Shown here: one piece after another, positions 1-64,000 of the stretch
How the letters are laid out: each line of letters begins with the position of its first letter
Numbering within the stretch: the first letter of the stretch is position 1
Origin: Candidatus Moraniibacteriota bacterium
GTDB taxonomy: Bacteria; Patescibacteriota; Minisyncoccia; Moranbacterales; GCA-2747515
Assembly: GCA_016699795.1 (NCBI GenBank)
Contig: CP065011.1
Span: 947,449-1,011,448 of the forward strand
Direction of reading: 5' to 3'
Length of the DNA: 64,000 nucleotides
Translations under genes and position numbers: made by a program
The notes under the pieces: model-generated
Seen by the model: the letters and a program-made list of their open reading frames with translations, nothing else
What the model was told of the DNA's origin: nothing
Database searches by the model: none

Positions 1-1
1 T

Positions 2-3000
2 TTTGATAAAGAAAGTTATACAAAAGGAGAAACAGCTAATGTATCTTTTGGTTGGACAGGGTCTGCTGATCAATTTTTAGGAGCGAGGAATAAAACAAAG
101 ATAGCAGGGACTGCCTATCTAGAAATATCTGATGCTCAAGGAGTGTGCGCAAAAGAAGTTGAAGCACCTTTTGATTCAGCTTCAGGATCGGGTTATGAGC
201 ATAAAGCGATGAATATTGAAATAACAAAAAATTGTACTCAGCCAACAATACGTGTGGTAGTAAAAAACAAAGAAGGAAAAACTTTGGATGAACGAAGCGT
301 CTCAGCAAATACAGAAGAAAAACAAGAAGGAATATCTTACGCAGGTATTTCCCAAAAAACTCTTCTTATTTCTCTCTTAGCTTTGCTTTCAGGATTTCTT
401 GCTTTTATCGTATTAAAAAAAAGTAGAAGAAGGAAAGGAATAGTTTCTCTTTTTGCTTTCTTCTTGGGTGTTAATATGTTTTTCGTAGCTCAAGATGTGA
501 GTGCGGATACGTTTGTGTTTAGAAATGCAAATACAGATTTTGTTGTAACTGCAAACCATAATAAAAACGAATATTCTCCAAATGAAAATGCCACCACGAC
601 GACAACTATAAAGTCAATAGCTTGCAATAATGGTTGGATGGGAATTAGTGCTGAGTTGTGGTTGACGAGTCCACAAAGTAAAAAAATAAATACATGGCTA
701 GCGAATACTTTTATTAATAGCGGTTGGTCAAACTGTACATTTGCTTTTAATTTTTATCATGATCATTATCGCTGTACAAGTAATGGAGTAGGAACTTTTA
801 ATGTTGGCACTAGTGCTACCTATCCAAGTACTAAAAATGCGAATTATAAGTTGGATATGGTCGTATATGATGGTTATAATCAATATCAAACAGGTACTTT
901 TTCCATTCCCTACTCCATTGTTTCTGAAAAGGCTCTCGCCGTTTCCAAAAGTGGCACGGGTTCAGGGCTCGTAACATCAGCTCCTTCCGGAATAAATTGT
1001 GGAGCTGATTGTTCACAAAATTATAATACCGGAACGACGGTTACTCTTACAGCATCGCCTTTAGCTGGAAGTACTTTTTCAAGTTGGACAGGATGCGATA
1101 GTGTAAACGGTGCAACTTGTACGGTTACTATGAATGCAGCGAAAACAGTTACGGCAGGATTTAATTTAATTCCTGTTTGTATGGGAACACGTCCTGCAAA
1201 TACAATAGTATATGATGGTGATACAGTAAATCTTACTCAGAATGTAGATTATCTTTATCACGCAACAGGTACTGCTCGTAAATGCGAATATCGTTGTAAT
1301 ACTGGCTATACTTGGAATGGATCTGCTTGTGTTCTTCCTGCTTATTCTTGTACAGGAACCGATCCCGCAAACGCTACATTATGTTCAGGAGACACTACCG
1401 GTCTTTCTGCAAATACAGCAAAAACTTTAGTAAATAGTTGTACAGCAACCAAATGCGAATTCACCTGCAATGCTGGATACCACAAAAACGGAACTGTCTG
1501 TACACAAAACCCAACCTGTGGTCCTTCAGCTGGAGGGTCATACATCAATGCTCCCACAACAGGTCTTTGTTCCATAGGAACAGCAAGTCCTGTAGCAGGC
1601 GCATGGAATTGGACTTGTTTTAATGGTGCTTCCAATATAGCGTGCAATGCTACTAAACCAGCTGTTGTAAATGGATCTTGTGGAACGAATCGTTCTACGT
1701 ACGCATCTACAGTAACAGCATGGCCTTCAGTTGCACCAACAGCTTTCTGCGCCACAGGAACACTTAGTGGAGTTACTCCTACTTTTCCAAGTATCGGAGG
1801 TTCTACTTCATGGAATTGTCTTGGCTCAGGAGGAGGAGCTACAGCAACATGTTCGGCTTCTAGAAATGTAGCTGTAGCTTACGCATGCACAGGAACCAAT
1901 CCCGCAAACGCAACATTATGTTCAGGAGATGCTACTGGTCTTTCTGTAAATACAGCAAAAGTTGTAGCAAGTTCTTGTAGTACTCCTGCAGGCTCAGCAC
2001 CAAAATGCGAATTCACCTGCAATGCTGGATACCACAAAAACGGAACTGTCTGTACACAAAACCCAACCTGTGGTCCTTCAGCTGGACAATCATTTATCAC
2101 TGCTCCCACAACAGAACTTTGCTCCATAGGAACAGCAAGTGCTGTATCAGGCGCATGGCTCTGGACTTGTTCCAATGGTGCTTCTACCATATCGTGCAAT
2201 GCTACTAAACCAACTGTTGTGAATGGAGCTTGTGGAACGAATCGTTCTACGTATGCCTCTACAGTAACAGCATGGCCTTCAGTTATACCAACAGCTTTCT
2301 GCGCCACAGGAACACTTAGTGGAGTTACTCCTACCTTCCCAATTATCGGAGGCTCTACTTCATGGAATTGTCTTGGTTCAGGGGGAGGAAGTACGATAGC
2401 ATGTTTGGCTTCTAGAAATGTAGCATTAGTTGCTCCCGCTCCCAATCTCAAAATCAATGGTTCTGATGGACCTCTCACCATAAATGCAGGAGCAAATCTT
2501 AATCTTACCTGGCCTGCTGTAGCCAATGCTACAAGCTGTACAGGATCAGGAACTGGATGGACTGGAGCAAAAAGTGTTTCTGGAGGAAGCGATTGGATTT
2601 TTGCAACAGCTTCTTCTACCTACACTATTACCTGTACCGGACCAGGAGGGAGTGGAAATGATTCTGTTACGGTAACTGTAACGACTCCTGCACCCGCTCC
2701 CAATCTCAAAATCAATGGTTCTGATGGACCTCTCACCATAAATGCAGGAGCAAATCTTAATCTTACCTGGCCTGCTGTAGCCAATGCTACAAGCTGTACA
2801 GGATCAGGAACTGGATGGGTTGGAGTAAAAAGTTATCTTGGAGGAAATGATACTATATTAGCAACTACAACCTCAACCTACACTATTACCTGTACCGGAC
2901 CAGGAGGGAGTGGAACGGACTCCGTTAGTGTAACGGTAACAGCTATTCCCCAACACACACTCACTGTTACACTAGTTGGTCCTGGTTCTGCAGTATCTTG

Positions 3001-3451
3001 CAACCTCCCTTCTTGTCTATCAGCAATAATTAATCAGGGAACCCTCATTGAGCTTCATGCAGATCCAATACCAGCCTCTAATGCAAAATTTATAGGATGG
3101 AATGCTACTGGAACAAATCCTTGTGACAATATCAATAAAGATTGTTCTTTTAATATAGGTGAGGACGAACATTTAACAGCAAACTTTGAATGTTTGAAAG
3201 GCTATGATCCAGTTGGAGGAGGAACGTGCGTCGGTGTTACAGGTAAATGTAGTGATGATCATAATGCAAATTCTTGCTATGAAGGAAATCTTAATGATGT
3301 GACTGACGACAATTTCTTCTGTGAAGAAGGAACTAAAGAAAACGTTAAATACGCTTCTGGAAAATGGACGTGGACATGCTATGGAGGTCTTGCTTCTTCT
3401 GGTACCTGCACTACAAATCAATGCGCACGATACAAAGAACTAAATCCCTAA
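2..3451 (+). CDS. Large Cys-rich cell-surface repeat protein, 5' end outside window. The frame is open to position 2. It has an internal TM hairpin (LLISLLALLSGFLAFIVL-KKSRRRKG-IVSLFAFFLGVNMFFVA), then two ~185-aa Cys-rich repeats and two ~85-aa Ig/PKD-like repeats
   Basis: The ORF has no upstream stop. Hydrophobic segments were read directly. Near-identical tandem DNA repeats lie at about 1320-1870 / 1878-2430 and 2438-2690 / 2693-2945. It has a Cys-rich Thr/Ser/Gly-rich extracellular composition. Confidence 0.6.
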   Translation, partial: FDKESYTKGETANVSFGWTGSADQFLGARNKTKIAGTAYLEISDAQGVCAKEVEAPFDSASGSGYEHKAMNIEITKNCTQPTIRVVVKNKEGKTLDERSVSANTEEKQEGISYAGISQKTLLISLLALLSGFLAFIVLKKSRRRKGIVSLFAFFLGVNMFFVAQDVSADTFVFRNANTDFVVTANHNKNEYSPNENATTTTTIKSIACNNGWMGISAELWLTSPQSKKINTWLANTFINSGWSNCTFAFNFYHDHYRCTSNGVGTFNVGTSATYPSTKNANYKLDMVVYDGYNQYQTGTFSIPYSIVSEKALAVSKSGTGSGLVTSAPSGINCGADCSQNYNTGTTVTLTASPLAGSTFSSWTGCDSVNGATCTVTMNAAKTVTAGFNLIPVCMGTRPANTIVYDGDTVNLTQNVDYLYHATGTARKCEYRCNTGYTWNGSACVLPAYSCTGTDPANATLCSGDTTGLSANTAKTLVNSCTATKCEFTCNAGYHKNGTVCTQNPTCGPSAGGSYINAPTTGLCSIGTASPVAGAWNWTCFNGASNIACNATKPAVVNGSCGTNRSTYASTVTAWPSVAPTAFCATGTLSGVTPTFPSIGGSTSWNCLGSGGGATATCSASRNVAVAYACTGTNPANATLCSGDATGLSVNTAKVVASSCSTPAGSAPKCEFTCNAGYHKNGTVCTQNPTCGPSAGQSFITAPTTELCSIGTASAVSGAWLWTCSNGASTISCNATKPTVVNGACGTNRSTYASTVTAWPSVIPTAFCATGTLSGVTPTFPIIGGSTSWNCLGSGGGSTIACLASRNVALVAPAPNLKINGSDGPLTINAGANLNLTWPAVANATSCTGSGTGWTGAKSVSGGSDWIFATASSTYTITCTGPGGSGNDSVTVTVTTPAPAPNLKINGSDGPLTINAGANLNLTWPAVANATSCTGSGTGWVGVKSYLGGNDTILATTTSTYTITCTGPGGSGTDSVSVTVTAIPQHTLTVTLVGPGSAVSCNLPSCLSAIINQGTLIELHADPIPASNAKFIGWNATGTNPCDNINKDCSFNIGEDEHLTANFECLKGYDPVGGGTCVGVTGKCSDDHNANSCYEGNLNDVTDDNFFCEEGTKENVKYASGKWTWTCYGGLASSGTCTTNQCARYKELNP

Positions 3452-3521
3452 AAAGTACAAAAACGTAAGAAACTAACAAAGTAAAAAAGTAAAGTACAAA
3501 AATACAAAAACTTAGAACAGA

Positions 3522-3550
3522 AGACTCTTCCTGAGGGAGGAGTCTTTTTT
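3522..3550 (+). terminator. Rho-independent terminator (stem gactcttcc / ggaggagtc, loop tgag, T6)
   Basis: GC-rich hairpin followed by tttttt immediately after the stop of the surface-protein gene. Confidence 0.5.
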
Positions 3551-3715
3551 GAGAAGAGGAGGCGTTAAAAAGATCTAAGTCTATACAATGTATGTAATAT
3601 CTATCATTTTCAAATCTTATTGATGGTATCTTTTATCCGCACTAGACAATATTTTCTTTTCTTACTATACTTACACTTAGTATAAAAGTGTTACTAAAAA
3701 AATAATAAAAAACGT

Positions 3716-4165
3716 ATGCAGAAAAATAAACTTTTAATAGGAATCCTCATTATTTCTCTCACAGGAGGTATTTTAGTTGTTTTGGGAGTATTTTTCCCAA
3801 AAAATGAAAATCAACAAACAGAAATGATACAAGGAAAACCAACTGAAACAAAAAAAGAAATAACACAAAAAGAATCAAAAGCTGTTTCAGATACTTCCAT
3901 GAAAAAAGAAGATGATGGTGTATCAAAACTTTCTGGAATGATTGTAGAACTTTCTCAATTTCCAGAGACTCAAGATGTGCAAATTGTTTTGTCTGTTTTG
4001 AGTGATTCCGGTACCCAAGAAGAATATAAATTCTTTCTTTCTAAAGGAAAAACTTTAGGAATCGAGAATGCTAAAATTGAAAACAAAGTAACCCTTTCCT
4101 TTCAAGGAGATCCTTCTTCTACGAGTTATGTCGTAGCAGATGCGATTACTCTTATGGAAAAGTAA
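3716..4165 (+). CDS. Hypothetical membrane-anchored protein (N-terminal TM, Lys/Glu-rich ectodomain)
   Basis: 149-aa ORF with N-terminal hydrophobic helix LLIGILIISLTGGILVVLGVFF; no recognisable motif. Confidence 0.45.
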   Translation: MQKNKLLIGILIISLTGGILVVLGVFFPKNENQQTEMIQGKPTETKKEITQKESKAVSDTSMKKEDDGVSKLSGMIVELSQFPETQDVQIVLSVLSDSGTQEEYKFFLSKGKTLGIENAKIENKVTLSFQGDPSSTSYVVADAITLMEK

Positions 4166-4200
4166 AGAAGAATAAAAGGTATTTATAAAAGAAGCTTACA

Positions 4201-4232
4201 AAATCTCCTCCTTAAAAGAGGGGATTTTTGTA
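4201..4232 (+). terminator. Rho-independent terminator (aaatctcctc / gaggggattt stem plus T-run)
   Basis: 10-bp stem with one GU pair followed by ttttt. Confidence 0.4.
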
Positions 4233-4315
4233 TTATTTAAAAAAAGAAAAAGAGACTTCGAAAGATAGATTGTTGTGGGAATGTGTTTGAGTAGTTATAA
4301 AATATTTTTTAGAAT

Positions 4316-6073
4316 GTGGTATACTGGGCATCTATGATATGGGAAATACAACCGTTCCACAGACAAGCACAGATTTTTGCCAAAGAACTTAATCTTGATG
4401 AGTTATTAGCACATCTCCTTTTAGCAAGAGGAATAGACTCGATACAAAAGGCAAATGATTTTTTGACTCCTGATTATGAAAAACATCTTCATGATCCTTT
4501 TTTATTTCCCGATCTCGCATCTATTGTAAGAAGAATAGAAAAGGCCATAAAGAAAAAAGAAAAAATAGGAGTGTTTGGTGACTATGATGCGGATGGCGTA
4601 ACGGGAAGCGCTGTTCTTCGTGAAGCATTGGAAGGTCTAGGCTTGGAAATAGTTGTTCATATTCCAGATAAACACAAAGAAGGACATGGTTTAAGTTATG
4701 AAGGAATACAAGTTTTTGAAGAAGCGGGAATAAAACTTTTTTTTACCGTTGATTGTGGTATTACCAATAAAGATGAAATCGCTTTTGCTAAGAAAAAAGG
4801 ATTAGATTGTATTGTTGTGGACCATCATCATGTTCCAGAAATTATGCCAGATGCTTTGGCTATAATTAATCCAAAAATTCCTCATTGTGGATATCCTTTT
4901 AATGGACTTTGCGGAGCAGGAACGGCCTTTAAAGTGGCGCAGGGACTTTATCAAAAACTTGCTCCAGAAAAGGAGGATCAATTGAAATGGCTTCTTGATA
5001 TTGTGGCTATAGGGACTGTCGCTGACTGTATGCCGATTATTGATGAAAATAGAATTTTTGTTCGATACGGTTCTGTTGTTCTTGCTAAAACTCGTCGAGT
5101 TGGACTTCGTGAGTTGTACACTGCAGGAAGAATACCTATAAATGATTCTAAACATCCTGATGCTATGATGATAGCTTTTCAGATTGCACCAAGGATTAAC
5201 GCTGCTGGACGCATGGCTCATGCACGTCTTGCTCATGATCTTTTAGTGGAAACTAATAAAGAAAGAGCTTATTCTTTAGCACAAGAATTGGAAAATCATA
5301 ATACCCAAAGGAAAAAATTGAGTGATAGAATTGTTAAAGATGTGCGTCAAAGAGCTAAGAATGAATTTGAAAAGAGGAATACTATTGTTGTTGCAGATAA
5401 AGAATATCCTTTGGGTATTGTGGGTTTGATCGCTGGGAAAATAGCCGAAGAATTCTCAAAACCCACAATAGTACTTGCAGAAAAGGAAGATGAAGATGTA
5501 TATCAAGGTTCTCTTCGGAGCTCTCAAGGGGTGAATCTTATGACGGTATTGGAAGAATGTTCGCATTTTTTGGAAAAATATGGAGGTCATGCTCAAGCTG
5601 CAGGACTTACTGTGAAAAAGGAAAATTTTAAAGTTTTTTCAGATCATTTTGAATTTGTGGTTACGAAAGAATTAGGAAAAGGAGAAAAATATGAAGAAAG
5701 GCTTATAGATGCTGAAATATTTTCTCAGCATATAACTTTGGAATTTTTAAAATATTTACATCAATTTTCACCTTTTGGAGAAGGGAATCCTGAGCCAATA
5801 TTTTTTATTCGAGATGTTCTTATTTCTGATGTTCGATTTTTGGGAAATAGCAATCAACACCTTAAATTAAAGATTCGTTTAGAAGGGGAGGCTTCTTGGC
5901 AAATAATTGATGCTATAGGATTTTCTCTTGGCGAGAAATTTTCGGATATTTCTGTGGGAGAAAAAATTCATCTTGTAGGAAGGCTTCGAGAAAATGAATG
6001 GAATGGGAAAATTTCAGTACAAATAACCATAGAGGACATTCGTCGATCAAATCAAGATGATACGAAATATTGA
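4316..6073 (+). CDS. recJ: Single-stranded-DNA-specific exonuclease RecJ (DHH/DHHA1)
   Basis: DHH-family motifs GDYDADGVTG, VVDHHH, GGHAQAAG; RecJ-like length and domain order. Confidence 0.88.
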   Translation: MVYWASMIWEIQPFHRQAQIFAKELNLDELLAHLLLARGIDSIQKANDFLTPDYEKHLHDPFLFPDLASIVRRIEKAIKKKEKIGVFGDYDADGVTGSAVLREALEGLGLEIVVHIPDKHKEGHGLSYEGIQVFEEAGIKLFFTVDCGITNKDEIAFAKKKGLDCIVVDHHHVPEIMPDALAIINPKIPHCGYPFNGLCGAGTAFKVAQGLYQKLAPEKEDQLKWLLDIVAIGTVADCMPIIDENRIFVRYGSVVLAKTRRVGLRELYTAGRIPINDSKHPDAMMIAFQIAPRINAAGRMAHARLAHDLLVETNKERAYSLAQELENHNTQRKKLSDRIVKDVRQRAKNEFEKRNTIVVADKEYPLGIVGLIAGKIAEEFSKPTIVLAEKEDEDVYQGSLRSSQGVNLMTVLEECSHFLEKYGGHAQAAGLTVKKENFKVFSDHFEFVVTKELGKGEKYEERLIDAEIFSQHITLEFLKYLHQFSPFGEGNPEPIFFIRDVLISDVRFLGNSNQHLKLKIRLEGEASWQIIDAIGFSLGEKFSDISVGEKIHLVGRLRENEWNGKISVQITIEDIRRSNQDDTKY

Positions 6074-6125
6074 AATAAAAATATCGGTTTGCTCTTGTTT
6101 TTAGCAAGGAGTATACTAAGAGAAT

Positions 6126-6560
6126 ATGGAATACCAAAAAATATATATGTACACTGACGGGGCTTCTCGTGGAAATCCAGGACCAGCGTCTATTGGCGTT
6201 CATATTGAAACTTTAGAAAAGGATTATGGCGAATATATAGGGGAAACCACAAATAATGATGCAGAATACCAAGCGCTTATTTTTGGTCTTAAGAAAATAA
6301 AAGCTCTTATAGGGAAAGAAAAAGCAAAAAAAATAGCAGTAGAATGTTTATTAGATAGTGAATTAGTAGTGAAACAACTTAATCATAAATATAAAATATT
6401 ACACGAAACTACACGAAAACATTTTCTGGAAATATGGAATCTTATGTTGGATTTTTCTGAAGTAAGATTTACGCATATATTTCGAGAAAAGAATACTATT
6501 GCGGATGCTCTTGCTAATAAAGCTTTAGATGAAAGAAATAAACAGACATTATTTTTGTAA
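6126..6560 (+). CDS. rnhA: Ribonuclease HI
   Basis: N-terminal YTDGASRGNPGPASIGV, the classic RNase H type 1 catalytic motif (TDGS..GNPG); 144 aa. Confidence 0.85.
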   Translation: MEYQKIYMYTDGASRGNPGPASIGVHIETLEKDYGEYIGETTNNDAEYQALIFGLKKIKALIGKEKAKKIAVECLLDSELVVKQLNHKYKILHETTRKHFLEIWNLMLDFSEVRFTHIFREKNTIADALANKALDERNKQTLFL

Positions 6561-6568
6561 AAATACAT

Positions 6569-7594
6569 ATGAAAAAGATATTGATGTCCAAATGGTTTTG
6601 GTTCTTGGTTTTTCTTGGAGGAGGTGGCTATTGGTGGTGGGCGAGTAATCAAGAAAAAGTTCCTGAATACGAAACCGTGACAGTAGGAAGGACAACTATA
6701 ACGGAAATTATTGACCTTACGGGAGCTGTGGAGCCTGTTTCTTATGCTGATACCTCTTTTGAAATAAGTGGCCAGGTGGAAAGCGTTTCTGTTAAAATCG
6801 GAGATACGGTAAAAGAAGGGCAGATATTAGCACGCCTTGAGGGGGCGCAATATTATGCTTCACTTTCTCAAGCTGAAACAGCAGCGAGAATCGCTGAAAC
6901 TGACGAGCGTCTTGCTCGAACGAGAGAATTAACAGCGGGAAGAAAGTGGGATGAATTAAAACCAGAAGAACGAGAAGTCATAAAATTAAGATCTCAGCAA
7001 GCCAGACAAAATGCATCGATTGCAGCTGCTCAACTTAAAAAAATTTACTTACGATCTCCTATGGAGGGAATTGTAACAAAATTTGATTTGAAAGTTGGAG
7101 AATTTACGGGAGTAGGATCTTCCTCAGTGCGAATTACTTCGGGAAAAGATTTTCGTATTATAGCTGATATTTCGGAATCTGATATTGTACAGCTTGCAGT
7201 AGGCCAGGAAGGAACTGCAAAATTTGATTCTTTAGATGTGCGTGAAAAACAAGGCGTTGTTGTTCGGGAGATTGAACCAGAGGCCAAAATAATTCAGGGT
7301 GTAGTTTATTATACGGTTCATTTTGATTTGAAAGAACAAGATACTCGCTTAATGTCTGGAATGAGTACTGATATTGAGGTTCGTGTAGCAGAAAGTCAGC
7401 AAGCACTTTTCTTACCTTTTCGATCGGTATATGAAACAGAAAATCGTGTTTTCGTAGAAATTTTTGCTCCAGACGGTTCTATTATTGAGAAGGATATTCG
7501 TATAGGATTGAGTGATGATGAGGGAAATATTGAAATTCTTTCTGGTTTAGAAGAAGGCGATATTGTTGTTGTTCGACCGAGAAAAAGCCTTTGA
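6569..7594 (+). CDS. HlyD/MacA-family periplasmic adaptor (membrane fusion protein)
   Basis: N-terminal TM, biotinyl-lipoyl-like beta domain, coiled-coil segment; lies upstream of an ABC ATPase and FtsX permeases. Confidence 0.75.
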   Translation: MKKILMSKWFWFLVFLGGGGYWWWASNQEKVPEYETVTVGRTTITEIIDLTGAVEPVSYADTSFEISGQVESVSVKIGDTVKEGQILARLEGAQYYASLSQAETAARIAETDERLARTRELTAGRKWDELKPEEREVIKLRSQQARQNASIAAAQLKKIYLRSPMEGIVTKFDLKVGEFTGVGSSSVRITSGKDFRIIADISESDIVQLAVGQEGTAKFDSLDVREKQGVVVREIEPEAKIIQGVVYYTVHFDLKEQDTRLMSGMSTDIEVRVAESQQALFLPFRSVYETENRVFVEIFAPDGSIIEKDIRIGLSDDEGNIEILSGLEEGDIVVVRPRKSL

Positions 7595-7615
7595 TATTTT
7601 TTTGAGAAAAATTTT

Positions 7616-8410
7616 ATGGTACCCCTTATTGTTTGTGATTCTCTCGTTAAATCTTATGAGAGTGAAGGTGTAAAAACCGATGTTCTTCGAGGAATTTCGC
7701 TTTCTATAGGAAAGGGGGAATTTGTTTCTATTATGGGACCATCAGGATCGGGAAAGTCTACCCTTATGCATATATTGGGCTTATTAGAGGTTCCAACGGG
7801 GGGTCTTTATACTTTTTATGACAAAAATGTGAAAGAACTTACTGAAAATGAGGTGGCTTATTTAAGAAATCAAAATATAGGTTTTGTTTTTCAATCTTTT
7901 AATTTATTACCTCGAACAAGTGTTTTTGAAAATGTCGAACTTCCTTTGCTGTATGATATTTATGATGAAGAAGAAAAAAGTTGTGACAGAGAAATAAAAA
8001 CAATGAATCGAATAAAACGATTTTTTACGGGATCAACGAAGCAATGCCATGCTGAAAAAGTCAAGAAAGCTTTACTTTCAGTAGGAATGGATCATCGTAT
8101 GACATATCGTTCGAATCAGCTTTCTGGAGGAGAGAAGCAACGAGTAGCTATTGCTCGTGCGCTTGTAAATAATCCTGAAATTATTTTTGCTGACGAGCCC
8201 ACGGGAAATCTTGATTCCAAATCAGGTCTTCAGGTGATGCAAATTCTTCAGCAGCTCAACGATGCTGGTCATACTATTGTTTTAGTAACGCATGAAACCT
8301 ATACAGCTGAGCATGCTAAAAGAATTATTCGTATTCTTGATGGAAAAATTGAATCAGATGAAACTCTTTTAGAATGGAGAGATGCTCGGTATGAAAGTAA
8401 ATTAAAATAA
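7616..8410 (+). CDS. ABC transporter ATP-binding protein (MacB/LolD-type) with a ~30-aa Cys-containing insertion before the signature motif
   Basis: Walker [10 protein letters not shown], signature [15 protein letters not shown], Walker [13 protein letters not shown]; extra segment ...EEEKSCDRE...TKQCHAEK... that the second paralog at 38134 lacks. Confidence 0.85.
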
Positions 8411-8576
8411 ATATACGTTTTTATTTTTGAAACGATGTGAGAAATTGGTTATATTTTCGTCGAAAGAAAAAATAATCTTATTGAGCGAAAGTGTGAAATG
8501 CATACCTCAAAACAAGAACTAAGAAAGTTTCTCAATATATTTAGAATAGTAAATGTTTTTCTGAAGCCGAGAATAT

Positions 8577-9824
8577 ATGATACGAAGACTACTACTCACA
8601 TGGAAACTTGCCTGGTCAAATATGATGGCTGCAAAATTGCGGACATTTTTGACTGTATTAGGAATTGTTATTGGCATCTCTGCTGTTATGATTGTTATGA
8701 GTGTGGGTTCAAGCGCACAATCTCTTATTCTTGACCAAGTGAGAAATGTGGGATCTGATCTTGTTATTATTCTTCCTGGTGAATCTGAAGAAGATGGTCC
8801 TCCCGCCATAGCTTTTGGTGTTGCTATAACAACCCTCACCAATGAGGATGTGGAAGCTATGAAGAAAAAAGAAAATGTTCCATATGCTGTTTCTGTGGCA
8901 GGATATGCCAATGGAAGTACTATTGCTCAGTACAAGAATGAAAGTTTTAATGTGAATTTTAACGGAACATCTGCTGAATATATTAATGTAGAAAATGCGA
9001 AGATAGAGCGAGGAAGATATTTTACCCTTGACGAAGAAGCATCTCTTTCTCGCGTTGTAGTATTAGGGTTTACTCGGGCACGTGATCTATTTGGGGATAT
9101 TGATCCTGTAGGGAAGCAGATTATGTTAGGAAATTTTTCTTTTCGTGTCATTGGTGTTCTAAAAGAACGAGGTTCGGTAGCTTTTTCTAATCCTGACACA
9201 GAAATATTTATTCCACTTTCAACTTCTCAAAAACTTATGCTGGGTGTGGACTATCTTACGTATGCCAGAATGAAAGTGAATGATGAAAAAAATATCGATA
9301 TAACAAAATTACATGTCGAAAGACTTCTTCGAGATAGACATCATCTCGAATTTGGTGAGGCGAACGATTTTTCAGTTCGAGGCGCGGGAACAGCGCTTGA
9401 TCTTTTGAAAAAAGTTACCGACGCACTAAAGATTTTTCTTGTAGGTGTTGCGAGTGTTGCTCTTTTGGTTGGAGGTGTGGGAATTATGAATATTCTTCTT
9501 ATTTCTCTCAAACAGCGAATTCGAGATATTGGCTTAAGGAAAGCTCTAGGAGCTCTTAATAGTGATATATTTGCCCAATTTCTTGTAGAAGCAATTGGTA
9601 TTTCTCTTGTAGGCACCGTGATAGGAGTGATTGTGGGTATTTTTGTAACATATGTAGTGGCTATCATTGTACAAAATCTTGGCTATAATTGGCCTTTTAT
9701 ATTGACATTTGAATCTGTGGGAATAGCTTTTGTTATCGCTTTGGCTATAGGAATTATTTTTGGTTTATATCCAGCAAAAAAAGCAGTGAAAATTTCTCCT
9801 ACAGAAGCACTCCGATACGAATAA
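8577..9824 (+). CDS. ABC transporter permease, MacB periplasmic-core plus FtsX domain
   Basis: N-terminal TM (FLTVLGIVIGISAVMIVMSVG), large periplasmic domain, C-terminal 3-TM FtsX-like region ending ...TEALRYE. Confidence 0.8.
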   Translation: MIRRLLLTWKLAWSNMMAAKLRTFLTVLGIVIGISAVMIVMSVGSSAQSLILDQVRNVGSDLVIILPGESEEDGPPAIAFGVAITTLTNEDVEAMKKKENVPYAVSVAGYANGSTIAQYKNESFNVNFNGTSAEYINVENAKIERGRYFTLDEEASLSRVVVLGFTRARDLFGDIDPVGKQIMLGNFSFRVIGVLKERGSVAFSNPDTEIFIPLSTSQKLMLGVDYLTYARMKVNDEKNIDITKLHVERLLRDRHHLEFGEANDFSVRGAGTALDLLKKVTDALKIFLVGVASVALLVGGVGIMNILLISLKQRIRDIGLRKALGALNSDIFAQFLVEAIGISLVGTVIGVIVGIFVTYVVAIIVQNLGYNWPFILTFESVGIAFVIALAIGIIFGLYPAKKAVKISPTEALRYE

Positions 9825-9833
9825 AAATATTTT

Positions 9834-11087
9834 ATGAGAGCGTTTATACAATCAATTCGAATGGCTTTAAAAAATCTTTCGCAGAACGCGACAAGAACTT
9901 TTATTACGCTTATTGGTATCGTTTTATCGATAGCTGCCATTATTATGGTTATGAGCGCTGGAGAGAGTGTAAAACAATTTATTTTAGGACAACTTGGTGT
10001 TTTTGGAACAGATTTAATTCAAGTAGAACCACGAGTTCCTTCAGGGACAACAAGTCAAGATCGAAGCTCTACGAGTATTGTAAACGCTTTGACACGAATA
10101 ACAACGCTTAATCTTGAAGATGGAGAAGCTATACAAAAGCTTGATAATATAGAAACATTTTCCGGAGGTTCTTTTGGACAAGGACAAATTCGATATAGTC
10201 GCGAGAGGAGTAGTTCTATGATCTTTGGGACAAGCCCTGATATGATTATTGTGGATGAAAATATCGTTATTTCTGAAGGACGATTTTATTCTGAAGAAGA
10301 AGATCGTTCATTGGGACAAGTAGCTGTTTTGGGAAGTGGCCTGAAAGAAAAACTTTTTGGGAATCGAAATGCTGTGGGTGAAAAAATTGAAATAAATGGA
10401 AAGGGTTACAGAGTTATCGGCGTTCTCAAAGAAAGGGGAGGTGCCGGATTCTTATCTTTTGATGATATGCTGTATATGCCTATTCAGACACTGCAAAAGA
10501 AAATTTTGGGTGTTGATTATGTAAGTTCTCTTACTGTAAAGGTGAAAGATAATAGTATCGTAAAAAAAACAGCCGAGGACGTTCGTGCACTTCTTCGAAA
10601 ACGTCATAATATTTATGATGCAAAAAATGATGATTTTGAAGCGGTGTCTATTACGGAAGGACAAGAATTGGTAGAGGAAGTTTTTGGAGCTATATCTATT
10701 TTACTTCTTGCTCTTGCCTCGATTTCTCTTATTGTGGGAGGTGTAGGAATTATGAATGTAATGTTCGTTGCTATGGAAGAACGTATTTCCGAGATAGGTT
10801 TAAGAAAAGCAGTGGGTGCGAGGTCCGGAGATATTCTTTGGCAATTTCTTGTGGAAGCTGTGGTTATAGCACTTTTTGGTGCTTGTATAGGCTTGGCTCT
10901 CGGCGTTGGTTTGGTGTGGGTTATTATTGGAGTGCTTGGATATTTTGATATTGATGTTGCTTTTGGCGTAACTATGAATTCTATTTTTGTAAGTATTAGT
11001 TTTTCTGTTTTTGCGGGAATACTTTTTGGTTTGTATCCGGCGTGGCGAGCATCTCAAATTCCTCCGACCGAGGCTATGCGAGGATGA
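9834..11087 (+). CDS. ABC transporter permease, FtsX/MacB-like, second copy
   Basis: Same architecture as the preceding gene (FITLIGIVLSIAAIIMVMSAG ... PTEAMRG). Confidence 0.8.
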   Translation: MRAFIQSIRMALKNLSQNATRTFITLIGIVLSIAAIIMVMSAGESVKQFILGQLGVFGTDLIQVEPRVPSGTTSQDRSSTSIVNALTRITTLNLEDGEAIQKLDNIETFSGGSFGQGQIRYSRERSSSMIFGTSPDMIIVDENIVISEGRFYSEEEDRSLGQVAVLGSGLKEKLFGNRNAVGEKIEINGKGYRVIGVLKERGGAGFLSFDDMLYMPIQTLQKKILGVDYVSSLTVKVKDNSIVKKTAEDVRALLRKRHNIYDAKNDDFEAVSITEGQELVEEVFGAISILLLALASISLIVGGVGIMNVMFVAMEERISEIGLRKAVGARSGDILWQFLVEAVVIALFGACIGLALGVGLVWVIIGVLGYFDIDVAFGVTMNSIFVSISFSVFAGILFGLYPAWRASQIPPTEAMRG

Positions 11088-11323
11088 AAAATACAAAAAT
11101 ATTTGTTCATTTTTTCTTTCATCACAAAGTCAGTCAATTTTTTAAAGAAATTTATAAAAAATACCAAACATACGTATAAAATTTTCATCAATACATGATA
11201 AAAGTTTGAAAATTACAGGAAAAAATTAAGATAAATAAGTATCTCTTTACGAGTGAAGAAAGGCGGGATATATTAAGGAAAGAAAGATTGTATTACATTC
11301 TAGAATGGTAATATCTCATCATT

Positions 11324-13954
11324 ATGAATATCGAACGATTTACGGAGAAATCCCAAGAACTTTTGAGAAATGCTCAGGAAGCGGCTATTTCTCGTTCTCA
11401 ACAACAAATTGATACTTTTCACATAGCGTATGCCATGCTCCTTCAAGAAGGTTCTGTTGTGACAACTCTTTTGGATGCTCTTAGGGTTGATAGAATTAAA
11501 ATTCAAGGGGAAATTCTTTCAGAAATAGAAAAACTTCCTACTGTTCCTTCTCCCTCTTCTCAAATTATTGTAACGAGTGATGCTGCTCGTATTTTAGAGC
11601 AAGCTAAAAAAGAAATGGAAGGAATGAAAGACGATTTTATTTCTACGGAGCATATATTTTTGGCTATTTTATCAGTTAAAAGCATTGTTTCTCGTATTTT
11701 TTTGCAGTACGGAGTAGAATATTCTAAAGTTTTGGAAGCTCTTTCTAAGGTTCGAGGATCTCATCGGGCAGACTCGCCCAACCCAGAAGGAAAATATCAA
11801 GCTTTAGAAAAATATTCTCAAAATCTTACTCAACTTGCTAGAGATCAAAAGCTTGATCCTGTGATAGGGAGAAATGAGGAGATCAGACGTGTTATGCAAG
11901 TTCTTTCCAGAAGAACGAAAAATAATCCTGTACTTATAGGAGAAGCAGGAACAGGAAAAACTGCTATTGCAGAAGGGCTTGCGTTAAGAATTATACATGG
12001 AGATGTCCCAGAGACGTTAAAAGAAAAAGAGTTAGTTTCTTTGGATTTGGGAGCACTTCTTGCAGGGGCAAAATTTCGGGGAGAATTCGAAGAGCGCCTT
12101 AAGGCGGTTCTTAAAGAAATTGAAGATTCTGATGGAAGATATGTTTTATTTATTGATGAACTCCATACTCTTGTGGGAGCAGGCGCTACGGAAGGGGCTA
12201 TGGATGCTTCCAATATGCTCAAGCCGGCTTTGGCACGCGGAAGGCTCCGCACTATAGGAGCGACAACACTAAAAGAATACCAGAAATATATTGAAAAGGA
12301 CGGCGCTTTGGAACGACGATTTCAACCAGTTTTTGTATCAGAGCCAAGCGTTGAAGATGCTATAGCCATACTTCGTGGAATTAAAGAAAAGTATGAACTT
12401 CATCATGGAGTAAAAATAACAGACACGGCTATTGTAAGTGCAGTAAATCTTTCTAAGAGATATATTAGTGATCGTTTCCTTCCTGATAAGGCTATTGATC
12501 TTATTGATGAGGCGGCTTCTACATTACGAATGGAAATTGATTCAATGCCTTCTGAAATTGATGCTTTGGAAAGAGTTATTCGCCAATTAGAAATAGAAAG
12601 AGAAGCTTTGAAACAAGAAAATGGGGCTGTGAATAAAAAAAGACTTTCGAGTATTAAAAAAGAATTAGCAGAAATAAAAGAAAAATCAAAAACACTCACC
12701 ATTCAGTGGAAGAAAGAAAAGGAATTAATTTTGGGGCTTCGAGAACATAAAAAACAAATTGATATATTGAGAGGGGAGGCTGATCTTCTTGAACGATCTG
12801 GTGATCTCGCCCGAGTAGCAGAAATTCGATATGGAAAGATTCCTGATTTAGAAAAGAAAATTATAGAAGAAGAGGAAAAGCTTACTTCTATGCAAAAGGA
12901 CAATCCCATACTTAAAGAAGAAGTTTCTGAGGAAGATATTGCCAAAGTAGTTGCTCGTTGGACGAGAATTCCTATTTCTAAAATGCTACAAGGAGAGCTG
13001 GAAAAATTAGCAGATATGGAGTCTGATCTCAAAAAAAGAGTAGTGGGACAAGAAGAAGCTATCATTGCTGTTTCAAATGCTATTCGACGTTCTCGAGCAG
13101 GAATCTCTGAAGAAGATCATCCTATAGGATCTTTTCTTTTTCTTGGACCAACTGGAGTGGGAAAGACCGAATTAGCAAAGGCTCTTTCTGAACTTTTGTT
13201 CAATGATGAAAAATCTCTTATTCGTCTTGATATGAGTGAATATATGGAGTCTCATTCTACAGCAAAAATGATAGGCTCTCCTCCAGGATATGTCGGTTAT
13301 GATGAAGGGGGACAACTTACCGAAATTATTCGACGTCGTCCTTATAGTGTTATTCTTCTCGATGAAATAGAAAAAGCTCATACTGATGTATTTAATGTTC
13401 TTCTTCAAATTTTGGATGACGGAAGACTTACAGACGGTAAAGGAAGAGTTGTAAATTTCAAGAATACCGTTGTCATTATGACTTCAAATGTGGGCTCTGA
13501 TGTTATTTATAAGATGCATAATCTTGGGTTCCAAACAGAAAAAGGAAAAGAATCTCTCAACGAATCTGAGATGCGAGAAAAAGTTTTAGAAAAACTTCGA
13601 GAAAGATTTAAACCAGAATTTTTGAATAGAATTGATGAGACTATTATTTTTCATCCGGTAAATGAAAAAATGCTTGAGAAGATTGTACAATTACAGATAC
13701 AGAGAGTTTCTCGTCGTTTAGAAAAACGAGCAATTCATATTTCTTTGACGGAATCTGCTGAAAAATATCTTACGAGAAAAGGCTTTGATCCTATATATGG
13801 AGCCCGTCCACTTAAACGGGTTATTCAACATGATATTTTAGATCCCTTGGCGCTTCATATTATAGAAGGAAAAATCAAAGACGGAGATTCTATAACAGTA
13901 GATATTTCATTAGAGGAAGAAATTATCTTTAAACAAAATAAAAATAAAGAATGA
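11324..13954 (+). CDS. clpB: Chaperone ClpB (AAA+ disaggregase with coiled-coil M domain)
   Basis: Clp N-domain, two AAA+ modules (GEAGTGKTA; GPTGVGKTE), long coiled-coil between NBD1 halves, 876 aa. Confidence 0.93.
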
Positions 13955-14733
13955 ATATTTTAAAGTTAATACGAGATCAACGACATGACATTCTTGCTTC
14001 CTTCCTGGTTGCTTTCTTGCTTTTTTCTTCCATGGAAGCTCTTTTTTTGGGTTGGAAATATCTTTACGTAAGTGCAGGTCTTCTTGTCGTGCAATTCTTT
14101 TTCCTAGCCATTAAATTTTCACAATCAAAAAGAGATTTTCTCTGGGCATTTATCGCTATTTTGTATTCGATAGGTTCTTGCGGAGTTCTCTTTTTTGTAA
14201 GTTCAAATTTTTTCCAACAAATAATGATTTTCGGATCATCTTTATTTATTTTTTTCGCTTCGTATTCTTATAGACAACTTGCTTTGAGTGAGAAAAAACT
14301 TTCTTCCCAGGGAGTTTTATTTGCTATGCATTTTCTAACCCTTTTTCTCTTTTTTGGATTCTTTTGTGCTGTTCATATTAATTATAGTATTCCGCAGTGG
14401 CTTTTGGCATTTTTATTTGGAGGGGCATCTTTTTTTGTGAGTCTTCATTCTTTTCTTCTTACGAGACCCACGATGCCAAAGGATGCTTTTGCTTATAGCT
14501 TTGTTATGGGATTTCTTTTCTTTCAATTCGCATGGTTTGTACATTTTTGGCCATTCGGATATTTGACTATTTCTGCTGTGTTACTGGTAACATTTTTTTG
14601 TCTTTGGGATTTACTCCAAACCCATATGGAGGGAACACTTCGAAAACAACGATTTCTTATGAATACAATATTCTTTTTGGTTCTTGTGGGAATTGTATTA
14701 GCAAGTTCTCCTTGGACTATTGTTTTGGAATAA
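13951..14733 (+). CDS. Hypothetical polytopic membrane protein (start overlaps the clpB stop, ATGA)
   Basis: 260 aa, about 7 hydrophobic helices, translationally coupled to clpB. Confidence 0.5.
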   Translation: MNILKLIRDQRHDILASFLVAFLLFSSMEALFLGWKYLYVSAGLLVVQFFFLAIKFSQSKRDFLWAFIAILYSIGSCGVLFFVSSNFFQQIMIFGSSLFIFFASYSYRQLALSEKKLSSQGVLFAMHFLTLFLFFGFFCAVHINYSIPQWLLAFLFGGASFFVSLHSFLLTRPTMPKDAFAYSFVMGFLFFQFAWFVHFWPFGYLTISAVLLVTFFCLWDLLQTHMEGTLRKQRFLMNTIFFLVLVGIVLASSPWTIVLE

Positions 14734-14743
14734 TAAAGGATGT

Positions 14744-16003
14744 TTATCCAAATTGAAGAAGATTTGGAGCAAAAAGAAGAAGAAATCCAAGAATGAGCAT
14801 AAGGACTCCTCCGATAAGATTGGAGAGCGTGGAATATTTTGAAGTGAGATGAATTTTCTCTATACCTTTGAGCGCTATAGCAAAAACAAAAAGATCATCG
14901 AGCATATAAGTAAATATATACAATCCAACCATAGATTGTTGGAAAGCGAATCCAGCCCCGTTCATTTCAATAATTTTGGTAAATGTTTGAGGAATACCTA
15001 TTGAACAAGCAAATTCAATTATAGTGATACTAAATGAAAGAAATACAACAGCTAGGATAGTAGAAAGATTGAAAGGTGAAGATATAATAGATTTTATTTG
15101 TTTGATAATTTTTTCTCTTTTTGATGCGGCTGTTACGGAACAAACACCTTTTTTTATAAGCCATTCATAAAGAAAGAAAACTCCTCCACCAATAGCAACG
15201 ATACCTATAAGAGGAGTGATTATTGTATCGAGCTTAACAAAATTCCAAGTAGTAAGCCAAAGATTGAGGATAAAAAAGTAAATAATTGCTTGAGAAAAAA
15301 GGAAAATACCAACAAGAGAAAAAATCTGTTTCCGAGAAGATGATTGAGAAAGAAAGAGAAGAAAGGTAACAAGGACCCACATGGCACATGGGTTGAATCC
15401 ATCTACAAAGCCCAGTATAAGAGACAAAAATGGTACCGGGTAAGAACTTAGATCAGTAGCTCCGAAAAAGGGAAGGGAAATGATAAGTTCTTGAGAAGGC
15501 ATGGCACATACACCTGTTTCAGAATTTTCTAAACAAGTAGCTCCTTGAGAAATCTCGTTTTTTCCACTCCCACCCTGTTCTATAAATTTTTCTGGAGTTA
15601 TTTGTTTTTCTTTAGAATACGTAAGAATAAGATCTTCTATTTTTTTGCCTGTGGTTTCTGCTGTTTCAAATCCAGAAAGGACGGTGTCACCAACTAATGT
15701 GATGGGTGTGGCCAAGGGAAGTTTCTCCAATTGAGCTATACTTTTCCATTGTGAAGCGTAGGGTTCTGTGTAGATATCAAGATAATGTATTTCAAGAAAA
15801 TCATAACGATTTTTTAAAGTATTGAGAAATTCTTTTTCTTGCAAACAATGTCTACAGTCTTCTCTGGCAAAAACATACACAATAAAATGTTCCGAAGAAG
15901 TGGCGTTTATATTTTGAGCATAGAGGGTTGGTGATGCATTTGTGAACAAGAAAGAAAACGTAAGAACAAAAATAAAAGAAATTTTTTTATAGGAAAATAC
16001 CAT
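14744..16003 (-). CDS. Thioredoxin-like domain fused to a CcdA/DsbD-like transmembrane thiol-disulfide transporter
   Basis: Signal peptide; CxxC motif EDCRHC in a thioredoxin/glutaredoxin-like N-domain; Cys pair GATC...GVCAMP; membrane domain with DGFNPCAMW resembling the DsbD/CcdA conserved Cys-containing helix. Confidence 0.55.
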   Translation of the reverse strand: MVFSYKKISFIFVLTFSFLFTNASPTLYAQNINATSSEHFIVYVFAREDCRHCLQEKEFLNTLKNRYDFLEIHYLDIYTEPYASQWKSIAQLEKLPLATPITLVGDTVLSGFETAETTGKKIEDLILTYSKEKQITPEKFIEQGGSGKNEISQGATCLENSETGVCAMPSQELIISLPFFGATDLSSYPVPFLSLILGFVDGFNPCAMWVLVTFLLFLSQSSSRKQIFSLVGIFLFSQAIIYFFILNLWLTTWNFVKLDTIITPLIGIVAIGGGVFFLYEWLIKKGVCSVTAASKREKIIKQIKSIISSPFNLSTILAVVFLSFSITIIEFACSIGIPQTFTKIIEMNGAGFAFQQSMVGLYIFTYMLDDLFVFAIALKGIEKIHLTSKYSTLSNLIGGVLMLILGFLLLFAPNLLQFG

Positions 16004-16014
16004 ACATGCAATTT

Positions 16015-17799
16015 TTAAGGAATAATCAAAAGTCTATCTTCCGCCGTATAGGAGGAAAAAGTGGGAAAAGAGAAAGAAGTTGTATTTTCTGGTGAAGCTA
16101 ATCTGTAATCGTTAAAAATAACTTTTTGTCCGTCTTCTTCGGGGATATTACCATACTGTTTGAGAGAGTCTTCACGAACAAGAAGAAAAACTCTTTTAAA
16201 TTGAGAAAAATTAACTTTGGAGAAGTCTTCAGAATTAAAGAAATAAGCAGAAGAAAGGCCCATTGAAGTAAGAACGCCTGGAAACATTACAAAACCATTA
16301 CCACTCGCTGATTTATCAATAAGGATAAGGTCTTCTTTTTCAAAATTTTGACCAAAGAGTTTTACTTGTTCAAGAAGGCTTTCATCTTGTTTGAGAGTAA
16401 AAAAGAAAAGAAAGGGAATTGCTTGTGTTAAAAAAAGAAGAGTGACACAAAATAAAAATGGTTTCTTTTTGGAATAAAAAATCTTTTTTTCTATAAGAAG
16501 ATGGCTAATATAGGCCAAAATAAGTATAAAAAAACCAATAGTAGCAAAGGTAAATCTTCGAAACATCCAAGGATGGTCTGGAGAAATAAAAGGAACAAAA
16601 AGATAGATAAGTCCAGGCGAAAGAACAAAAAGAATGGTGACTATATGGGGGAGTGTAAGAAAAAGTTTCTTTTTGAAAAGAAAGATTGCACCAAGAATTC
16701 CAGAAAAAATAAGAACGCCCACCCCATAGAGAAAAAGTAACTTCCAAAGATTGAAAATTGAGATATTTGCAATATTTATGAGAGTAAGATCATTGGGTTG
16801 ACGAAGGCCAAGTGTTTCTAAAATAGCTTTGGCGACTATGGTGAAAAAGGGGATATTTGCAAAAACAGCAACAAGAAAAAATGAAGAGATGAGGAATAAA
16901 GGGATAAGTATCCTTTGAAAAAACTTTCTCTTAAGAAATGTGCGTGTATTTGAAAAAAGAAAAAAGGATATACCCATAAGGGCGACAAAAATAGGCCCTT
17001 CAACACGCACAATAAGAAGAAGAAAACAAGAAGATAAAAAGAAGAGATATTTTTTTGTATCGGGAGATTCTAGAAATCGAAGAAAAAAGAAAAGTGTTAT
17101 CCAAAGACTTGCCATCATAACATTTTCCGTAAGAGAAAAACGAGAAAACCACCAAATAGGAAATGAAAAGAGAAGAAGTGAACTAAAGATATATACTATT
17201 TTCTTCTTAAAAAAATGTGAAAGTATAAAGTAGAAAGAAAGAAAAAAGAGAAAAAGTGTAATCGCATTCCCCACCATAATATGAAAGGGTGATGGTATTC
17301 CAATAGCAAGAAGAGATGCGTACCACGCTATAGTAGGATGAGGAAATTGAGTGGTAAGATTTCCATCAGAATCATAATAAAAACCTGGGAAATGAAGAGC
17401 TTGACCTTCTCCATAGGCTTCGAAAAATGAAGAAGATTCCTTAGTTTTAAAATGAAAAGAGTGTTTTTCCGCCAAAAAATAAGATGCTTGAGCAATAGAG
17501 CCCTGATCTCTTCCTGTAAAAAGTGTCTGGGGTTGAAAAAAAATAAATGTATTCGTAAGAATAAAAATGATTACCCCAATGAAAAAAAATATTTCTTTGG
17601 AAGTATCTTTCTCATTTTTTATTTTTTTAGAGGGGTGAAAATGTTTCCAGCTAGATTCCCACGCAAAGTAACAGATGGTAATAGAAAGAAAAATCCAAAA
17701 AATACGAGCGTGAAAAAACCCTATCCAACCCAAAAGAGTTGCTAAAAGGATCCAAAAAATCCAAAAAAGAAAAACACGATAAAATATTGAAGTGTTCAT
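16015..17799 (-). CDS. Large polytopic membrane protein, possible GT-C-type (ArnT/PMT-like) glycosyltransferase
   Basis: 594 aa with more than 10 predicted TM helices and loops rich in aromatic residues; family assignment is tentative. Confidence 0.4.
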   Translation of the reverse strand: MNTSIFYRVFLFWIFWILLATLLGWIGFFHARIFWIFLSITICYFAWESSWKHFHPSKKIKNEKDTSKEIFFFIGVIIFILTNTFIFFQPQTLFTGRDQGSIAQASYFLAEKHSFHFKTKESSSFFEAYGEGQALHFPGFYYDSDGNLTTQFPHPTIAWYASLLAIGIPSPFHIMVGNAITLFLFFLSFYFILSHFFKKKIVYIFSSLLLFSFPIWWFSRFSLTENVMMASLWITLFFFLRFLESPDTKKYLFFLSSCFLLLIVRVEGPIFVALMGISFFLFSNTRTFLKRKFFQRILIPLFLISSFFLVAVFANIPFFTIVAKAILETLGLRQPNDLTLINIANISIFNLWKLLFLYGVGVLIFSGILGAIFLFKKKLFLTLPHIVTILFVLSPGLIYLFVPFISPDHPWMFRRFTFATIGFFILILAYISHLLIEKKIFYSKKKPFLFCVTLLFLTQAIPFLFFFTLKQDESLLEQVKLFGQNFEKEDLILIDKSASGNGFVMFPGVLTSMGLSSAYFFNSEDFSKVNFSQFKRVFLLVREDSLKQYGNIPEEDGQKVIFNDYRLASPENTTSFSFPTFSSYTAEDRLLIIP

Positions 17800-17902
17800 A
17801 TTTCACAGTATAACAAAGACGAATCAAAAAATGAAGAGTAGTTTTATTTTTAAGGGGAAAAGTTATTGAGACCGTTTGTTTTTTTGAAGATTAGCAGGGA
17901 AG

Positions 17903-17932
17903 AGAAATAAAAAAACGCTTTATAAGCGTTTA
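17903..17932 (-). terminator. Rho-independent terminator downstream of csrA (stem aaacgctt / aagcgttt; T-run on the minus strand)
   Basis: Perfect 8-bp hairpin at 17913-17932, followed on the minus strand by a U-run (complement of aaaaaaa at 17906-17912). Confidence 0.5.
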
Positions 17933-18093
17933 AAGATGGGGGAGCCGTCCATGGCTACAAAAATTTTTTTTTCGTTATACACGAACAAAAATAAAACGAA
18001 TAGGAATAAAAAAGGGAAATCTCCCATATAATCTCTTTGATAAAGAGTGAGGAGGAATTAACTTTTTTCATTACGCTATTTTTTTATTTTTGA

Positions 18094-18342
18094 TTAATGG
18101 GAAGAATCCCAATCAATGAACCGAGCTCCTCGTCTCAAGAAGCCTTTATTGGGGGGGCTTTGTTCTAGAGAGGGATTAGCATTACCAACACCGTTATTTC
18201 TTTTATGCTGATCTATCAGCATTTCTTTCGGGGCTTTAATACCTAGCTCTATACTCCCATTCTCTTTTACTTTGAGAACGTGAAGAACGATTGCGTCCCC
18301 GATAGTGATACTTTCCCCGGGAAATCGTGCTAGAATGAACAT
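18094..18342 (-). CDS. csrA: Carbon storage regulator CsrA (RNA-binding global regulator)
   Basis: MFILARFPGESITIGDAIVLHVLKVKENGSIELGIKAPKEM aligns by eye with the CsrA consensus [40 protein letters not shown]. Confidence 0.8.
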   Translation of the reverse strand: MFILARFPGESITIGDAIVLHVLKVKENGSIELGIKAPKEMLIDQHKRNNGVGNANPSLEQSPPNKGFLRRGARFIDWDSSH

Positions 18343-18484
18343 GGCTGGGTAACCTCCTATCTTTATATGAAGTACTTAACGAGAGCTTTATAAAAGTACT
18401 ATTTTTATCAAATTTGTCAAGTTTTAGCGTGCTATTGGATGTATAAATTTTTTAATTCTTCTAGGGGGGGCATAGAAAAAGAGT

Positions 18485-19174
18485 ATGGAAAAAATAGAGC
18501 TTCGGTTGAATAGAATTTCTCAGAGTAACTTTGTCAAAAAAATATTTCTTTCTATCCAAAAGGAAAGACCCTTCCGCATAGCTACTTTAAATACAGAATA
18601 TTTTTTGGAGATGAGAAAAAATGAAAAGTTTCAAAAAGCGGTTTTTACATCCGATTCTTTTGTGTGTGATGGCATTGGTCTTAAGGCATTACTTTTTTTT
18701 AGAGGAATAAAAAATATACCGAGAATTTCCGGTGTTGATCTTTGTAGAGAAATTCTTGATTGTTCAGAGAAAAAAGGAAATGTAAAAATATATGTTGCTG
18801 TTTGGAAATCAGGACTAAGCTCAATAGAGGAAATTTCTTCTTTTATACAGAAAAACTATCCCTCAATATCTATTTTGGGATACACATTTTCTCATAGAAA
18901 TAAAGAATGGGACTTTGGTATAAAAGATATACAGAAAAAAAATCCTGATATTGTTTTTTGCAATTTTGGAATTCCAGAACAAGAATATTTTCTGGAAAAA
19001 TTACAAGAAAAATACAAAAAAGGTATTCTTATAGGAGTTGGTGGAACATTCGACTATTGGACAGAGAAGCAAAAACGAGCACCTTTTTGGATGTGTCAAA
19101 TGGGATTGGAGTGGTTTTGGAGATTTTCTCGAGATCCCCGAAGGATTTTTCGATTTTTTAAAAGATTGTTTTAG
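18485..19174 (+). CDS. WecG/TagA/CpsF-family glycosyltransferase (N-acetylmannosaminyltransferase-like)
   Basis: C-terminal GVGGTFDYW...QMGLEWFWRFSRDPRRIFRFFKR matches the characteristic WecG/TagA C-terminus (GLEWLYRL..EPRRLWRRY). Confidence 0.8.
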   Translation: MEKIELRLNRISQSNFVKKIFLSIQKERPFRIATLNTEYFLEMRKNEKFQKAVFTSDSFVCDGIGLKALLFFRGIKNIPRISGVDLCREILDCSEKKGNVKIYVAVWKSGLSSIEEISSFIQKNYPSISILGYTFSHRNKEWDFGIKDIQKKNPDIVFCNFGIPEQEYFLEKLQEKYKKGILIGVGGTFDYWTEKQKRAPFWMCQMGLEWFWRFSRDPRRIFRFFKRLF

Positions 19175-19333
19175 GGGACTGTTGCCAATCTCCATTTTCT
19201 ATTACAATATTCAAATTTTAGTTGCAAATTCGATAGAAATTTGACAGAATATCCAGATATTCCTTACAAATTTCTACAATTTTCACAAAAAAATTTGAAA
19301 ATTTCATATACGAAAGGAGATCGGCAACAGTCC
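19174..19333. repeat. 19-bp near-perfect inverted repeat (gggactgttgccaatctcc / ggagatcggcaacagtccc) enclosing a 121-nt AT-rich spacer, between wecG and gltX
   Basis: Arms at 19175-19193 and 19315-19333 are reverse complements with one mismatch; the spacer contains TTGACA at about 19243. Confidence 0.6.
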
Positions 19334-19420
19334 CTTTAGAGCTTGATTTTTGAATCATTTTCAAGGATACTAGAAATATCTTTTAATTTTAAAAAAAGAG
19401 GTTTTTGTAATATTTTTTAT

Positions 19421-20872
19421 ATGGAAAAAACAGTAATTACTCGTTTCGCTCCTTCTCCTACAGGATATCTTCATATAGGCGGTTTGAGAACGGCTCTCTA
19501 TTCTTATCTTTATGCTAAACATACGGGAGGCATGTTTTTTTTGAGAATAGAAGACACTGATCGTACTCGATATGTGGAAGGTGCGGAAGAAAAATTGAAA
19601 GATTCTCTTTCATGGGCGAATATTCATTGGGAAAATAAAGAAGATATTCGTCAATCTGAACGTTTACCTCTCTATAAAAAATATATTGATGAGCTTTTGG
19701 AAAAAAAGAAGGCATATCATTGTTTTTGTTCTCAAGAAAGACTTTTAGAAATGAGAGAGGATCAAAAAAAATATAAAATGGCTCCAAAATATGATCGTCA
19801 TTGTTTGAATCTTTCTTCTGAAGAAATTGCAGATCGATTGAAACGAGGGGATACTTTTGTAGTAAGATTTTTTATTCCTCAAGATGAACGAAGAATTGAG
19901 TTTCGAGATTTAGTTCGAGGAAAGGTTTCCATTGAAACTGAACTTCTTGATGATCAGATTATTCTCAAATCTGATGGATTTCCAACTTATCATCTTGCTA
20001 ATATTGTAGATGATCATGAAATGGGAGTGACACATGTTATTCGTGGAGAGGAATGGCTTTCAAGTACTCCTAAACATATTCTTCTTTATAAGGCTTTTGG
20101 TTGGGAGATTCCAGAGTTTGCTCACCTTCCACTTCTTCTTAATCCTGATAGATCAAAACTTTCCAAAAGACAGGGAGATGTAAGTGTCGAGGACTATGCC
20201 CAAAAAGGATATCTTCCCGAAGCATTAATAAATTATGTTGCTCTTCTGGGTTGGAATCCTGGAAGTGGAAGCACTCAAGAATTTTTTTCTCTCGAAGAAT
20301 TGGAGAAACGATTTGATATTGCTCATATAAATAAAGCTGGGGCGGTATTTGATTGTAAACGATTGGACTGGATGAATGCTCATTATATTAAAAAGCTTTC
20401 CAGAGAAGAACTCTTGGAAAAAACTCGCAAATATTGGAAAGTATTTTTTAAAAAACATACTCTTGAGGAAGATGATTTTTCTGACGAATTTCTTTGTAGA
20501 GTTTTGCGTGTTGAGCAAGAAAGACTTTTCACACTTTCTCAAGTCGGAGAAAAGAGTCTTTTTTTCTTTCAAAATTTTGATATGGACAAGGAACTTCTTC
20601 GATGGAAAGATATGGAAGATAGTATTATTTCTAACAATATACAGACGGCGATTTCTTATTTGGAAACAATAAATGAAGATCAATGGACCATGGAGTTTCT
20701 TCAGGCGGGACTTATGGATCAATGTGAGAAGGAAAAACGAGGAGAATTTTTTTGGCCTCTTCGAATAGCACTTACCGGAGAAAAACAATCACCGCCACCA
20801 CATGAGGTTGCTTGGGTAATAGGAAAAGAGGAAACGCTTCAACGTCTTAAAAGAGCAAAAGAAAAACTATGA
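19421..20872 (+). CDS. gltX: Glutamyl-tRNA synthetase
   Basis: Class I HIGH motif (PSPTGYLHIGG) and KMSKS-type KLSKR; the start is the ATG at 19421 rather than the longer ORF beginning at 19343. Confidence 0.9.
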   Translation: MEKTVITRFAPSPTGYLHIGGLRTALYSYLYAKHTGGMFFLRIEDTDRTRYVEGAEEKLKDSLSWANIHWENKEDIRQSERLPLYKKYIDELLEKKKAYHCFCSQERLLEMREDQKKYKMAPKYDRHCLNLSSEEIADRLKRGDTFVVRFFIPQDERRIEFRDLVRGKVSIETELLDDQIILKSDGFPTYHLANIVDDHEMGVTHVIRGEEWLSSTPKHILLYKAFGWEIPEFAHLPLLLNPDRSKLSKRQGDVSVEDYAQKGYLPEALINYVALLGWNPGSGSTQEFFSLEELEKRFDIAHINKAGAVFDCKRLDWMNAHYIKKLSREELLEKTRKYWKVFFKKHTLEEDDFSDEFLCRVLRVEQERLFTLSQVGEKSLFFFQNFDMDKELLRWKDMEDSIISNNIQTAISYLETINEDQWTMEFLQAGLMDQCEKEKRGEFFWPLRIALTGEKQSPPPHEVAWVIGKEETLQRLKRAKEKL

Positions 20873-21378
20873 ATGATAAACGTACGACGATTCTTTCTAT
20901 GATTGCTGCGATAGGGAAAAATCGTGAATTAGGAAGGGGACATCTTCTTCCTTGGGATATTCCTGAGGATATGAAATATTTTCAGGATATGACACGAAAT
21001 CATGTTGTTATTATGGGACAGAAAACATTTGAAGCGATTGGATTTCCTCTTCCCAAAAGAATGAATATTGTACTTACCCATGACAAAGATTTTTCTCCAG
21101 ACGGGGTTATTGTTTCGAGAAGTCCCGAAGAAGCATTGCGCCTTGCCAGAAAAGAAGAAAAAAACGGAGAGATATTTATCATTGGGGGTGCTAGTATATA
21201 TTCGATTTTTCTCGAACAATCAGATAGACTCTATTTGACTCTTATAGAGGATGTGTTTCCTGAGGCAGATATCTTTTTTCCAGAATATGAAAAAATATTT
21301 TCCAAAATAAAAAGTTCTTATGATGGTAAAGATGAGAATTATTCGTATCGTTTTGTAGTGTTTGAAAAAAATATATGA
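20869..21378 (+). CDS. folA: Dihydrofolate reductase
   Basis: ILSMIAAIGKNRELGRGHLLPWDIPEDMKYF...VVIMGQKTFEAIG...IVLT is the canonical DHFR fold signature; 169 aa. Confidence 0.88.
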   Translation: MNDKRTTILSMIAAIGKNRELGRGHLLPWDIPEDMKYFQDMTRNHVVIMGQKTFEAIGFPLPKRMNIVLTHDKDFSPDGVIVSRSPEEALRLARKEEKNGEIFIIGGASIYSIFLEQSDRLYLTLIEDVFPEADIFFPEYEKIFSKIKSSYDGKDENYSYRFVVFEKNI

Positions 21379-21926
21379 ATCATAAAATTATAGGTTTATC
21401 AGGAGCTATGGGCGCTGGAAAAGGAACAGTCGCTCATTATTTGGTGGATAAATATGGATTTTCGAAGTTTCGAATGTCGGATGTTTTCCGAGATATTCTT
21501 ATTCGTCTTCATATTGAACAAACTCGTGAAACTGTCTCACTTACGTCCAAAATAATACGAGAGACATTTGGGCAAGATATTCTTTCTCGAATTATTGCCA
21601 AAGATGCTAATGATGCAAAAACTGATGTTGTGGTAGATGGAATACGAAGAGAAACGGATATCGAGCATTTACGCAAGAATCCTTCTTTCGTTTTTATTTA
21701 TATTGATGTAGAAACTCAGCTTCGTTATGATCGATTGGTAAAAAGAGCTGAAAATATAGGAGATGAAACAAAAACATTTCAGGATTTTCTTAAAGAACAA
21801 GAATTTGAAGCAGAAAGCCAGGTGCAACAATTACATTCGATTGCAGATTATGTGGTCAAAAACGATGGAGATCTCGGAAAGCTTTATGATCAAATAGATG
21901 CTATAATGGAAAAAATAAAAAAGTAA
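21375..21926 (+). CDS. P-loop nucleotide kinase (adenylate-kinase/dNMP-kinase-like)
   Basis: Walker A GLSGAMGAGKGT plus a following MSDVFRDIL segment resembling the adenylate kinase NMP-binding motif; overlaps the folA stop. Confidence 0.5.
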   Translation: MNHKIIGLSGAMGAGKGTVAHYLVDKYGFSKFRMSDVFRDILIRLHIEQTRETVSLTSKIIRETFGQDILSRIIAKDANDAKTDVVVDGIRRETDIEHLRKNPSFVFIYIDVETQLRYDRLVKRAENIGDETKTFQDFLKEQEFEAESQVQQLHSIADYVVKNDGDLGKLYDQIDAIMEKIKK

Positions 21927-21934
21927 AAAATGAT

Positions 21935-23638
21935 ATGAACAATATTACTATTACGTTAGACAAAAAAGAATATTCAGTTGAAGCGGGAAAAACTATCCTT
22001 GAAGTCGCCAAAGAAAATCAAATAGAAATTCCGACGCTTTGCTATCATCCAGATGCTGAAACGGAGGGTCATTGTGGAATGTGTGTAGTAGAAATAGGAA
22101 ATGAACAAACACGAAGATATGCGTGCATGACTCCTGTCGAAGAGGGTATGGTTATCACAACAGAATCTGATCGATTAGATACTCTCAGGAAGAAAAATCT
22201 CGAAAGAATTTTTGAAAAACATGCTATGAAATGTGGAGATTGTCTTTTGATGGGACGATGTCAATTGTTGGATCTTTCTAGGAAGTTAAGCGTGAGGCCT
22301 GTTATAGGAAATCATGAAAATGATAGCATTTTTCAAGAAGATACTATTATTTTTGATCAATCTAAATGTATTGATTGTGGGCACTGTGTGAACGTCTGTC
22401 CAGTTGACTATTTAAAACTAACGGATTCAGGTGTTACGGCGGTATCTCCGGAAGAAGAAAAAGAATGTATTAATTGTGGTCAATGTATTCTTCATTGTCC
22501 TGTAGGAGCAATTGATGGCCTTGGTGAATTTGGAGAATTGAAAGAATTAGAACAGCTCATAGGAGAGAAAAAAAAGACGGTCGTTGTGCAATTTGCTCCT
22601 TCTATTCGAACAGCTATTGGGGAAGAATTTGGAATGGAGCCCGGAGCGATTGCTACGGGACAACTCGTTGCCGGACTTAAGAAAGTTGGTTTTTCCTATG
22701 TTTTTGATACAGCATCCGGTGCTGATTTCACTACAACAGAAGAGGCTTTGGAATTATCCGAAAGGTTAATGAGTGGAGAAAGGCTTCCTGCTATGACATC
22801 ATGCTGTCCGTCATGGGTTCGATTTGTGGAATACTATTATCCAGAATTTGTTCCGAATCTTTGTACATCAAGATCTCCTCAGATTATGTTGGGGGGAATT
22901 CTTAAAGAATACTGGGCAAAGAAAATGGATAAGGATCCAAATGATATTTTCGTTGTTTCTGTTATGCCTTGCGTTTCCAAGAAATTTGAAATAATGCGTG
23001 AAGAACTTAAGATTGACGGACGAAATCCTGTTGACATGGTTCTCACTACGAGAGAAATGGCACGGCTTCTCAAGAAAAATAATGTTGATCTCAAAACTAT
23101 AGAAGAAGAATCTACGGAAAATCCTTTTGGAGATCCAAGTGGTGCTGGAGTTATTTATGGTTCGAGTGGTGGAGTGTTTGAATCAGCTCTTCGAACGGCA
23201 TACTTCAAAATGACTGGTGAGAATCTTCCTCTTGATGCAGTCAAAGAACTTCGAGGTCTTGATGGTATAAAAAAGAAAGAAATAACCATAGGAGAAAAAA
23301 CAGTCAAAATATGTGTTATTAACGGTATAAAAAATGCCAAAAGTATACTTGAAGAGCTTAAAACTGATCCTTCTCGTTATGATGCAGTGGAGGTAATGGC
23401 TTGTCCTGGGGGTTGTGTCGGTGGAGGAGGGCAACCAACACCAATGACGAAAGAAACTATCCTTGAAAGAGCGCGAGGACTCTATACTATTGATGAACTG
23501 AAAAAAATTCGTTGTGCTCATGAAAATGAAGATGTGAAAAAAACGTATGATGAATTTTTTCTTTCTGAGGATATTCGCAAAAAAATACTGCATACAAAAT
23601 TTTCACCAAGAAAACATATCTTGAAAGATGAAGGATAA
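21935..23638 (+). CDS. hydA: [FeFe]-hydrogenase catalytic subunit HydA with N-terminal 2Fe-2S and two 4Fe-4S ferredoxin domains
   Basis: H-cluster motifs L1 MTSCCPSW, L2 MPCVSKKFE, L3 EVMACPGGCVGGGGQP; upstream CxxCxxCxxxCP repeats (CIDCGHCVNVCP, CINCGQCILHCP); plant-type ferredoxin-like N-terminus. Confidence 0.88.
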   Translation: MNNITITLDKKEYSVEAGKTILEVAKENQIEIPTLCYHPDAETEGHCGMCVVEIGNEQTRRYACMTPVEEGMVITTESDRLDTLRKKNLERIFEKHAMKCGDCLLMGRCQLLDLSRKLSVRPVIGNHENDSIFQEDTIIFDQSKCIDCGHCVNVCPVDYLKLTDSGVTAVSPEEEKECINCGQCILHCPVGAIDGLGEFGELKELEQLIGEKKKTVVVQFAPSIRTAIGEEFGMEPGAIATGQLVAGLKKVGFSYVFDTASGADFTTTEEALELSERLMSGERLPAMTSCCPSWVRFVEYYYPEFVPNLCTSRSPQIMLGGILKEYWAKKMDKDPNDIFVVSVMPCVSKKFEIMREELKIDGRNPVDMVLTTREMARLLKKNNVDLKTIEEESTENPFGDPSGAGVIYGSSGGVFESALRTAYFKMTGENLPLDAVKELRGLDGIKKKEITIGEKTVKICVINGIKNAKSILEELKTDPSRYDAVEVMACPGGCVGGGGQPTPMTKETILERARGLYTIDELKKIRCAHENEDVKKTYDEFFLSEDIRKKILHTKFSPRKHILKDEG

Positions 23639-23676
23639 TTTTTTAGGAAAAGATAGTTCGTTTTGTCTTATTTAGT

Positions 23677-25437
23677 ATGTCCCTTCGAACAATTTTGAAA
23701 TATTATTGGATACAAGCAAAAAAATACTCCAAATCAGGAGTGGCTCTTTTGATTTTGTATAATGTGGCAGGTTTAGTGGCACAAACAATTTCACCGCTCA
23801 TCTACAAAGAAATTATTGACACTGTATCGCAGGGAAATATAAATGAAGAAACAATCCAAAAAATGTTTTTTTGGGTATGGATGCTAGGAGGACTTATTAT
23901 TGTATATAATATTTGTTATCGTCTTGGTGATTATTTCGCTATATTTTTTGAAAGTAACATTTTAAAAGAATTAGCAGATGATACCTTTAGACGACTTCAT
24001 AATCATTCATATACTTTTTTCATTGATAATTTCTCAGGTTCGTTGGTGACAAAATCAAAACGTTTTGTATGGGCTTTTTCAAGTATTTTTAACAATGTTT
24101 TGTGGCATGTGGTGAATCGATCGATTCAATTAATTGGAGCGATCGGAGTTCTTTTTTGGAATGTCCCCGTAATCGCTTGGATGTATGTAGTATGGATCAT
24201 TGTCTTTTTGGGGATCTCCTTATATTTTGCTCGAAAAAAAATACCGTATGATTTGGCAGAAGCAAATATGGATTCGCAAGTAACGGGTCGTCAAGCTGAT
24301 ACTATTACGAATGCTGTAACAATAAAAATATTTGGTTCGAAAGAGAAGGAACACCGATCATTTCAAAAGATTACGAGGCTTTGGGAGAAGGCACGTCGAA
24401 AAGCGTGGATTATGCGAAACCTTCAAATTGGGCTTCAGGGAATATTATTTATACTTTTGGAATTTGGTGCCATGTATTTCGTGGCAATTTTGTGGAGTCA
24501 AGGTCAAATTTCAGTGGGAACTATTGTATTAGTGCAAATGTATATTTTCGGAACGTTTGATGCTGTTTGGTCTTTTGGGAGAGCTCTTATGGATATTGAA
24601 AAATCTCTTTCAGATGCGAAGGAAATGGTGGAAATTTTTGAACAAGAACCTTCAGTAAAAGATCCACAATATCCAGAAAAATGTCACATACGAGAGGGAC
24701 GTATTGAGTGTAAAGAAATTTCTTTTTCTTATGAAAATAAAGAGCAAAAAGTATTTGAAAAATTTTCTTTACACATAGCCCCTGGAGAAAAAGTGGGTAT
24801 CGTAGGGCATAGTGGCGCAGGAAAAACAACCATCACAAAAATGCTTCTTCGTTTTGTGGATATTACAGAGGGAAGTATTGAGATTGATGGTCAAAACATT
24901 GCTCATATTTCTCAAGATGATCTTCGTCAACATATTTCTTATGTTCCTCAGGAACCCTTATTATTCCATCGCTCACTCAAGGAAAACATTGCTTATGGAA
25001 AAATGAAGGCTACAAATGAAGAAATTATCAAAGCAGCAAAACGTGCTCATGCTCATGATTTTATCGAAAAGCTTCCTAAGGGATATGAAACTTTGGTAGG
25101 AGAGCGAGGTGTGAAGCTTTCGGGGGGAGAACGGCAACGAGTGGCAATTGCTCGTGCTATGCTCAAAAACGCACCCGTCCTTATTTTGGATGAAGCGACA
25201 AGTTCTCTTGATAGTATGAGTGAAAAATATATTCAAGAAGGACTTGATGAACTTATGAAAAACAGAACAACACTTGTAATCGCTCATCGTTTGAGTACTA
25301 TTCAGAAAATGGATCGCATTGTTGTAATGGAAAATGGTATGATTGTAGAAGAGGGGAGTCATAAAGACCTTTTAAATCATAATGGAATATATTCGACATT
25401 TTGGAATCAGCAAGCGGGAGGTTTTATTAAGGAATAA
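23677..25437 (+). CDS. ABC exporter, fused permease and ATPase (MsbA/type I exporter-like)
   Basis: 6-TM N-terminal domain; Walker A GHSGAGKTT, signature [15 protein letters not shown], Walker B ILILDEATS. Confidence 0.85.
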   Translation: MSLRTILKYYWIQAKKYSKSGVALLILYNVAGLVAQTISPLIYKEIIDTVSQGNINEETIQKMFFWVWMLGGLIIVYNICYRLGDYFAIFFESNILKELADDTFRRLHNHSYTFFIDNFSGSLVTKSKRFVWAFSSIFNNVLWHVVNRSIQLIGAIGVLFWNVPVIAWMYVVWIIVFLGISLYFARKKIPYDLAEANMDSQVTGRQADTITNAVTIKIFGSKEKEHRSFQKITRLWEKARRKAWIMRNLQIGLQGILFILLEFGAMYFVAILWSQGQISVGTIVLVQMYIFGTFDAVWSFGRALMDIEKSLSDAKEMVEIFEQEPSVKDPQYPEKCHIREGRIECKEISFSYENKEQKVFEKFSLHIAPGEKVGIVGHSGAGKTTITKMLLRFVDITEGSIEIDGQNIAHISQDDLRQHISYVPQEPLLFHRSLKENIAYGKMKATNEEIIKAAKRAHAHDFIEKLPKGYETLVGERGVKLSGGERQRVAIARAMLKNAPVLILDEATSSLDSMSEKYIQEGLDELMKNRTTLVIAHRLSTIQKMDRIVVMENGMIVEEGSHKDLLNHNGIYSTFWNQQAGGFIKE

Positions 25438-25487
25438 AAAGTAAGATCATTCTATTTTAGAAAAGAATAAAAATAACAATACTCTCT

Positions 25488-26027
25488 ATGATAAAAGAAA
25501 ATGTGTTAGCTTTAGAAAAAGTTCAAGCTTGGAGTAATGTAACACAATTTGCATTTGTTTTTGGTATTACTTTGATGGCACCGTTTTTTCAACAGCAAGT
25601 ATTTTCGGGCATTATGGTAAATGCTATGCTTTTTGTGGCGACGGTTATTTTGGGAGTTCGTGCAGCGGTTATTTTGGCTTTTCTTCCAAGTGTAATTGCT
25701 TTTTCTATGGGAACGCTTCCTGTAGCGTTAGCACCTATGATTCCGTATATAATGATCAGTAATATTCTCCTTATTTTTGTTTTTGATTTTTTTCGAAAAA
25801 AGAATTATTGGTTGGGAATGATTCTTGCGAGTGTAGGGAAGTTTTCATTTTTATTTCTTATGAGTCATTGGATTTTTGATATCATTTCACAAAAAACAAT
25901 ATCTACGAGTGTTATGGTTATGATGAGCTGGCCACAACTTCTTACAGCACTTTTTGGCGGGATGCTTGCTTACGGAATCATTCTCTTTTTAGCTAGAAAT
26001 GAAGTTAGTCCAGATAAAGGTGTATAA
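25488..26027 (+). CDS. Small polytopic membrane protein (possibly an ECF-transporter S-component-like protein)
   Basis: 179 aa with about 5-6 TM helices; no catalytic motif; family assignment is speculative. Confidence 0.4.
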   Translation: MIKENVLALEKVQAWSNVTQFAFVFGITLMAPFFQQQVFSGIMVNAMLFVATVILGVRAAVILAFLPSVIAFSMGTLPVALAPMIPYIMISNILLIFVFDFFRKKNYWLGMILASVGKFSFLFLMSHWIFDIISQKTISTSVMVMMSWPQLLTALFGGMLAYGIILFLARNEVSPDKGV

Positions 26028-26105
26028 CAAAAATCACCCTCTACACAAAAAACAAAAAGAATACTATACTAAAGTCAATACTAAACACTAAAAAAAGAGA
26101 AGAAA

Positions 26106-29100
26106 ATGCTTCAAAACAATATACAAAAAATCTTTTTTTTTGGACTATTTCTTAGTATAGGATTCTTATCATTAGGAAATCATAAAGCTTTTGCAGCACT
26201 CTCTGTTTCAACACAAACAACAAGTGATGTTTCTTTTTATACTGCCACAGGAAATGGAACCATTTCTTCTTTAGATGACACCCTCCCTATTACAGAACAT
26301 GGTCACGTATGGTCAAAAGATCCAAATCCGGAACTTGGACCTGCCTCCACTCCTATAGCACAGTGGAAGATGAATGATAATGCTGGAAATACAACAGTGG
26401 TAGATTCTGTAGGAGGAAATAATGGAACAGCAGCAAGAAATACATCTCTCATGACAACACCAGGAAAAGTGAATGGTGCTTTGAATTTTAATGGGAGTAG
26501 CGACTCCATATCAATTCCTGCGGGCGTGACTTTGGCTGGAAAAAGTAAATTCACATTATCTCTTTGGATTAATCCAAGCGTTTATCCAAATAGTGGATTG
26601 GAAAAACCGATATACTATGAATCAACAAGTAATTCTGCTTATACAAGGGTGGGTTTAGTTCTTGATAGTAATGGAAAGATAATGTTGGGAGGTAGGGATT
26701 CATCTCAAGATCCAACGGGAGCTTATCAGGTATTTGTTCAAGGTAATGGCGTTATACCTCTAAACACATGGACTCATATTACAGCATCTTTTGATAGTGA
26801 TGCTGATGTTTTTACTCTTTATAAAAATGGTATTTTGGATGCAAATAGTACCACAAATCGATCAGCGCTCGGCTCAAGTGTTTCTGCTATAAGAAAGATT
26901 GGCACCTATCCTAACCAATTTTTTAATGGCTCTATTGATGACGTTCGCATCTATAATACCGCGCTCTCTGCGAGTGAGATTGCTCAGATATATAACTCTG
27001 GAAATGGTACTGAAGGGTCTTCAAAAACTCAACTCGGACCTCGCTCAACCACAGGAACATTCACTTCTTCTCTTACAGGACTTGATTTTTTAACTACCTA
27101 CCATACTCGTTCCTACGCAGTACTCTCCAATGGTTCTGAAGTGTATGGAGAAGATGATACCTTTACCACACTTATAGCTCCTTCTGAAACAAGAACATGG
27201 ACAGGAGCTCTTTCTTCAAGTTGGACAACTCCAGGGAATTGGGCAGAAGGTTCTGTGCCACGGTATATCGATAATGTAGTGATCAATGCAGGAACGAATC
27301 AACCTACACTCGATGTAAATGGTGGAACCATTACTATACAATCTCTTACTCTTGGAGGAGGAGCATCAACTTCTACTCTTACGCTTTCTTATGGATCGCC
27401 TACAAACAAATTTATTGTTACGGGGAATGTTACGATTCTTGATAAAGGATATCTTACTCACACTGCAAACACAACAACAGCTGCGGGAGAAGTTCATAGA
27501 CTCTTTATGGATATCGGTGGCAACTTGGATGTACAAACCGGAGGACAGATTAATGCGGATGGAAAGGGGTATCAAGCAGGTAATGGTCCAGGGTATTGTG
27601 CTACGAATGGATATTATTCTGGTTCTTATGGTGGCCAAGGTGATGGTGGAGTCTGTCCAACTTACGGCTCTCTCATAGATCCTGTAAATTTAGGGAGTGG
27701 CGGTTGGGGCGGTGTCGGTGGTGGTGCTGTTATCCTTACTATTTCTGGAGGCTCAATGATAAACGGAATGATTTCCGCAAGCGCAATTAGTAGCGGTGAT
27801 ATGCGATCATCGGGAGGAACTATAAACATTTCCTCAAATACGATAGCTGGTTCTTTTTTTATGAAAACAAATGGGGGTGGTAGTCCATACTATGGAGGAG
27901 GGGGTGGTCGTATTGCTGTTAAACTCATATCTGGAAATGATTTCGGATCGATTACGATGCAAGCATATGGTGGGCTAACTGGAGGCGCCGCCGGTACCAT
28001 CTACACCGAAACCGCCGACCAAGGATCTGGAAATGGAACGGTAATTATTGATAACAATAATATTACCTCATCACGTTTTGCCACTATCCCTTCCACCCAA
28101 ACCTGGACCATTAAAAATCTTGTCCTTCGTAACAAAGGACAAATCAGTGTCCCCACAGGAACGACTCTTAATCTTACCAATGCAACTATTACGAATGATG
28201 GACTCGGAACAAGTGGAATCAATGTAAATGGAGGAACACTAACTAACACAGGACTTTCTATAAATGGAATCTATCTTACTCTAACTGCGCCTCAAACTAT
28301 AAATGGAAATCTTTCTCTTGGAGGAGGATCTACAACATCTATACTTACTGTAAGTAATGGTTCCCCAACGAATAAATTCACTGTTACCGGAAATGTAACC
28401 ATTACTAACAACGGTTATCTCACCCACACAGCAAACACTACTGCAGAAACTCACAGACTCTTCATGGACGTAGGAGGGAATCTCGATGTCCAAGTAGGAG
28501 GACAGATTAATGTGGATGGAAAGGGGTATTCTGCTGGACCAGGATCAGGATTGGGCTTTTGGGGAGTGAGACAGGCCTCTTATGGTGGAATGGCATATGA
28601 TCTTAATCTTACATATGGATCTATTTTTAATCCTCTAGATTTAGGTAGTGGCCCCTCTTACTGTGGAGCGATTAAGGGTGGAGGCTCTGTCATTTTTACT
28701 GTTACTGAAGAAATAGTAATCAATGGTTTAATTTCTGCTAATGGAGCAAAAGATTCTTGTGGTGGGGGTTCTGGTGGAACTATTAATATATTAAGCAAAA
28801 TATTCTCTGGTTCAGGAGCTATTAGTTCAAATGGTGGAGGTATTTCTTATGGTGGTGCGGGAGGTGGTCGTATCGCCGTCAAACTCACATCAGGAAATGA
28901 TTTTGGGCTAGTTATTATGCAAGCTTTTGGAGGTGGAAATTCTTCTAATGATAATGGTGCTGCGGGGACAATCTATACCCAAACATCCTTACAAGGTATG
29001 GGCAATGGAACAATAACGATTGATAATAATAATGTTATAAACACAGCACGTAATCAAACCCTCATCCCCCAAGACAACTTCACCAACAACTCCCTCTCTC

Positions 29101-32100
29101 TCGGAAACATCATTGTAAAAAACAAAGGACTTCTTGCCATTCCTACAGGAACCACTCTTAACACTACAGGAGACATAACCATAGGAACTCTTAACTCTTC
29201 TACTGACACCTCACACATAGTAGCCAATGGAACAGGAACTCTCATTTCTACCAATCTCACTATTCATGGAGTAAGTGGTACAGGAGCATCCATAAACACC
29301 AACACGAAAGGTTACACTCCTACTCTTGGAACAGGAGCAGGAACAACAGGCTCTCTTGGATATGGATCAGGAGGAACATATGGAGGAAGAGGAGGAAATA
29401 GTAGTGATGGAGCAACTTCCCCTAACACCTATGGAAATGACTTTGTTCCCGAAGATCTTGGAAGTGGAGGAGGAAAGTCTACAGGAGGAACAGGAGGAGG
29501 AGATATACGAATCAGAACGAATAACAATCTCAACCTCTATGGAACCATATCCAGTAACGGTAGCGCTGGACTCACCAATGGTGGAGGAGGATCAGGAGGA
29601 TCTATAAACATACTCTATGCAAAAAACTTCACCATAAACGGTGGAAAGCTTCAAGCCAATGGTGGGGCGGGACAAGGTGGTGGAGGAGGAGGGGGAGGAG
29701 GAAGAATCGCCTATGCCTATGAAAACAAAACATTTACCAATCAAACGATTCAAACACTCGGAGGAACAAAAGGAGCTACCGCACCTGCAACTGATGGAAG
29801 CGCAGGTTCACTTAAATCTGGATACCTTGCTGGTTCTCTTATCTCTTCAGCATTTGATTCCAGTAGTGATGCTAATGTCATGGGAACAATAGAATGGAAA
29901 GAAAATGAAATACTCCCAGCAAATACAACCGTAACCATCTCTCTCAAAACTGCAGGAACGAAAGAAAATCTTTCTTCTTCCCCCTGGACACAACTTGCAC
30001 AGTCCACTGCTTCTTCTCTTACCTCAGGATGTACAAAGAATGGAATCAATGTTATCTGCTCTCTTTCTTCTATCCCTAATACTCTACGAGATACTATAGG
30101 AGATCGCTTCTTTCAATACAAAGTAGATCTTTCTTCTCCTGACCTTCTTTCTCAACCTCAAGTCGATGATGTAAGTGTTTCCTATGTTGTAAACGCTCCT
30201 CCTGAAATAGAATCAGTAAGTGCTTCTCAATCTACTCCCAATGATACCATTACCTTTACCTACAGTATTCAAGATATCGATACACAAACAGGAACCTATA
30301 CTCCCAACTACATCACTCCTACCTTTGAATATTCTCTTGATGATGGATCAAGCTGGCATACCATCTCTTCTTCATTCTTTACCTACAACAGCGCACCCTT
30401 TGGAGGAGATATTTCTGATCAAAACGCTGATACTATCATGGAGAATAAAGTTACCGATACCTACAAAACCTATTCCATTAATTGGAACGCTCAACAACAA
30501 CTCGGTCTTAATACACAAACAAACAATGTACGCATACGACTCACCATTACAGACAATGAAGCAGCAAACAATAACAAATTCCTTGTAAGTGATCCTTTTG
30601 GTATAGACACAAGACCTCTTACCTCCATTACCGTTTCTCAATCATACCAAGAAGCTACACTCGGACAGGTTCTCATTTCCTATGACTATGAGATTCAACC
30701 TACTATCCAAAACAATACAACACTCACTCTTGAATACTTCAATGGAAGTACATGGATAGAAGCAGTAAGTGTAACAGGGGATATCGGACTCAATGTATCT
30801 ACAGGAAACAAAAGTCTGGTATGGATTCCAAAAACAGATATCCCTGAACATTTCTCTTCTACCTCCAGAGTTCGACTCATCGCTTCGTATCAAGTTGCTT
30901 CATACACCATGACTTCAGTAAACTACACCCTCGATACAAAAACTCCCACCAATCCCTCCCTCCTTGTTGATGCTTCCACTCAAGACCTCACCATTCCCTC
31001 CACCACATCTGTTCTTACTCTTGGAGTCAGTGATGACTCTCCAACACAGATGAAGATTTCTCTTGACGAAAACCTTACCAACTCTCCTTGGGAACCTTTT
31101 AATGCAACGGTAACAATAAAACTCGAAACTGATCCCGACATTGTCTATACTCGCTTCAAAGATCAATACGGGAATGAAACACAAACCATACACACAACTA
31201 CTCCAGAAACTCCTACACGAGTCATTTCTCAAGATACGAGTAATATGCTTCTTACCCCTCCAGAATACCGAGCCTTCGTAGGATTCAAAACAATAGAAGA
31301 ACCTCCAACAGGATTCGGAAACTACAAACTCTATAGAAGTGATGACGCTACTACCTATACGCTTCAAAATATCATAACCTCAAGAACAACAAACTTCCTT
31401 ACTGATGCTACCCCACAACCAGACATTCTCTACACCTACAAAGCAAAGACAACAGACACACCAGGAAATGTTTCTTTCTTCTCACAAACCGTTACGATGA
31501 AAGCAAATGGTATTCAAGACTTCGGAGAAGGTGGAGGAGGATCAGATCAAACCCCTCCTGTTCTACAAAACGTAACCGTAGAATCTAAAGACACCACAAC
31601 CGTAACTATCACATGGGAAACAGATGAACTCTCTGACTCTCGTGTAGAATATGCAACCACTCCCAACACCTATACCAAACAAACAGGAGTCTCTACCTAT
31701 GCTGACACCCAAGCACAATCAGGACTTCATAGAGTCACTCTTACCAACCTCACACCAAACACTCCCTACTTCTTTAGAGTTGCCTCTACTGATCCTCAAG
31801 GCAATACCGGAGTCAATGACAATAATGGCAATGGATATGAAGTCACAACGAATCCTGGACCTTCTATCAGTGGTGTAGCGGTATCAAGTGCTTCTAACAC
31901 ACAAGCAACCATATTCTGGAATACGAATGTCCCTGCAGACTCTGTACTCCATTACAGTGAAAACAAGAATGGATCTCTTATCGATCCTATCACTCTCTCC
32001 GGATCAAGTGTTCTTACAAAAAATCATCAAGTAACCTTAGATGCTCTTACTCAAGGAACCACCTACTATTTCTACGTTACCTCCACCGACTCACAAGGAA

Positions 32101-33992
32101 ACATTGCCAATGACAATAATGGAGGAAACTATTTTCAATTCTCTACAACACTCGACGAAACACCTCCTACCATAACGAATCTTCAAACATCTCTTATCTC
32201 AAATGACAAAGCAGTTATTACAGCAAACACAGATGAAGAAGCATCCTTCCTCCTTCAGTACAGAAAAAAAGGAAGCCTTACCTTCACACAAACAGAACAA
32301 GGAACAACATACGATAGATCTCACTACAGGGTACTCGATACTCTTACTCCTGATACAGAGTATGAATATCAAGTGAGTGTTAAAGATATCAATCAAAACG
32401 AATCACAGAGTGATATACAAACAATGAAAACAACCTTAGATCCAGAATACAATCATGCACCTCTTTCAAAGATTCATACTATCAGTGATCCTCCTAAAGT
32501 ACTCACTGATCAAAAAGCAGTCATAACCTTCCAGACGGATCAAGCAGCAAACTGCATCCTTGAATATGGAACCCAATCAAGAAACTACCAAGAAGTTCCT
32601 CAAACAGAAGCGACAGGAATCTATGACACACTCCATTCCCTGCATCTTGGAGGACTCATCTTTAACACAACCTACTTCTACAAACTTCTTTGTGAAGATA
32701 ATCTTGGAACCCTCATAGAGAGTGAAGAAAAAAGCTTCACAACAAAACTCAAACAAGTAGACAGTGGAAGTGAACAAGCAGAATCTACTCCTCCCTCTAT
32801 CTCAGGAGTCAAAGTCAAAGACATTACAGGAGAGAGTGCAGTGGTGAGTTGGGAGACGGATGAAGTTTCAAACTCACAGGTGAGATATGGGACGACGAAG
32901 GAGACTCTTCAATTTGGTGGTGACAGTCTTGTCAACTTCGACCCCACCAAATACACCACCTCCCACTCCGTAACTCTTCGAGGTCTCATCCCATCTACTA
33001 AATACTTCTTCTCCACAGGATCTTCCGACACCGCCGGAAACATAGGCACCTCCTCCCAACAAACCTTCCAAACGCAATCTCCTTCTTCCATCTCTTCCAT
33101 TAAAGCTTCTTCCAAACAAATAGGGGAAACAACTATCACATGGAAAACTTCCACTCCCACTACCTCTATTGTTGAATATGGAAACACAGAAAACTATGGA
33201 CAAACAAGAAAAAGTGAAGAACTCAAAAAAGATCATGAAATTATCATAAACAATCTTTTAGAAAACTCTACCTACCACTTCCGAGTAAAAGGAGAAGATG
33301 AATCAAAAAATCTCTTCTCTTCTTCCGACTCTACCTTTGAACCAAAGTCTCCACCACAAATCAAAGAAATCAAGATAGAAGTTCTTTCAGACAGAGAAGC
33401 AAAAGTAAACTTCCTTACTGATACTCTTACCGACTCTCTTGTAACCTACAAAAACAAAAACAAAGAAGAAGATCAAAAGAGTGAAGGAAATCCCTCCCTC
33501 CTCCAAACTCACTCCCTCACCCTCAAAGAACTCACTCCTGGAGAAAACTACGTTCTTACTGTACGAGTCAGAGATGATATGGGAAATGAAACTCTCTCTG
33601 ATGAGATAGAATTCACTATGCAAAAAGATGAAACTTCTCCTACAGTAGAAAGAGTCTCTACCGACTCCGCTCTTTCACAAAACGGAAAAGTACAAATGAT
33701 TATTAACTGGCAAACAGATGAAGATGCTTCTTCCTCCCTCATCTACAAAGAAGGAAGAGCAGGAGAAGAAAAAACAGTGAATGTAAGTTCTTCCCCAACA
33801 AAGAATCACATCATTGTACTCACCTCTTGGAAACCAGGAACTCTCTACTCTTACAAAGTCATAGTAAAAGATCTGAGTGGGAATGAAACCATAACCAAAG
33901 ACTACATCACCCTTACACCACAAACAAAAGAATCTGTTGTAGAACTCATCATAAAGAACTTCAAAGAAATCTTTGCTTGGACGGGAGGGTAG
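26106..33992 (+). CDS. Giant secreted multidomain surface protein (2628 aa): signal peptide, LamG/concanavalin-like domain, two beta-helix-like Gly-rich repeat blocks, then about 9-10 fibronectin-III-like domains
   Basis: N-terminal signal peptide; LamG-like segment (LSLWINPSVYPN...FNGSIDDVRIYNTALS); duplicated block ...TLGGGASTSTLTLSYGSPTNKF.VTGNVTI...GYLTHTANTT...HRLFMD.GGNLDVQ.GGQIN.DGKGY at about 27340-27580 and 28310-28540; repeated TxTWxTDExSxSxVxYG...Y.F.V units from about 31500. Confidence 0.85.
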   Translation: MLQNNIQKIFFFGLFLSIGFLSLGNHKAFAALSVSTQTTSDVSFYTATGNGTISSLDDTLPITEHGHVWSKDPNPELGPASTPIAQWKMNDNAGNTTVVDSVGGNNGTAARNTSLMTTPGKVNGALNFNGSSDSISIPAGVTLAGKSKFTLSLWINPSVYPNSGLEKPIYYESTSNSAYTRVGLVLDSNGKIMLGGRDSSQDPTGAYQVFVQGNGVIPLNTWTHITASFDSDADVFTLYKNGILDANSTTNRSALGSSVSAIRKIGTYPNQFFNGSIDDVRIYNTALSASEIAQIYNSGNGTEGSSKTQLGPRSTTGTFTSSLTGLDFLTTYHTRSYAVLSNGSEVYGEDDTFTTLIAPSETRTWTGALSSSWTTPGNWAEGSVPRYIDNVVINAGTNQPTLDVNGGTITIQSLTLGGGASTSTLTLSYGSPTNKFIVTGNVTILDKGYLTHTANTTTAAGEVHRLFMDIGGNLDVQTGGQINADGKGYQAGNGPGYCATNGYYSGSYGGQGDGGVCPTYGSLIDPVNLGSGGWGGVGGGAVILTISGGSMINGMISASAISSGDMRSSGGTINISSNTIAGSFFMKTNGGGSPYYGGGGGRIAVKLISGNDFGSITMQAYGGLTGGAAGTIYTETADQGSGNGTVIIDNNNITSSRFATIPSTQTWTIKNLVLRNKGQISVPTGTTLNLTNATITNDGLGTSGINVNGGTLTNTGLSINGIYLTLTAPQTINGNLSLGGGSTTSILTVSNGSPTNKFTVTGNVTITNNGYLTHTANTTAETHRLFMDVGGNLDVQVGGQINVDGKGYSAGPGSGLGFWGVRQASYGGMAYDLNLTYGSIFNPLDLGSGPSYCGAIKGGGSVIFTVTEEIVINGLISANGAKDSCGGGSGGTINILSKIFSGSGAISSNGGGISYGGAGGGRIAVKLTSGNDFGLVIMQAFGGGNSSNDNGAAGTIYTQTSLQGMGNGTITIDNNNVINTARNQTLIPQDNFTNNSLSLGNIIVKNKGLLAIPTGTTLNTTGDITIGTLNSSTDTSHIVANGTGTLISTNLTIHGVSGTGASINTNTKGYTPTLGTGAGTTGSLGYGSGGTYGGRGGNSSDGATSPNTYGNDFVPEDLGSGGGKSTGGTGGGDIRIRTNNNLNLYGTISSNGSAGLTNGGGGSGGSINILYAKNFTINGGKLQANGGAGQGGGGGGGGGRIAYAYENKTFTNQTIQTLGGTKGATAPATDGSAGSLKSGYLAGSLISSAFDSSSDANVMGTIEWKENEILPANTTVTISLKTAGTKENLSSSPWTQLAQSTASSLTSGCTKNGINVICSLSSIPNTLRDTIGDRFFQYKVDLSSPDLLSQPQVDDVSVSYVVNAPPEIESVSASQSTPNDTITFTYSIQDIDTQTGTYTPNYITPTFEYSLDDGSSWHTISSSFFTYNSAPFGGDISDQNADTIMENKVTDTYKTYSINWNAQQQLGLNTQTNNVRIRLTITDNEAANNNKFLVSDPFGIDTRPLTSITVSQSYQEATLGQVLISYDYEIQPTIQNNTTLTLEYFNGSTWIEAVSVTGDIGLNVSTGNKSLVWIPKTDIPEHFSSTSRVRLIASYQVASYTMTSVNYTLDTKTPTNPSLLVDASTQDLTIPSTTSVLTLGVSDDSPTQMKISLDENLTNSPWEPFNATVTIKLETDPDIVYTRFKDQYGNETQTIHTTTPETPTRVISQDTSNMLLTPPEYRAFVGFKTIEEPPTGFGNYKLYRSDDATTYTLQNIITSRTTNFLTDATPQPDILYTYKAKTTDTPGNVSFFSQTVTMKANGIQDFGEGGGGSDQTPPVLQNVTVESKDTTTVTITWETDELSDSRVEYATTPNTYTKQTGVSTYADTQAQSGLHRVTLTNLTPNTPYFFRVASTDPQGNTGVNDNNGNGYEVTTNPGPSISGVAVSSASNTQATIFWNTNVPADSVLHYSENKNGSLIDPITLSGSSVLTKNHQVTLDALTQGTTYYFYVTSTDSQGNIANDNNGGNYFQFSTTLDETPPTITNLQTSLISNDKAVITANTDEEASFLLQYRKKGSLTFTQTEQGTTYDRSHYRVLDTLTPDTEYEYQVSVKDINQNESQSDIQTMKTTLDPEYNHAPLSKIHTISDPPKVLTDQKAVITFQTDQAANCILEYGTQSRNYQEVPQTEATGIYDTLHSLHLGGLIFNTTYFYKLLCEDNLGTLIESEEKSFTTKLKQVDSGSEQAESTPPSISGVKVKDITGESAVVSWETDEVSNSQVRYGTTKETLQFGGDSLVNFDPTKYTTSHSVTLRGLIPSTKYFFSTGSSDTAGNIGTSSQQTFQTQSPSSISSIKASSKQIGETTITWKTSTPTTSIVEYGNTENYGQTRKSEELKKDHEIIINNLLENSTYHFRVKGEDESKNLFSSSDSTFEPKSPPQIKEIKIEVLSDREAKVNFLTDTLTDSLVTYKNKNKEEDQKSEGNPSLLQTHSLTLKELTPGENYVLTVRVRDDMGNETLSDEIEFTMQKDETSPTVERVSTDSALSQNGKVQMIINWQTDEDASSSLIYKEGRAGEEKTVNVSSSPTKNHIIVLTSWKPGTLYSYKVIVKDLSGNETITKDYITLTPQTKESVVELIIKNFKEIFAWTGG

Positions 33993-34372
33993 GAGAAGGA
34001 GGTTCTTTTTTGTCTTTTCGATCGATGAGTCTTCGAGGAGTGGAGACTTGGTCCGCCTTTGGCGGAAAACTCTCCGAATTTCCCTCCGTCTTTGCGAGCG
34101 AGTCTTCGAGCGTGGCAATCCAGGATTTTTCCGGATGGACCGCCACGTCAACTCATAGAAATGAGTTTCCTCGCGGAGACACAAGAAATCAAGAAAGGTA
34201 TCTCTCGACTCGAGGACTTGCTTGAGATGGTGGGGGATTTTATAAATGAATTTCTTCATTTATTCACTTGAAAGAAGGGGAGGAAATGATTGACAAGAAA
34301 ATGTCTTCTGATGTATTTTTCAAACGTTCATTATTATATGAATAAGAAATTTTTCAAAAGGAGGTTTTTGTT

Positions 34373-34549
34373 ATGTACGAATATTGCGAAAGTACCTTTC
34401 GTCCAGTTTTTCTTCCAAAGGAAAGAAAAATAAATATAGGTTATTTTCTCCTCGTTCTTTCTGTTTTAACTTTTCTTGTTTTTTTCTTCGGGATATATAG
34501 CTTTATAAAGCTTATAACATCTACCAAGGATGCTTATTTGAAAAGATAA
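34373..34549 (+). CDS. Candidate small membrane protein (58 aa), not in the ORF track
   Basis: Strong SD aaaggagg 9 nt upstream of the ATG; encodes MYEYCESTFRPVFLPKERKINIGYFLLVLSVLTFLVFFFGIYSFIKLITSTKDAYLKR with one TM helix. Confidence 0.3.
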   Translation: MYEYCESTFRPVFLPKERKINIGYFLLVLSVLTFLVFFFGIYSFIKLITSTKDAYLKR

Positions 34550-34808
34550 TTTCTTTCCAAGATCCCATTTAACCGTAGTTTTTTCTGCGGTTTTTCTTTT
34601 TTTATGAAAGAGAATATGTAAAAAGTAGCATTTTTTGAAAAAAACTGATAGAATTTTTATGGAACCGTTACTAATTTTTATTGTCATAAAATCTGCAAAT
34701 TTTTATGAATTTGCAGGAGAAAAGAGAGATGAATAAGAGTTTCTTTCTATCGTAGAAAAGAGAGAATGTGCGAAAAATTCAAAAAACTGAAGAAATAATT
34801 TTTGTTGT

Positions 34809-36275
34809 ATGAAATATACTCCTGTTATTGGAATGGAAGTTCATGTAGAGCTTAAAACAGCATCAAAGATGTTTTGTTCGTGCAAGAATGATTTGAGTTT
34901 AGATCGAAAACCTAATACAAACATCTGTCCTGTTTGCTCTGGTCAACCAGGAGCACTTCCTGTTCCAAACAAAAAAGCAATTGCCTTTGTCCAGCGAGTT
35001 GGTTTAGCTCTTAATTGTAGGGTAAACCTCCTTTCTAAATTTGATAGAAAAAATTATTTTTATCCTGATCTTCCCAAGGGATACCAAATTTCACAATACG
35101 ACATGCCTTTGGTAGAAGATGGCTTTTTGGATGTGGAAGATGTTCGTATTGGTATTACTCGTATTCACATGGAGGAAGATACAGGAAAATCACTTCACGA
35201 AAAAGGCTTAGGAGAAACACTCATCGATCTTAATCGAAGTGGTGTTCCACTTATGGAACTTGTTACAGAGCCTGATATTGCCAATGGAGAACAGGCGAGA
35301 AAATTCTGTCAAAAACTTCAATTGATTTTGCGGTATCTTAGTGTGAGTGATGCCGATATGGAAAAGGGACAGATGCGATGTGAAGCAAATATTTCTCTTT
35401 ATAGCGAAGGAAAAAATAGATTAAGTGGTACGAAGGTAGAAGTAAAAAATCTCAATTCTTTTCGTAGCGTAGAAAAAGCGATAACATACGAAATTCAAAG
35501 ACAATCAGAGCTTTTGGATTCAGGAGAATCTATTATTCAGGAAACTCGTGGATGGGATGATGCTGGCCAAAAAACTTTTTCACAAAGAAAAAAAGAATCC
35601 GCACATGATTATCGATATTTTCCCGAACCCGATATTCCTCCAATGGAATTTACCAAAGATTACATAACCATGCTTCAAAAATCTTTACCTGAACTTCCAG
35701 ATACGAAAGCGAATCGTTTCGAAAAAGAATATGGTATCGAAAAAAAACTTGCCAAAATTCTTGTTTCCGATAAAGTATTGGCTGAATTTTTTGAACAAAC
35801 TATGAGCGAGTTGGAAGAGAAAAAAGTTTCAGGAGAAATGAAAGGAGAACTTCTTAATGCAAGAAGAACAGCAACGAATTATCTTATCGTAGAGCTTCGA
35901 AAATTTCTTGCTGAAGATAGTCTAACATTTTCGGATATCCGACTTACTCCAGAAAATTTTGCCGAACTCGCAATGATCGTTATTGATGGAGGTATTAATT
36001 CTAGTGCAGCTCAAATTGTACTTCGTGAAATGTATGAACGAGGAGGAGATCCTTCTCATATTATAGAAGAAAAAAACTTAGCCCAAATGGATAACGATGA
36101 TGAGCTAGAAAAAATTGTGGATGAAATTCTAACTCAAAATGAACAATCCATTATCGATTATAAAGCGGGAAAAGATCGTGCACTCGGATTCTTGGTAGGT
36201 CAAATTATGGCCAAAACTCAAGGAAAAGCGAATCCTCAAAAAGCAACAGATCTTCTCAAAAAGAAAATGTCCTAG
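34809..36275 (+). CDS. gatB: Asp/Glu-tRNA amidotransferase subunit B
   Basis: N-terminal MKYTPVIGMEVHVELKTASKMFC... and C-terminal GatB/YqeY domain; 488 aa. Confidence 0.92.
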   Translation: MKYTPVIGMEVHVELKTASKMFCSCKNDLSLDRKPNTNICPVCSGQPGALPVPNKKAIAFVQRVGLALNCRVNLLSKFDRKNYFYPDLPKGYQISQYDMPLVEDGFLDVEDVRIGITRIHMEEDTGKSLHEKGLGETLIDLNRSGVPLMELVTEPDIANGEQARKFCQKLQLILRYLSVSDADMEKGQMRCEANISLYSEGKNRLSGTKVEVKNLNSFRSVEKAITYEIQRQSELLDSGESIIQETRGWDDAGQKTFSQRKKESAHDYRYFPEPDIPPMEFTKDYITMLQKSLPELPDTKANRFEKEYGIEKKLAKILVSDKVLAEFFEQTMSELEEKKVSGEMKGELLNARRTATNYLIVELRKFLAEDSLTFSDIRLTPENFAELAMIVIDGGINSSAAQIVLREMYERGGDPSHIIEEKNLAQMDNDDELEKIVDEILTQNEQSIIDYKAGKDRALGFLVGQIMAKTQGKANPQKATDLLKKKMS

Positions 36276-36435
36276 TTTTTTTCGGAAACTATTTTTTCTC
36301 TTTACCATTTTTCTTCGAAAAAATAAATTTAGGTAAGGAAGAGAATAGTTTCCAAATGAAAGAAATACTTGTGTGTACTCGTACTACTTTCTGTAAATAA
36401 GAAGAAAATATTTTTGTTCATTACCGTATAAAAAT

Positions 36436-36987
36436 ATGAAATTAGATAAGAAGATGTTTCTTTCTCTAGCAATTCTCTTTTTTGTTGGTTTACTAGCATA
36501 CTATGCAGGATCTTTTTTTTCTTCCAAGAAAAAATCAAATCTTCCTTTCAAAGGGGATTCTCAATATTCTTTTGGTATGGATGCTACTATATTCAAAGAC
36601 CTTGACGTTCCCAAAAGAAACCCTGAGATTCGTGGACGTATTATTTCTGTCGCCGAAGATTCTTTGGTTATCTCTTACTCGAAAGCTATGAACAATACGG
36701 ATGATCGTGAAAATCGTCGTACGGAAATGCAAAAAATGAGTGAAAGTGAAAGAGAAAAAATGAGAGAAACGCGAATGGCACAAAGAGAAGAAAATACTGA
36801 AAAAAGAAAAATATATTTCTCTGAAGAAACAAAAATATGGGAAATTCCCTCAGGGGAAGCGTCTCAAGCTAAAAAAATACAACGAAATGAATTAACTCAA
36901 GATGAGAATACTTTTCTTTGGATACAAGAGGGCTCCTCGGATAAAGCAGAGGCGCTTGTTGTGAACAAACGTGAAATTAAAAAATAA
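36436..36987 (+). CDS. Hypothetical membrane-anchored protein with a charged Glu/Arg/Lys-rich region
   Basis: N-terminal TM; overlaps the start of the downstream adaptor gene, so probably the same operon. Confidence 0.5.
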   Translation: MKLDKKMFLSLAILFFVGLLAYYAGSFFSSKKKSNLPFKGDSQYSFGMDATIFKDLDVPKRNPEIRGRIISVAEDSLVISYSKAMNNTDDRENRRTEMQKMSESEREKMRETRMAQREENTEKRKIYFSEETKIWEIPSGEASQAKKIQRNELTQDENTFLWIQEGSSDKAEALVVNKREIKK

Positions 36988-38131
36988 AAATATGGCTATT
37001 TTGAATTATCTAAAAGAGCATGCTTGGTATTTATTTTTACTTCTTTTGGTATGTTCGGGTGCTGGTTATTATGGTTATTACCAAGAGGGAACAACTTCTC
37101 AGACACAAGAAAGTAATATTGAATATGCTTCTGCAACAAAAGGAAATATTCAGGTGGAAGTAACTGCTACTGGTCAGGTATATGCGAAAGAACAAGTTTC
37201 TCTTAAGCCTCAAATAGCGGGGGATGGTTTGGAAATTATGGATATTCTTGTCGAAGATGGACAGGAGGTTAAGAAAGATGATGTTATTGCTGTTCTTGAT
37301 AATGAGGAAGCATATGATGCTATAAGAGATGCTAAACTTTCTCTTAAAAGTGCCAAAATTAAGATGGATCAAACTCGAGATCTTTATATAGATAAAACTG
37401 TTGATGATAGAAGACTGCGTCAACTTCAAGAACTAACGTATAAAGAAAGTAAGAATAGAGTTTCTGATAGCGAAAAAGAATTAGAAAAATATTTTATAAA
37501 AGCTCCTTTTGACGGAATTGTTACTGATTTTAAAATGGAAAAAGGAGATTCTATTTCACGAGATGAAATATTGGCCTCCATTATCTCCAAAAAAATGTAT
37601 GCAGAGGTCTCAATAAATGAGGTGGATGCTGTAAAACTAAAAAAGGGGAATCCCGCACGTTTAACATTTGATGCTCTCCCGGGCGTGAGTGTCGAAGGAA
37701 CAGTTTCTAAAGTAGATACTATTGGAACGGTTGAGCAAAATGTTGTTTATTTTAAAGCAGAAATTGAATTTTCTGATATTCCTAAAGAACTCAAATCAGG
37801 AATGAGCGTGAGTGTCGCGATTACAACAGAATCTAAAGAAAATGTTTTAAGCATACCTCTATCCGCTCTCAAGGGAAATTCTTCAGAAGCTTTTGTGTGG
37901 AAAGAAAAGAAAAACTCTGATCTTGGTTATGAAAAAGTTCCTATTGTCTCTGGAATTTCTAATGATATTTCTGTCGAAATTGTCTCTGGAATTTTAGAAG
38001 GAGATCGCGTAGTAACAAAGATAACAGAACCAACAACTACAAAAGAAACTTCATCTCCATCTGGTATTTTGAATGGAGCTATTCGTATTCCTGGTTCCGG
38101 AGGTGCTCCTCCAGGAGGAATGAATCGATAA
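36971..38131 (+). CDS. HlyD/MacA-family periplasmic adaptor (second copy)
   Basis: N-terminal TM, lipoyl-like beta domains, coiled coil; followed by an ABC ATPase and FtsX permease. Confidence 0.75.
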   Translation: MKLKNKNMAILNYLKEHAWYLFLLLLVCSGAGYYGYYQEGTTSQTQESNIEYASATKGNIQVEVTATGQVYAKEQVSLKPQIAGDGLEIMDILVEDGQEVKKDDVIAVLDNEEAYDAIRDAKLSLKSAKIKMDQTRDLYIDKTVDDRRLRQLQELTYKESKNRVSDSEKELEKYFIKAPFDGIVTDFKMEKGDSISRDEILASIISKKMYAEVSINEVDAVKLKKGNPARLTFDALPGVSVEGTVSKVDTIGTVEQNVVYFKAEIEFSDIPKELKSGMSVSVAITTESKENVLSIPLSALKGNSSEAFVWKEKKNSDLGYEKVPIVSGISNDISVEIVSGILEGDRVVTKITEPTTTKETSSPSGILNGAIRIPGSGGAPPGGMNR

Positions 38132-38133
38132 TT

Positions 38134-38826
38134 TTGAATATGATGATTGAGTGTAAAAATATTACAAAAGTATATGGAAAAGGGGACAATGAAACATTAG
38201 CCTTGGACGATGTTTCCTTTACAATAAAAAAAGGTGAATTTGTTGCTATAATGGGTCCAAGTGGTTCGGGTAAATCGACCCTTATGAATATTCTTGGTGC
38301 TTTGGATAGGCCGACAAAAGGCTCCTATTTTTTAGATGGAAAAGATGTTTCCACATTAAAAGAAGATGAACTTGCCGAGATACGTCAAAATAAAATAGGT
38401 TTTGTATTTCAATCATTCAATCTTCTTTCTAGAACAAGTATTATAAGAAATGTTACCCTTCCTCTTGTTTATGATGAGGTTCCGCATAAAGAGAGGCTTT
38501 TTCGAGTTCAGAAAGTTCTTCGTATTGTAGGTATTCCAGAAGATAGATGGCATCATCATTCCAATCAGCTTTCTGGAGGACAGATTCAGAGAGTTGCCAT
38601 AGCAAGAGCGCTTATTAATGAACCTTCTATTATTCTTGCTGATGAGCCCACTGGAAATCTTGATACAAAAACTGGTCATAAAATACTTGAATTTTTTTCC
38701 CAACTTAACAAAGAAAGTGGTCATACTATAATTCTTATTACTCATGAAGATGATGTTGCTACTTATGCACAACGCGTTATTACTATTCGTGATGGGAAAA
38801 TTGTAGCTGATATTTTGCAAGAATAA
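38134..38826 (+). CDS. ABC transporter ATP-binding protein (MacB/LolD-type)
   Basis: [35 protein letters not shown]; 230 aa. Confidence 0.88.
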   Translation: MNMMIECKNITKVYGKGDNETLALDDVSFTIKKGEFVAIMGPSGSGKSTLMNILGALDRPTKGSYFLDGKDVSTLKEDELAEIRQNKIGFVFQSFNLLSRTSIIRNVTLPLVYDEVPHKERLFRVQKVLRIVGIPEDRWHHHSNQLSGGQIQRVAIARALINEPSIILADEPTGNLDTKTGHKILEFFSQLNKESGHTIILITHEDDVATYAQRVITIRDGKIVADILQE

Positions 38827-38830
38827 ATCT

Positions 38831-40051
38831 ATGTTAATACGAGACGTTATTGAAGAAACAGGTATTGCTCTTTTGGCAAATAAAGTTCGCTCTTTTCTTA
38901 CTGTTTTAGGTATTGTTATTGGAATAGCTTCTGTTATTGCTATGATTGCTATAGGAAAAGGTGCTCAAAATTCTATAGAAAAGAATATTCAATCTATAGG
39001 GTCAAATCTTTTAATAATTCAACCAGGGTCTCAACGGGGTTTTAATTCACCCGTAGCTGGATCTTCATCAGTACAAACACTTTCCTTAGAAGATGCTTAC
39101 AAAATTTTTGAGGAAGTTCCAACAGTTCGTGCTGTTGCTCCAGTAATTTCTTCTCGTGAACAAGTTATTGCCAAAGGAACCAATACAAATGTTTCAATAA
39201 CGGGAGTTACACCAGAATATGCTCAGGTTCGAAATATTGATTTAGCGGAGGGAGAATTTTTCTTACAACAACATATTGAACGAGCTTCTAAAGTAGCTAT
39301 TCTTGGACCAGAAACGCAGACAGATCTTTTTGGTGAAGGAATAAGTGCTTTGGGTCAAAAAATTCGTGTTGCCAATATCGAAATGACGGTTATTGGAATT
39401 ACAAAATCCAAAGGAGGAACATCTTCTGGAAGTTCAGATGCTATTGTCTATATTCCTCTTACGGTAGCTAGCCGTTACATAACGGGAAATAATAATGTTT
39501 CTTTGATAAATGTTGAAGTAATAGAACAATCTTCTATGGAAGGTGCTCAAAGTGCTATAACAAAAATTCTTCTTACCTCTCATAAAAAAGAAGATGAATC
39601 TTCAGCCGACTTTCGAATTATGAATCAGGGAGATATTGTGGAAACAGCTTCATCTGTGACGAATACATTTACATTACTTCTCGGTGCTGTAGCTGGAATA
39701 TCATTACTTGTTGGTGGAATCGGTATTATGAATATGATGCTTACTACGGTTACAGAAAGAACTCGCGAAATAGGACTTCGTAAATCTATCGGAGCTAAAA
39801 GAAAAGACATTAGTATACAATTTCTTCTCGAATCTATTGTGCTTACTACTCTCGGTGGAATATTAGGGTTGATCCTTGGGTGGGGGATTGCTTTTGGCGT
39901 AAAGATGTATACGGGAATTGCAACAGAGATAACCATCTCATCCGTTGTCCTTGCTATAAGTGTCTCATCCTTTATTGGTATCATTTTTGGTTATTATCCT
40001 GCTAGAAGAGCTTCTAAACTTGATCCTATTACAGCACTTCGTTATGAATAA
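38831..40051 (+). CDS. ABC transporter permease (MacB periplasmic-core plus FtsX)
   Basis: Same architecture as 8577 and 9834; C-terminus ...ITALRYE. Confidence 0.82.
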   Translation: MLIRDVIEETGIALLANKVRSFLTVLGIVIGIASVIAMIAIGKGAQNSIEKNIQSIGSNLLIIQPGSQRGFNSPVAGSSSVQTLSLEDAYKIFEEVPTVRAVAPVISSREQVIAKGTNTNVSITGVTPEYAQVRNIDLAEGEFFLQQHIERASKVAILGPETQTDLFGEGISALGQKIRVANIEMTVIGITKSKGGTSSGSSDAIVYIPLTVASRYITGNNNVSLINVEVIEQSSMEGAQSAITKILLTSHKKEDESSADFRIMNQGDIVETASSVTNTFTLLLGAVAGISLLVGGIGIMNMMLTTVTERTREIGLRKSIGAKRKDISIQFLLESIVLTTLGGILGLILGWGIAFGVKMYTGIATEITISSVVLAISVSSFIGIIFGYYPARRASKLDPITALRYE

Positions 40052-40152
40052 ATTTTTTCTTGACAGGATTTTTGTAAAAGAAGATAATGACCTTACTATG
40101 GAGAGAAAAAAAGTATCATTTGTAGCTGAGAGGAAAAAACGATATTTGAAAA

Positions 40153-40178
40153 ATCGCCGATAAGGCGGTTTTTTTTGT
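40153..40178 (+). terminator. Weak rho-independent terminator (cgcc-gataa-ggcg plus T8)
   Basis: Short GC stem followed by tttttttt. Confidence 0.35.
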
Positions 40179-40236
40179 TTTTCTTTCATCAACGAAAGAA
40201 TGAGGAGAAGTTCTTTCAAAAAAAGAGGATAAAACC

Positions 40237-40728
40237 ATGTGTCAGATAAAATCGACACAAGGACCGTGTCATCATCAGGCCGTTCGTGAGGAAATTCTTT
40301 TCCTTCTTGGCTATCAAGAAGAGGATCTGGACTCGATTTCTCTCTTTAGGTATTCCATGCCTGAACTCGAGAAATCTCTTCAGAGATGTCCTTTCAACTG
40401 TGCCAATATCTGTGAATTAGACACGATTCTTCCTGGACGTTCTCCAGAAATGATTACTGTGGAAGAAATCTTTTCGCAGCTTTCTAAGAAATCTTTTCTG
40501 ATTCGTTCCGTTGAGGAATTGACAGAACTTCTAGAAAGAGACCGGATACGTTTTCCTGTTCGAGTTGATCCAGTTTTCGTATCAGCACGAGACTTTGGAG
40601 AAATGAGACGGGGGCCGTTTTTTTCAAATAATACATTGCTATTTGCAACTGAAATAGCACTGACCACCTCGCTTTTTTCCAAAGTGATTATTAGCGAGAT
40701 CAGAAAGATTTCAGATGCCGATGAATAA
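40237..40728 (+). CDS. Hypothetical protein (163 aa, Cys/His-containing N-terminus)
   Basis: Good SD (agaggat, 7 nt) before the ATG; locally elevated GC; no recognisable domain. A competing minus-strand ORF exists (see rejected list). Confidence 0.35.
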   Translation: MCQIKSTQGPCHHQAVREEILFLLGYQEEDLDSISLFRYSMPELEKSLQRCPFNCANICELDTILPGRSPEMITVEEIFSQLSKKSFLIRSVEELTELLERDRIRFPVRVDPVFVSARDFGEMRRGPFFSNNTLLFATEIALTTSLFSKVIISEIRKISDADE

Positions 40729-40837
40729 ATCCGAAAAATCCATAAGCACTCTATACAATCATAGGGTGCTTCTTCTTTTGAAAAGAAATAACAATTGAAA
40801 GATTCAAAAACTTCAAACAAAAGGAATAAGGAATATC

Positions 40838-41809
40838 TTATTTTCTTTTCGTACAAAGAAGGTCAGCTATACGAAGAGCTTCTTCTTTTGTTTCTGCCCA
40901 ATGGAAGATTCTTCCTTGTCGTTCCCATCTCCTAAGCCAAGTAAGCTGACGCTTGGTATAATGATGAATATCTTTGAGAAGTTCGGCGCGCATACCTTCA
41001 TAAGAAATTTCTTTTTTTAGATAGCGAGAAACCCATCGATATTCTAAGCCAAAACTTTCTAATCGATTCCAGCTGATACGATTTTCATTATGAAGTGTAT
41101 ATACCTCATCAAGCATTCCTTCTTGAAGCCTTTGATCGAGTCGTATTTCTATATTTTTATAAAGAAGTTCTTTGGAAGGATTGAGTATAACAATATCCCA
41201 TTGGAGAGATTCATTTTTTTTCTTGTGAGGGACTTTTTCTTCGATAGCACTTTCGTTATTTTCTGGAAACTGTTTTTTATGAAGGGTTATTTCTATAGCT
41301 CGAATAAGTCGAACAGGATTTGCTGTATCTATGTGATTATAATAGGCAGAATCTAAAGAGAGGAGTTTTTCTTGAAGATCTTTCAGTGAATAGGTTGAAA
41401 GCTTTTTTCTTAGTTCCGTATTGGGGGGAATATGAGGGAGCTCTCTGTTTTCTATAAGAAACTCTGCCCAAAAACCAGTTCCTCCGCAGAGAATAGGAAG
41501 GTGATTTTTATGGATAATAAGGGGAAGAATACGAAGAGATTTATCTCTGAATTTGGAAATATTATATTCAGTTCGAGGAGAAACAATATCGATCATATGG
41601 TGCTGTACACCCTCAGAAAAAAAAGCATCTTTTGGATAATCATCACGAATGACTTTTCCTGAACCGATACTCATTCCTCTATAAATCTGACGAGAATCAC
41701 ATGAAATAATTTCTCCTTCAAATTTTTTGGCTATTTGAATTGCTACATCAGACTTCCCCGATGCTGTGGGTCCAAGAACGGCTAATGCTTTTTGAGAATT
41801 ACCTTGCAT
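40838..41809 (-). CDS. miaA: tRNA dimethylallyltransferase
   Basis: N-terminal P-loop LGPTASGKSD...IISCDSRQIYRGMSIGSGK is typical of MiaA. Confidence 0.88.
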   Translation of the reverse strand: MQGNSQKALAVLGPTASGKSDVAIQIAKKFEGEIISCDSRQIYRGMSIGSGKVIRDDYPKDAFFSEGVQHHMIDIVSPRTEYNISKFRDKSLRILPLIIHKNHLPILCGGTGFWAEFLIENRELPHIPPNTELRKKLSTYSLKDLQEKLLSLDSAYYNHIDTANPVRLIRAIEITLHKKQFPENNESAIEEKVPHKKKNESLQWDIVILNPSKELLYKNIEIRLDQRLQEGMLDEVYTLHNENRISWNRLESFGLEYRWVSRYLKKEISYEGMRAELLKDIHHYTKRQLTWLRRWERQGRIFHWAETKEEALRIADLLCTKRK

Positions 41810-41827
41810 AGAGAAAATAAAAAATTC

Positions 41828-43600
41828 CTATTTCTTGATTGCTTCAGAAATTTTTGCAATACATTCGTCGAGAGAAACAATGGGATTTTCAAAAAGTATT
41901 TCCTGAGAATTTTCTTGTTTATGCTCTCGTATAGCTAATGTTTGAGATATCATTTCTTTTTCTCCTACCACAGCTATAAGGGGAATCTTTTGTTTTTCAG
42001 CTTCACGAATTCGCTTGCCAAGAGATTCATTGGAATTCATATGTTCTATGCGTATACCTGCCTGTGTCATTTTTGAATACACCTCATTGGCATATTCAGA
42101 AAATTTTTCTGAAACAGGAATAAGAGCTATTTGAACTGGAGCAAGCCAAAGAGGAAATGCTCCAGCATAATGCTCTATAAGAAAAGCGAAAATTCTTTCA
42201 AGGGATCCGATAGTACTTCGATGAATCATAACAGGTCGTTTTTCTTGACCGTCTTTATCGGTATAGACAATATTAAATTTTTCAGGAAGTAGAAAATCGA
42301 TTTGAGCAGTAAAGAGTGTATCTTCTTTTCCATTAATATTCCTTCCTTGTACGTCTAATTTTGGTCCATAGAAAGCAGCTTCATCTTCGGCTTCTGTATA
42401 AGGAAATTTCATTTCATCCAAAGCCTCTTTCATAAGAGATTCGGCATTATTCCAAAGAGTATCATCATCGTAATATTTCGTTTTGTTTTTGGGATCACGT
42501 TTGGAAAAACGATAGAAGACATTTTTTTCTAATCCAAGTTTTTTCATTCCTTCACGAATCATTTCACAAACTTTTTTGAATTCTTCTTTGAGTTGTTCTG
42601 GTGTAACAAAAAGATGTCCATCAGTGAGTTGAAATTTTCGAACTCGTATCATTCCCATAAGTTCTCCAGATTTTTCGAATCGAGAATAGTCCGCTACTTC
42701 AGCATAACGAACAGGGAGATCTCGATAACTCAAAGGTTTTCTTTGGAGAAGTCGTATGTGATGTGGGCATGCCATTGGACGAAGATAGAATTTTTCTCCG
42801 TCCATATCGATAGGGGCATACATATTTTCTTTGTAGTGTTCGAGGTGTCCTGATATTTTGTAGAGATCTTCTCCACCCATAAAAGGAGTTTCTACATGAT
42901 CATAGCCATATTTTTTTTCTAATTCTCGAACATAACGAATAAGCTCATGTTTTATCGTCGTGCCTTTAGGTGTCCAAAGGGGGAGACCTTTTCCAACTGC
43001 TTCATCGATATAAAAAAGATCGAGTTCTTTGCCAAGTTTCTTATGATCTCGCTTTTTAGCTTCTTCAAGAAAATGAAGGTGTTCTTCAAGATCTACTTTT
43101 GTTTCGAAGAGAAATCCATAAATTCGCTGAAGTTGAGAATTGGCACTATTTCCTTTCCAATAAGCACCCGCAATTCTTTCTAATTTAAGCCCTTCTTTGG
43201 GGATTTCTCCTGTAGAATCAACATGAGGACCACGGCAAAGATCCGTAAAATTTCCATGATGATAAAGACTTATTTCTTTTTCTCCTTGAATTTTAAGATC
43301 ATGAAGAAGTTCAGTTTTGTAAACTTGACCAATACTCTCGAATCGTTCAATAGCGGAATCAATAGAAAGAACAGCCTTATCAAAAGGATGATTTTCTTTG
43401 ATAATTTTTCGCATTCGTTCTTCTATACGTTTGAGATCCTTGGCGCCAAGCGGTTCTGAAAGTTCGAAATCATAATAAAACCCATTTTCAATAGCCGGAC
43501 CTATTCCAAGTTTTGCATCAGGATAAAGTTCCAAAACAGCACTTGCTAATACGTGCGCGGTACTATGGCGAAGAGTCTCGAGATGTGAATTTTCTTTCAT
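41828..43600 (-). CDS. thrS: Threonyl-tRNA synthetase
   Basis: N-terminal ...LRHSTAHVLASAV... second additional domain, class II catalytic core and C-terminal anticodon-binding domain; 590 aa. Confidence 0.93.
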   Translation of the reverse strand: MKENSHLETLRHSTAHVLASAVLELYPDAKLGIGPAIENGFYYDFELSEPLGAKDLKRIEERMRKIIKENHPFDKAVLSIDSAIERFESIGQVYKTELLHDLKIQGEKEISLYHHGNFTDLCRGPHVDSTGEIPKEGLKLERIAGAYWKGNSANSQLQRIYGFLFETKVDLEEHLHFLEEAKKRDHKKLGKELDLFYIDEAVGKGLPLWTPKGTTIKHELIRYVRELEKKYGYDHVETPFMGGEDLYKISGHLEHYKENMYAPIDMDGEKFYLRPMACPHHIRLLQRKPLSYRDLPVRYAEVADYSRFEKSGELMGMIRVRKFQLTDGHLFVTPEQLKEEFKKVCEMIREGMKKLGLEKNVFYRFSKRDPKNKTKYYDDDTLWNNAESLMKEALDEMKFPYTEAEDEAAFYGPKLDVQGRNINGKEDTLFTAQIDFLLPEKFNIVYTDKDGQEKRPVMIHRSTIGSLERIFAFLIEHYAGAFPLWLAPVQIALIPVSEKFSEYANEVYSKMTQAGIRIEHMNSNESLGKRIREAEKQKIPLIAVVGEKEMISQTLAIREHKQENSQEILFENPIVSLDECIAKISEAIKK

Positions 43601-43780
43601 AAAAAAGTATTTACATTTGAAATCAATAGTCCCATACTATCTTGAATAGGGGAAAAATACAAGAAAAATATAAAATTTTATAATCTTTTTCTTTTTTAAT
43701 AAAATGATACTTTTTATTGACAGCTGGTGTAAAAAAAGATAACCTTGTATTGCCTTTATTTAACTTAACGAGGTCTTAAC

Positions 43781-45118
43781 ATGGTCGTAAAACCCAATCC
43801 TTTAAGCGGTTTTCCCGAATTACTTCCACAGGAGCAGATTGTTTTTCAACGTCTACTCAATATTATTCGGGAAGGATATGAACTCTTCGGTTTTTCACCG
43901 ATAGAAACTCCCGCAGTAGAACGTAAAGAAGTTCTAACATCAAAAGGAGGAGATGAAAAGGAAATCTATTCTCTTACTCGTCTTGCTGGTTCCGAGGGTT
44001 CTAGCGATACTGAGATGGCGCTTCACTTTGACCTTACGGTTCCTTTGGCTCGTTATGTAGCGATGCATAAAGAACGTTTAACCTTTCCATTTCGTCGCTA
44101 TCAAATACAAAAGGTATGGCGAGGTGAACGGGCACAGGCTGGACGATATCGCGAGTTTTATCAGTGTGATATTGATGTTATCGGTCGAGGCACTCTCGGT
44201 GTCTTATATGATGCTGAAATGCCCGCGATTATCTATACAATTTTCCGAAAGATGAATATCGGGAAATTTGTGATCCGGATAAATAACCGACGTATTCTAA
44301 AGGCTTACTTTGAGTATGTCGGGGTTCCGAATGAATTAGTTGGTGATGTATTACGATCTGTCGATAAGCTCGAGAAAATAGGGTTTGAACAAGTTGCCCA
44401 AGAAATTCACTCGAGTACTTTACTTGATGAAGCGACGGTTTCGTCGATGCTAACATTTCTTGGAACGAAGCGAAAAACGTTTGATATGCTCGAATTCCTT
44501 AAGACTCAACCTTTTGGGGAATCATTTCAAAAGGGTGTTTTGGAACTTGAAGAGGTGGTTCAGGGTATTCAATCTTTGGGGGTTGAAGAAGAATACTTTG
44601 TGATCGATTTGACAATCGCGAGGGGACTTGACTATTACACAGGAACTGTGTACGAGACTGTTCTCCTTGATTATCCAGGATTAGGAAGTGTCTGCTCGGG
44701 AGGGCGTTATGATGATCTAGCGAGTTTTTTCACAGATGAGAATTTACCTGGGGTTGGTATATCAATCGGGATTACTCGTCTTGCAATCACTCTCATGAAA
44801 GAAAACATTCTCAAAGTAGGATCGTCGACTCCAGCATTGGTGCTCATTACTTCTATGGACAGAGCGCTTATGTCGAGATATTTTGAGATTGGAAAAACAC
44901 TTCGGAATGTTGGCATTAATACGGAAGTGTATCTTGAGCCGGGATCTCTCGGAAAACAACTCAAATATGCTAACAAAAAAGGATTTCCATTCGTGATCAT
45001 TCTGGGTCAGCAAGAGCTTGATAATGGCGTTGTGCAAATCAAAGATATGCAGACGGGGCAATCGATAGTAAAGGATAGGAATACTTTAGAAGAATATCTT
45101 CTTAGTATTCTTGGATGA
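43781..45118 (+). CDS. hisS: Histidyl-tRNA synthetase
   Basis: Class II motifs; FRRYQIQKVWRGERAQAGRYREFYQCDIDVIG is characteristic of HisRS. Confidence 0.92.
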   Translation: MVVKPNPLSGFPELLPQEQIVFQRLLNIIREGYELFGFSPIETPAVERKEVLTSKGGDEKEIYSLTRLAGSEGSSDTEMALHFDLTVPLARYVAMHKERLTFPFRRYQIQKVWRGERAQAGRYREFYQCDIDVIGRGTLGVLYDAEMPAIIYTIFRKMNIGKFVIRINNRRILKAYFEYVGVPNELVGDVLRSVDKLEKIGFEQVAQEIHSSTLLDEATVSSMLTFLGTKRKTFDMLEFLKTQPFGESFQKGVLELEEVVQGIQSLGVEEEYFVIDLTIARGLDYYTGTVYETVLLDYPGLGSVCSGGRYDDLASFFTDENLPGVGISIGITRLAITLMKENILKVGSSTPALVLITSMDRALMSRYFEIGKTLRNVGINTEVYLEPGSLGKQLKYANKKGFPFVIILGQQELDNGVVQIKDMQTGQSIVKDRNTLEEYLLSILG

Positions 45119-45140
45119 TTATCTGGTCTGCTTAGTAAAA

Positions 45141-45180
45141 CACGCCGTCCATACGTTGTATGGCGGCGTGCATCATTTTT
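45141..45180. terminator. Bidirectional rho-independent terminator (13-bp stem cacgccg(t)ccatac / gtatggcggcgtg)
   Basis: Long GC-rich hairpin with T-runs on both strands, between hisS (+) and the small minus-strand ORF. Confidence 0.55.
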
Positions 45181-45189
45181 CTTGAAGAA

Positions 45190-45390
45190 TTATTTTTTTT
45201 GTTCTTTGATAGAATTTTCTCCTGTCACGATCATGGTATTTTCGGACGCTAAGGGCGTGTATCCAGGACACGATGAAAGAGGAAAATTTCTCCTCCCAAG
45301 CACTTGATGGATGGTCGGACCTAAACTGAACTGACCCTTCTTAATGTGGGATTCTTTGTCCCATCCACAATGTTGACATGAAGATATCAT
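45190..45390 (-). CDS. Candidate small Cys/His-containing protein (66 aa, MISSCQHCGWDK...)
   Basis: An internal Met with a good SD (gggagaaaag) is the chosen start; the ORF ends at the bidirectional terminator; locally elevated GC. Confidence 0.3.
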   Translation of the reverse strand: MISSCQHCGWDKESHIKKGQFSLGPTIHQVLGRRNFPLSSCPGYTPLASENTMIVTGENSIKEQKK

Positions 45391-45496
45391 GATTCTTTTC
45401 TCCCGCACGTTGTATTGAAAGGTGATCATAGAGTAGAGAGAAAATAAAAATAAATCAAGATGTGTTTGTAAATGTATTTGTAAAGAGATATTTTAT

Positions 45497-46204
45497 ATGA
45501 AAGAAGTTGTAATTAAAAAAAGGAGGAATGATGGATTAAGTCCGGGTAATATTCTTACCTATGAGCAATTAAAAAAAATTCAAGAAGGTGAAAATGATGA
45601 AAATTTGGTTTCCCTTGATGAAAGTATTATCTGCTCATACAATCGTTTTGATATGCTCCCTATTACGGGAGAAAAGATTTATGTTCGTAAAACAGTTGCG
45701 GACAAGCTTTTGTATATTCAAAAAATTCTTCAAGAAAAAAATAAAAATTATTTTCTTAAGGTGTTATACGGGTACCGACATCCATCTATTCAAGAGAAAT
45801 ATTTTAATGAAATGAAAGGAGTTCTTAGGTTACAACATAGGGGAATCTCAGAAGAAATGCTAAATTCTATTGTTCATAACTATATAGCTGTTCCTGATGT
45901 GGCTGGACATCCAACTGGAGGAGCAGTGGACCTTACAATAACAACTCGAGAGGGAAATATTGATATGGGAAGTGATTCTGAAGATTATACGGATCAAGAA
46001 AAAATGCAGACTTTCTCAAAAAAAATTTCAAAAGAAGCGCAAAAAAATAGAATTCTTTTGCATGATCTTATGCGATCAATTGAGTTTGCACCATTTTATG
46101 GCGAATGGTGGCATTTTAGTTATGGAGATAGAGAATGGGCATGTTTTTATGATAAGGAAAAATCATTATATAATTTTAAAGATTTTACTATATCCAAAAA
46201 ATAA
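45497..46204 (+). CDS. D-Ala-D-Ala dipeptidase, VanX/DdpX-like (peptidase M15D)
   Basis: HPTGGAVDL and EWWHFSY motifs, the Zn-ligand and catalytic signatures of VanX-type dipeptidases. Confidence 0.7.
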   Translation: MKEVVIKKRRNDGLSPGNILTYEQLKKIQEGENDENLVSLDESIICSYNRFDMLPITGEKIYVRKTVADKLLYIQKILQEKNKNYFLKVLYGYRHPSIQEKYFNEMKGVLRLQHRGISEEMLNSIVHNYIAVPDVAGHPTGGAVDLTITTREGNIDMGSDSEDYTDQEKMQTFSKKISKEAQKNRILLHDLMRSIEFAPFYGEWWHFSYGDREWACFYDKEKSLYNFKDFTISKK

Positions 46205-46256
46205 AATGAATTTGACAGGGTTTTTAAATATGTTATTTTCCTTTTAGTACCAACTT

Positions 46257-47048
46257 TTGAGAGATATCATCATGAATCAAAATCTATATATCGTAAAAGC
46301 TGCAGGGGGGAATCCTACTATCATCGAGGTAATCGAAAATCCCCTTACTCGTTCTTCTTATGAACAGCACGGACGCAGATTGATGGGTATTGGAGCTTCA
46401 TATGGTGTTGAGCAAAGCGGATCGCTTGTTATTCCAAAAAATGGAGCTCTCGCTCATTTTGAAATGAGTGGGGGAGAGTTTTGTGGGAACGCAGCTCGCT
46501 CGGCCGCACTCATTTTGTTTCGTTTAGGATACGGGACATTTTTACAGTTCACTATGTCGGGGATTAAAAATCCTGTTTTGGCAGAAGTGAAGGAAAATGA
46601 TGGTGTTTCAATAGTGAGTTGTACTTTTTCCGATCTTCCTTTGCAATTAAATATCGGGGAAGATGGTGAGAAGATTGTCGATTTGGGTGGAATTGTTCAT
46701 ATCATTCTTTTCAAGCCTTTTCCGGATGAATATGAACAAATACACAAACATCTCAGAGACCGTTTTTATTTAAACGAAAGAGATGCAGTGGGAGTTCTAT
46801 GGGTAGAAAAGATTCAAGAAGAAGGAAAAATTCAAATTGAGCCGGTTGTGTGGGTACGCTCAATCGAAACTTTTTTTCATGAAACTTCTTGTGGATCGGG
46901 AAGTATAGCTACTGCAATTGCAGTTGGCGTATCTGAGGTGGAAGTGGTTCAACCGACAGGAGAAAGTATTTTTGTCAAAGTTGACCACCAAACAGTAACA
47001 CTCATTAGCACTATGGAGGTTACCCAAAATGTGCCAAGTTATTCGTGA
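46257..47048 (+). CDS. DapF-family PLP-independent epimerase/racemase-like protein
   Basis: Two catalytic Cys motifs in DapF-like context: EFCGNAARSAALIL and ETSCGSGSIATAIAV; about 260 aa with a two-domain layout. Confidence 0.55.
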   Translation: MRDIIMNQNLYIVKAAGGNPTIIEVIENPLTRSSYEQHGRRLMGIGASYGVEQSGSLVIPKNGALAHFEMSGGEFCGNAARSAALILFRLGYGTFLQFTMSGIKNPVLAEVKENDGVSIVSCTFSDLPLQLNIGEDGEKIVDLGGIVHIILFKPFPDEYEQIHKHLRDRFYLNERDAVGVLWVEKIQEEGKIQIEPVVWVRSIETFFHETSCGSGSIATAIAVGVSEVEVVQPTGESIFVKVDHQTVTLISTMEVTQNVPSYS

Positions 47049-47628
47049 ACCTTGTCCAGATGTCCGAATCTATCTCATTGGTCCATGGTCGCGCATGGAG
47101 CGAGATTTTACTCGGGTGTACAAAGAATGTTTTGGTGGTCCACCGTACCATGAACAGTATGAGGATGAATGGGTAATCCAAAATGTTTACAATAAACATT
47201 TAGGACATGGTTGTGTGGCGGTTGCGTTGCGTCGTGGAGAATTGGTTGGTTTGTCTTGTGCAGAGAAGATGCTTGATGATGCAGAGTCATCACCCTATCG
47301 CTATCTGATACAACGTCAAGATGAGCTACCATTCTCAATTGAAAGCGCTTGTTATATTTCGGAAGTTGCAGTGACTGAGGGAATGCGTCGGAAGGGTGTG
47401 GGAACAGATCTTCTAAAAGTACTCTGTAATTGGGGTATGAGAAAGGGATTAACTCATTACACCGCTCGAACAGCCGCAGAAGGTTCTAATTCCATGGGTA
47501 TTTTTCGGAGTCGTCTTCATGCCAACGTGCTTGAAGGAGAACAAGACGTTGAAGCCTTCGCAGAGGAAGTGGCGACCGCAAGTAAGAAACGAGTCTATGT
47601 TTGGGGAATGTTGGACACGTATCTTTAA
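47029..47628 (+). CDS. GNAT-family N-acetyltransferase
   Basis: Acetyl-CoA binding motif ISEVAVTEGMRRKGVGTDLL; SD ggaggt 8 nt before the ATG; overlaps the upstream gene by 20 nt; elevated GC. Confidence 0.6.
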   Translation: MCQVIREPCPDVRIYLIGPWSRMERDFTRVYKECFGGPPYHEQYEDEWVIQNVYNKHLGHGCVAVALRRGELVGLSCAEKMLDDAESSPYRYLIQRQDELPFSIESACYISEVAVTEGMRRKGVGTDLLKVLCNWGMRKGLTHYTARTAAEGSNSMGIFRSRLHANVLEGEQDVEAFAEEVATASKKRVYVWGMLDTYL

Positions 47629-47676
47629 CTTCGGTAGCGAAGGTCAAATAAATCAAAGTAAATGTAGCAAGTTAAT

Positions 47677-47719
47677 AACCGATCCGGAGACAAAAAGTTT
47701 CCAGATCGGTTTTTTTTAT
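47677..47719 (+). terminator. Rho-independent terminator (about 15-bp imperfect stem plus T8)
   Basis: aaccgatccggagac-aaaaa-gtttccagatcggtt followed by tttttttt. Confidence 0.6.
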
Positions 47720-47787
47720 TAAGTATATTTGAATATATTCTTCTTTCCCCAAAGAGTGCTTCGCAAAAGATTGTAAGGGTTTCTACA

Positions 47788-47823
47788 ACAAACAAAAAGA
47801 CAATAATTCAAAATCATTGTCTT
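47788..47823 (-). terminator. Rho-independent terminator for the minus-strand tRNA pair
   Basis: Hairpin aagacaat...attgtctt (47797-47823) followed on the minus strand by a U-rich tract. Confidence 0.45.
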
Positions 47824-47949
47824 ATATGAAAAACCGATTTTATTTTTTCCTTTGGCGAAAATGAAGATTTTTTGTTTTGAGGACTTTTTAAGTATTCCTT
47901 ATTGGTCACGAAATTTTCAAATTTTTGGAGGAAATAATTTTTTAGAGAG

Positions 47950-48023
47950 TACCAGAGGTGAGATTTGAACTCACGACCCCAGGCTTATGAGTCCTGTGCT
48001 CTAACCAACTGAGCTACCCTGGC
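47950..48023 (-). tRNA. tRNA with anticodon CAT, elongator-type (Met; Ile2/lysidine cannot be excluded)
   Basis: Reverse complement GCCAGGGTAGCTCAGTTGGTTAGAGCACAGGACTCATAAGCCTGGGGTCGTGAGTTCAAATCTCACCTCTGGTA folds as a cloverleaf: D stem GCTC/GAGC, T stem GTGAG/CTCAC, TTCAAAT loop, U33-CAU-A37; pyrimidine11-purine24. Confidence 0.8.
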
Positions 48024-48039
48024 AAAATTTTAAGAATAG

Positions 48040-48113
48040 TTGCGGGGGTAGGATTCGAACCTACGACCTGGTGGTTATGAGCCACCCGAGCTGCCTGACT
48101 GCTCTACCCCGCA
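48040..48113 (-). tRNA. tRNA with anticodon CAT, initiator-like (fMet)
   Basis: Reverse complement TGCGGGGTAGAGCAGTCAGGCAGCTCGGGTGGCTCATAACCACCAGGTCGTAGGTTCGAATCCTACCCCCGCAA; perfect stems; A11:U24 pair in the D stem, an initiator hallmark; weak 1:72 pair (U-A); two G-C pairs at the base of the anticodon stem. Confidence 0.75.
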
Positions 48114-48275
48114 ATAAATTTTTCTTACAGAAACAACCTTGTTAGGGTACTGTATATTCTCTTTCACGTCAAATTTTTGGAAAGGTCTCTTTTTATTTTT
48201 TTGAAATAGAACTCCCGAAGAAGATATAAACACTTGACAAAAAAAGCTTTTTTCCTTTAGAGTGCTTGGAAAACT

Positions 48276-51200
48276 ATGAAATTGGCATACGTCAACCCCA
48301 AATTAAAGTCTCAAGAAAAGGCAAATAAATATTATTTGCTTGTTTTTTATAGTATTTTTTGCTTGATAGGTTTTATTTTTCCAAACGAGAATATTTGGGC
48401 AGAAGATTCATGGGAAAACTATGAAGATTACCAAGTTATTGATAAGAATACCGTATGGAAAGAATCTTTTGTTCAAGAAAATGTGCTTAAACCTATTGTT
48501 ATAGTCAATGGTGCTATTGTCACTATAGAACCTGGTACAAAGGTCGAAGTGGGAAAACTTATTGTATACAATGGACGCATTTCGGCTCGTGGATCATTTG
48601 CGGAGCCTATAATTTTTACAAAAATGCCCACTCCTTGGGAGAATTTTTCAAAAGAGTACGACAAAGAATGTAATTATCTTTCTCTTCCTGAAGGAACGAT
48701 TGAGTTTCAAGAATCAGTATCCACAGAAGAAGACACTCCCTCTGTTTTTGAATACGTTATCTTCGAAGAAATGGGAAGGTTTCTTGAAAATATGGAACCT
48801 CATTGTTTTGATTCCCAAGATCCTTTTGTAGGAGATCTCACTTTCCCCCCTGTGATGTTCAAAGATCCAGCATTCCGTTTTTCTTTGGGACAAGTGGAAA
48901 TAAAAAATGCATCTTTTCGAAACAATTTTGTGGCAGATGTGCAAGTAAATATGGAAATTTCTGAGGAAGACCCTTCTTTTGATTATCTTCATATCAAAGA
49001 TACTGATTTCTATGGAAATGCTCGTGAAGTCGCTATTTCTTCTTCTTTGCTTTATGAAGATGAAAACCTCGATTTTTCTCAAAGAATCCTTCTTCAAAAT
49101 AATTGGTACGGATCATTTAATGGTCCCACCTGTTCAGAAAATTCAGAAGGAGATGGAAAAAAATTAGAAGGAAAATATGAGCTTGATGGATGGAAAGAGT
49201 TTGATGCTGGTCTAGAAAAGCGATGCCCAGACTGTCTTTCTAACATACTTTTTCTTCCAGGACTTAAAGCAAGTCGTTTATATACAAAAAATGAAGATTC
49301 ACAAGAAAATCGTCGATGGCTTCCGACTGTGGGGAGTGATGACTGGGAACAGCTTCTTCTGGATAAAAATGGCAAAAGTGAATCTTCGATATACACCAAA
49401 GATGTCTTAGATTCTGTGGTTACGGGGAATATATATGAATCATTTCTCGATAGATTGAGCAAATGGAAATCCGATGGAGATATTACCGATTATAAAGCAT
49501 TCGCTTATGATTGGCGTATGAATGTGGAAGATATTGTAAAAGAAGGTGTCTTTTATCCCAATGAAGTTACTCGTTTTCTTGTGGAGGATTGTATCACTCT
49601 CGCAAATTCTTCCAAAACAGGAAAGGTGACTATAATAGCACATTCCAATGGAGGACTTCTTGCAAAGGCACTTCTTTTGGAACTTCAAAAACAAGGAAGA
49701 GAAGATCTCGCTGAAACAGTTGTGTTCGTCGCTTCTCCTCAAATGGGAACACCACTTTCCATTCTTTCTCTTTTGTATGGGTACGATGAGCCCATACCAG
49801 GAATGATGACCCAAGAAGAGGCGAGGGCGCTTGCCGAAAATATGCCAGGAGCATATGGACTTTTGCCCACACGTGAATATTTTGATGCTGTAAAAGATCC
49901 TTTTATTCATTTTAATTCTGATCATACTCGATACAAAACATTCAAAAATATTTTTGGAAAGGATATTGAAACATACGACGAATTTACAGATTTTCTTTTA
50001 GGCACATCAGACAAACGCAAAGATCCTGATGCCGAAAAAATTGATGAAGAAAATGTTTTATCTCAAACACTTTTCAAACAAGCCAAAGAAACAGCGTATC
50101 GATTAGCCAATTGGAAACCGGGAGAAAATATTCGCATAGTGCAATTAGCTGGGTGGGGCTTGGATACCGTTTCGGGAATTTCCTACAATGAAGAAGAAAA
50201 AGGTCGTTGTTATGCTCTTTCAGGTGCTGTTCCTTCTTGTGTAGGAATAGGTGAATACAATCCTCTCTATGAACCTGTTTTCTCTTTTGATGGCGATGGT
50301 ATCGTCACCGATCCAAGTGCTCTTATGCTTGGACAATCGGACGATAGAGAACGCTATTGGGTAAATTTGTTTGAGTATGATGATGAAAATATCATAAATA
50401 GAAGACATAGGGATATCCTTGAAACTGATGCTGTTCAAGAATTTCTCGAACATATTATCGAGAAGAAAAACGAAGAGGATCTTCCAGAATTTATAACCCA
50501 AAAAAGACCAGAATTCAAAGATGGAACAACCTCTTCTCTTCGTATTACACTCCATTCTCCTTTAGATCTTCATATCTATGATAGCGAAGGTAGACATACT
50601 GGTTTGGAAACTTTGCGCGTAGATTCTCAAGATGTGCAAGTGATACAAGAATCTATTCCCAATACTTCATATTTTCAATTTGGAGAAAGAAAATATATAC
50701 ATATTCCCAAATCAAAACAGCCTATTCGTGTAGAACTTTTCGGTTATAAGGAGGGCTATTACACCCTTTCTTTGGAAGAAATAGAACATTCAGCAAAAGG
50801 AGAGAAATCGGTTGAAAAAATAGTGTATTCTCTGGTTCCAACTTCTTCTTCCACAAAAGCTTTTTTGGAGATCCCGTCATCAGGAGTATCGTCTGATATA
50901 ATACTTCGAAATGATTATGATGGTGATGATCCTGGACAAGAAAATATACTCTACCCCAAAAAAGAAGAGAATGTTTCTTCTCCAATTCTTTCTTCTCGAA
51001 AAGACGAAACTTCCATTCAAGATGAAGATCAAACCTCGACAAAAAACTCGAGAAAAAGCACGTCTATTTCTTCTATAAAAATAGCAAGCTCCCCACTCGA
51101 AAAACAACAAAGATTATTTGAAAAAATTTCTTCCAATCAAAACGAAGTAAATTATAAAAATCAAGAAATGATACCTACGTATTCAGAAGAAATATCTCAA

Positions 51201-51311
51201 AGTACTATTCCTTTTTCTTGGTATCGTTTTATGATATTTTGTTGTTTTTTGGGTATGGGTATTTTTGTGATAAAGATTTTCTTCTTTCGGCCATTGGAGA
51301 TAAAAACATAA
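48276..51311 (+). CDS. Large membrane-anchored secreted alpha/beta-hydrolase, LCAT/phospholipase-acyltransferase-like lipase (1011 aa) with a C-terminal TM
   Basis: N-terminal signal anchor; FAYDWRM (the YDWR motif of the LCAT/PDAT family) and nucleophile elbow IIAHSNGG; C-terminal hydrophobic helix WYRFMIFCCFLGMGIFVI. Confidence 0.55.
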   Translation: MKLAYVNPKLKSQEKANKYYLLVFYSIFCLIGFIFPNENIWAEDSWENYEDYQVIDKNTVWKESFVQENVLKPIVIVNGAIVTIEPGTKVEVGKLIVYNGRISARGSFAEPIIFTKMPTPWENFSKEYDKECNYLSLPEGTIEFQESVSTEEDTPSVFEYVIFEEMGRFLENMEPHCFDSQDPFVGDLTFPPVMFKDPAFRFSLGQVEIKNASFRNNFVADVQVNMEISEEDPSFDYLHIKDTDFYGNAREVAISSSLLYEDENLDFSQRILLQNNWYGSFNGPTCSENSEGDGKKLEGKYELDGWKEFDAGLEKRCPDCLSNILFLPGLKASRLYTKNEDSQENRRWLPTVGSDDWEQLLLDKNGKSESSIYTKDVLDSVVTGNIYESFLDRLSKWKSDGDITDYKAFAYDWRMNVEDIVKEGVFYPNEVTRFLVEDCITLANSSKTGKVTIIAHSNGGLLAKALLLELQKQGREDLAETVVFVASPQMGTPLSILSLLYGYDEPIPGMMTQEEARALAENMPGAYGLLPTREYFDAVKDPFIHFNSDHTRYKTFKNIFGKDIETYDEFTDFLLGTSDKRKDPDAEKIDEENVLSQTLFKQAKETAYRLANWKPGENIRIVQLAGWGLDTVSGISYNEEEKGRCYALSGAVPSCVGIGEYNPLYEPVFSFDGDGIVTDPSALMLGQSDDRERYWVNLFEYDDENIINRRHRDILETDAVQEFLEHIIEKKNEEDLPEFITQKRPEFKDGTTSSLRITLHSPLDLHIYDSEGRHTGLETLRVDSQDVQVIQESIPNTSYFQFGERKYIHIPKSKQPIRVELFGYKEGYYTLSLEEIEHSAKGEKSVEKIVYSLVPTSSSTKAFLEIPSSGVSSDIILRNDYDGDDPGQENILYPKKEENVSSPILSSRKDETSIQDEDQTSTKNSRKSTSISSIKIASSPLEKQQRLFEKISSNQNEVNYKNQEMIPTYSEEISQSTIPFSWYRFMIFCCFLGMGIFVIKIFFFRPLEIKT

Positions 51312-51354
51312 TTTTGATGTATACTAAAAATAAATTTGAATAAATCTATTTTTT

Positions 51355-51750
51355 ATGAAAAACAAAAAATTTAAAAAAATCGTTATTCTTGAAATTTTTA
51401 TTTTTTGCATTCTTTTGTTTTCTTTTATAGGTCCTTGTAATTTTAGTTTTGGAAAATGTATAGGAGGAGATAGTATTCTTATAACAAGAACATTATTCCA
51501 CATAGCACTCTCCCTCCTTATAGTTTCACCCTTCCTTTTTTTTCTCCGAGATGAAATGTTTTCAAAATGGATTCGTTTAAGTGTTTTTTGGTTTGGCATC
51601 TCGACAATTCTTATTATGATAGCACCAGTTTATTGGGGAGGATGGATGTCTTTTGGACCAACGAAAGAACTTGTGTCGCTCTGGTCGGGAATACTTTTTC
51701 TTTTGGTAAATATCTTCTTTATTTTTCATTACAGAAAAGGCTCACGTTAA
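51355..51750 (+). CDS. Hypothetical small membrane protein (4 TM)
   Basis: 131 aa, hydrophobic helices, Lys-rich N-terminus. Confidence 0.45.
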   Translation: MKNKKFKKIVILEIFIFCILLFSFIGPCNFSFGKCIGGDSILITRTLFHIALSLLIVSPFLFFLRDEMFSKWIRLSVFWFGISTILIMIAPVYWGGWMSFGPTKELVSLWSGILFLLVNIFFIFHYRKGSR

Positions 51751-51805
51751 ATTTAAAATACCATTACCAATCTTTCCCTACGAGAAAAGTTCTATCTAAA
51801 AAAAG

Positions 51806-51845
51806 AAAAACGGCTCACAAAATTTTGTGTAACCGTTTTTTATTC
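51806..51845. terminator. Bidirectional terminator (aacggct-cacaaaa/ttttgtg-taaccgtt) between convergent genes
   Basis: Hairpin with inner perfect palindrome cacaaaattttgtg, flanked by A-run and T-run. Confidence 0.5.
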
Positions 51846-51860
51846 TCATGAAAGATGTTC

Positions 51861-52331
51861 TTATTTAGGAGAAGAATTCTCGGATTTTTCGAGAATCTCA
51901 TCATAAAGAGGAACGAGTTGCAAAAGTCTTTCTTTTTGAGCAAGGAGGTTATTCTCTTGAAGACGGTTTGCAGAAAACTTTTCTTTGACCGCTTCTAAGA
52001 TTTTTTTATTAGAAGCCTCGTTTACAGAGTAGATATACTTAAACGGACTGTATTCTGATACTGAAGCGTGTTGTTGGGATGCTCTCATCCACATTCTTTC
52101 TGCTTCATCATAATCTCGCATAAGTATAATCGACAAATCTTTTGTCTTTTTAATTTCTCTGTCGATCTCTCGGAGACATTCATAAAGATACTCGGGAAAC
52201 CGCTCAGAAATCATCGACTCTGTGCTATCTAGCTTGAAATCTTCAATGCAAGAAATTTTTTCTTCGTAAGAATAGGCATTACCAAAAAGAAAAAGTAGAA
52301 CAAAAAGGGACAAAAACACTGTTTTTTTCAT
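51861..52331 (-). CDS. Hypothetical secreted protein (signal peptide)
   Basis: MKKTVFLSLFVLLFLFGNAYS signal peptide; acidic/helical body; no known motif. Confidence 0.5.
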   Translation of the reverse strand: MKKTVFLSLFVLLFLFGNAYSYEEKISCIEDFKLDSTESMISERFPEYLYECLREIDREIKKTKDLSIILMRDYDEAERMWMRASQQHASVSEYSPFKYIYSVNEASNKKILEAVKEKFSANRLQENNLLAQKERLLQLVPLYDEILEKSENSSPK

Positions 52332-52416
52332 CGAAATCTCCTTACTGGGGATGGAAAGGTACTCTGTGTGATATAAACCAAAAACGTTATTTTTGCAAGC
52401 TTTCTTTTCAAAAATA

Positions 52417-52444
52417 TTGCTATTTCTTTATTTTTGTGTTATAC
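52417..52444 (+). promoter_or_regulatory. Sigma70-like promoter of paralog 1 (-35 TTGCTA, 16-nt spacer ending TGTG, -10 TTATAC)
   Basis: Same architecture recurs upstream of all four paralogs; tttttgtgttata is shared with the paralog 4 promoter. Confidence 0.4.
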
Positions 52445-52503
52445 AGTTTGAGGAAAAAGGTCCTTTTTGTTCACAGTAGTGCCTTATCAGGAGGCAGAAA
52501 AAT

Positions 52504-52806
52504 ATGCTCACAAAACTCAGAAACCTTTTATGGGATTTGGGAATATGCTCTTATGGGGGAGAAGATCCCACTACAGCAAAACAGAGAAATTTTTCTCGGA
52601 CGCTCTCTGTCGTTGCTCAAGATAGAGAAGAAAGGGGAGATTTGGAAGGAGCGTATAAAGCGTATCGTAAAAGAATTTATATCTGCCCTGGTCATTACTC
52701 TTTCCGTCGAGACATGCTTCTTGCTTGGGAAGAAGCGCATCACAGGAAAGAGCAAGATATAATGCTTCTCGCTCATGAAAAGAGTGATGCTACTCGGCAA
52801 GAGTAA
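52504..52806 (+). CDS. Small TPR-like protein, paralog 1 of a four-member tandem family
   Basis: SD aggagg 8 nt upstream; conserved core TLSVVAQDREERGDLEGAYKAYRKRIYICP shared with 52960, 53433 and 53887. Confidence 0.55.
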   Translation: MLTKLRNLLWDLGICSYGGEDPTTAKQRNFSRTLSVVAQDREERGDLEGAYKAYRKRIYICPGHYSFRRDMLLAWEEAHHRKEQDIMLLAHEKSDATRQE

Positions 52807-52815
52807 AATTTTTAT

Positions 52816-52848
52816 AACGGCTTTCTTACACAAAGAGGGCCGTTTTTT
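52816..52848 (+). terminator. Rho-independent terminator (aacggc...gccgtt plus T6)
   Basis: Hairpin followed by tttttt directly after the paralog 1 stop. Confidence 0.45.
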
Positions 52849-52879
52849 AATTAAGCCGAAAAATAAAAAAAATATTCTC

Positions 52880-52907
52880 TTGTGAAAAATACGCTAATGT
52901 GTTAATC
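52880..52907 (+). promoter_or_regulatory. Sigma70-like promoter of paralog 2 (-35 TTGTGA, 16-nt spacer ending TGTG, -10 TTAATC)
   Basis: Matches the shared architecture; an alternative -10 TATAAT lies at 52909. Confidence 0.35.
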
Positions 52908-52959
52908 CTATAATAAAATAAGTTCTTTCTTTACACATAACTTTGATAGGAGGTAGAAG

Positions 52960-53289
52960 ATGTATCAAGGTTTCAGAGGTCATTTTAGGCGTAAAGATTT
53001 TTTTCAGAGCGAAGAAGAGATCGCTCGAGAGAATCTCATCTTCAAAGCTTTTCTTACTATCGGCTGTGATAGGAAAGAAAATAATGATGAACCTGGGGCT
53101 CATAAATGCTTTTATCGAGTTATAAATATACGTCCTCAAGAAGGAGATTTTCGGAGGACAATAGCAAGAATATGGCTTGCAACAAAGGCAAAAAAAGTTG
53201 CCTATGCCGGAGTAAAAGATTCTTGTCATTTGGAACAAGAAGAAGAACCATTCCCTTCATTTGCAAGCTATCTCAAGCAACCTTCCTGA
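52960..53289 (+). CDS. Small TPR-like protein, paralog 2
   Basis: SD aggagg; core ARENLIFKAFLTIGCDRKENNDEPGAHKCFYRVINIRPQEGDFRR. Confidence 0.5.
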   Translation: MYQGFRGHFRRKDFFQSEEEIARENLIFKAFLTIGCDRKENNDEPGAHKCFYRVINIRPQEGDFRRTIARIWLATKAKKVAYAGVKDSCHLEQEEEPFPSFASYLKQPS

Positions 53290-53302
53290 GATAGGTCCCT
53301 TA

Positions 53303-53334
53303 CAGCCACAAAAAATTGTGTGCTGTTTTTTTTG
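53303..53334 (+). terminator. Rho-independent terminator (cagccacaa...ttgtgtgctg plus T9)
   Basis: Hairpin plus ttttttttt. Confidence 0.5.
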
Positions 53335-53357
53335 GAAGAGGAAATCTTTTAGATCTC

Positions 53358-53385
53358 TTGCCATTTTTATTTTATTATGTTATTA
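53358..53385 (+). promoter_or_regulatory. Sigma70-like promoter of paralog 3 (-35 TTGCCA, 16-nt spacer ending TG, -10 TTATTA)
   Basis: cttgccat...ttat(g)ttatta is shared with the paralog 4 promoter. Confidence 0.4.
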
Positions 53386-53432
53386 CTTTTTTGGGCCATC
53401 GAGTTCTTTTTCAAAAAAAGAGGAGTTATAGT

Positions 53433-53678
53433 ATGAACATGCTTTTTGGATTTCCATTCCCTTCTTTTTTTATGGGGGGAGAGAAGTTAGTATTAGAGAA
53501 TGTAATGCTTTCAAATCTCTCTTTTATAGCTTCTAGTAAGCAACTTCTTGGCGACTACGCCGGAGCCGATCAATGCTATCGTGAGGCGGTTCACATACGG
53601 CCTCAGAATACATTTTTCCGTCAGCGTATGATGGAAAATTGGGCGAAGATGAATCATCATCAGCCGAAAACGGCATAA
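53433..53678 (+). CDS. Small TPR-like protein, paralog 3 (start at the internal ATG with SD agaggag)
   Basis: Core LENVMLSNLSFIASSKQLLGDYAGADQCYREAVHIRPQNTFFRQRMMENW; the longer ORF from 53316 lacks an RBS. Confidence 0.5.
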   Translation: MNMLFGFPFPSFFMGGEKLVLENVMLSNLSFIASSKQLLGDYAGADQCYREAVHIRPQNTFFRQRMMENWAKMNHHQPKTA

Positions 53679-53683
53679 ACATA

Positions 53684-53718
53684 AAGCGATCACACAAGGA
53701 TGTGTATCGCTTTTTTAT
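53684..53718 (+). terminator. Rho-independent terminator (agcgat(c)acaca-agga-tgtgtatcgct plus T6)
   Basis: About 11-bp stem followed by tttttt. Confidence 0.55.
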
Positions 53719-53798
53719 TTTTAGATAAATTCAAACAAAGTTGAAGAGATAAGTATCCTTTTTCAAAGAGATGAATAGCGGATATTGTTTTAAAAGAC

Positions 53799-53826
53799 TT
53801 GCCATATATATATTTTTGTGTTATAG
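53799..53826 (+). promoter_or_regulatory. Sigma70-like promoter of paralog 4 (-35 TTGCCA, 16-nt spacer ending TGTG, -10 TTATAG)
   Basis: tttttgtgttata is shared with the paralog 1 promoter. Confidence 0.4.
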
Positions 53827-53886
53827 AGAATATATTCCCAAAGGGAATATGAGTCCTTTCATAAACTCGAAAAGAGGAGCTGAGAA

Positions 53887-54255
53887 ATGAACATTCTTCA
53901 TTATGTTGCGTATCCTTTCGTGGCATTTTTTGAGGGCTTCTATGAGCTTTGGACTGGGGGAGAAAGACTTGCCCGAGAGAATCTTCTTCTTTCCACACTC
54001 TCTGTCGTTGCCCAAGATCGTGAATCTTTTGGCGACCTTGCTGGAGCGGGTAAATGCTATACACAGGCACATAAAATCTACCCCGAAGGAAAATTTTTTC
54101 ATAAGATGATGCTTGAAAATTCTAAAAAAATACAAGAAAAAGAGCATATCCAGGAAAAAAGATCAGAACACACGACGAATTTAAGGATTCTGAATTCTTT
54201 TCTGAGGCCCCCTCAAGAAGACGTGTTCTACGGGCAACTTCTCAAGAAGATGTAG
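53887..54255 (+). CDS. Small TPR-like protein, paralog 4
   Basis: SD aggag; core ARENLLLSTLSVVAQDRESFGDLAGAGKCYTQAHKIYPEGKFFHKMMLENS. Confidence 0.55.
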   Translation: MNILHYVAYPFVAFFEGFYELWTGGERLARENLLLSTLSVVAQDRESFGDLAGAGKCYTQAHKIYPEGKFFHKMMLENSKKIQEKEHIQEKRSEHTTNLRILNSFLRPPQEDVFYGQLLKKM

Positions 54256-54353
54256 TATTTATTCTTCTCGAGTTATACCGAGAATGAAAGACTCTTTTCA
54301 TTTGCGAACCCTTGAGAAAACGAATACCCAAAATTCGTTTCAAATTATTATAA

Positions 54354-54387
54354 AAACGGCCATACAATTGTATGTGCCGTTTTTTCT
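54354..54387 (+). terminator. Rho-independent terminator (aacggc-catacaa/ttgtatg-gccgtt plus T6)
   Basis: Hairpin plus T-run; an additional perfect 9-bp hairpin gaaacgaat...attcgtttc lies at 54317-54340. Confidence 0.5.
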
Positions 54388-54813
54388 TCTTTCTTGCTTG
54401 GACCCTTGTTAATCAGGTTGGAAGTTATGAAAGAAAATGAAGAAGGAGAACTTATCGTAGCCATGTATAGAGGACTCCTCTATTAGATACTACAAACGAA
54501 TGATATGAATATGACAAAAATGCTTATAAGAAAATAAAAACAGGAATTTTTGAGAATGTAACCTTATGTGCAAAGGTAATAAATATTCGAAACGGACATT
54601 TCTATATTTTGTTGAAAAATGAAATTTTTTCATTGACGAAGTTGTCTTGAAGGTATATCCTCCTAGAACAAAAAATAAAAGGTTTCCGCATTCCTTTTAG
54701 GTAGATTCTTAGGAGTAGGAGACTTACATTCTTGAAAGTTTAAACCTCATATTCACTCTCTTTCATTTCTTTCTATAATTACCCGCAACGTAAATTCTAG
54801 AATAAAAACTTTT

Positions 54814-55137
54814 ATGATACGTCGTCTATTGGAAGTATTTGTATTCTCTCTCGTTTTCTTACTTGTAGGAAGTATTCTAGGATTTTTTTTGGTACCGATT
54901 GAGACTTCTTCTGAATCAGATAAAGAATCAAAATGTATAACATTTGTTTACAATGAAAGTGGTCAAATGGAGGGGATTTTTATTCGAAATGATATAAAAA
55001 CGCGAGCACAGGAAATAGCTCACACATTTTCTGATGTCTTGTATGAAAAAGCCACACTTTATAATCCAAAAGGGGATATGGTTCCTGATTCGATCGATGA
55101 CAATATTAAATTATATATTGAAAAAATAATTCTCTAG
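54814..55137 (+). CDS. Hypothetical small membrane-anchored protein
   Basis: 107 aa, N-terminal TM LEVFVFSLVFLLVGSILGFFLV. Confidence 0.45.
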   Translation: MIRRLLEVFVFSLVFLLVGSILGFFLVPIETSSESDKESKCITFVYNESGQMEGIFIRNDIKTRAQEIAHTFSDVLYEKATLYNPKGDMVPDSIDDNIKLYIEKIIL

Positions 55138-55213
55138 AAAAACAAAAAAGCATCATTAACGAAAAAATAAAAAGTATATAATAAACCGTTTACTGTATAC
55201 TAATTGTATAAAT

Positions 55214-56203
55214 ATGCTTTCCCATAGAGAAAAAATCCTTGTTTATATTCAAAAACGAGAACAAGCCACCGTTGTGGATTTGGAAAACGCGTTCGATATC
55301 GAAAAGCAGATAATGTTTCAACATTTAAAATCTTTGATAGAAGAGGGATTGATACAAGAAATTGGTTTAGCTCCAAGAATTATTTATGTACCTCTCCAAG
55401 AAAGAGAAGGAAATGTTTCTATTGGTGATATTGAAAATATTTCTGAAAGAGAAAGAGAAATTATAGAAGAAAATTTTCTTCTCATAACACCAGGAGGAAA
55501 TCGTTTAGAAGGTGTTATGGGTTTTTCAAAATGGTCTCAATATCAAGAATATTCTTTCTCTCAAAAAGCAAAAGAATACGCTGATATGTACGAAAAACAC
55601 GAAGAACTCAAACACTATGGTTTTATAGAAGGAATAGAGAAATTCCACCAAACATTTGGAGCAACTCCTTCTCTTGATGCTGTTTTTTATAAAGACTTTT
55701 ATACATGGGAAATATTTGGCAAAACAAAATTAGGTCAACTCCTTTTTTATGCCAAACAAAGTCAGGATAAGCACATAATAAGAGAAATAATTCAGATAGT
55801 AGCAGAATCTTCTTTGTACAAAATACTTCAGGAATATTTCGTAGATGCGGTTTGTTTTATTCCTCCTACTGTACGACGAACAGTCCAGCTTATGGACGAG
55901 TTAAAAAAAGAACTCGCATTGCCCTTGCCAGAAATACGAATTCAAAAAATTACAGGTCCGATTCGAGTACCCCAAAAAACACTCTCCAAATTAGAAGATC
56001 GGCTCCTCAACGCTCGAACAAGTTTTTTCGTTTCAGAACGAAGATTATTTCATACCGTACTTCTTATAGATGACGCACTTGGTTCGGGAGCGACTTTTTT
56101 TGAGGTAGCTAAAAAACTCAAAAAACAAGGAATAGCCAAAAAAGTTATTGGTTTGGCAATAACTGGGAGTTTGAAGGAATTCGATGTTATTCGCGAAATC
56201 TAA
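55214..56203 (+). CDS. Winged-helix DNA-binding domain fused to a type I phosphoribosyltransferase (PRTase) domain (PurR/ComF-like architecture)
   Basis: N-terminal HTH-like ...REQATVVDLENAFDIEKQIMFQHLKSLIEEGLIQE; C-terminal PRPP-binding motif VLLIDDALGSGATF. Confidence 0.55.
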   Translation: MLSHREKILVYIQKREQATVVDLENAFDIEKQIMFQHLKSLIEEGLIQEIGLAPRIIYVPLQEREGNVSIGDIENISEREREIIEENFLLITPGGNRLEGVMGFSKWSQYQEYSFSQKAKEYADMYEKHEELKHYGFIEGIEKFHQTFGATPSLDAVFYKDFYTWEIFGKTKLGQLLFYAKQSQDKHIIREIIQIVAESSLYKILQEYFVDAVCFIPPTVRRTVQLMDELKKELALPLPEIRIQKITGPIRVPQKTLSKLEDRLLNARTSFFVSERRLFHTVLLIDDALGSGATFFEVAKKLKKQGIAKKVIGLAITGSLKEFDVIREI

Positions 56204-56239
56204 ATTTTTTCTAAACTATCCGAAAATTTAAAAGTATTT

Positions 56240-56854
56240 TTATGAAACACTTATTTGAGTAAGAAATTCCTTTATAGTTTCATTAGAAGTTTTAAATTCT
56301 GGAAGATAGGTTACAGACTCTGTATAATCAATATCTTCAAAGTAACAAAGTTGTTCACGAAGTATTTTTTCATTAATTTCATTTCCAAATATTTTTTGAG
56401 CTTTTGCTATTATCTCATAAAGGGAATGAAAGTTTCGAAGAATAAAATACATATCAACATAGTCTTTCCATTTAGCTCGACGTCCCAATGCATAGAGTTT
56501 CATAGCACCGAGAGTCAAAAGATCAGGAAGATGTATACCATGTTGAAATTCGTTTAAAAATTCAATTGGATATGGGTAATAAAGGAATGTGATTTGAACA
56601 TTTTGAGCAAGAAATGTAAGTTCATTTTTATCATTTCGATACATTCTTTCTATAGGAGAAAATTTTTTGAATTTTGTAAGAATCTTTTCACCATTAAAAT
56701 CTTCGTTATGAGTAAAAAGATCAAAATCAATAGATTCTCTATGTCCTATATGGAGAGCAATAGCTGTTCCTCCGACCAAACCAAAATCAGGAGAAAATTT
56801 TCCAAGAAAAGGAAGAAGTGATGATTGTTTATTGTTGAGGATTTCTTGGTGCAT
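56240..56854 (-). CDS. AbiEii/DUF1814-like nucleotidyltransferase (type IV TA toxin family)
   Basis: FGLVGGTAIALHIGHRESIDFDLFT matches the NTase-fold motif hGG.A....HR.S.D.D typical of AbiEii toxins; 204 aa. Confidence 0.6.
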   Translation of the reverse strand: MHQEILNNKQSSLLPFLGKFSPDFGLVGGTAIALHIGHRESIDFDLFTHNEDFNGEKILTKFKKFSPIERMYRNDKNELTFLAQNVQITFLYYPYPIEFLNEFQHGIHLPDLLTLGAMKLYALGRRAKWKDYVDMYFILRNFHSLYEIIAKAQKIFGNEINEKILREQLCYFEDIDYTESVTYLPEFKTSNETIKEFLTQISVS

Positions 56855-57155
56855 GAGCTTTAAAATAAAGAGTGAAAAAATGTTTTGTTTTCAGATGATA
56901 ATTAGATCGTTCGTGCTCAATTTGTGAGTGAAAAATCGAGGAAATTTTTTCTATGCCTAAAATAGAAATGAGCTTTTGCACATCATCCCAATTTCCATAA
57001 TTAAGAGTAGCTTCTACAATAGATTCGACTGAGAGCTGTCCTGGATTTTTTGTCCACCAGACAAAATGAGATCTTTGTATGATAAATGTTTGAATATCCA
57101 TAGAGAAATGATACCATTTTTGAATAACTTTGTCGAGTAAAAAAGAACAATCCAA
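56829..57155 (-). CDS. Small ORF overlapping the 5' end of the AbiEii-like gene, a candidate cognate partner/antitoxin
   Basis: 108-aa ORF immediately upstream on the same strand with a 26-nt overlap; no recognisable domain and much shorter than typical AbiEi. Confidence 0.3.
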   Translation of the reverse strand: MDCSFLLDKVIQKWYHFSMDIQTFIIQRSHFVWWTKNPGQLSVESIVEATLNYGNWDDVQKLISILGIEKISSIFHSQIEHERSNYHLKTKHFFTLYFKAHAPRNPQQ

Positions 57156-57224
57156 ACGAAAAAAGATGACATAAAATCCGAATATATGGTATTCTCTTGA
57201 TATAAAAAAATTTTATATCTCTCT

Positions 57225-58172
57225 ATGAACAAAAAAATTCTCATAACGGGTGGAGCAGGATTTATCGGTTCTCATCTTATAAAACGACTTTTACATGAGG
57301 GTCATGAGGTTCTCTGTGTTGATAATTTTTTCACGGGAAATAAAGATAATATATTACCCTTTCTCGACAATCCTCGCTTCGAACTTATGCGTCATGACGT
57401 AACATTTCCCCTTTATGTAGAAGTGGATGAAATTTACAATCTTGCATGTCCCGCATCTCCCATTCATTATCAATTTGATCCTGTACAAACGACCAAAACT
57501 TCCGTACATGGTGCTATTAATATGTTAGGACTTGCCAAGAGAACTCAGGCGAAAATTCTACAAGCATCCACAAGTGAAGTGTACGGAGATCCTGAGGTGC
57601 ACCCTCAAGACGAAACCTATTGGGGGAGGGTAAATCCTGTTGGTATTCGATCTTGTTATGATGAAGGAAAACGTTGTGCGGAGACACTTTTTTTCGATTA
57701 TTTTCGTCAGCATCATCTTCCTATACGAGTAATAAGAATTTTCAATACATACGGACCCAATATGCATCCCCGAGATGGAAGAGTTGTTTCAAACTTTATC
57801 GTACAAGCATTAAAAAATGAAGATATAACCATTTATGGAAATGGGGAACAAACGAGAAGTTTTCAATACGTGGATGATCTTATAGAAGGTATGGTGCGAA
57901 TGATGGAAAATAAAAAAGATTTCACTGGTCCTGTAAATATAGGGAATCCGAAAGAATTTACTATGAAACAACTTGCTGAAATAATTCTTCGGCTTATTCC
58001 TGAAAGTAAAAGTACTCTTGTATATAAACCTCTCCCTCAAGATGATCCTAGACAACGAAAACCCGATATAACCCTTGCGAAAAAAATGCTCGACTGGGAA
58101 CCAAAAATAGATCTTGAAAAAGGCCTTATACAAACCATTGAATATTTTCGAGGAAAAATAAAAGAATTGTAA
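57225..58172 (+). CDS. uxs: UDP-glucuronate decarboxylase / UDP-xylose synthase (SDR NAD-dependent epimerase/dehydratase)
   Basis: [10 protein letters not shown] Rossmann motif; YDEGKR catalytic YxxxK region; overall match to the UXS1-type sequence (…VDNFFTGNK…NPRFEL..HDV…). Confidence 0.88.
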
Positions 58173-58310
58173 ACGTGCAAAAATATCTCAAGTACCACAT
58201 CACCTTACTCAAACAAAATAAAAAGAGTGTTTTTTCTCTAAGTCAGATACTCTAATTTTAGAGAGAAAAATTTAAAAAAGAATTGATGAAAAATTAGCTT
58301 TACGTAAGCC

Positions 58311-58661
58311 TCAAATTTTTTCATTTAATTGATTCAAAAGAGAAGAAACAGATTTTTTGAGGTTAGGAAGATCTTTTTTGGCCGTTTCCCAAAGTATTTT
58401 TCGATCAACTTTTGCATAATCATGAACAAGAAAGTTTCTCATGCCGATCATGCTTTTATAAGGAATTTGCTCTGGATATTTTTCACGAAATTCTTGTGAA
58501 AGACGATTTGTGGCTTCACCCATAATGCCAAGTTGTCTTGCTATAGCATCTGTAAGTATTTCATCTTGACTATAATGAACAAAATCAACATTGTTCAAAT
58601 AACGTTCAACTTTTTCTATAGCTTGTAAAATATCGTATAGATGAAGTTTGTTTCTATCCAT
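58311..58661 (-). CDS. hepT: HepT (DUF86/HEPN) toxin of a HEPN-MNT pair
   Basis: HEPN Rx4-6H motif RNFLVHDY; 116 aa. Confidence 0.8.
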   Translation of the reverse strand: MDRNKLHLYDILQAIEKVERYLNNVDFVHYSQDEILTDAIARQLGIMGEATNRLSQEFREKYPEQIPYKSMIGMRNFLVHDYAKVDRKILWETAKKDLPNLKKSVSSLLNQLNEKI

Positions 58662-58956
58662 AAATTTTTTGAGCTTTAGAAAGTATGTTTTCCTTTATGT
58701 TCTCATTAAGAGCTTCTGGTGTAAGAAGATCTATTTTTTTTCCAATATTTTTTTCCATTTTACTCTGGATTTCAACGAGATCAAAAAAGCTTATCGAACT
58801 TTTGGGTTCAAATACGAAAAGAAGGTCGATATCGCTTTCATCTTTTGGACTTCCGTATGCATATGATCCAAAAAGAAAAACCTCCCGAATATCTTTTCGA
58901 TATGGAGAGTTCTTCACCTCTTTCTGAATAGTAGTAATGATATGAGATTGTGTCAT
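58654..58956 (-). CDS. mntA: MntA minimal nucleotidyltransferase (antitoxin of the HEPN-MNT pair)
   Basis: GSYAYGSPKDESDIDLLFVF NTase motif (GS...D.D); upstream of and overlapping hepT by 8 nt. Confidence 0.8.
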   Translation of the reverse strand: MTQSHIITTIQKEVKNSPYRKDIREVFLFGSYAYGSPKDESDIDLLFVFEPKSSISFFDLVEIQSKMEKNIGKKIDLLTPEALNENIKENILSKAQKIYG

Positions 58957-58990
58957 AAATTTTTCTTCTCTTTCACTTTACAGAAAAACA
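58935..58990. repeat. Direct repeat copy 1 (about 56 bp) covering the mntA start codon, RBS and promoter region
   Basis: taatgatatgagattgtgtcataaatttttcttctctttcactttacagaaaaa recurs at 59856 with 3 mismatches. Confidence 0.8.
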
Positions 58991-59175
58991 CAAGGAAAGT
59001 CCAATGAATTTTGTATATCGCAATTTTGGATTTTTTCCTTCACACAAAAAACGCGAAGTTTGTGCCTACTCATTCTCTTATGAAAGAAATGTATCACCGT
59101 ATGCATATAAAAGAGTGAAGGTCTGGCCAACCTATGTGCGATTCATACATAGTAATAAAGTTAAAATAATGTCCT

Positions 59176-59751
59176 ATGAAGTTTGATACAAAGAGTATTT
59201 TTGCTGGTTCGATTCTTACCGTTCTTGCCGGTACCGTCCTCGGAATAAGTGCGACACAAGCAGATGCTTTCTTTTCGAAAGGGGAGAAAAGTGAATCTCG
59301 AGAAGTAGTGCGAAAAGCTATCGAATCTGGGGATTACAATGCATTTCTCAAGGCTCGAGAAAATGTCTCTCGTCCTATGCACAAAGATGTCAGCGAAGAA
59401 GAATTTTTGAAGATACAGAAAATGCATACGCTCAAAAATGAGGGGAAGTTTGAAGAAGCTGACGCTTTGAGAAAAGAGCTTGGATTTCCTGAGCGAGATG
59501 GTCGTGGAGGTATGGGTAAGATGAAATCTTCTCAAGACAGACAGGCTACCTACAACGCCATGGAATCCGGAGATTTCAATGCATGGAAAGAAGTGATGGG
59601 AGATCGTCCTATAGCACAAACCATGACAGAAGAAAATTTTCAGAAACTTCGCCAAGCGCATGAAATGAAAAAGAATGGAAATCATGAGGGAGCACGTGCT
59701 CTAATGGAAGAACTTGGTATGGGTAAAGCTGGTAATGGATACCAAAGATAG
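59176..59751 (+). CDS. Secreted protein with two ~65-aa internal repeats
   Basis: Signal peptide ...VLGISATQADA; repeat units ESGDYNAFLKARE...FLKIQKMHTLKNEGKFEEADALRKELG and ESGDFNAWKEVMG...FQKLRQAHEMKKNGNHEGARALMEELG. Confidence 0.55.
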   Translation: MKFDTKSIFAGSILTVLAGTVLGISATQADAFFSKGEKSESREVVRKAIESGDYNAFLKARENVSRPMHKDVSEEEFLKIQKMHTLKNEGKFEEADALRKELGFPERDGRGGMGKMKSSQDRQATYNAMESGDFNAWKEVMGDRPIAQTMTEENFQKLRQAHEMKKNGNHEGARALMEELGMGKAGNGYQR

Positions 59752-59855
59752 AATCATCGCAATCCAAAAAATTGTGAGTTATCAGAAGACGTATCGCCAT
59801 CCGAATTTTGTGTTCGGGTGGCGAATATCGTTTTATCCTTCCTTCCCTGTATGTA

Positions 59856-59911
59856 TAATGATATGAGATTGTGTCATAAATTTTTCCTCTCTTTCACTTC
59901 ACAAAAAAATG
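59856..59911. repeat. Direct repeat copy 2, with a truncated mntA 5' remnant (MTQSHIIIHTGKEG*) on the minus strand
   Basis: Near-identical to 58935-58990; the remnant minus-strand ORF is about 59833-59877. Confidence 0.8.
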
Positions 59912-59959
59912 CAAAGAAATTCCCTTAAAGGTGTATACTTAAAAAAATAATAAAAATAT

Positions 59960-61894
59960 ATGAAAAAAATACACTGGTGGAGAATACTATGCGTTAGCGT
60001 TTTCTTTTTCTTTGGGATGCCTTTACTTGTTTGGGCCAAGTCATATACATATGAAAGTATTGATGTTGATATTGATATAAACAAAGACGCAACGATCCTT
60101 GTAAGAGAAAAGCAGGTATTTCAATTTTCTGGAGAATTTCATAAAGGCTATCGAGAAATTATCCTCAATGGAACAGACGCTATTCGAGATATAGCTGTCT
60201 ATGATGAGAGAGGGGTAAATCTTTCGTACCAAAAAAATCTTTCGCAAGAATACATACCTGGACTTGAAGGAAACTATAACTACCAAAAATCTGGAGGTTT
60301 TATGAAAATTTGGTGGTTTTTTGATGCACAAGATGAAACAAAAACATTCACTCTAGAATATACCGTCGTTGGCGCCCTTTCTTTTTTCGATGATAAAGAC
60401 GAATTGTATTGGAATATTCTTACCGATTATGATGTCGCTATTGCTTCTTCTACGGTACAAATCTCTCTTCCTGAAGAAAGTGAAATGAACACACTAAAAA
60501 TAAAAGAATACCTTCAAGGGGATGAAAGTTCTTTCTCAGAAATTCTCAATGAAAAAACAGCTCTTGCCAGTGCAACACAGCTTCAATCGGGGGCAGATTT
60601 TACCGTAGCTTTCGGATTTCCTCGGGGAATCATTGATCGTGGAGCTTATTGGGAAAGTCTCTTTTCTTTATACTGGGGATATATTCTCGGTGTTCTTATT
60701 TGGCTTATTACTCTTATTTTCTGTCTTGGATATTGGTATATGAGTGAAAAATACAATAAAGGACGAGGGACGATCATCGCCGAATACGAGCCTCCTCATC
60801 ATTTACCTCCAGCAATAGGAGAAGTTATTATGAAAGAGAAAATTTCTTCTAAGACATGGGCGTCTACCATTATAGATCTCGCTGTTCGTGGACATGTAAA
60901 AATAGAAGAAGAACCTGTACAAGCATGGATGAAATATCTTATCTTTCTTCCAGGAATAATCGGTGCTTTTTTCGTGGGGCAAATTATTTTTGTCATGATG
61001 CCTACAGAAGATGTTTTTCTGAAAATCTTGGCATTGTGTGTGTTTATAGGTATAGGAGTTATTTCTTTTACAAAAGATAAGAATAAGGGGAGATTTGAGA
61101 AAAAAGAATATAAACTTTTTCTCATAAAAGATAACGCGAAAGACATATTACGCCCATTTGAAAAAGAATTTCTCTCGGTGCTTTTTTCTGGAAGGGCTGG
61201 TGTGTTTTCAACTCGAGAAATTAAGAAAGAAGATGAACTTAAGCGACAAATGATGTATAGAAAATTTCAAGCTCTCCAAAAAAGTTTTTTTGATGAAGTG
61301 GCTCAGCTCGGTTTTCATAACCATTCCCTTAAGAAAGAATCATATGGAAAAACAGGACTTATATTTTTCTTTTTCGGTCTTTTTTTCCTCTCTTCCTTTA
61401 TAGGTTTTTGGGGATCGTGGCATTTCTTGATAGCTACTCTTTTGGGGGCATCTGCTCTTATTTCATACTTCATTTGGTTTGAAGTGAAACTCACGCCAGA
61501 AGGAAATGAAGAAAAAGAGAAATGGTTAGGATTTAAAGAATTTCTCTACAAAACAGAACGGTATCGTGTCCAAGAACTTACACCTGACATGTTTTATACA
61601 CTTCTTCCATACGCTATGATTTTTGGTATAGAGAGGCAATGGGCGAAACGTTTCGAAGGTATCGTGGTGAACAATCCTGATTGGCATACATCCCCAACAA
61701 TGTCTACCTCGGGGAGCTCTTCTTTTGTTTCGTCTGGATCTGTAGGAGCTTTTTCCGCGGGGGCGTTCTCCGCATCACTTAGCTCAAGTTTTTCATCAGC
61801 TTTTGCAAGTTCATCAGGCTCTTCAGGTGGAGCTTCTGGTGGGGGAGGATCAGCAGGTGGTGGAGGTGGAGGAGGTGGCGGTGGCGCTAGTTAA
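59960..61894 (+). CDS. DUF2207-like membrane protein with a C-terminal Gly/Ser-rich tail
   Basis: Signal peptide, about 230-aa extracytoplasmic domain, TM segments, C-terminal SSGSSGGASGGGGSAGGGGGGGGGGAS encoded by a GGN repeat tract (about 61810-61890). Confidence 0.5.
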   Translation: MKKIHWWRILCVSVFFFFGMPLLVWAKSYTYESIDVDIDINKDATILVREKQVFQFSGEFHKGYREIILNGTDAIRDIAVYDERGVNLSYQKNLSQEYIPGLEGNYNYQKSGGFMKIWWFFDAQDETKTFTLEYTVVGALSFFDDKDELYWNILTDYDVAIASSTVQISLPEESEMNTLKIKEYLQGDESSFSEILNEKTALASATQLQSGADFTVAFGFPRGIIDRGAYWESLFSLYWGYILGVLIWLITLIFCLGYWYMSEKYNKGRGTIIAEYEPPHHLPPAIGEVIMKEKISSKTWASTIIDLAVRGHVKIEEEPVQAWMKYLIFLPGIIGAFFVGQIIFVMMPTEDVFLKILALCVFIGIGVISFTKDKNKGRFEKKEYKLFLIKDNAKDILRPFEKEFLSVLFSGRAGVFSTREIKKEDELKRQMMYRKFQALQKSFFDEVAQLGFHNHSLKKESYGKTGLIFFFFGLFFLSSFIGFWGSWHFLIATLLGASALISYFIWFEVKLTPEGNEEKEKWLGFKEFLYKTERYRVQELTPDMFYTLLPYAMIFGIERQWAKRFEGIVVNNPDWHTSPTMSTSGSSSFVSSGSVGAFSAGAFSASLSSSFSSAFASSSGSSGGASGGGGSAGGGGGGGGGGAS

Positions 61895-62006
61895 AAATTA
61901 TATTTCTATTTTTCCTCTGATTTCATTCGAGAGATCACCCTCTTCATTTTTCCGTTATTTCGAGTAAGTGAGGCGAACCGAGAAATCTCTCCGAATTTGA
62001 AAAACT

Positions 62007-62049
62007 AAGAAAATCCCTCTCTACCTCTCCCTTTTCCTAAGGGAGAGAA
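62007..62049. repeat. 43-bp direct repeat copy A with embedded hairpin ctctccc-N9-gggagag
   Basis: aagaaaatccctctctacctctcccttttcctaagggagagaa; the second copy at 63339-63380 differs at one base. Confidence 0.8.
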
Positions 62050-62149
62050 GTAGAGTGAAAAATATTGCATTACTGACCAAAATAGTACATATTTACGTCA
62101 GTATACTAACCAGAAAAATGAGATTTGAATTTTTACATGCAAAGAAAGT

Positions 62150-62983
62150 ATGGATCGCAATTTTTTAATTACTAAAGAATACCAATCTTTTATAGAAAAG
62201 ATAAAAGAGGGTGTACAACGAGCGAGAAATAAAGCCATTCGGAGTATAAATAGTGAGCTTATTAGCCTTTATTATTTTATCGGAAAGCAAATTGTAGAAA
62301 AACAAAAAAAATCAAATTGGGGTGAAGATTTTATTGGACAGATTGAAGCTGATTTGAAAAGAATTTTTCCCGAATTAAGAGGTTTTTCTCGTCGAAATCT
62401 CAATTATATGAGAAGTTTGTATATTTTCTTTGGAAAAAATGCAAAAATGCCACAGCTTGTGGCACAAATTCCTTGGGGACATATCCGGCTTATTTTAGAT
62501 AAAATTAGAGATAAAAAAGAAGCTGAATTTTATATACAAAAGACTATTGAAAATTCTTGGTCTCGGGTTATTCTTGATCATCAGATTTCTTTGAATCTGT
62601 ATCAACGACAGGGTACGCTTGTAAGTAATTTTGATTCTACGATTAATGATCGAAATATAACTCTTATCAAAGAATCTTTTAAGGAGAATTATGTTTTGGA
62701 TTTTTTGAACTTGGAAGAATCCGCCAAAGAGCGTGATCTTGAGAATGCTCTTATTAAGAATATTACAAACTTTGTTCTTGAATTGGGTAAAGGATTCGCC
62801 TTTGTCGGCAAACAACATAAACTGGTCTTCTCTCCCTTTGCCAAAAGAGTATTACGAGTTTTTCCCTCCCTCTTCTCTCCCTTTGCCAAAAGGGAGTACC
62901 CGAGTCATCGAGGGGGAGGGATTTGTATTCCAGACATCATACTTAAGTCCCAAGAAAATCCACAAAAGTATGCGTCAATATGA
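62150..62983 (+). pseudogene. DUF1016 (YhcG-like) PD-(D/E)XK-family nuclease, C-terminal catalytic region replaced by repeat-derived sequence
   Basis: The N-terminal region matches the DUF1016 pattern (...NSELISLYYFIGKQI...WGEDFIGQIEADLKRIFPELRGFSRRNLNYMRSLY... GKGFAFVGKQHKL). It then runs into FSPFAKR-FSPFAKR, encoded by a duplicated ctctccctttgccaaaag element, and terminates without the (D/E)xK core. Confidence 0.5.
62827..62925. repeat. Cluster of short REP/MITE-like hairpin repeats inside the DUF1016 gene (2x cttctctccctttgccaaaag(g); inverted ccctccctc / gagggggaggg)
   Basis: The core ctctcccttt(g/t)cc(a/t)aa(a/g)gggag is related to the hairpin in the 43-bp flanking repeats. Confidence 0.6.
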
Positions 62984-63332
62984 TTCAAATCTCAATCAAA
63001 TAGCCAGAAAACTGAGAAAATCTATGACAGAGGCAGAGGTAAGAATGTGGCAAAGATTGAGAAAAAAACAAGTTTGTAATATTCAATTTTTTAGACAAAA
63101 AATTATTGGAAATTATATCGTTGATTTTATCGCACCATTAATACATCTTGTTATTGAAATAGACGGAGGGGGACATTTCGAAAAAGGACAGCTCATAAAG
63201 AAAGATCGTGTTCGTGAAGTTTATTTAAAGCAAAAAAATCTCTCGATTCTTCGATTTACAAATACAGAAGTGATGCAAAATATAGATGGAGTTTTTATAA
63301 GTATTTATAAGTTTATTGAGAGTAGGAATTAA
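62970..63332 (+). CDS. DUF559 (Vsr-like) endonuclease-domain protein
   Basis: MTEAEVRMWQRLRKKQ...FRRQKIIGNYIVDFIAPLIHLVIEIDGGGH...LSILRFTNTEV matches the DUF559 pattern (LW..LR....G.KFRRQ..IG.YI.DF.C....L.IE.DG..H...VLRF.N.EV); the start is the in-frame ATG at 62970. Confidence 0.65.
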   Translation: MRQYDSNLNQIARKLRKSMTEAEVRMWQRLRKKQVCNIQFFRQKIIGNYIVDFIAPLIHLVIEIDGGGHFEKGQLIKKDRVREVYLKQKNLSILRFTNTEVMQNIDGVFISIYKFIESRN

Positions 63333-63338
63333 ACTCCA

Positions 63339-63380
63339 AGAAAATCCCTCTCCACCTCTCCCTTTTCCTAAGGGAGAGAA
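63339..63380. repeat. 43-bp direct repeat copy B
   Basis: aagaaaatccctctccacctctcccttttcctaagggagagaa. Confidence 0.8.
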
Positions 63381-63621
63381 AAATACACCTTCTTATTATC
63401 CCTGTATCATTTTCTGTCCAGCCAAAGGCTGATCAACGTCTTCGCCTTGCCATCCTTGCGGAGGTGGGGAGTCAGCTTAATCAAAAATTCCTCTCGAGAA
63501 AATTAGCCCTCTATGAGACAAAAGCTAGATATTCTTAGGAATGTATTGTGCTTTTTCTTTCAAATTTTGACATCCCTTAGTATATTACATATATTCTTTA
63601 ATAAGAGCCAAATATATATTT

Positions 63622-64000
63622 GTGAAACAGCTTTCCACTCGAACAATTTCTTTCATCTCTCTCATTGCTATTGCCTTTCTAGCATTAGGAATTTTTGCAA
63701 TGCAAAGAGTTTACAATACTCCTCTTCCTATTGTGGAGAATAAGAAAACAGAGACTCAAGAAAAGAATGAAGAGAACATACTTGAAACTACTATTGATAC
63801 ATTGAATTGGAAAACTTTTCGAAATGAAGAATACGGATTCGAAATGCAAATTCCTAGTGATTGGGGGATAAATAAAGACACCTATCCTTTTCCTCCCGGC
63901 ATAGGAGGGGAATGGTTTACTGCGGAACCTATTGATCGTGTAGATAATGGAAAGTTACGATTTACCGTTGCTGTTTTTAACTCTACGGAAAACCCAATAA
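63622..64000 (+). CDS. Partial ORF (3' end outside window): signal-anchored protein, GTG start
   Basis: Open to the window end with no stop; N-terminal TM ISFISLIAIAFLALGIFAM; no RBS seen, so the call is weak. Confidence 0.3.
   Translation, partial: MKQLSTRTISFISLIAIAFLALGIFAMQRVYNTPLPIVENKKTETQEKNEENILETTIDTLNWKTFRNEEYGFEMQIPSDWGINKDTYPFPPGIGGEWFTAEPIDRVDNGKLRFTVAVFNSTENPI

Follow-up and report, generated by a model that had tools for sequence, protein, structure and literature searches.

A probably native chromosomal stretch of Candidatus Moraniibacteriota beside two tRNA(CAT) genes, with selfish modules probably gained piecemeal

Two adjacent tRNA(CAT) genes on a 1.19-Mb Candidatus Moraniibacteriota contig are followed by some 15 kb rich in secreted proteins, toxin-antitoxin modules and nuclease genes, which raises the question of whether this DNA was inserted there as a block. 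The region in question (48.1 to 63.4 kb, locus tags IPN70_04620 to IPN70_04705) belongs to a window of 64,000 nucleotides, the whole stretch of DNA analysed here, and its right-hand boundary falls past the window end. A sequence-only reading had described it as an accessory/defence island, and all the features named therein were recovered in place. They are listed here together with the remaining ones:

47949–48023, minus: elongator-like tRNA-Met(CAT) (ARAGORN; Rfam tRNA, 65.7 bits)
48039–48113, minus: second tRNA(CAT) (ARAGORN; Rfam)
48276–51311, plus: LCAT-like alpha/beta-hydrolase surface protein, 1011 aa, IPN70_04620 (Pfam LCAT, E 1.4e-16)
51355–51750, plus: small multi-pass membrane protein, conserved partner of the LCAT-like gene (homologs in relatives)
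51861–52331, minus: secreted protein, 148–156 aa (signal-peptide-like N-terminus; L097 homolog)
52504–54255, plus: array of four small TPR-like paralogs (alignment; pairwise tblastn)
54814–55137, plus: 107-aa orphan with a hydrophobic N-terminal segment (ORF only)
55214–56203, plus: wHTH + ComF-like PRTase protein, IPN70_04660 (family profiles; PADLOC PsyrT)
56240–56854, minus: AbiEii-family nucleotidyltransferase, putative toxin (Pfam AbiEii; PADLOC AbiEii)
56829–57155, minus: small AbiEii partner, putative antitoxin, 90–108 aa (weak DUF6922; L093 homolog)
57225–58172, plus: UDP-glucuronate decarboxylase (UXS), SDR family (Pfam GDP_Man_Dehyd/Epimerase)
58311–58661, minus: predicted HepT RNase-type toxin, type VII toxin-antitoxin (Pfam HepT-like)
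58654–58956, minus: predicted MntA nucleotidyltransferase antitoxin (Pfam Polbeta/NTP_transf_2)
58935–59002: 68-nt direct repeat, copy 1 (repeat search)
59176–59751, plus: 191-aa secreted protein with an internal two-fold repeat (signal peptide; repeat-flanked cassette)
59856–59923: 68-nt direct repeat, copy 2 (90% identical to copy 1)
59960–61894, plus: DUF2207 membrane protein (Pfam DUF2207 and DUF2207_C)
62000–62049, plus: terminator-like hairpin element, copy 1 (AAGAAAATCC plus CT/GA hairpin)
62044–62137, plus: non-coding element of ~95 nt upstream of YhcG (85% identical L093 match)
62150–~62820, plus: DUF1016/YhcG PD-(D/E)XK nuclease gene, truncated pseudogene (Pfam; phrog_22762)
62826–62961, plus: composite hairpin repeat element at the YhcG break (repeat; L095/L096 match)
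62970–63332, plus: intact DUF559 (Vsr-like) endonuclease-domain gene, 120 aa (Pfam DUF559)
63331–63380, plus: terminator-like hairpin element, copy 2 (92% identical to copy 1)

The decarboxylase and the DUF2207 genes, both within this range, were absent from the earlier inventory.

Classic att sites overlap the 3' end of a tRNA. Here, the two tRNA genes lie on the minus strand, so that the candidate island is found on their 5' side, the 3' end of the tRNA-Met at 47949–48023 facing lower coordinates. The other tRNA(CAT) presumably resembles the bacterial initiator tRNA-fMet, with a GCGGGG...CCCCGCAA acceptor stem and a CTCATAACC anticodon loop. No att-like tRNA-fragment repeat was found for the region, and integrase, transposase and phage families gave zero matches among all ORFs tested by Pfam, PADLOC and PHROG-type profile searches, which upholds the earlier remark that no integrase is present and argues against integration at the tRNA. 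The switch from housekeeping to unknown content reported at the tRNA genes proved to be soft, the upstream 48 kb likewise holding large surface proteins of unknown function (143–3451, 14744–17799 and 26106–33992). Besides, composition gives no sign of the foreign origin that had been supposed: GC, GC3 and codon fit are typical of the window, as are the tetra- and dinucleotide signatures, and neither GC nor synonymous-codon fit sets the region apart from the rest of it (Mann-Whitney p = 0.47 and p = 0.98, respectively). Over 48–64 kb, the tetranucleotide and dinucleotide z-scores range from -0.2 to -1.0; scores of +2 to +3 are reached by the genes for the giant surface proteins.

The genes next to the tRNA pair were then found to be shared with relatives. 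The LCAT-like gene, transcribed divergently from the tRNAs, encodes a protein with 644 homologs, whose taxon-bearing source names are mostly Moranbacteria and among which the best non-self match reaches 58%. The nearest relative found, the short contig L097 (4.8 kb), begins with the 5' part of a tRNA-Met (62 nt, 96.8% identical to 48039–48113), followed in the same order and orientation as here by the LCAT-like gene (58.7% aa identity), the small membrane protein (66.7%; its homolog also lies directly downstream of LCAT in L085, at 55%, and in L081 to L084, at 47%), the minus-strand secreted protein (33%) and paralog 1 (54%). The first third of the region can therefore not be counted as accessory, though this conserved junction is seen in one relative contig only and no tRNA is found beside LCAT in the more distant relatives L099 (45%) and L081 (42%). 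The four paralogs (52504–52806, 52960–53289, 53433–53678 and 53887–54255) are mutually significant in pairwise tblastn (E 1e-4 to 1e-17), which detected no fifth copy. No relative could be aligned from 52.8 to 56.2 kb, so that paralogs 2 to 4, the 107-aa ORF and the place of the PRTase gene may vary among relatives; family searches with the 107-aa orphan returned no match.

The wHTH-PRTase gene had been placed among the defence-type modules, a view at odds with the distribution of its family. Its 1151 homologs are of uniform length (320–347 aa), all source names with a taxon in them point to Patescibacteria lineages, and in other genomes (L098, L100/101) the gene adjoins GlyRS, PyrE/PyrF, RecO and CysRS. 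An end-to-end alignment places the protein on the C-terminal half of PADLOC's PsyrT profile (E 6e-16), RqlH/PsyrT being a RecQ-like helicase with a C-terminal PRTase (PMC4670107), but it has neither a helicase domain nor a conserved RqlI/PsyrA-like neighbour. In the same line, its AF2 model (pLDDT 88) has APRT, H. pylori ComF and PyrR as top Foldseek matches, so that the predicted fold recalls the ComF(C) competence PRTases, whose zinc finger is however replaced by the wHTH. While the PRPP-loop motif LLIDDALGSGAT is intact as in both of these groups, the Patescibacteria-wide occurrence and the housekeeping contexts next to GlyRS distinguish the protein from them.

Toxin-antitoxin modules and small selfish cassettes abound from 56.2 to 63.4 kb, where they surround two conserved genes. 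The UDP-glucuronate decarboxylase (Pfam E 1e-48 to 1e-52) is 80–88% identical to hundreds of proteins, including some from named Patescibacteria lineages and one from Thiorhodovibrio, and is thus, judging from its sequence, a conserved core-type enzyme amid the supposed island. The relative L093 holds, within 13 kb, the decarboxylase (86%), the DUF2207 gene (81% aa and 82.6% nt identity) 8.4 kb from it, and the AbiEii pair. L093 also carries a NYN nuclease, an AAA_14/DUF4143 ATPase and two additional AbiEii modules; since the order around the decarboxylase differs from the one observed here, the region is partly variable.

The AbiEii protein (Pfam 41.3 bits against a cutoff of 22.5) has a 63% identical homolog near the decarboxylase of L093, and the homolog of its small partner (57%) lies directly upstream of it there. 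This partner, which probably starts at 57101 (90 aa) and overlaps AbiEii by 26 nt, recalls together with it the AbiE systems (AbiEi/AbiEii, type IV toxin-antitoxin/abortive infection) in that an AbiEii-family nucleotidyltransferase follows an overlapping small gene and the pair is conserved in a relative. The partner differs, however, from AbiEi-type antitoxins, which combine a wHTH with a C-terminal domain: it has ~90 aa and matches DUF6922 only weakly. As for the second pair, HepT (Pfam 92.3 bits) carries RNFLVHDY, which fits the Rx4HxY motif, and GSYAYGSPKDESDID in MntA (PADLOC PDC-S09, E 7e-20) fits GSx10DxD; the antitoxin comes first and the genes overlap by 8 nt, as in known MntA/HepT type VII systems. 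Nevertheless, the NCBIfam equivalog scores of 47 and 49 fall below the 60-bit cutoff, and the pair is therefore predicted to be a divergent member.

The 191-aa secreted protein, without a family match in profile searches, is encoded between the two 68-nt direct repeats, the first of which holds the first 7 mntA codons and the upstream promoter region, the second being a relic of this mntA 5' end just upstream of DUF2207. Proteins ~92% identical to it occur on at least 12 other contigs, and a 93% identical DUF559 protein on a JGI contig, which may be signs of recent spread; eight other proteins of the region, when looked up, had no copies at ~92–93%, the one exception being an AbiEii copy that is frameshifted but 100% identical. 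As previously described, the DUF1016 nuclease gene is disrupted: its remnant has a complete DUF1016_N domain, 55 of the 157 positions of the YhcG_C nuclease domain (2–55) and 222 of the 343 positions of phrog_22762 (6–222), and the missing remainder was not found downstream. The intact DUF559 gene (103 bits) is flanked by ..CCAAGAAAATCC at 62950–62961 and 63336–63347. The direct repeats said to bound these two genes were confirmed as the 50-nt hairpin elements, the first of them lying downstream of DUF2207. The same terminator-like type is found directly after the decarboxylase gene and after an AAA_14 gene in L095/L096, and the bracketing repeats belong to a dispersed family also present 3' of L095/L096 genes. 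The composite element at the YhcG break contains an internal 22-nt repeat, has a folding z-score of -2.4 and shares 71 nt at 91.5% identity with intergenic L095/L096 DNA. The ~95-nt element has a 7-bp inverted repeat (TACTGAC..GTCAGTA), and its match in L093 (7972–8064) lies upstream of an AbiEi-like gene.

How should these observations be read? The earlier proposal, under which an accessory/defence island came in by horizontal transfer at the tRNA-Met pair and then lost its integrase, can point to features common in tRNA-associated islands, integrative elements and prophages, namely the adjoining tRNAs, the toxin-antitoxin and nuclease modules, the pseudogene and the repeats, as well as to a decarboxylase neighbourhood unlike that of L093. 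It is nevertheless highly improbable, given the position on the 5' side of the tRNAs without a 3'-end att duplication, the absence of integrase, phage and conjugation families in profile searches, the undeviating composition and the core-type genes inside, and it is contradicted for 48.1–52.8 kb by the tRNA/LCAT junction and the next three genes kept in L097. What stands of it is the clustering of toxin-antitoxin and nuclease modules in the last ~7 kb, with a content differing from L093. Defence islands, in the concept reportedly due to Makarova et al. 2011, are variable regions where defence and toxin-antitoxin genes cluster, and the AbiEii-type pair, the HepT/MntA pair, the YhcG remnant and the DUF559 endonuclease within 7 kb are reminiscent of them, as is the different module set in the same neighbourhood of a relative. 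Yet all that is present here is small two-gene modules and relics, set between conserved envelope genes; no restriction-modification, CRISPR, helicase or ATPase system is among them, and their anti-phage role is putative.

An ancient island, gained when the L097 and L093 lineages had not yet diverged from this one and by now ameliorated, clade-fixed and internally rearranged, would predict both the typical composition and the order conserved in a relative, would agree with the varying order among more distant ones, and would look just like native DNA in the present data. It is still unlikely: mobility-gene relics are absent, and its members each occur widely on their own in sources named as Moranbacteria or Patescibacteria, amid differing housekeeping genes, so that vertical descent with rearrangement fits better than a single block. 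A limited chance is left to a lineage-specific hotspot beside the decarboxylase and DUF2207 genes, an organised variable locus, as opposed to random accumulation, where cassettes would be exchanged via shared short promoter/terminator elements. L093 too has three AbiEii modules and others around its decarboxylase, the ~95-nt element precedes different genes in the two genomes, hairpin elements are common to L095/L096, and a 33-nt leader is common to the region and an unrelated L099 gene. Against this, two or three relatives only are concerned, L081 has no toxin-antitoxin modules beside its decarboxylase, no recombinase is present, and the shared elements could be the lineage's ordinary promoter and terminator types.

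In the light of what was directly observed, namely which genes are present, their synteny with relatives, the repeats and a composition typical of the window, we consider, with a probability of roughly 0.7, that 48.1–63.4 kb is native Moranbacteria chromosome with small selfish modules gained piecemeal, and not a tRNA-inserted block. Its backbone would consist of the divergent junction between tRNA-Met and the LCAT-like surface hydrolase, the hydrolase's small membrane partner, the secreted protein, the small TPR-like protein, expanded here to four tandem paralogs, the Patescibacteria-wide wHTH/ComF-like PRTase, the UDP-glucuronate decarboxylase and the DUF2207 membrane protein; lineage-conserved genes make up about half of the 15 kb. 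Selfish modules would have piled up one at a time in the gaps around the decarboxylase and DUF2207 genes: the AbiEii nucleotidyltransferase with its short partner, the canonical MntA/HepT pair, and a 0.9-kb cassette with the 191-aa protein, whose insertion would have duplicated 68 nt of the mntA–DUF2207 intergenic region, while a hairpin element and the DUF559 gene would have truncated the YhcG gene. These modules probably came singly, by recombination without a site-specific integrase, and may persist because they are addictive or because a dispensable envelope region tolerates them. As mostly native, lineage-conserved envelope genes with scattered small modules, the stretch would therefore be an ordinary one.

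The stretch of 48.1-63.4 kb, which lies beside two tRNA(CAT) genes, is best understood as a native mosaic of a Candidatus Moraniibacteriota (Patescibacteria) chromosome and not as an island integrated at a tRNA, a reading to which we assign a probability of about 0.7. A backbone of envelope and sugar-nucleotide genes would have been inherited vertically and reshuffled, and small addiction modules and selfish cassettes would have been added to it singly by recombination events in which no dedicated integrase took part. The sequence-only reading had described an accessory and defence island at this place. All the modules that it named were located in the window by gene calls and profile matches, and its remark that no integrase is present holds, no integrase, transposase or phage family having been matched in the scanned ORFs. 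Besides LCAT, the wHTH-PRTase and the decarboxylase, which are listed below, ten more proteins correspond to QQS61139-QQS61155.

Main features of the region (window coordinates)
47949-48023 and 48039-48113, minus strand: two tRNA(CAT) genes
48276-51311: LCAT-like surface protein (LCAT) of 1011 aa, 100% identical to IPN70_04620
51355-51750: small membrane protein
52504-54255: four small TPR-like proteins, mutually related (paralogs)
55214-56203: wHTH-PRTase of 329 aa, 100% identical to IPN70_04660
57225-58172: UDP-glucuronate decarboxylase, 100% identical to an "SDR family oxidoreductase"; left out of the sequence-only reading
59176-59751: secreted protein of 191 aa
59960-61894: DUF2207 membrane protein, also left out of that reading
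From 62150: truncated DUF1016 nuclease gene (YhcG)
62826-62961: composite CT/GA-rich hairpin element

Integrase-mediated islands are located at the 3' ends of tRNA genes, part of the tRNA being duplicated. Here both tRNAs lie on the minus strand, and the region, which borders them from 48276 onward, therefore abuts their 5' ends and not their 3' ends, LCAT and the tRNAs being divergently transcribed. Within the 64-kb window, no island was found that begins at a tRNA 3' end and has direct repeats of this end (attL/attR) as its borders, and comparison of the tRNA region with the window by blastn-short returned nothing beyond chance matches of at most 15 nt. In addition, searches with Pfam, NCBIfam, PADLOC and PHROGs over 18 gene calls and two alternative ORFs (48.2-63.7 kb) detected no integrase, transposase or recombinase. 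A permissive Rfam search over 47.6-64 kb yielded the two tRNAs and otherwise sub-threshold noise; one such match, to the Y RNA-like family YrlA, spans both tRNAs on the minus strand (47970-48085; 32 bits, the gathering score being 69) and is most likely a mere effect of the tRNA-like structure of the pair. Counts from promoter and terminator consensus scans equalled the shuffled expectation.

The sequence-only reading had also proposed a comparison of GC skew and codon usage, and by these measures the region does not deviate from the rest of the window. With the 64-kb window alone as reference, the 18 region genes compared to 32 upstream genes gave p = 0.47 for GC and p = 0.98 for synonymous-codon fit, GC3 being marginally higher in the region genes (p = 0.09). 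Tetranucleotide and dinucleotide z values over 48-64 kb are typical (-0.2 to -1.0), and there is no appreciable shift of GC or GC skew at 48 kb. Within the window, the sole atypical stretches lie at 1-4 kb and at 26-34 kb, where giant surface proteins are encoded. The latter stretch (26106-33992), a single ORF of 2628 aa with a GC of 0.41 compared to about 0.36, a strongly negative GC skew and a tetranucleotide z of up to +2.9, deviates in composition more than any other part of the window, and far more than the proposed island. The former (143-3451; z about +2.1) encodes a protein of 1102 aa that has a domain of the InlB B-repeat type. A long internal tandem repeat in this gene is indicated by two antisense ORFs (1342-1755 and 1879-2526), which share 75% identity. 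To the left of the tRNAs, the genes at 43781-47628 (HisRS, a 263-aa unknown protein and a GNAT acetyltransferase) have a GC of 0.41-0.45 and a GC3 of 0.31-0.35, compared to window means of 0.36 and 0.24; if anything, it is on this side that a compositional oddity near the tRNA 3' ends is found. Elsewhere, the window carries two paralogous HlyD/ABC ATPase/MacB-FtsX efflux operons (6569-11087 and 36971-40051; ATPases 50% and permeases 33-37% identical) and, amid housekeeping genes, a [FeFe]-hydrogenase large-subunit-type protein with ferredoxin-like domains (21935-23638).

The junction between tRNA and LCAT was recovered in a relative. LCAT-like proteins have hundreds of homologs, and the nearest among 5.8 billion proteins searched, 58% identical, is carried by a contig of 4.8 kb (L097; ENA ERZ28619739, scaffold_3770) whose first 62 nt match the 5' part of the tRNA at 48039-48113 with 96.8% identity, in the same divergent position. 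After this tRNA, gene order and orientation agree with the window: LCAT (58.7%) comes first, then the membrane protein (66.7%), a minus-strand protein of 148 aa (33% identical to the one encoded at 51861-52331) and the counterpart of the first paralog (54%; an ortholog). Conserved gene order at the locus is what the sequence-only reading had itself named as evidence against accessory content, and it is what this one relative displays over the first 4.7 kb of the region, where no presence/absence polymorphism at the tRNA flank is seen; this conserved tRNA junction is documented by one short contig, and the relatives compared do not span 52.8-56.2 kb. The LCAT and membrane-protein genes are neighbours in five further loci as well (L081-L085), and the two form a conserved pair. 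A metagenome scan for LCAT gave 8 loci of at most 39% identity, none of them with a tRNA, and a scan of genome contigs for HisRS gave a best match of 63% identity with neither synteny nor a tRNA-Met pair. A contiguous arrangement of LCAT, the membrane protein and DUF2207 in another locus (L099), from which 51.8-59.9 kb would have followed as an insertion, was considered and rejected, the gene in question being a homolog of the membrane protein and the common part a leader of 33 nt. This leader, situated before the DUF2207 start in the window (59928-59990), is 94% identical to that of the unrelated small membrane-protein gene of L099 (11280-11345), and the first codons are alike too (MKKIHWWRI in DUF2207, MKKTYWWRI in L099).

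Further along, hundreds of proteins, some from named Patescibacteria lineages, share 80-88% identity with the decarboxylase. In one relative (L093; GCA_036681025.1, JAXDEL010684745.1), DUF2207 (81% at the amino acid and 82.6% at the nucleotide level), the decarboxylase (86%) and the same AbiEii pair (63% and 57%) lie within 13 kb in a gene order unlike that of the window, together with two more AbiEii modules, an AAA_14/DUF4143 ATPase and an NYN nuclease. In two others (L095/L096) the decarboxylase is followed by AAA_14/DUF4143 and small ORFs; in L081, it lies 7 kb from LCAT without toxin-antitoxin neighbours, few or no toxin-antitoxin or defence modules being found near it in L081 and L095. 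These differences in order and content indicate that 56.2-63.4 kb is probably a rearrangement-prone, toxin-antitoxin-rich neighbourhood around two conserved genes. A non-coding element of about 95 nt is shared between the window (62044-62137) and L093 (7972-8064) at 85% identity, with a 7-bp inverted repeat (TACTGAC-N20-GTCAGTA); the gene behind it is the truncated YhcG in the former and an AbiEi-like antitoxin gene in the latter, and the element looks like a putative shared promoter/operator module.

As to defence content, PADLOC over the region returned weak AbiEii matches, PDC-S09 (MntA) and the C-terminal half of PsyrT, one nuclease is truncated, and no complete multi-gene defence system was detected by the PADLOC, Pfam and PHROGs scans. 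A putative MntA/HepT type VII toxin-antitoxin pair displays both motifs, the gene order and the overlap of this system: HepT (Pfam HepT-like, 92.3 bits) has Rx4HxY as MRNFLVHDY, MntA (Pfam Polbeta, 56 bits) has GSx10DxD as GSYAYGSPKDESDID, and mntA lies upstream of hepT with an 8-nt overlap (58654-58661). The AbiEii nucleotidyltransferase (PF08843, 41.3 bits against a cutoff of 22.5) is overlapped by an upstream gene of 90-108 aa with a weak DUF6922 match (E 1.3e-3) and no match to the AbiEi family; the AbiEii domain of a type IV AbiE system is thus present, but its upstream AbiEi antitoxin, with an N-terminal wHTH and a C-terminal domain, is absent.

For the wHTH-PRTase, 1151 homologs were obtained, uniform in length at 320-347 aa and 42-55% identical, and all sources that name a taxon are Patescibacteria lineages. 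Other members of this family of about 325 aa with many invariant residues lie at L098 6325-7326 and L100 10001-11044. In two other genomes, the gene is found just downstream of GlyRS or a few kb away, further neighbours being PyrE/PyrF, RecO, TGT, RsmI, CysRS and Obg. It matches positions 367-683 of 689 of the PADLOC PsyrT profile, the C-terminal half (E 6e-16), and RqlH is a RecQ-like helicase carrying a genotoxic C-terminal PRTase (PMC4670107). Unlike PsyrTA/RqlHI, the window protein has no N-terminal RecQ-like helicase domain (no helicase Pfam match) and no adjoining PsyrA/RqlI partner, its neighbours differing between the window, L098 and L100; PADLOC matched no PsyrA among the scanned region ORFs. 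Matches to Pfam Pribosyltran (E 6e-5, below cutoff) and to TIGR00201 comF (E 1.9e-4) were obtained, and an AlphaFold model (pLDDT 88) gave weak Foldseek matches (E about 1e-3) to APRT, H. pylori ComF (7p0h, E 9e-4), PyrR and ShosT. With the ComF(C) competence PRTase, the protein has in common a predicted PRTase fold and a PRPP-binding loop (motif LLIDDALGSGAT), whereas the N-terminal zinc finger is replaced by a winged helix (Pfam MarR_2/HTH_5; model helices 4-43 and a hairpin). A PDB sequence search with the family profile gave weak winged-helix matches alone and no solved structure. Because of the missing helicase, the lack of a conserved partner and the weak Foldseek matches, the protein is classed as a probable conserved wHTH/ComF-like PRTase rather than a defence gene; conceivable roles are those of a regulator that senses PRPP or of a DNA-uptake factor resembling ComF. 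A reading as a type III retron effector, suggested by the combination of PRTase and wHTH (PADLOC PRTase_III-A, E 1e-4), was dropped since no reverse transcriptase family was matched by Pfam in the ORFs scanned over 48-64 kb and since the family is housekeeping-embedded. A 107-aa wHTH protein following an aaRS in L081 was likewise rejected as a truncated relative of the wHTH-PRTase, there being no similarity.

Small-scale events are found on the right side of the region. The 191-aa gene lies between repeats of 68 nt, of which the first copy comprises the first seven mntA codons and the upstream region, and the second, immediately preceding DUF2207, preserves this sequence as a relic; the gene would therefore have entered a former mntA-DUF2207 intergenic region with duplication of 68 nt. 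Close counterparts of its protein, about 92% identical, are encoded by at least 12 other metagenomic contigs, most of the neighbouring genes having no relatives that close, which suggests a recent spread. A two-fold repeat is present within the protein (ESGDYNAF... / ESGDFNAW...), which matched no family. The YhcG reading frame is broken off after about 222 codons by the composite hairpin element, which is 91.5% identical to intergenic copies in L095 (3053-3173) and L096 (3043-3163). Repeats of 50 nt bracketing YhcG/DUF559 were rejected as att sites, being members of a dispersed terminator-like family made of AAGAAAATCC and a CT/GA hairpin, an element that in L095/L096 immediately follows both the decarboxylase and AAA_14. 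The composite hairpin and the simpler AAGAAAATCC unit constitute a dispersed REP/MITE-like or terminator family of the lineage; viral and phage searches with the hairpin element and the 191-aa protein returned nothing.

The readings that compete with the native mosaic were scored independently of each other. Integration of an island at the tRNA, suggested by the secreted and defence-type genes beside the tRNA pair, fails four independent tests, namely geometry, composition, junction comparison and gene-by-gene distribution, and is considered highly improbable. That the region is an ancient island, fixed in the clade, is unlikely. An organised hotspot of cassette exchange, which overlaps with the mosaic model, is also rather unlikely. 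Finally, two copies of CCAAGAAAATCC enclose the DUF559 gene in the window, CCAAGAAAATCC runs directly into the last hairpin in L095/L096, and a 93% identical DUF559 protein is known from a JGI contig. Taken as a whole, it is again an improbable proposal that DUF559 and the composite hairpin would be an autonomous small mobile element of Moranbacteria, DUF559 being lodged in a hairpin element whose L095/L096 copies are unbroken, with gene-less MITE-like derivatives scattered after genes in relatives, and that, more broadly, the decarboxylase/DUF2207 locus would be a lineage-specific one swapping cassettes without integrase, via shared short promoter/terminator elements.

The native mosaic is an ordinary finding for a genome of this group and has little import beyond correct annotation. 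For annotators, the side results are the LCAT and membrane-protein pair, the dispersed hairpin family of the lineage, and the wHTH-PRTase family, to be annotated as a Patescibacteria-wide, housekeeping-embedded relative of the C-terminal half of RqlH and of ComF. In a genome of the candidate phyla radiation, a series of secreted proteins of unknown function with toxin-antitoxin pairs beside a tRNA should not be taken for an integrated island, such content belonging to the ordinary make-up of the chromosomes in this group.

Follow-up and report, generated by a model that had tools for sequence, protein, structure and literature searches.

A direct copy of the 5′ end of a toxin–antitoxin (TA) cassette lies detached from the cassette itself in the genome of a Candidatus Moraniibacteriota bacterium. 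The cassette comprises the antitoxin gene mntA and the toxin gene hepT, and between its intact promoter-side end (R1) and the detached copy (R2) lies a gene for a putative secreted protein (S). We favour, with a probability of about 0.55, the view that R2 is what remains, in truncated form, of a second mntA–hepT cassette, either another copy or another allele, and that the cassette is the mobile part of the locus and S a resident. This division into mobile and resident parts follows from a cassette edge that is shared in three contexts and from the adjacency of S, in relatives, to an epimerase gene, E. The arrangement is most likely ordinary scarring of the genome, and does not represent a new kind of system. 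It is of modest importance as the record of a minimal HepT/MntA cassette in a CPR genome, and offers a useful example of gene flux in reduced genomes. Positions given below are those of the 64,000-nt stretch of DNA that was analysed (the window), and the five proteins of the locus are 100% identical to the consecutive GenBank entries QQS61149–61153.

The repeat pair R1 and R2

A repeat search revealed a direct repeat of 68 nt in two copies, R1 at 58935–59002 and R2 at 59856–59923, both oriented with the minus strand. The copies are 90% identical (61/68), with differences at 7 positions, and their starts are 921 nt apart; the 853 nt that separate them are unique sequence. The first 31 nt are identical in R1 and R2 and form a perfect core. 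A sequence-only reading of this DNA had described a direct repeat about 920 bp apart, with a 56-nt core containing 3 mismatches, and this description is upheld at the greater length. When 3 mismatches were allowed, the 31-mer of the core and the 22-mer that follows it each occurred 2 times in the 64-kb window, and none of 100 dinucleotide-preserving shuffles (0/100) gave two matches. No third copy was present in a repeat scan of the whole 64-kb window, degenerate patterns of the repeat gave 0 matches in genome, metagenome and viral contigs, and the interval from 57.9 to 60.3 kb contains no match to Rfam.

R1 is the working copy. It consists of the 46 nt that lie 5′ of the mntA start codon, together with the first 22 nt of the coding sequence (seven codons). 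As had been claimed, it overlaps the ATG, at 58956, of a 100-residue open reading frame with Polbeta and NTP_transf_2 domains. From its sequence, R1 is predicted to be a minimal promoter in which a −35 element (TGGACT), a 17-nt spacer and a −10 element (TAAAGT) are followed by a purine-rich ribosome-binding site and the ATG. A consensus promoter scan did not flag this region; a matching layout, TGGACT, 17 nt and TACAGT, is found in the related cassette of locus L012.

R2 is an orphan copy of the promoter-side end of the cassette. Translation from the shared ATG gives MTQSHIIIHTGKEG*, the 14-codon remnant that the earlier reading had described, in an open reading frame that runs from 59877 down to 59833. 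The hexamers predicted in R1 are degraded here, the −35 element to GGAATT and the −10 element to TGAAGT. With L012 as the outgroup, 4 of the 7 differences between the copies map to R2 alone and 2 to R1 alone; because changes are specific to each copy, R1 and R2 have both diverged from a common ancestor. Two of the 4 R2-specific changes strike the predicted −35 element and position 2 of the −10 element. Since both predicted hexamers carry changes of this kind, R2 is probably inert, and the damage fits a stub that is non-functional and decaying.

The left boundary of R2 is sharp, and no other fragment of mntA or hepT was found beside it. The possibility that this boundary reflects gradual decay was rejected, as the identity of the adjoining sequence to mntA codons 8–17 is about 42%, which is not above that given by composition. 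The left flank of R2 matches the sequence just 3′ of the hepT stop codon at 7/9 positions, a resemblance too short to carry weight.

The mntA–hepT cassette and its edge

The antitoxin gene mntA (58654–58956, minus strand) encodes a minimal nucleotidyltransferase of 100 amino acids that is 100% identical to QQS61151.1 and contains the motif GSYAYGSPKDESDID (GSx10DxD). The protein matches the Pfam families Polbeta (56.3 bits) and NTP_transf_2 (52.6 bits), in both cases above the cutoff. The toxin gene hepT (58311–58661, minus strand) encodes a predicted HEPN RNase of 116 amino acids with a score of 92.3 bits against Pfam HepT-like, for which the cutoff is 23.5. Its motif RNFLVH (Rx4H) is followed by DY, which places a tyrosine two residues after the motif histidine (HDY). 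The two genes form an operon on the minus strand in which mntA is upstream and overlaps hepT by 8 nt, as befits translationally coupled genes, and the same arrangement is present in loci L012–L017 and L025. We assign the pair to the HEPN/MNT (type VII) class on the grounds of domains, motifs and operon structure, the NCBIfam equivalog models HepT_toxin (47.4 bits) and MntA_antitoxin (49.3 bits) both scoring below their cutoff of 60.

Comparison with type VII HepT/MntA systems, for example SO_3165/SO_3166 of Shewanella oneidensis, reveals clear likenesses. In these systems too the two genes overlap, with mntA in the upstream position, the MNT protein carries GSx10DxD and the HEPN protein Rx4H, and a tyrosine stands two residues past the histidine. 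MntA AMPylates a tyrosine beside the active site of HepT and so neutralises the RNase toxin, and HepT/MntA modules are known from regions that are mobile or variable (PMC13000451). In the present locus, homology suggests that MntA would likewise AMPylate, and thus neutralise, the HepT RNase. The proteins of the window differ in being minimal (100 and 116 amino acids) and in falling below the NCBIfam equivalog cutoffs, and their AMPylation and toxicity are predicted properties. The module differs also in having a 68-nt orphan copy of its own 5′ end nearby.

The extent of the cassette was defined by comparison with relatives in another context. The closest relative of MntA has 75% amino acid identity, and its gene has different surroundings, with an adjoining ABC transporter. 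At the nucleotide level the cassette is 78.2% identical to loci L012–L017 over 679 nt, corresponding to 58327–59004 of the window. This homology takes in both genes and the 46 nt upstream of mntA, and it stops at the right, promoter-side, end of R1; the alignment to L012 begins at TTGGACTTTC. The mobile cassette so delimited occupies 58327–59004 on the minus strand and extends from the predicted −35 element to the end of hepT. In the more distant cassette of L025 (54% amino acid identity) no alignable counterpart of the repeat was found.

The edge of the cassette, TGGACTTTC on the coding strand, occurs in three unrelated flanks: at the R1 junction with the spacer and S, at the R2 junction with the membrane protein gene D, and in L012. 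The right end of R2 coincides with this edge within 2 nt, and the D unit starts 2–5 nt further on. Because one edge recurs in three unrelated contexts, we take R1 and R2 each to be a cassette end. The shared edge supports the notion of a bare promoter-to-stop TA unit that relocates without an obvious mobile-element vehicle.

The secreted-protein gene and the flanking units

To the left of the cassette lies E (57225–58172, plus strand; QQS61149.1), which encodes an SDR-family sugar-nucleotide epimerase/dehydratase with the Pfam domains GDP_Man_Dehyd and Epimerase. Between the stop codon of E and the cassette is a spacer of uncertain origin, x (58173–58326). It is without counterpart in the sister-lineage contig L001 or in L012, and blastn found no match to it in any of the compared loci.

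The S gene (IPN70_04690, 59176–59751, plus strand; QQS61152.1) encodes a 191-residue protein, predicted to be exported and all-helical. Its N-terminus, read directly, resembles a signal peptide, with MKFDTKS followed by a hydrophobic stretch and ATQADA. The protein contains two repeats of about 65 amino acids that are 37% identical (E = 1e-13), so that the two-repeat secreted-protein gene noted earlier between the copies is indeed present. It has no match in Pfam or NCBIfam. The AF2 model is all-helical with a mean pLDDT of 68, and no fold in the PDB matches it at E < 0.001. An intrinsic terminator with a 13-bp stem and a T-run follows the gene at 59794–59824 on the plus strand, and its hairpin is conserved in L001. 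Together with its promoter region and terminator, the gene forms an S unit (59044–59836, plus strand) that is common to the sister lineage; by blastn, 59047–59836 is 89.5% identical in nucleotide sequence to L001 1203–1994. A stretch of 39 nt of uncertain origin, y (59005–59043), separates the cassette edge from this homology. Where the S unit begins on the left is ambiguous: unbroken homology to L001 runs from about 59044, yet the 10-mer ATGAATTTTG at 59004, with which y starts, also matches L001 at 1209, the start of the spacer there.

Homologues of S are few, the closest having 92% amino acid identity and being found on 23 metagenome contigs on record. In all 12 of the sister-lineage contigs retrieved from these 23, S directly follows the orthologue of E, from which it is separated by a spacer of 127 nt that holds no HepT/MntA genes, and the repeat is absent from beside S. 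The wider gene order, a 107-residue gene, then E, then S, then a 238-residue gene, is common to the two lineages. From the alignments of E and S to L001, the extra DNA of the window relative to the sister lineage runs from 58173 to about 59043 and includes the TA genes. The earlier suggestion that S is the inserted element is thus not borne out, for S follows E without a TA pair in 12/12 retrieved relatives and the cassette is found elsewhere in another context. That reading had also proposed a comparison of homologous loci to see whether the presence of S varies; in the sister lineage S is constant after E, again among the 12 contigs retrieved, and it is the TA genes that are missing there.

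E and S have diverged to different extents. E is 78.7% identical in nucleotide sequence to L001 249–1176 (blastn, window 57223–58150) and 87.6% identical in amino acid sequence, with pS at 0.74 and synonymous sites saturated. For S the corresponding values against the sister lineage are a pS of 0.31 and a dS of 0.41, and the non-coding flanks are about 90–95% identical. The much lower divergence of S and its flanks points to an exchange of S between the lineages more recent than that of E.

On the right, the D unit (59925–61897, plus strand; coding sequence 59960–61894) contains a DUF2207 membrane protein gene with the Pfam domains DUF2207 and DUF2207_C, together with some 32 nt of upstream DNA that belongs to it. 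By blastn, homology to D begins at 59928 against L018 and L019 and at 59925 against L020. Relatives of D at 77–82% amino acid identity have different left neighbours in every case. Upstream DNA was also inspected for a TA cassette in relatives whose D protein has 82%, 77% or 59% amino acid identity, and none was present; genome contigs, searched with the D protein, yielded no relatives. A microhomology of 8–9 nt, GAAAGTCC / GAAATTTCC, is common to the cassette edge and the upstream region native to D in L018, L019 and L020.

The locus as a whole belongs to a hypervariable island of TA and defence genes. AbiE is found on the left, and the right side holds REP-like repeats, DUF559 and a DUF1016 gene that has been interrupted. 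Among the open reading frames scanned between 48 and 63 kb there was no Pfam match to a recombinase or integrase, and no convincing terminal inverted repeats were found at the ends of the S unit.

Origin of the orphan copy

We infer a history in which the TA cassette would have inserted between E and the resident S, relative to the sister lineage, and a second copy or allele, in the same orientation as the R1 cassette, would formerly have lain between S and D. The D-side copy would then have lost everything from mntA codon 8 through hepT, so that R2 remains. Either a deletion or a one-sided recombination event, illegitimate or facilitated by homology, may have removed it in this hypervariable island. 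The cell would tolerate such a removal, since antitoxin still comes from the R1 copy, and the loss of a redundant TA copy can, on this account, leave a promoter stub. An illegitimate joint between R2 and D fits the microhomology GAAAGTCC / GAAATTTCC. The lack of a recombinase, transposase, terminal inverted repeats or hairpin at the repeat or the S unit also speaks for this history. Against it stand the absence of any remainder of the second cassette next to R2, the lower divergence of S than of E, which is the pattern of a mobile S unit, the presence of a stub of similar layout in a relative (see below), and the need for at least three events. Moreover, the arrangement of R1 and R2 about S was seen in one genome only, and the repeat had no match elsewhere in the scans. 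The left boundary of R2 is sharp and shows no trace of the rest of the cassette, so that deletion of the second copy is deduced rather than seen. The sequence-only reading had proposed recombination at the HEPN/MNT locus and offered either a relic of a second TA module or a cassette exchange site; the former is the version we favour, and the latter is a minority reading.

The alternative that reverses the roles of S and the cassette, which is the model of the earlier reading, is unlikely. An S unit of about 850 nt would have entered mntA at codon 7/8 of an ancestral order E–hepT–mntA–R–D, duplicating 68 nt. The antitoxin gene would have been left intact at R1, with its old 5′ end as R2, through template switching, staggered breaks or the integration of a circle bearing the repeat. 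R1 and R2 do closely bracket the S unit, and the synonymous divergence of S is well below that of E, the TA genes and D from their own relatives, as fits recent transfer. A layout of stub, insert and intact gene is also seen for D in L018, and a hit in the antitoxin gene would be survivable only if the 5′ end were restored, so that selection would favour the observed layout. However, S lies within 4–130 nt of E in the sister lineage, and a genome of 1.2 Mb would rarely see independent landings at this position. It would also take chance for the duplication to end, on its right, both where L012 places the cassette edge and where the D unit starts; were the shared edge merely the end of a duplication made by S insertion, it would be a coincidence. 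No transposase, terminal inverted repeats or integrase were found, and we know of no transposition mechanism with a target duplication of 68 nt. The features of the pair, 68 nt long, 90% identical, with no convincing inverted repeats at the ends of S and no transposase, depart from those of a transposon target-site duplication. A further account, which has a small chance of being right, holds that there never was a second cassette and that only 68 nt were copied from R1 as templated filler during an illegitimate join of D to S. Repair synthesis would briefly have used the R1 region as its template and then have switched to the D upstream region at GAAAGTCC / GAAATTTCC. In favour of such copying are the boundaries of R2, both sharp, with no further cassette remnant, the microhomology of 8–9 nt described above for L018, L019 and L020, and the nearness of the R1 template, just 921 nt away. 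Against it, chance would have had to end the copying at the natural edge of the cassette, a coincidence for which the microhomology offers a partial explanation, and the 10% divergence makes the event old. To our knowledge, few templated insertions of about 68 nt are documented in bacteria.

It is very unlikely that the repeat is an att-like or attC-like site at which a recombinase acting in trans captures or exchanges the cassettes x–hepT–mntA–R1 and S–R2. Integron cassettes are small promoter-proximal units with repeats of about 60–70 nt between them, and they typically carry TA genes or small secreted proteins. Here two consecutive units each end in the repeat, its 31-nt core is perfectly conserved, and the cassette edge is identical in three contexts. 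Unlike attC, however, the repeat is a promoter with a start codon, and this overlap explains its conservation without a role in recombination. An attC-like imperfect hairpin (R″–L″/L′–R′) was sought and rejected, the secondary structure of both strands of R1 and R2 being not above that of shuffles (z −0.26 to +1.43). There is no attC array, with two copies only in 64 kb, no integrase or other recombinase among the open reading frames scanned from 48 to 63 kb, and no repeat beside S in the sister lineage. Integrative elements, such as phage 21 and e14 in icd and those in tRNA genes, duplicate gene ends at their integration sites, and the likeness to the present locus is evident: an intact gene end, other DNA, and a displaced, imperfect direct copy of tens of nucleotides. 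The present locus differs in that no integrase lies between or near the repeats and in that S, which in relatives stands beside E without the repeat, is a resident neighbour of E and not foreign cargo. That the arrangement is a duplicated or chimeric artefact of assembly is extremely unlikely. The source is a metagenome-assembled genome, and no independent assembly of the exact arrangement was found, but the copies differ at 7/68 positions and the intervening 853 nt are unique, whereas repeats introduced by an assembler are normally identical. The contig is 1.19 Mb in length, and the genome is presumably from a Nanopore-based set of activated-sludge assemblies (PMC8012365), to judge from the style of the accession; single Nanopore reads would span a structure of 1 kb. 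The 31-nt identical core could still drive deletion of S, and a polymorphism in the population is predicted.

A stub comparable to R2 is found in L018, a related Moraniibacteriota contig (GCA_036681025.1, JAXDEL010684745.1), where a copy of the 5′ end of D of about 66 nt (64–68) precedes the intact D gene by 1.25 kb. It comprises the D upstream region and the first 9 codons, in the same orientation as intact D and with unrelated DNA between. Both this stub and R2 are short copies of a gene's 5′ end, in direct orientation and set apart from the intact gene. They differ in that the L018 stub supplies the start codon of a 125-residue membrane protein reading frame. The interval between stub and gene, which holds this reading frame, REP-like repeats and a GIY-YIG gene, differs from that between R1 and R2 in that the GIY-YIG gene is framed by the REP-like repeats. 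A suspected closer affinity of the stub to the D allele of the window was rejected, since gapped alignment places it closest to its own D gene, at 97%. The layout hints at a recurring process of insertion with duplication. It is quite unlikely, in our view, that stubs of about 65 nt from the 5′ ends of mntA and of the L018 DUF2207 gene are footprints of a recurrent, recombinase-independent insertion or exchange of gene-sized units in these reduced CPR genomes, or else that the repeat is a true att-like site for precise-edged promoter-to-stop mini-cassettes. Such stubs may form through template switching, or through illegitimate recombination facilitated by homology, in which the promoter and start codon of the interrupted gene are regenerated. 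The other flanking repeats of 50–160 nt in the compared loci are GC-rich, REP-like dispersed elements and not gene-end stubs.

Repeated gene starts in the window and in a relative

Comparison of R1 (58935–59002), which comprises the promoter and start of the intact antitoxin gene mntA, with its orphan copy R2 (59856–59923) reveals that all seven mismatches fall within the promoter-side 37 nt, leaving none in the 31 nt spanning the start codon. Under uniform mismatches, such clustering has a probability P of ~0.011, for a split picked after the fact. A mismatch-free start-codon side is surprising if the stub is without function; gene conversion or chance could explain the clustering.

The layout of stub, insert and intact gene is common to the window and to L018 (GCA_036681025.1, JAXDEL010684745.1), a contig from a Moraniibacteriota relative. 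Here, a direct repeat of ~66 nt, made up of the upstream region and first nine codons of a DUF2207 gene, is present at 6707–6774 and 7960–8027 (identity ~90% ungapped and 97% gapped), and its two copies bracket 1.25 kb of DNA. A 125-aa membrane ORF takes its RBS and start codon from the upstream copy.

Segments of differing age around the S gene

The unit containing S, the gene for an exported 191-aa protein (S unit, window 59047–59836), differs from that of the sister lineage with a dS of 0.41, and its upstream flank is ~95% identical. In the adjoining sugar epimerase/dehydratase gene, E (57225–58172), synonymous sites are saturated in the same comparison and the divergence is far above that of the S unit. 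We conclude from this disparity that the locus is a mosaic of segments differing in age.

Upstream of S lies a 31-nt element, tatgcatataaaagagtgaaggtctggccaa (window 59100–59130), which is 87% conserved at 3579–3609 of contig L011, where it precedes a distant homologue of S (56% amino acid identity); upstream of that homologue are an ECF sigma factor gene and a gene of 267 aa. The element, which may be regulatory, has no match to any Rfam family. A long antisense ORF crosses S in the window (59161–59685, minus strand, 174 aa) and in the sister-lineage contig L001 (1317–1916, minus strand, 199 aa); this ORF probably arises from the purine-rich codons and does not represent a gene.

REP-like repeats and toxin–antitoxin neighbours

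In L018, 100-nt direct repeats (7193–7292 and 7745–7844; 96% identical), made of the GC-rich palindromic REP-like units CCCCACCTTCGTGGGG and CCCCCGCGTAGGCGGGGG, lie either side of a 95-aa GIY-YIG nuclease gene (7423–7710), with which they may form a small mobile unit. In the window, 50-nt REP-like hairpin repeats (62000–62049 and 63331–63380; 92% identical) bracket a DUF1016/YhcG nuclease gene within the segment 62150–63332; REP-like sequence together with an ORF resembling a DUF559 endonuclease (Pfam, 8.4e-30) truncates its PDDEXK domain at ~62826. GC-rich dispersed REP-like repeats, 94–98% identical, also border variable genes (DUF3800, DUF2207) in L001 (2187–2342 and 3384–3539) and in another relative's contig, L021 (4491–4551 and 6953–7013), the rest of these related genomes being AT-rich.

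Directly upstream of E are genes for an AbiEii-like nucleotidyltransferase toxin and a DUF6922-like partner (56240–57155, minus strand). In L021, a homologue of the AbiEii-like gene (67.6% nucleotide identity) is found a short way downstream of the DUF2207 gene; toxin–antitoxin modules are thus reshuffled around the same neighbours from one genome to another.

Elsewhere in the window, diverged direct repeats at 52406–54054, spaced by ~1.39 kb (identity 70% over 60 nt and 78% over 41 nt), suggest tandem paralogous small genes without a Pfam family, and two tRNA-Met (CAT) genes stand in tandem, 15 nt apart, at 47949–48113 on the minus strand.

Follow-up and report, generated by a model that had tools for sequence, protein, structure and literature searches.

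A DUF559 nuclease gene bracketed by triplex-motif-type repeats at a rearranged YhcG locus of Candidatus Moraniibacteriota

In the RAYT (TnpA_REP) systems the enzyme is encoded by a single-copy gene that lies between inverted copies of a dispersed short palindromic repeat, and the REP/BIME copies found elsewhere in the genome are often paired or clustered. The BoxC/PIT triplex motifs have been known since the 1990s from E. coli and hundreds of other genomes, and to our knowledge they have been given neither a function nor a partner protein nor an explanation of how they spread. Their literature is that of Bachellier, of Hoyne & Maher (2000) and of Holder et al. (2015). The E. coli motif TM_ECO, with the consensus CCCTCNCCC-N3-6-GGGNGAGGG-N3-GGGNGAGGG and a TTA loop, forms a triplex according to CD and NMR and is tied to local genome variability; its authors saw neither a mobility gene associated with it nor, in vivo, the triplex itself (Holder et al. 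2015, PMC4666352). Ssn nucleases have been shown to cleave, as single-stranded DNA, the hairpin repeats found on either side of the genes encoding them (Chenal et al. 2025, PMC11893778); the same paper makes no mention of DUF559 or Vsr, the clan of PD-(D/E)XK nucleases described in PMC3424549. DUF559 is a large orphan family, with E. coli YcjD and a Neisseria protein of solved structure among its members, and our literature search found no paper reporting a link between DUF559 and triplex repeats. Here we describe a locus where the two lie side by side.

Repeat units of the BoxC/PIT/TM design

The features of the locus are collected in Table 1; the window is the whole 64-kb stretch of DNA that was analysed.

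Table 1. Features of the locus, in window coordinates
Feature	Coordinates	Strand	Remarks
LU1, triplex-motif unit, T1 orientation	62000-62049	+	Upstream copy of the 50-nt direct repeat
LU1 parts			AAAT; Py1 CCCTCTC 62015-62021; linker TAC; CTCTCCCTT 62025-62033; loop; AAGGGAGAG 62039-62047
YhcG/DUF1016 remnant	62150-62827	+	Full N-terminal domain and first third of the PD-(D/E)XK nuclease domain
SU1, degenerate repeat unit (TCTTCTCTCCCTTTGCCAAAAGAGTA)	62826-62851	+	3' stem arm decayed; abuts the YhcG breakpoint
Tail of the annotated 277-aa 'DUF1016 family protein', derived from repeats	62828-62983	+	FSPFAKR twice in translation
Left flanking unit of DUF559, T2 orientation	62863-62929	+	Hairpin and nested outer stem in DNA fold
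Left unit parts, 5'			Outer Py tract CCCTCCCTC; hairpin CTCCCTTT-gcca-AAAGGGAG 62877-62896
Left unit parts, 3'			13-nt linker TACCCGAGTCATC; purine tract GAGGGGGAGGG 62910-62920; then ATTTGTATT
Partial T1 unit (TTAAGTCCCAAGAAAATCC)	62943-62961	+	Copies the LU2 start and stop-codon region; 8 nt before the DUF559 start codon
DUF559 gene, YcjD-like, Vsr-fold PD-(D/E)XK	62970-63332	+	120 aa, intact
LU2, right flanking unit, T1 orientation	63331-63380	+	Begins inside the DUF559 stop codon; downstream copy of the 50-nt direct repeat
LU2 parts			AAAT; Py1 CCCTCTC 63346-63352; linker CAC; CTCTCCCTT 63356-63364; loop; AAGGGAGAG 63370-63378

An earlier note on this DNA had described two near-identical 43-bp direct repeats, each containing a CTCTCCC-N9-GGGAGAG hairpin. 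Both are present: the 43-nt core at 62007-62049 recurs at 63338-63380 with one base different (the start previously given for the second copy, 63339, was off by one), and the stem extends to 9 bp in each, CTCTCCCTT/AAGGGAGAG. The full direct repeat, 62000-62049 and 63331-63380, is 50 nt long with a 92% match. The motif CTCTCCCTTTKCCWAARGGGAG, searched with at most 3 mismatches, has 4 matches in the 64-kb window, all of them at this locus, where shuffles gave an expectation of 0.01.

Each unit is made of three tracts, a hairpin and a tract mirroring its stem, usually after a 3-nt linker. The Py1 tract of LU1, as read from the sequence, is the exact mirror of its stem arm, and the minus strand of this unit reads Py-loop-GGGAGAG-GTA-GAGAGGG-ATTT, which is the TM design (PMC4666352). 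In LU2 the minus strand carries GGGAGAG-GTG-GAGAGGG, a perfect 7-position mirror. The block order of the BoxC/PIT/TM motifs is thus found on the minus strand of both units, as CTCTCCCTT-loop-AAGGGAGAG-GTA/GTG-GAGAGGG, and their 5-nt first loop, 3-nt second loop and 7-9-nt stems lie within the limits of 1-6 nt for loops and 6-15 nt for stems. By their design the window repeats can be assigned to the BoxC/PIT/TM intrastrand triplex motif family, in which a triplex has been shown only for TM_ECO. The REP/MITE-like family evoked in the earlier note is real, dispersed and REP-like, and it is abundant outside this window, but its members are three-tract units of the BoxC/PIT/TM design and not simple hairpins.

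The left flanking unit has a third tract, GAGGG, which mirrors GGGAG over 5 positions, and a 13-nt linker that exceeds the 1-6 nt loop of the ITxF definition. It can instead fold as a nested hairpin (DNA fold, Watson-Crick energy model), in which the inverted pair CCCTCCCTC/GAGGGGGAGGG, already pointed out before, forms the outer stem. The subtype with a 12-13-nt linker is also present in the related loci L001 and L157, and all four DUF559 genes of Moranbacteria have GGGATTTGTAT, unchanged, upstream. The two related mini-repeats of the earlier note are likewise there, as identical copies of TCTTCTCTCCCTTTGCCAAAAG at 62826-62847 and 62871-62892: the first 22 nt of SU1, which matches CTCTCCCTTTKCCWAARGGGAG with 3 mismatches, are identical to 62871-62892, and the FSPFAKR translation appears twice in the ORF tail. 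Units of the SU1 type occur as 3-4 tandem copies at locus L003. Lastly, positions 62943-62961 are 84% identical to 63329-63347 (family D3), a 19-nt repeat that could be a duplication or recombination scar.

The orientation of the units was taken from the third tract, because a perfect pyrimidine-first hairpin reads alike on both strands. LU2 is the inverted partner of the left unit, 62863-62929. As the units around DUF559 are inverted copies, the 50-nt direct repeat is secondary to this arrangement.

Four other readings of the units were rejected. A CRISPR-like array would have unique spacers and cas genes, and neither was found; intrinsic terminators do not fit stems that are followed by no T-run and whose two sides are inverted; the mirrored third tract cannot engage in an alternative antiparallel Watson-Crick pairing with the stem arm; and a G-quadruplex is at odds with two G-runs per unit and with A positions that covary.

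A truncated YhcG gene beside an intact DUF559 gene

The ORF at 62150-62983 (277 aa) is the NCBI protein P0067. According to Pfam, it contains a complete DUF1016_N domain (positions 1-137 of 137, E 8e-42), and of the YhcG_C nuclease domain just profile positions 2-55 of 157. Intact YhcG homologues have 336 aa, and homologues reach an identity of 77%. Alignment, by tblastn and at the DNA level, shows that YhcG homology stops at ~nt 62826-62828 (~codon 226), exactly where the repeats begin, and a tblastn search for the missing ~110 C-terminal residues, including the catalytic core, gave no match anywhere in the 64-kb window. The absence of the catalytic C-terminus, suspected beforehand from the letters, is thereby confirmed. 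Since there is no homology to intact YhcG past ~codon 226, positions 62828-62983 are a translation through repeat units and not YhcG sequence. Such read-through makes spurious protein tails, here in the 277-aa 'DUF1016 family protein' and, as PSP..GEG-type tails, on many DUF559 entries. The remnant also matches the PADLOC candidate system PDC-S02 (E 6e-82): the match is strong over the N-terminal domain and the start of the nuclease domain, whereas the window copy, without its ~110 C-terminal residues, ends in translated repeat. This copy is a pseudogene, or a nuclease-dead remnant, of a PDC-S02-type candidate defence gene.

Could the junction be an assembly artefact, that is, a chimeric join at short repeats in a genome that really has an intact YhcG? 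The source is a metagenome-assembled genome, and the junction falls exactly at a repeated 22-mer. However, the contig spans 1.19 Mb, the repeats (22-50 nt) are below typical read size, the missing part of YhcG is absent from the whole window, and equivalent repeat-DUF559 architectures recur in finished genomes as well as in numerous independent assemblies. We consider this explanation extremely unlikely.

The earlier note had proposed, as an alternative, that the 1.38-kb segment between the 50-nt repeats, with the YhcG remnant and DUF559, is one mobile or defence cassette. The 92%-identical repeats do enclose both nuclease genes, and a comparable direct-repeat pair surrounds a foreign ORF at L001. 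Nevertheless, the six intact YhcG loci examined in relatives are free of such hairpins, the pairing of YhcG with DUF559 was found at no other locus examined, the YhcG copy here has lost its catalytic domain, and it is the repeat-DUF559-repeat arrangement alone that forms a conserved unit across lineages. A joint cassette is thus highly improbable, and the claim that the repeats bound one does not hold: they go with DUF559.

The intact Vsr-like DUF559 gene announced in the earlier note is well supported, as its product spans positions 2-108 of 109 of Pfam DUF559 (PF04480; E 8e-30, 103 bits for a cut-off of 20.6), the other Pfam match being a weak one to MTES_1575. The protein is identical to an NCBI entry from a Candidatus Moraniibacteriota MAG, it matches the N. 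gonorrhoeae protein PDB 3HRL (E 9e-34) and also the homing endonuclease I-Bth0305I (3R3P, E 8e-4), and 18,696 clusters (50% identity) match it. Residues D52, E63, D65 and H69 are invariant in 24 DUF559 homologues, the window protein included, and a catalytic role is predicted for them by analogy with the fold family. The gene does not lie inside a self-splicing intron: searches of Rfam detected neither an intron nor another RNA family in the window and nine related loci at gathering thresholds, nor at the locus at permissive E-values.

Association of DUF559 with the repeats

Orthologues of the DUF559 protein with 68-77% identity are encoded in three other gene neighbourhoods (L001-L003), each inside arrays of the same unit types. 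The association was examined from both sides. On the protein side, 80 metagenome loci were picked by DUF559 similarity alone, and a pyrimidine-first hairpin was found within 150 nt of the gene in 71 of them; hairpin density was ~5.5 per kb near DUF559 versus 0.2 per kb beyond 500 nt, and purine-first hairpins were ten times rarer than pyrimidine-first ones. Among the 63 loci with enough flank, 33 have hairpins in both flanks and 8 in neither, which makes 55 with a hairpin on one side or more; the perfect hairpin is absent at ~10-13% of DUF559 loci. The window gene is flanked on both sides (62877-62920 and 63346-63378). On the repeat side, at least 120 genome loci were picked by the hairpin pattern alone, the source genome contributing none of the matches listed. 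ORF analysis placed DUF559 next to the hairpin, 0-70 nt apart, in at least 11 among the 120 matches listed; among these matches it was the only recurrent neighbour (10 loci, versus 3 for the next cluster), and the organisms concerned are Peribacteria, Verrucomicrobiota and Chloroflexota. In a scan of viral contigs, 26 loci had single hairpins, with DUF559 nearby at none of them.

The repeats bracket the small DUF559 gene in bacteria of at least six phyla. In Pseudanabaena and Azospirillum the units are in canonical positions, in Deinococcus, Synechocystis and Picosynechococcus hairpin or triplex-motif units are found in both flanks, and in N. gonorrhoeae the units are downstream only. E. coli K-12 has 23 copies of the motif, one of which, TM_ECO no. 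9, is near the DUF559 gene ycjD, 168 nt downstream on the same strand and outside the canonical position; the site of ycjD can be occupied instead by the eefRABCD operon. Because intact YhcG loci lack the repeats, and many lineages have them on either side of their DUF559 genes, the repeats belong to DUF559 and not to YhcG. Their association with this DUF559 subfamily is tight, polar and phylogenetically broad.

The polarity is carried by the third tract. A tract matching the stem was found on the gene-proximal side of 37 of 49 upstream and 33 of 49 downstream hairpins, and on the distal side of only 5 and 6 of the same 49, respectively. Over 17 different stem sequences the tract is a mirror rather than a direct copy of the stem in a ratio of 44:9 (p = 1e-6), which demonstrates mirror covariation. 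Of 82 units, 52 have a linker of exactly 3 nt (26/46 upstream, 26/36 downstream). The nearest upstream unit is T2 in 46 of 63 loci and the nearest downstream unit T1 in 43 of 64, so that the flanks of DUF559 are inverted repeats. The upstream unit lies at a median of 20 nt before the start codon, and the downstream unit begins at a median of 3.5 nt past the stop codon, the stop often being within the unit. Several stem sequences (CTCTCCC, TCCCTC, TCCCCC, CCTCC) coexist in one locus at L001 and L002, and recognition would therefore have to be structural, not sequence-specific.

An unrelated ORF of 102 aa at L001 likewise has these units on both sides, where they make up a direct repeat of ~115 nt.

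The distances between units and DUF559 bear on the possibility that the repeats are cis-acting expression elements of DUF559 (transcript-stabilising, transcription-blocking or an autoregulation operator) with no role as nuclease substrate or in mobility. The fixed spacing from the ORF is that expected of 5' and 3' UTR elements, and the consensus scan revealed no separate promoter or terminator: no sigma-70-like promoter was found for DUF559, a consensus that decides nothing for this phylum, and no terminator was found at the locus hairpins. But with the flanks inverted, one end of the transcript would bear the purine-motif form of the unit and the other end its pyrimidine form, the stems have no T-run, PIT elements showed neither promoter nor terminator activity in E. 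coli (PMC4666352), and long arrays and gene-less inverted pairs of units (L171, and pairs in E. coli) occur far from any DUF559. An expression role of this kind is unlikely.

A second possibility is hitch-hiking: recombinogenic triplex motifs would pile up in variable islands, with DUF559 as a frequent passenger, and the truncation of YhcG would be an ordinary deletion. Indeed, TM loci are rearrangement-prone in E. coli, the region past DUF2207 is a variable island that holds AbiE and other accessory genes in relatives, and at L001 the direct repeat surrounds an unrelated ORF. Against this, DUF559 is the sole recurrent neighbour of the hairpins (10-11 of at least 120 loci, among the matches listed), the geometry is precise and polar, with third tracts turned towards the gene and stop codons that often fall within the unit, and the pattern holds across phyla and in cultured organisms. 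We regard hitch-hiking as improbable.

A proposed nuclease-repeat module and its described counterparts

The anatomy of the locus and the truncation of YhcG are shown above. The module is part of a variable island lying downstream of a DUF2207 gene, whose orthologues (77% and 59% identity) are followed by other genes, with the result that synteny breaks exactly here; the comparison of these orthologues yielded no empty site showing an insertion directly. The left repeat array replaces the 3' third of YhcG, and one more copy of the repeat is found upstream of that gene, hence the 50-nt direct repeat. We lean towards interpreting the locus as a module of a DUF559 nuclease and its cognate repeats within a rearranged YhcG locus. 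The bracketing of DUF559 by the repeats in at least six phyla points to this protein as the enzyme working on them, and we infer that it is their cognate nuclease. Several observations weigh against this reading: the ~10-13% of DUF559 loci with no perfect hairpin, the mixture of stem sequences within one locus, the negative in vivo result for the triplex, the single motif copy near ycjD among 23 in E. coli K-12, the 13-nt linker and alternative fold of the left unit, the restriction of the repeats to one locus of the window, and the comparison that gave no empty site. DUF559 would recognise the folded unit (hairpin and third tract), probably on transiently single-stranded DNA, and nick beside it. 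Repair and recombination at the nicks could then multiply the units into arrays, generate the gene-less inverted pairs and copy the DUF559 gene between repeat sites, and deletions and replacements at the nicks might explain, for example, how YhcG lost its 3' end.

More tentatively, and with somewhat less than even confidence, we propose from the sequence comparisons that YcjD-type DUF559 proteins are the missing partner of the BoxC/PIT repeats. They would be Vsr-fold nickases reading the three-tract structure, and repeat-gene-repeat would be a selfish or domesticated unit that spreads the repeats. Nickase activity would in this case drive rearrangements, including the YhcG 3' loss and the replacement of the E. 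coli eef operon by ycjD. For DUF559 as for the triplex repeats, the linkage leads to a hypothesis that can be tested in a model organism, namely that YcjD acts on TM_ECO, and such an enzyme could be a structure-specific (triplex-recognising) nuclease, useful as a tool.

How does this module compare with what has been described? The published BoxC/PIT/TM motifs share with the window units the succession of a pyrimidine arm, a loop, the complementary purine arm, a short second loop (typically 3 nt, often TTA) and a mirrored purine tract, the complementary strand being the pyrimidine version; C/G-rich stems, an intergenic location, inverted pairs and local rearrangement are also common to both. 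However, neither a partner gene nor a mobility function was found for the published motifs, whereas here the units bracket DUF559 with a fixed polarity; the stems are CTCTCCC and others instead of CCCTCNCCC, and one window unit, with its 13-nt second loop, goes beyond the family-defining 1-6 nt.

Among nucleases of the same fold family, which unites the window protein with Vsr, I-Bth0305I and the 3HRL protein, Vsr differs in nicking at T:G mismatches in Dcm sites, while the window locus has no methyltransferase partner for DUF559, and I-Bth0305I differs in being encoded in a group I intron, of which there is none here. As for insertion sequences and MITEs, inverted terminal units are present at the locus and no recognised transposase is.

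In its logic the architecture resembles two systems. The Ssn/NTS/SRM system likewise has a small single-domain nuclease gene with short hairpin repeats on both sides (PMC11893778), repeats that are also dispersed in the genome, a non-palindromic flank that gives orientation and an insertion-sequence-like organisation. But Ssn is a GIY-YIG enzyme (cd10448-type) and DUF559 a Vsr-type PD-(D/E)XK one, with no GIY-YIG domain in the window protein (Pfam scan); the repeats are unrelated in sequence and design, and cleavage of its own repeats has been demonstrated for Ssn and is putative for DUF559. With RAYT/REP the locus shares one enzyme gene between inverted copies of a dispersed repeat. RAYTs differ as relatives of HUH/Y1 transposases, and no such gene lies between the repeats here, the sizeable ORFs with family matches being the YhcG remnant and DUF559; REPs differ as plain imperfect palindromes without a mirrored third tract. 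By analogy, the module would thus parallel both Ssn/NTS (GIY-YIG) and RAYT/REP (HUH) with a Vsr-fold enzyme and, if this is true, would represent a third independently evolved nuclease-plus-cognate-repeat system beside them.

The window locus and its truncated YhcG gene

Upstream of the region concerned (61900-63650) is a gene for a DUF2207 membrane protein (59960-61894). The two 50-nt units LU1 and LU2, the upstream and downstream copies of a direct repeat around the YhcG/DUF1016 remnant and the DUF559 gene, are 92% identical, in agreement with the earlier note, which had described near-identical direct repeats flanking the nuclease genes. On the minus strand both read CTCTCCCTT-loop-AAGGGAGAG-GTA/GTG-GAGAGGG-ATTT. 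The left-hand unit belongs to a subtype with a 12-13-nt linker (TACCCGAGTCNTC), also present in loci L001 and L157, and a nested hairpin offers it an alternative fold. The motif of the earlier note has four matches in the 64-kb window, all at the DUF559 locus, for an expectation of 0.01, and the three perfect pyrimidine-arm hairpins of the window are each found there too.

Features of the repeat-bounded locus, in window numbering
Feature	Position	Remark
LU1	62000-62049	50-nt unit
DUF1016 ORF	62150-62983	NCBI annotation P0067, 277-aa DUF1016 family protein
Mini-repeats, 22 nt, two identical copies	62826 and 62871	
Purine tract then ATTTGTATT	62910-62929	
LU start, 19-nt partial copy	62943-62961	
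DUF559 ORF, 120 aa	62970-63332	
LU2, second 50-nt unit	63331-63380	starts inside the DUF559 stop codon

The YhcG gene of the window is a remnant. Pfam recovers the whole DUF1016_N domain and only positions 2-55 of the 157 of the YhcG_C nuclease domain, and homologues of up to 77% identity are 336 aa long, which bears out the earlier claim that the catalytic C-terminus is absent. Alignment to intact homologues, proposed at that time to define the breakpoint, shows homology ceasing near nt 62826-62828, at the very start of the first mini-repeat (tblastn, and a DNA comparison with two intact genes). The missing ~110 residues, including the catalytic core, were found nowhere else in the window by tblastn. 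Public annotation reads through the units, and the last 50 codons of the annotated DUF1016 protein are translated repeat sequence, an artificial tail. Among PADLOC models, the YhcG family matches PDC-S02, a candidate defence system.

Several other observations were made in the window. Just 3′ of LU2, the segment 63400-63470 (cagccaaaggctgatcaacgtcttcgccttgccatccttgcggaggtggggagtcagc) seems, judged by eye, higher in G+C than its surroundings; it holds no ORF of at least 30 aa and has no Rfam match, and may be a remnant of replaced sequence. The C-terminus of the DUF2207 protein is a long Ser/Gly tail (61800-61891, …SSGSSGGASGGGGSAGGGGGGGGGGAS) coded by a 9-nt tandem repeat of the GGTGGAGG type and shared with the orthologue in L236, a locus of a Moranbacteria relative. 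A tandem pair of tRNA-Met (CAT) genes, 15 nt apart, lies on the minus strand at 47949-48113, and a single ORF of 2,628 aa spans 26106-33992.

Association of the repeats with DUF559 genes

The repeats belong to DUF559. Its orthologues (68-77% identity) were traced to three contigs, where they occupy three different gene neighbourhoods, all embedded on both sides in arrays of closely related hairpin units; such hairpins were found at none of six loci with intact YhcG genes in relatives. The repeats enclose both genes, as the earlier note described, but they go with DUF559 and not with YhcG. The four Moranbacteria loci all carry an unchanged GGGATTTGTAT 35-55 nt before the DUF559 start codon and, after the stop codon, AAATCCCyCTC..CTCTCCCTTTTCC.AAGGGAGAG. 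The regions downstream of DUF2207 orthologues in relatives showed no empty site. In L001, one of the three orthologue loci, a direct repeat of ~115 nt (4355-4470 and 5177-5290), which combines the final 12 nt of the DUF559 ORF with the triplex-motif units after it, surrounds an unrelated 102-aa ORF (4657-4965) without Pfam match, an arrangement of repeat, foreign gene and repeat like that of LU1 and LU2.

The Vsr clan of PD-(D/E)XK nucleases includes DUF559 and the intron homing endonuclease I-Bth0305I (PMC3424549). With the DUF559 profile, PDB 3HRL, a Neisseria 'endonuclease-like protein', is matched at E 9e-34 and 3R3P at E 8e-4; D52, E63, D65 and H69 are invariant among 24 aligned proteins. 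The family comprises 18,696 representatives (50% identity) at E ≤ 1e-3 and 5,581 at E ≤ 1e-10. The protein of the window is identical to an NCBI protein from a Candidatus Moraniibacteriota MAG. In many DUF559 entries (e.g. P0005, P0013, P0032 and P0034) the N- or C-terminal extensions are repeat read-through, such as STPNPSFKKGGEP and SPSPLSPPIKGGE.

The association is general, as tested from both the protein and the repeat side. On the protein side, 24 DUF559 proteins were combined into a profile that, used without regard to repeats, gave 80 metagenome loci (40-55% identity), these being the top-scoring relatives of a single subfamily (IGNYIVDF...IEIDG). In 71/80 of them DUF559 had, within 150 nt, one or more perfect hairpins whose 5′ arm is all pyrimidine; decayed units escape this count, since the search took only perfect stems of 6 bp or more in which the arms are all pyrimidine. 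The density of these pyrimidine-first hairpins was about 5.5/kb near DUF559 versus about 0.2/kb beyond 500 nt, and purine-first hairpins were ten times rarer. Among the 63 loci with enough flank on each side, 33 had hairpins on both flanks, 22 on one and 8 on neither. Long direct repeats common to both flanks occurred in 20/71 loci versus 1/71 in a reversed-sequence control, and several of the genes lie within long tandem arrays. On the repeat side, scanning genome contigs with the bare hairpin pattern yielded at least 120 loci; ORF analysis found a DUF559 gene adjoining the hairpin, 0-70 nt apart, in 11 of the 120 listed. DUF559 was the only recurrent neighbour among the matches listed, with a cluster of 10 loci, the next largest having 3. 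These loci come from Peribacteria, Verrucomicrobiota (including Ca. Udaeobacter), Dehalococcoidales, Chloroflexia and Anaerolineae.

A three-tract unit of the triplex-motif family

Beside the hairpin lies a third tract, in which the stem arm is repeated in mirror order. The unit takes the form AAAT - Py1 - linker - Py2 - loop - Pu (T1) or its reverse complement, Py - loop - Pu2 - linker - Pu3 - ATTT (T2). Considering only the nearest hairpin on each side of the gene and leaving out mirror-symmetric stems, a matching third tract was present on the gene-proximal side of 37/49 upstream and 33/49 downstream hairpins, and on the distal side of 5/49 and 6/49, respectively. Mirror order prevailed over direct copy on the proximal side (44:9, sign test p = 1.2e-6), the distal ratio being 22:23, and the perfect mirror is kept across seventeen different stem sequences. 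A linker of precisely 3 nt occurs in 26/46 of the units upstream of the gene and in 26/36 of those downstream. Between the end of the purine tract and the start codon the median distance is 20 nt, and between the stop codon and the start of the pyrimidine tract it is 3.5 nt. Of the units closest to the gene, the upstream one is T2 in 46/63 loci and the downstream one T1 in 43/64, so that DUF559 is bracketed by inverted copies whose third tracts face the gene.

A mirrored tract cannot form Watson-Crick pairs with the stem, and we know of no copying mechanism that yields mirror order. The mirror covariation therefore suggests that selection acts on a non-Watson-Crick structure, or on protein recognition of it. 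Several stem sequences occur in one locus, which argues for structural rather than sequence recognition of the units, if they are recognised at all.

The picture is similar, though of varying completeness, in named, mostly cultured organisms. On the Pseudanabaena ABRG5-3 plasmid, DUF559 is preceded by a T2 unit and followed, directly after the stop codon, by a T1 unit; Azospirillum brasilense has a T2 unit just 5′ of the gene; in Deinococcus, Synechocystis and Picosynechococcus hairpin or triplex units lie on both sides, and in Neisseria gonorrhoeae on the downstream side only.

The unit is of a known family, the intrastrand triplex motifs, formerly BoxC and PIT elements, described by Holder et al. 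2015 and found in more than 260 genomes (PMC4666352). Their E. coli consensus, CCCTCNCCC-N3-6-GGGNGAGGG-N3-GGGNGAGGG with TTA or CCG as second loop, has the same design as T2, and its complementary strand is the pyrimidine-motif version (PMC4666352). CD and NMR showed that the purine strand of this E. coli sequence folds into a stable triplex in vitro, which footprinting in vivo failed to reveal (PMC4666352). Motif-bearing loci were more rearranged among strains than control sites, and MG1655 has 23 copies, five as inverted pairs; in four of these five the third tracts face each other across 16-27 nt (published table, PMC4666352). This is the polarity of the units around DUF559, and these pairs therefore look like gene-less versions of the module. 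Locus L171 has the same junction, GGGATTTGTATTTTTAAATCCCCC, in repeated copies within an array.

The only DUF559 gene of MG1655 is ycjD (1351407-1351760, minus strand; K-12, NC_000913.3). The published motif TM_ECO no. 9 (1351204-1351239) lies 168 nt downstream on the same strand, the chance of a motif in a given 400-nt neighbourhood being ~0.002 (18 motif loci in 4.64 Mb, our own arithmetic). The 3′ end of ycjD is a decayed pyrimidine/purine hairpin, and a partial copy of the last ~40 nt of the gene lies between the stop codon and TM_ECO no. 9. Of 5,426 complete genomes, 3,346 have the full fabI-ycjD-sapF arrangement; sampled genomes without it match on the fabI side only, and in one ycjD-less genome examined (L249) the eefRABCD efflux operon occupies the sapF-fabI site. 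A 2026 paper reports that ycjD and eef alternate at this site, eef having been lost at least twice (PMC12817139). This alternation fits replacement events at such modules, without proving them.

A candidate mechanism and its precedents

Beyond the architecture and statistics shown above, we infer, by analogy with the Ssn nucleases, that DUF559 is an enzyme acting on the repeats, and how these spread. The subfamily would recognise the folded three-tract unit and nick beside it; nick repair and recombination could then generate arrays and gene-less pairs, move the DUF559 gene between neighbourhoods and cause collateral damage such as the truncated YhcG. In the searchable full-text literature, which covers few subscription-journal papers, we found none linking a DUF559 nuclease with triplex repeats.

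In L236 (GCA_036681025.1), a 95-aa GIY-YIG gene (5423-5710, within 5150-5990) carries hairpin repeats of another set, GGATCCCCACCTTCGTGGGGAA and TCCCCCGCGTAGGCGGGGGTCCA, on both flanks. It resembles an Ssn/SRM pair (PMC11893778), and the Moranbacteria lineage may therefore have two unrelated nuclease-plus-repeat systems. Ssn genes encode small GIY-YIG nucleases and have NTS/SRM hairpin repeats on either side; the nucleases specifically cut these repeats, which are also dispersed in the genome, as single-stranded DNA (PMC11893778). The authors of that study, which does not mention DUF559 or Vsr, point out the likeness to insertion sequences and RAYT/REP (PMC11893778). The Ssn family is the closest functional precedent for the DUF559-repeat module.
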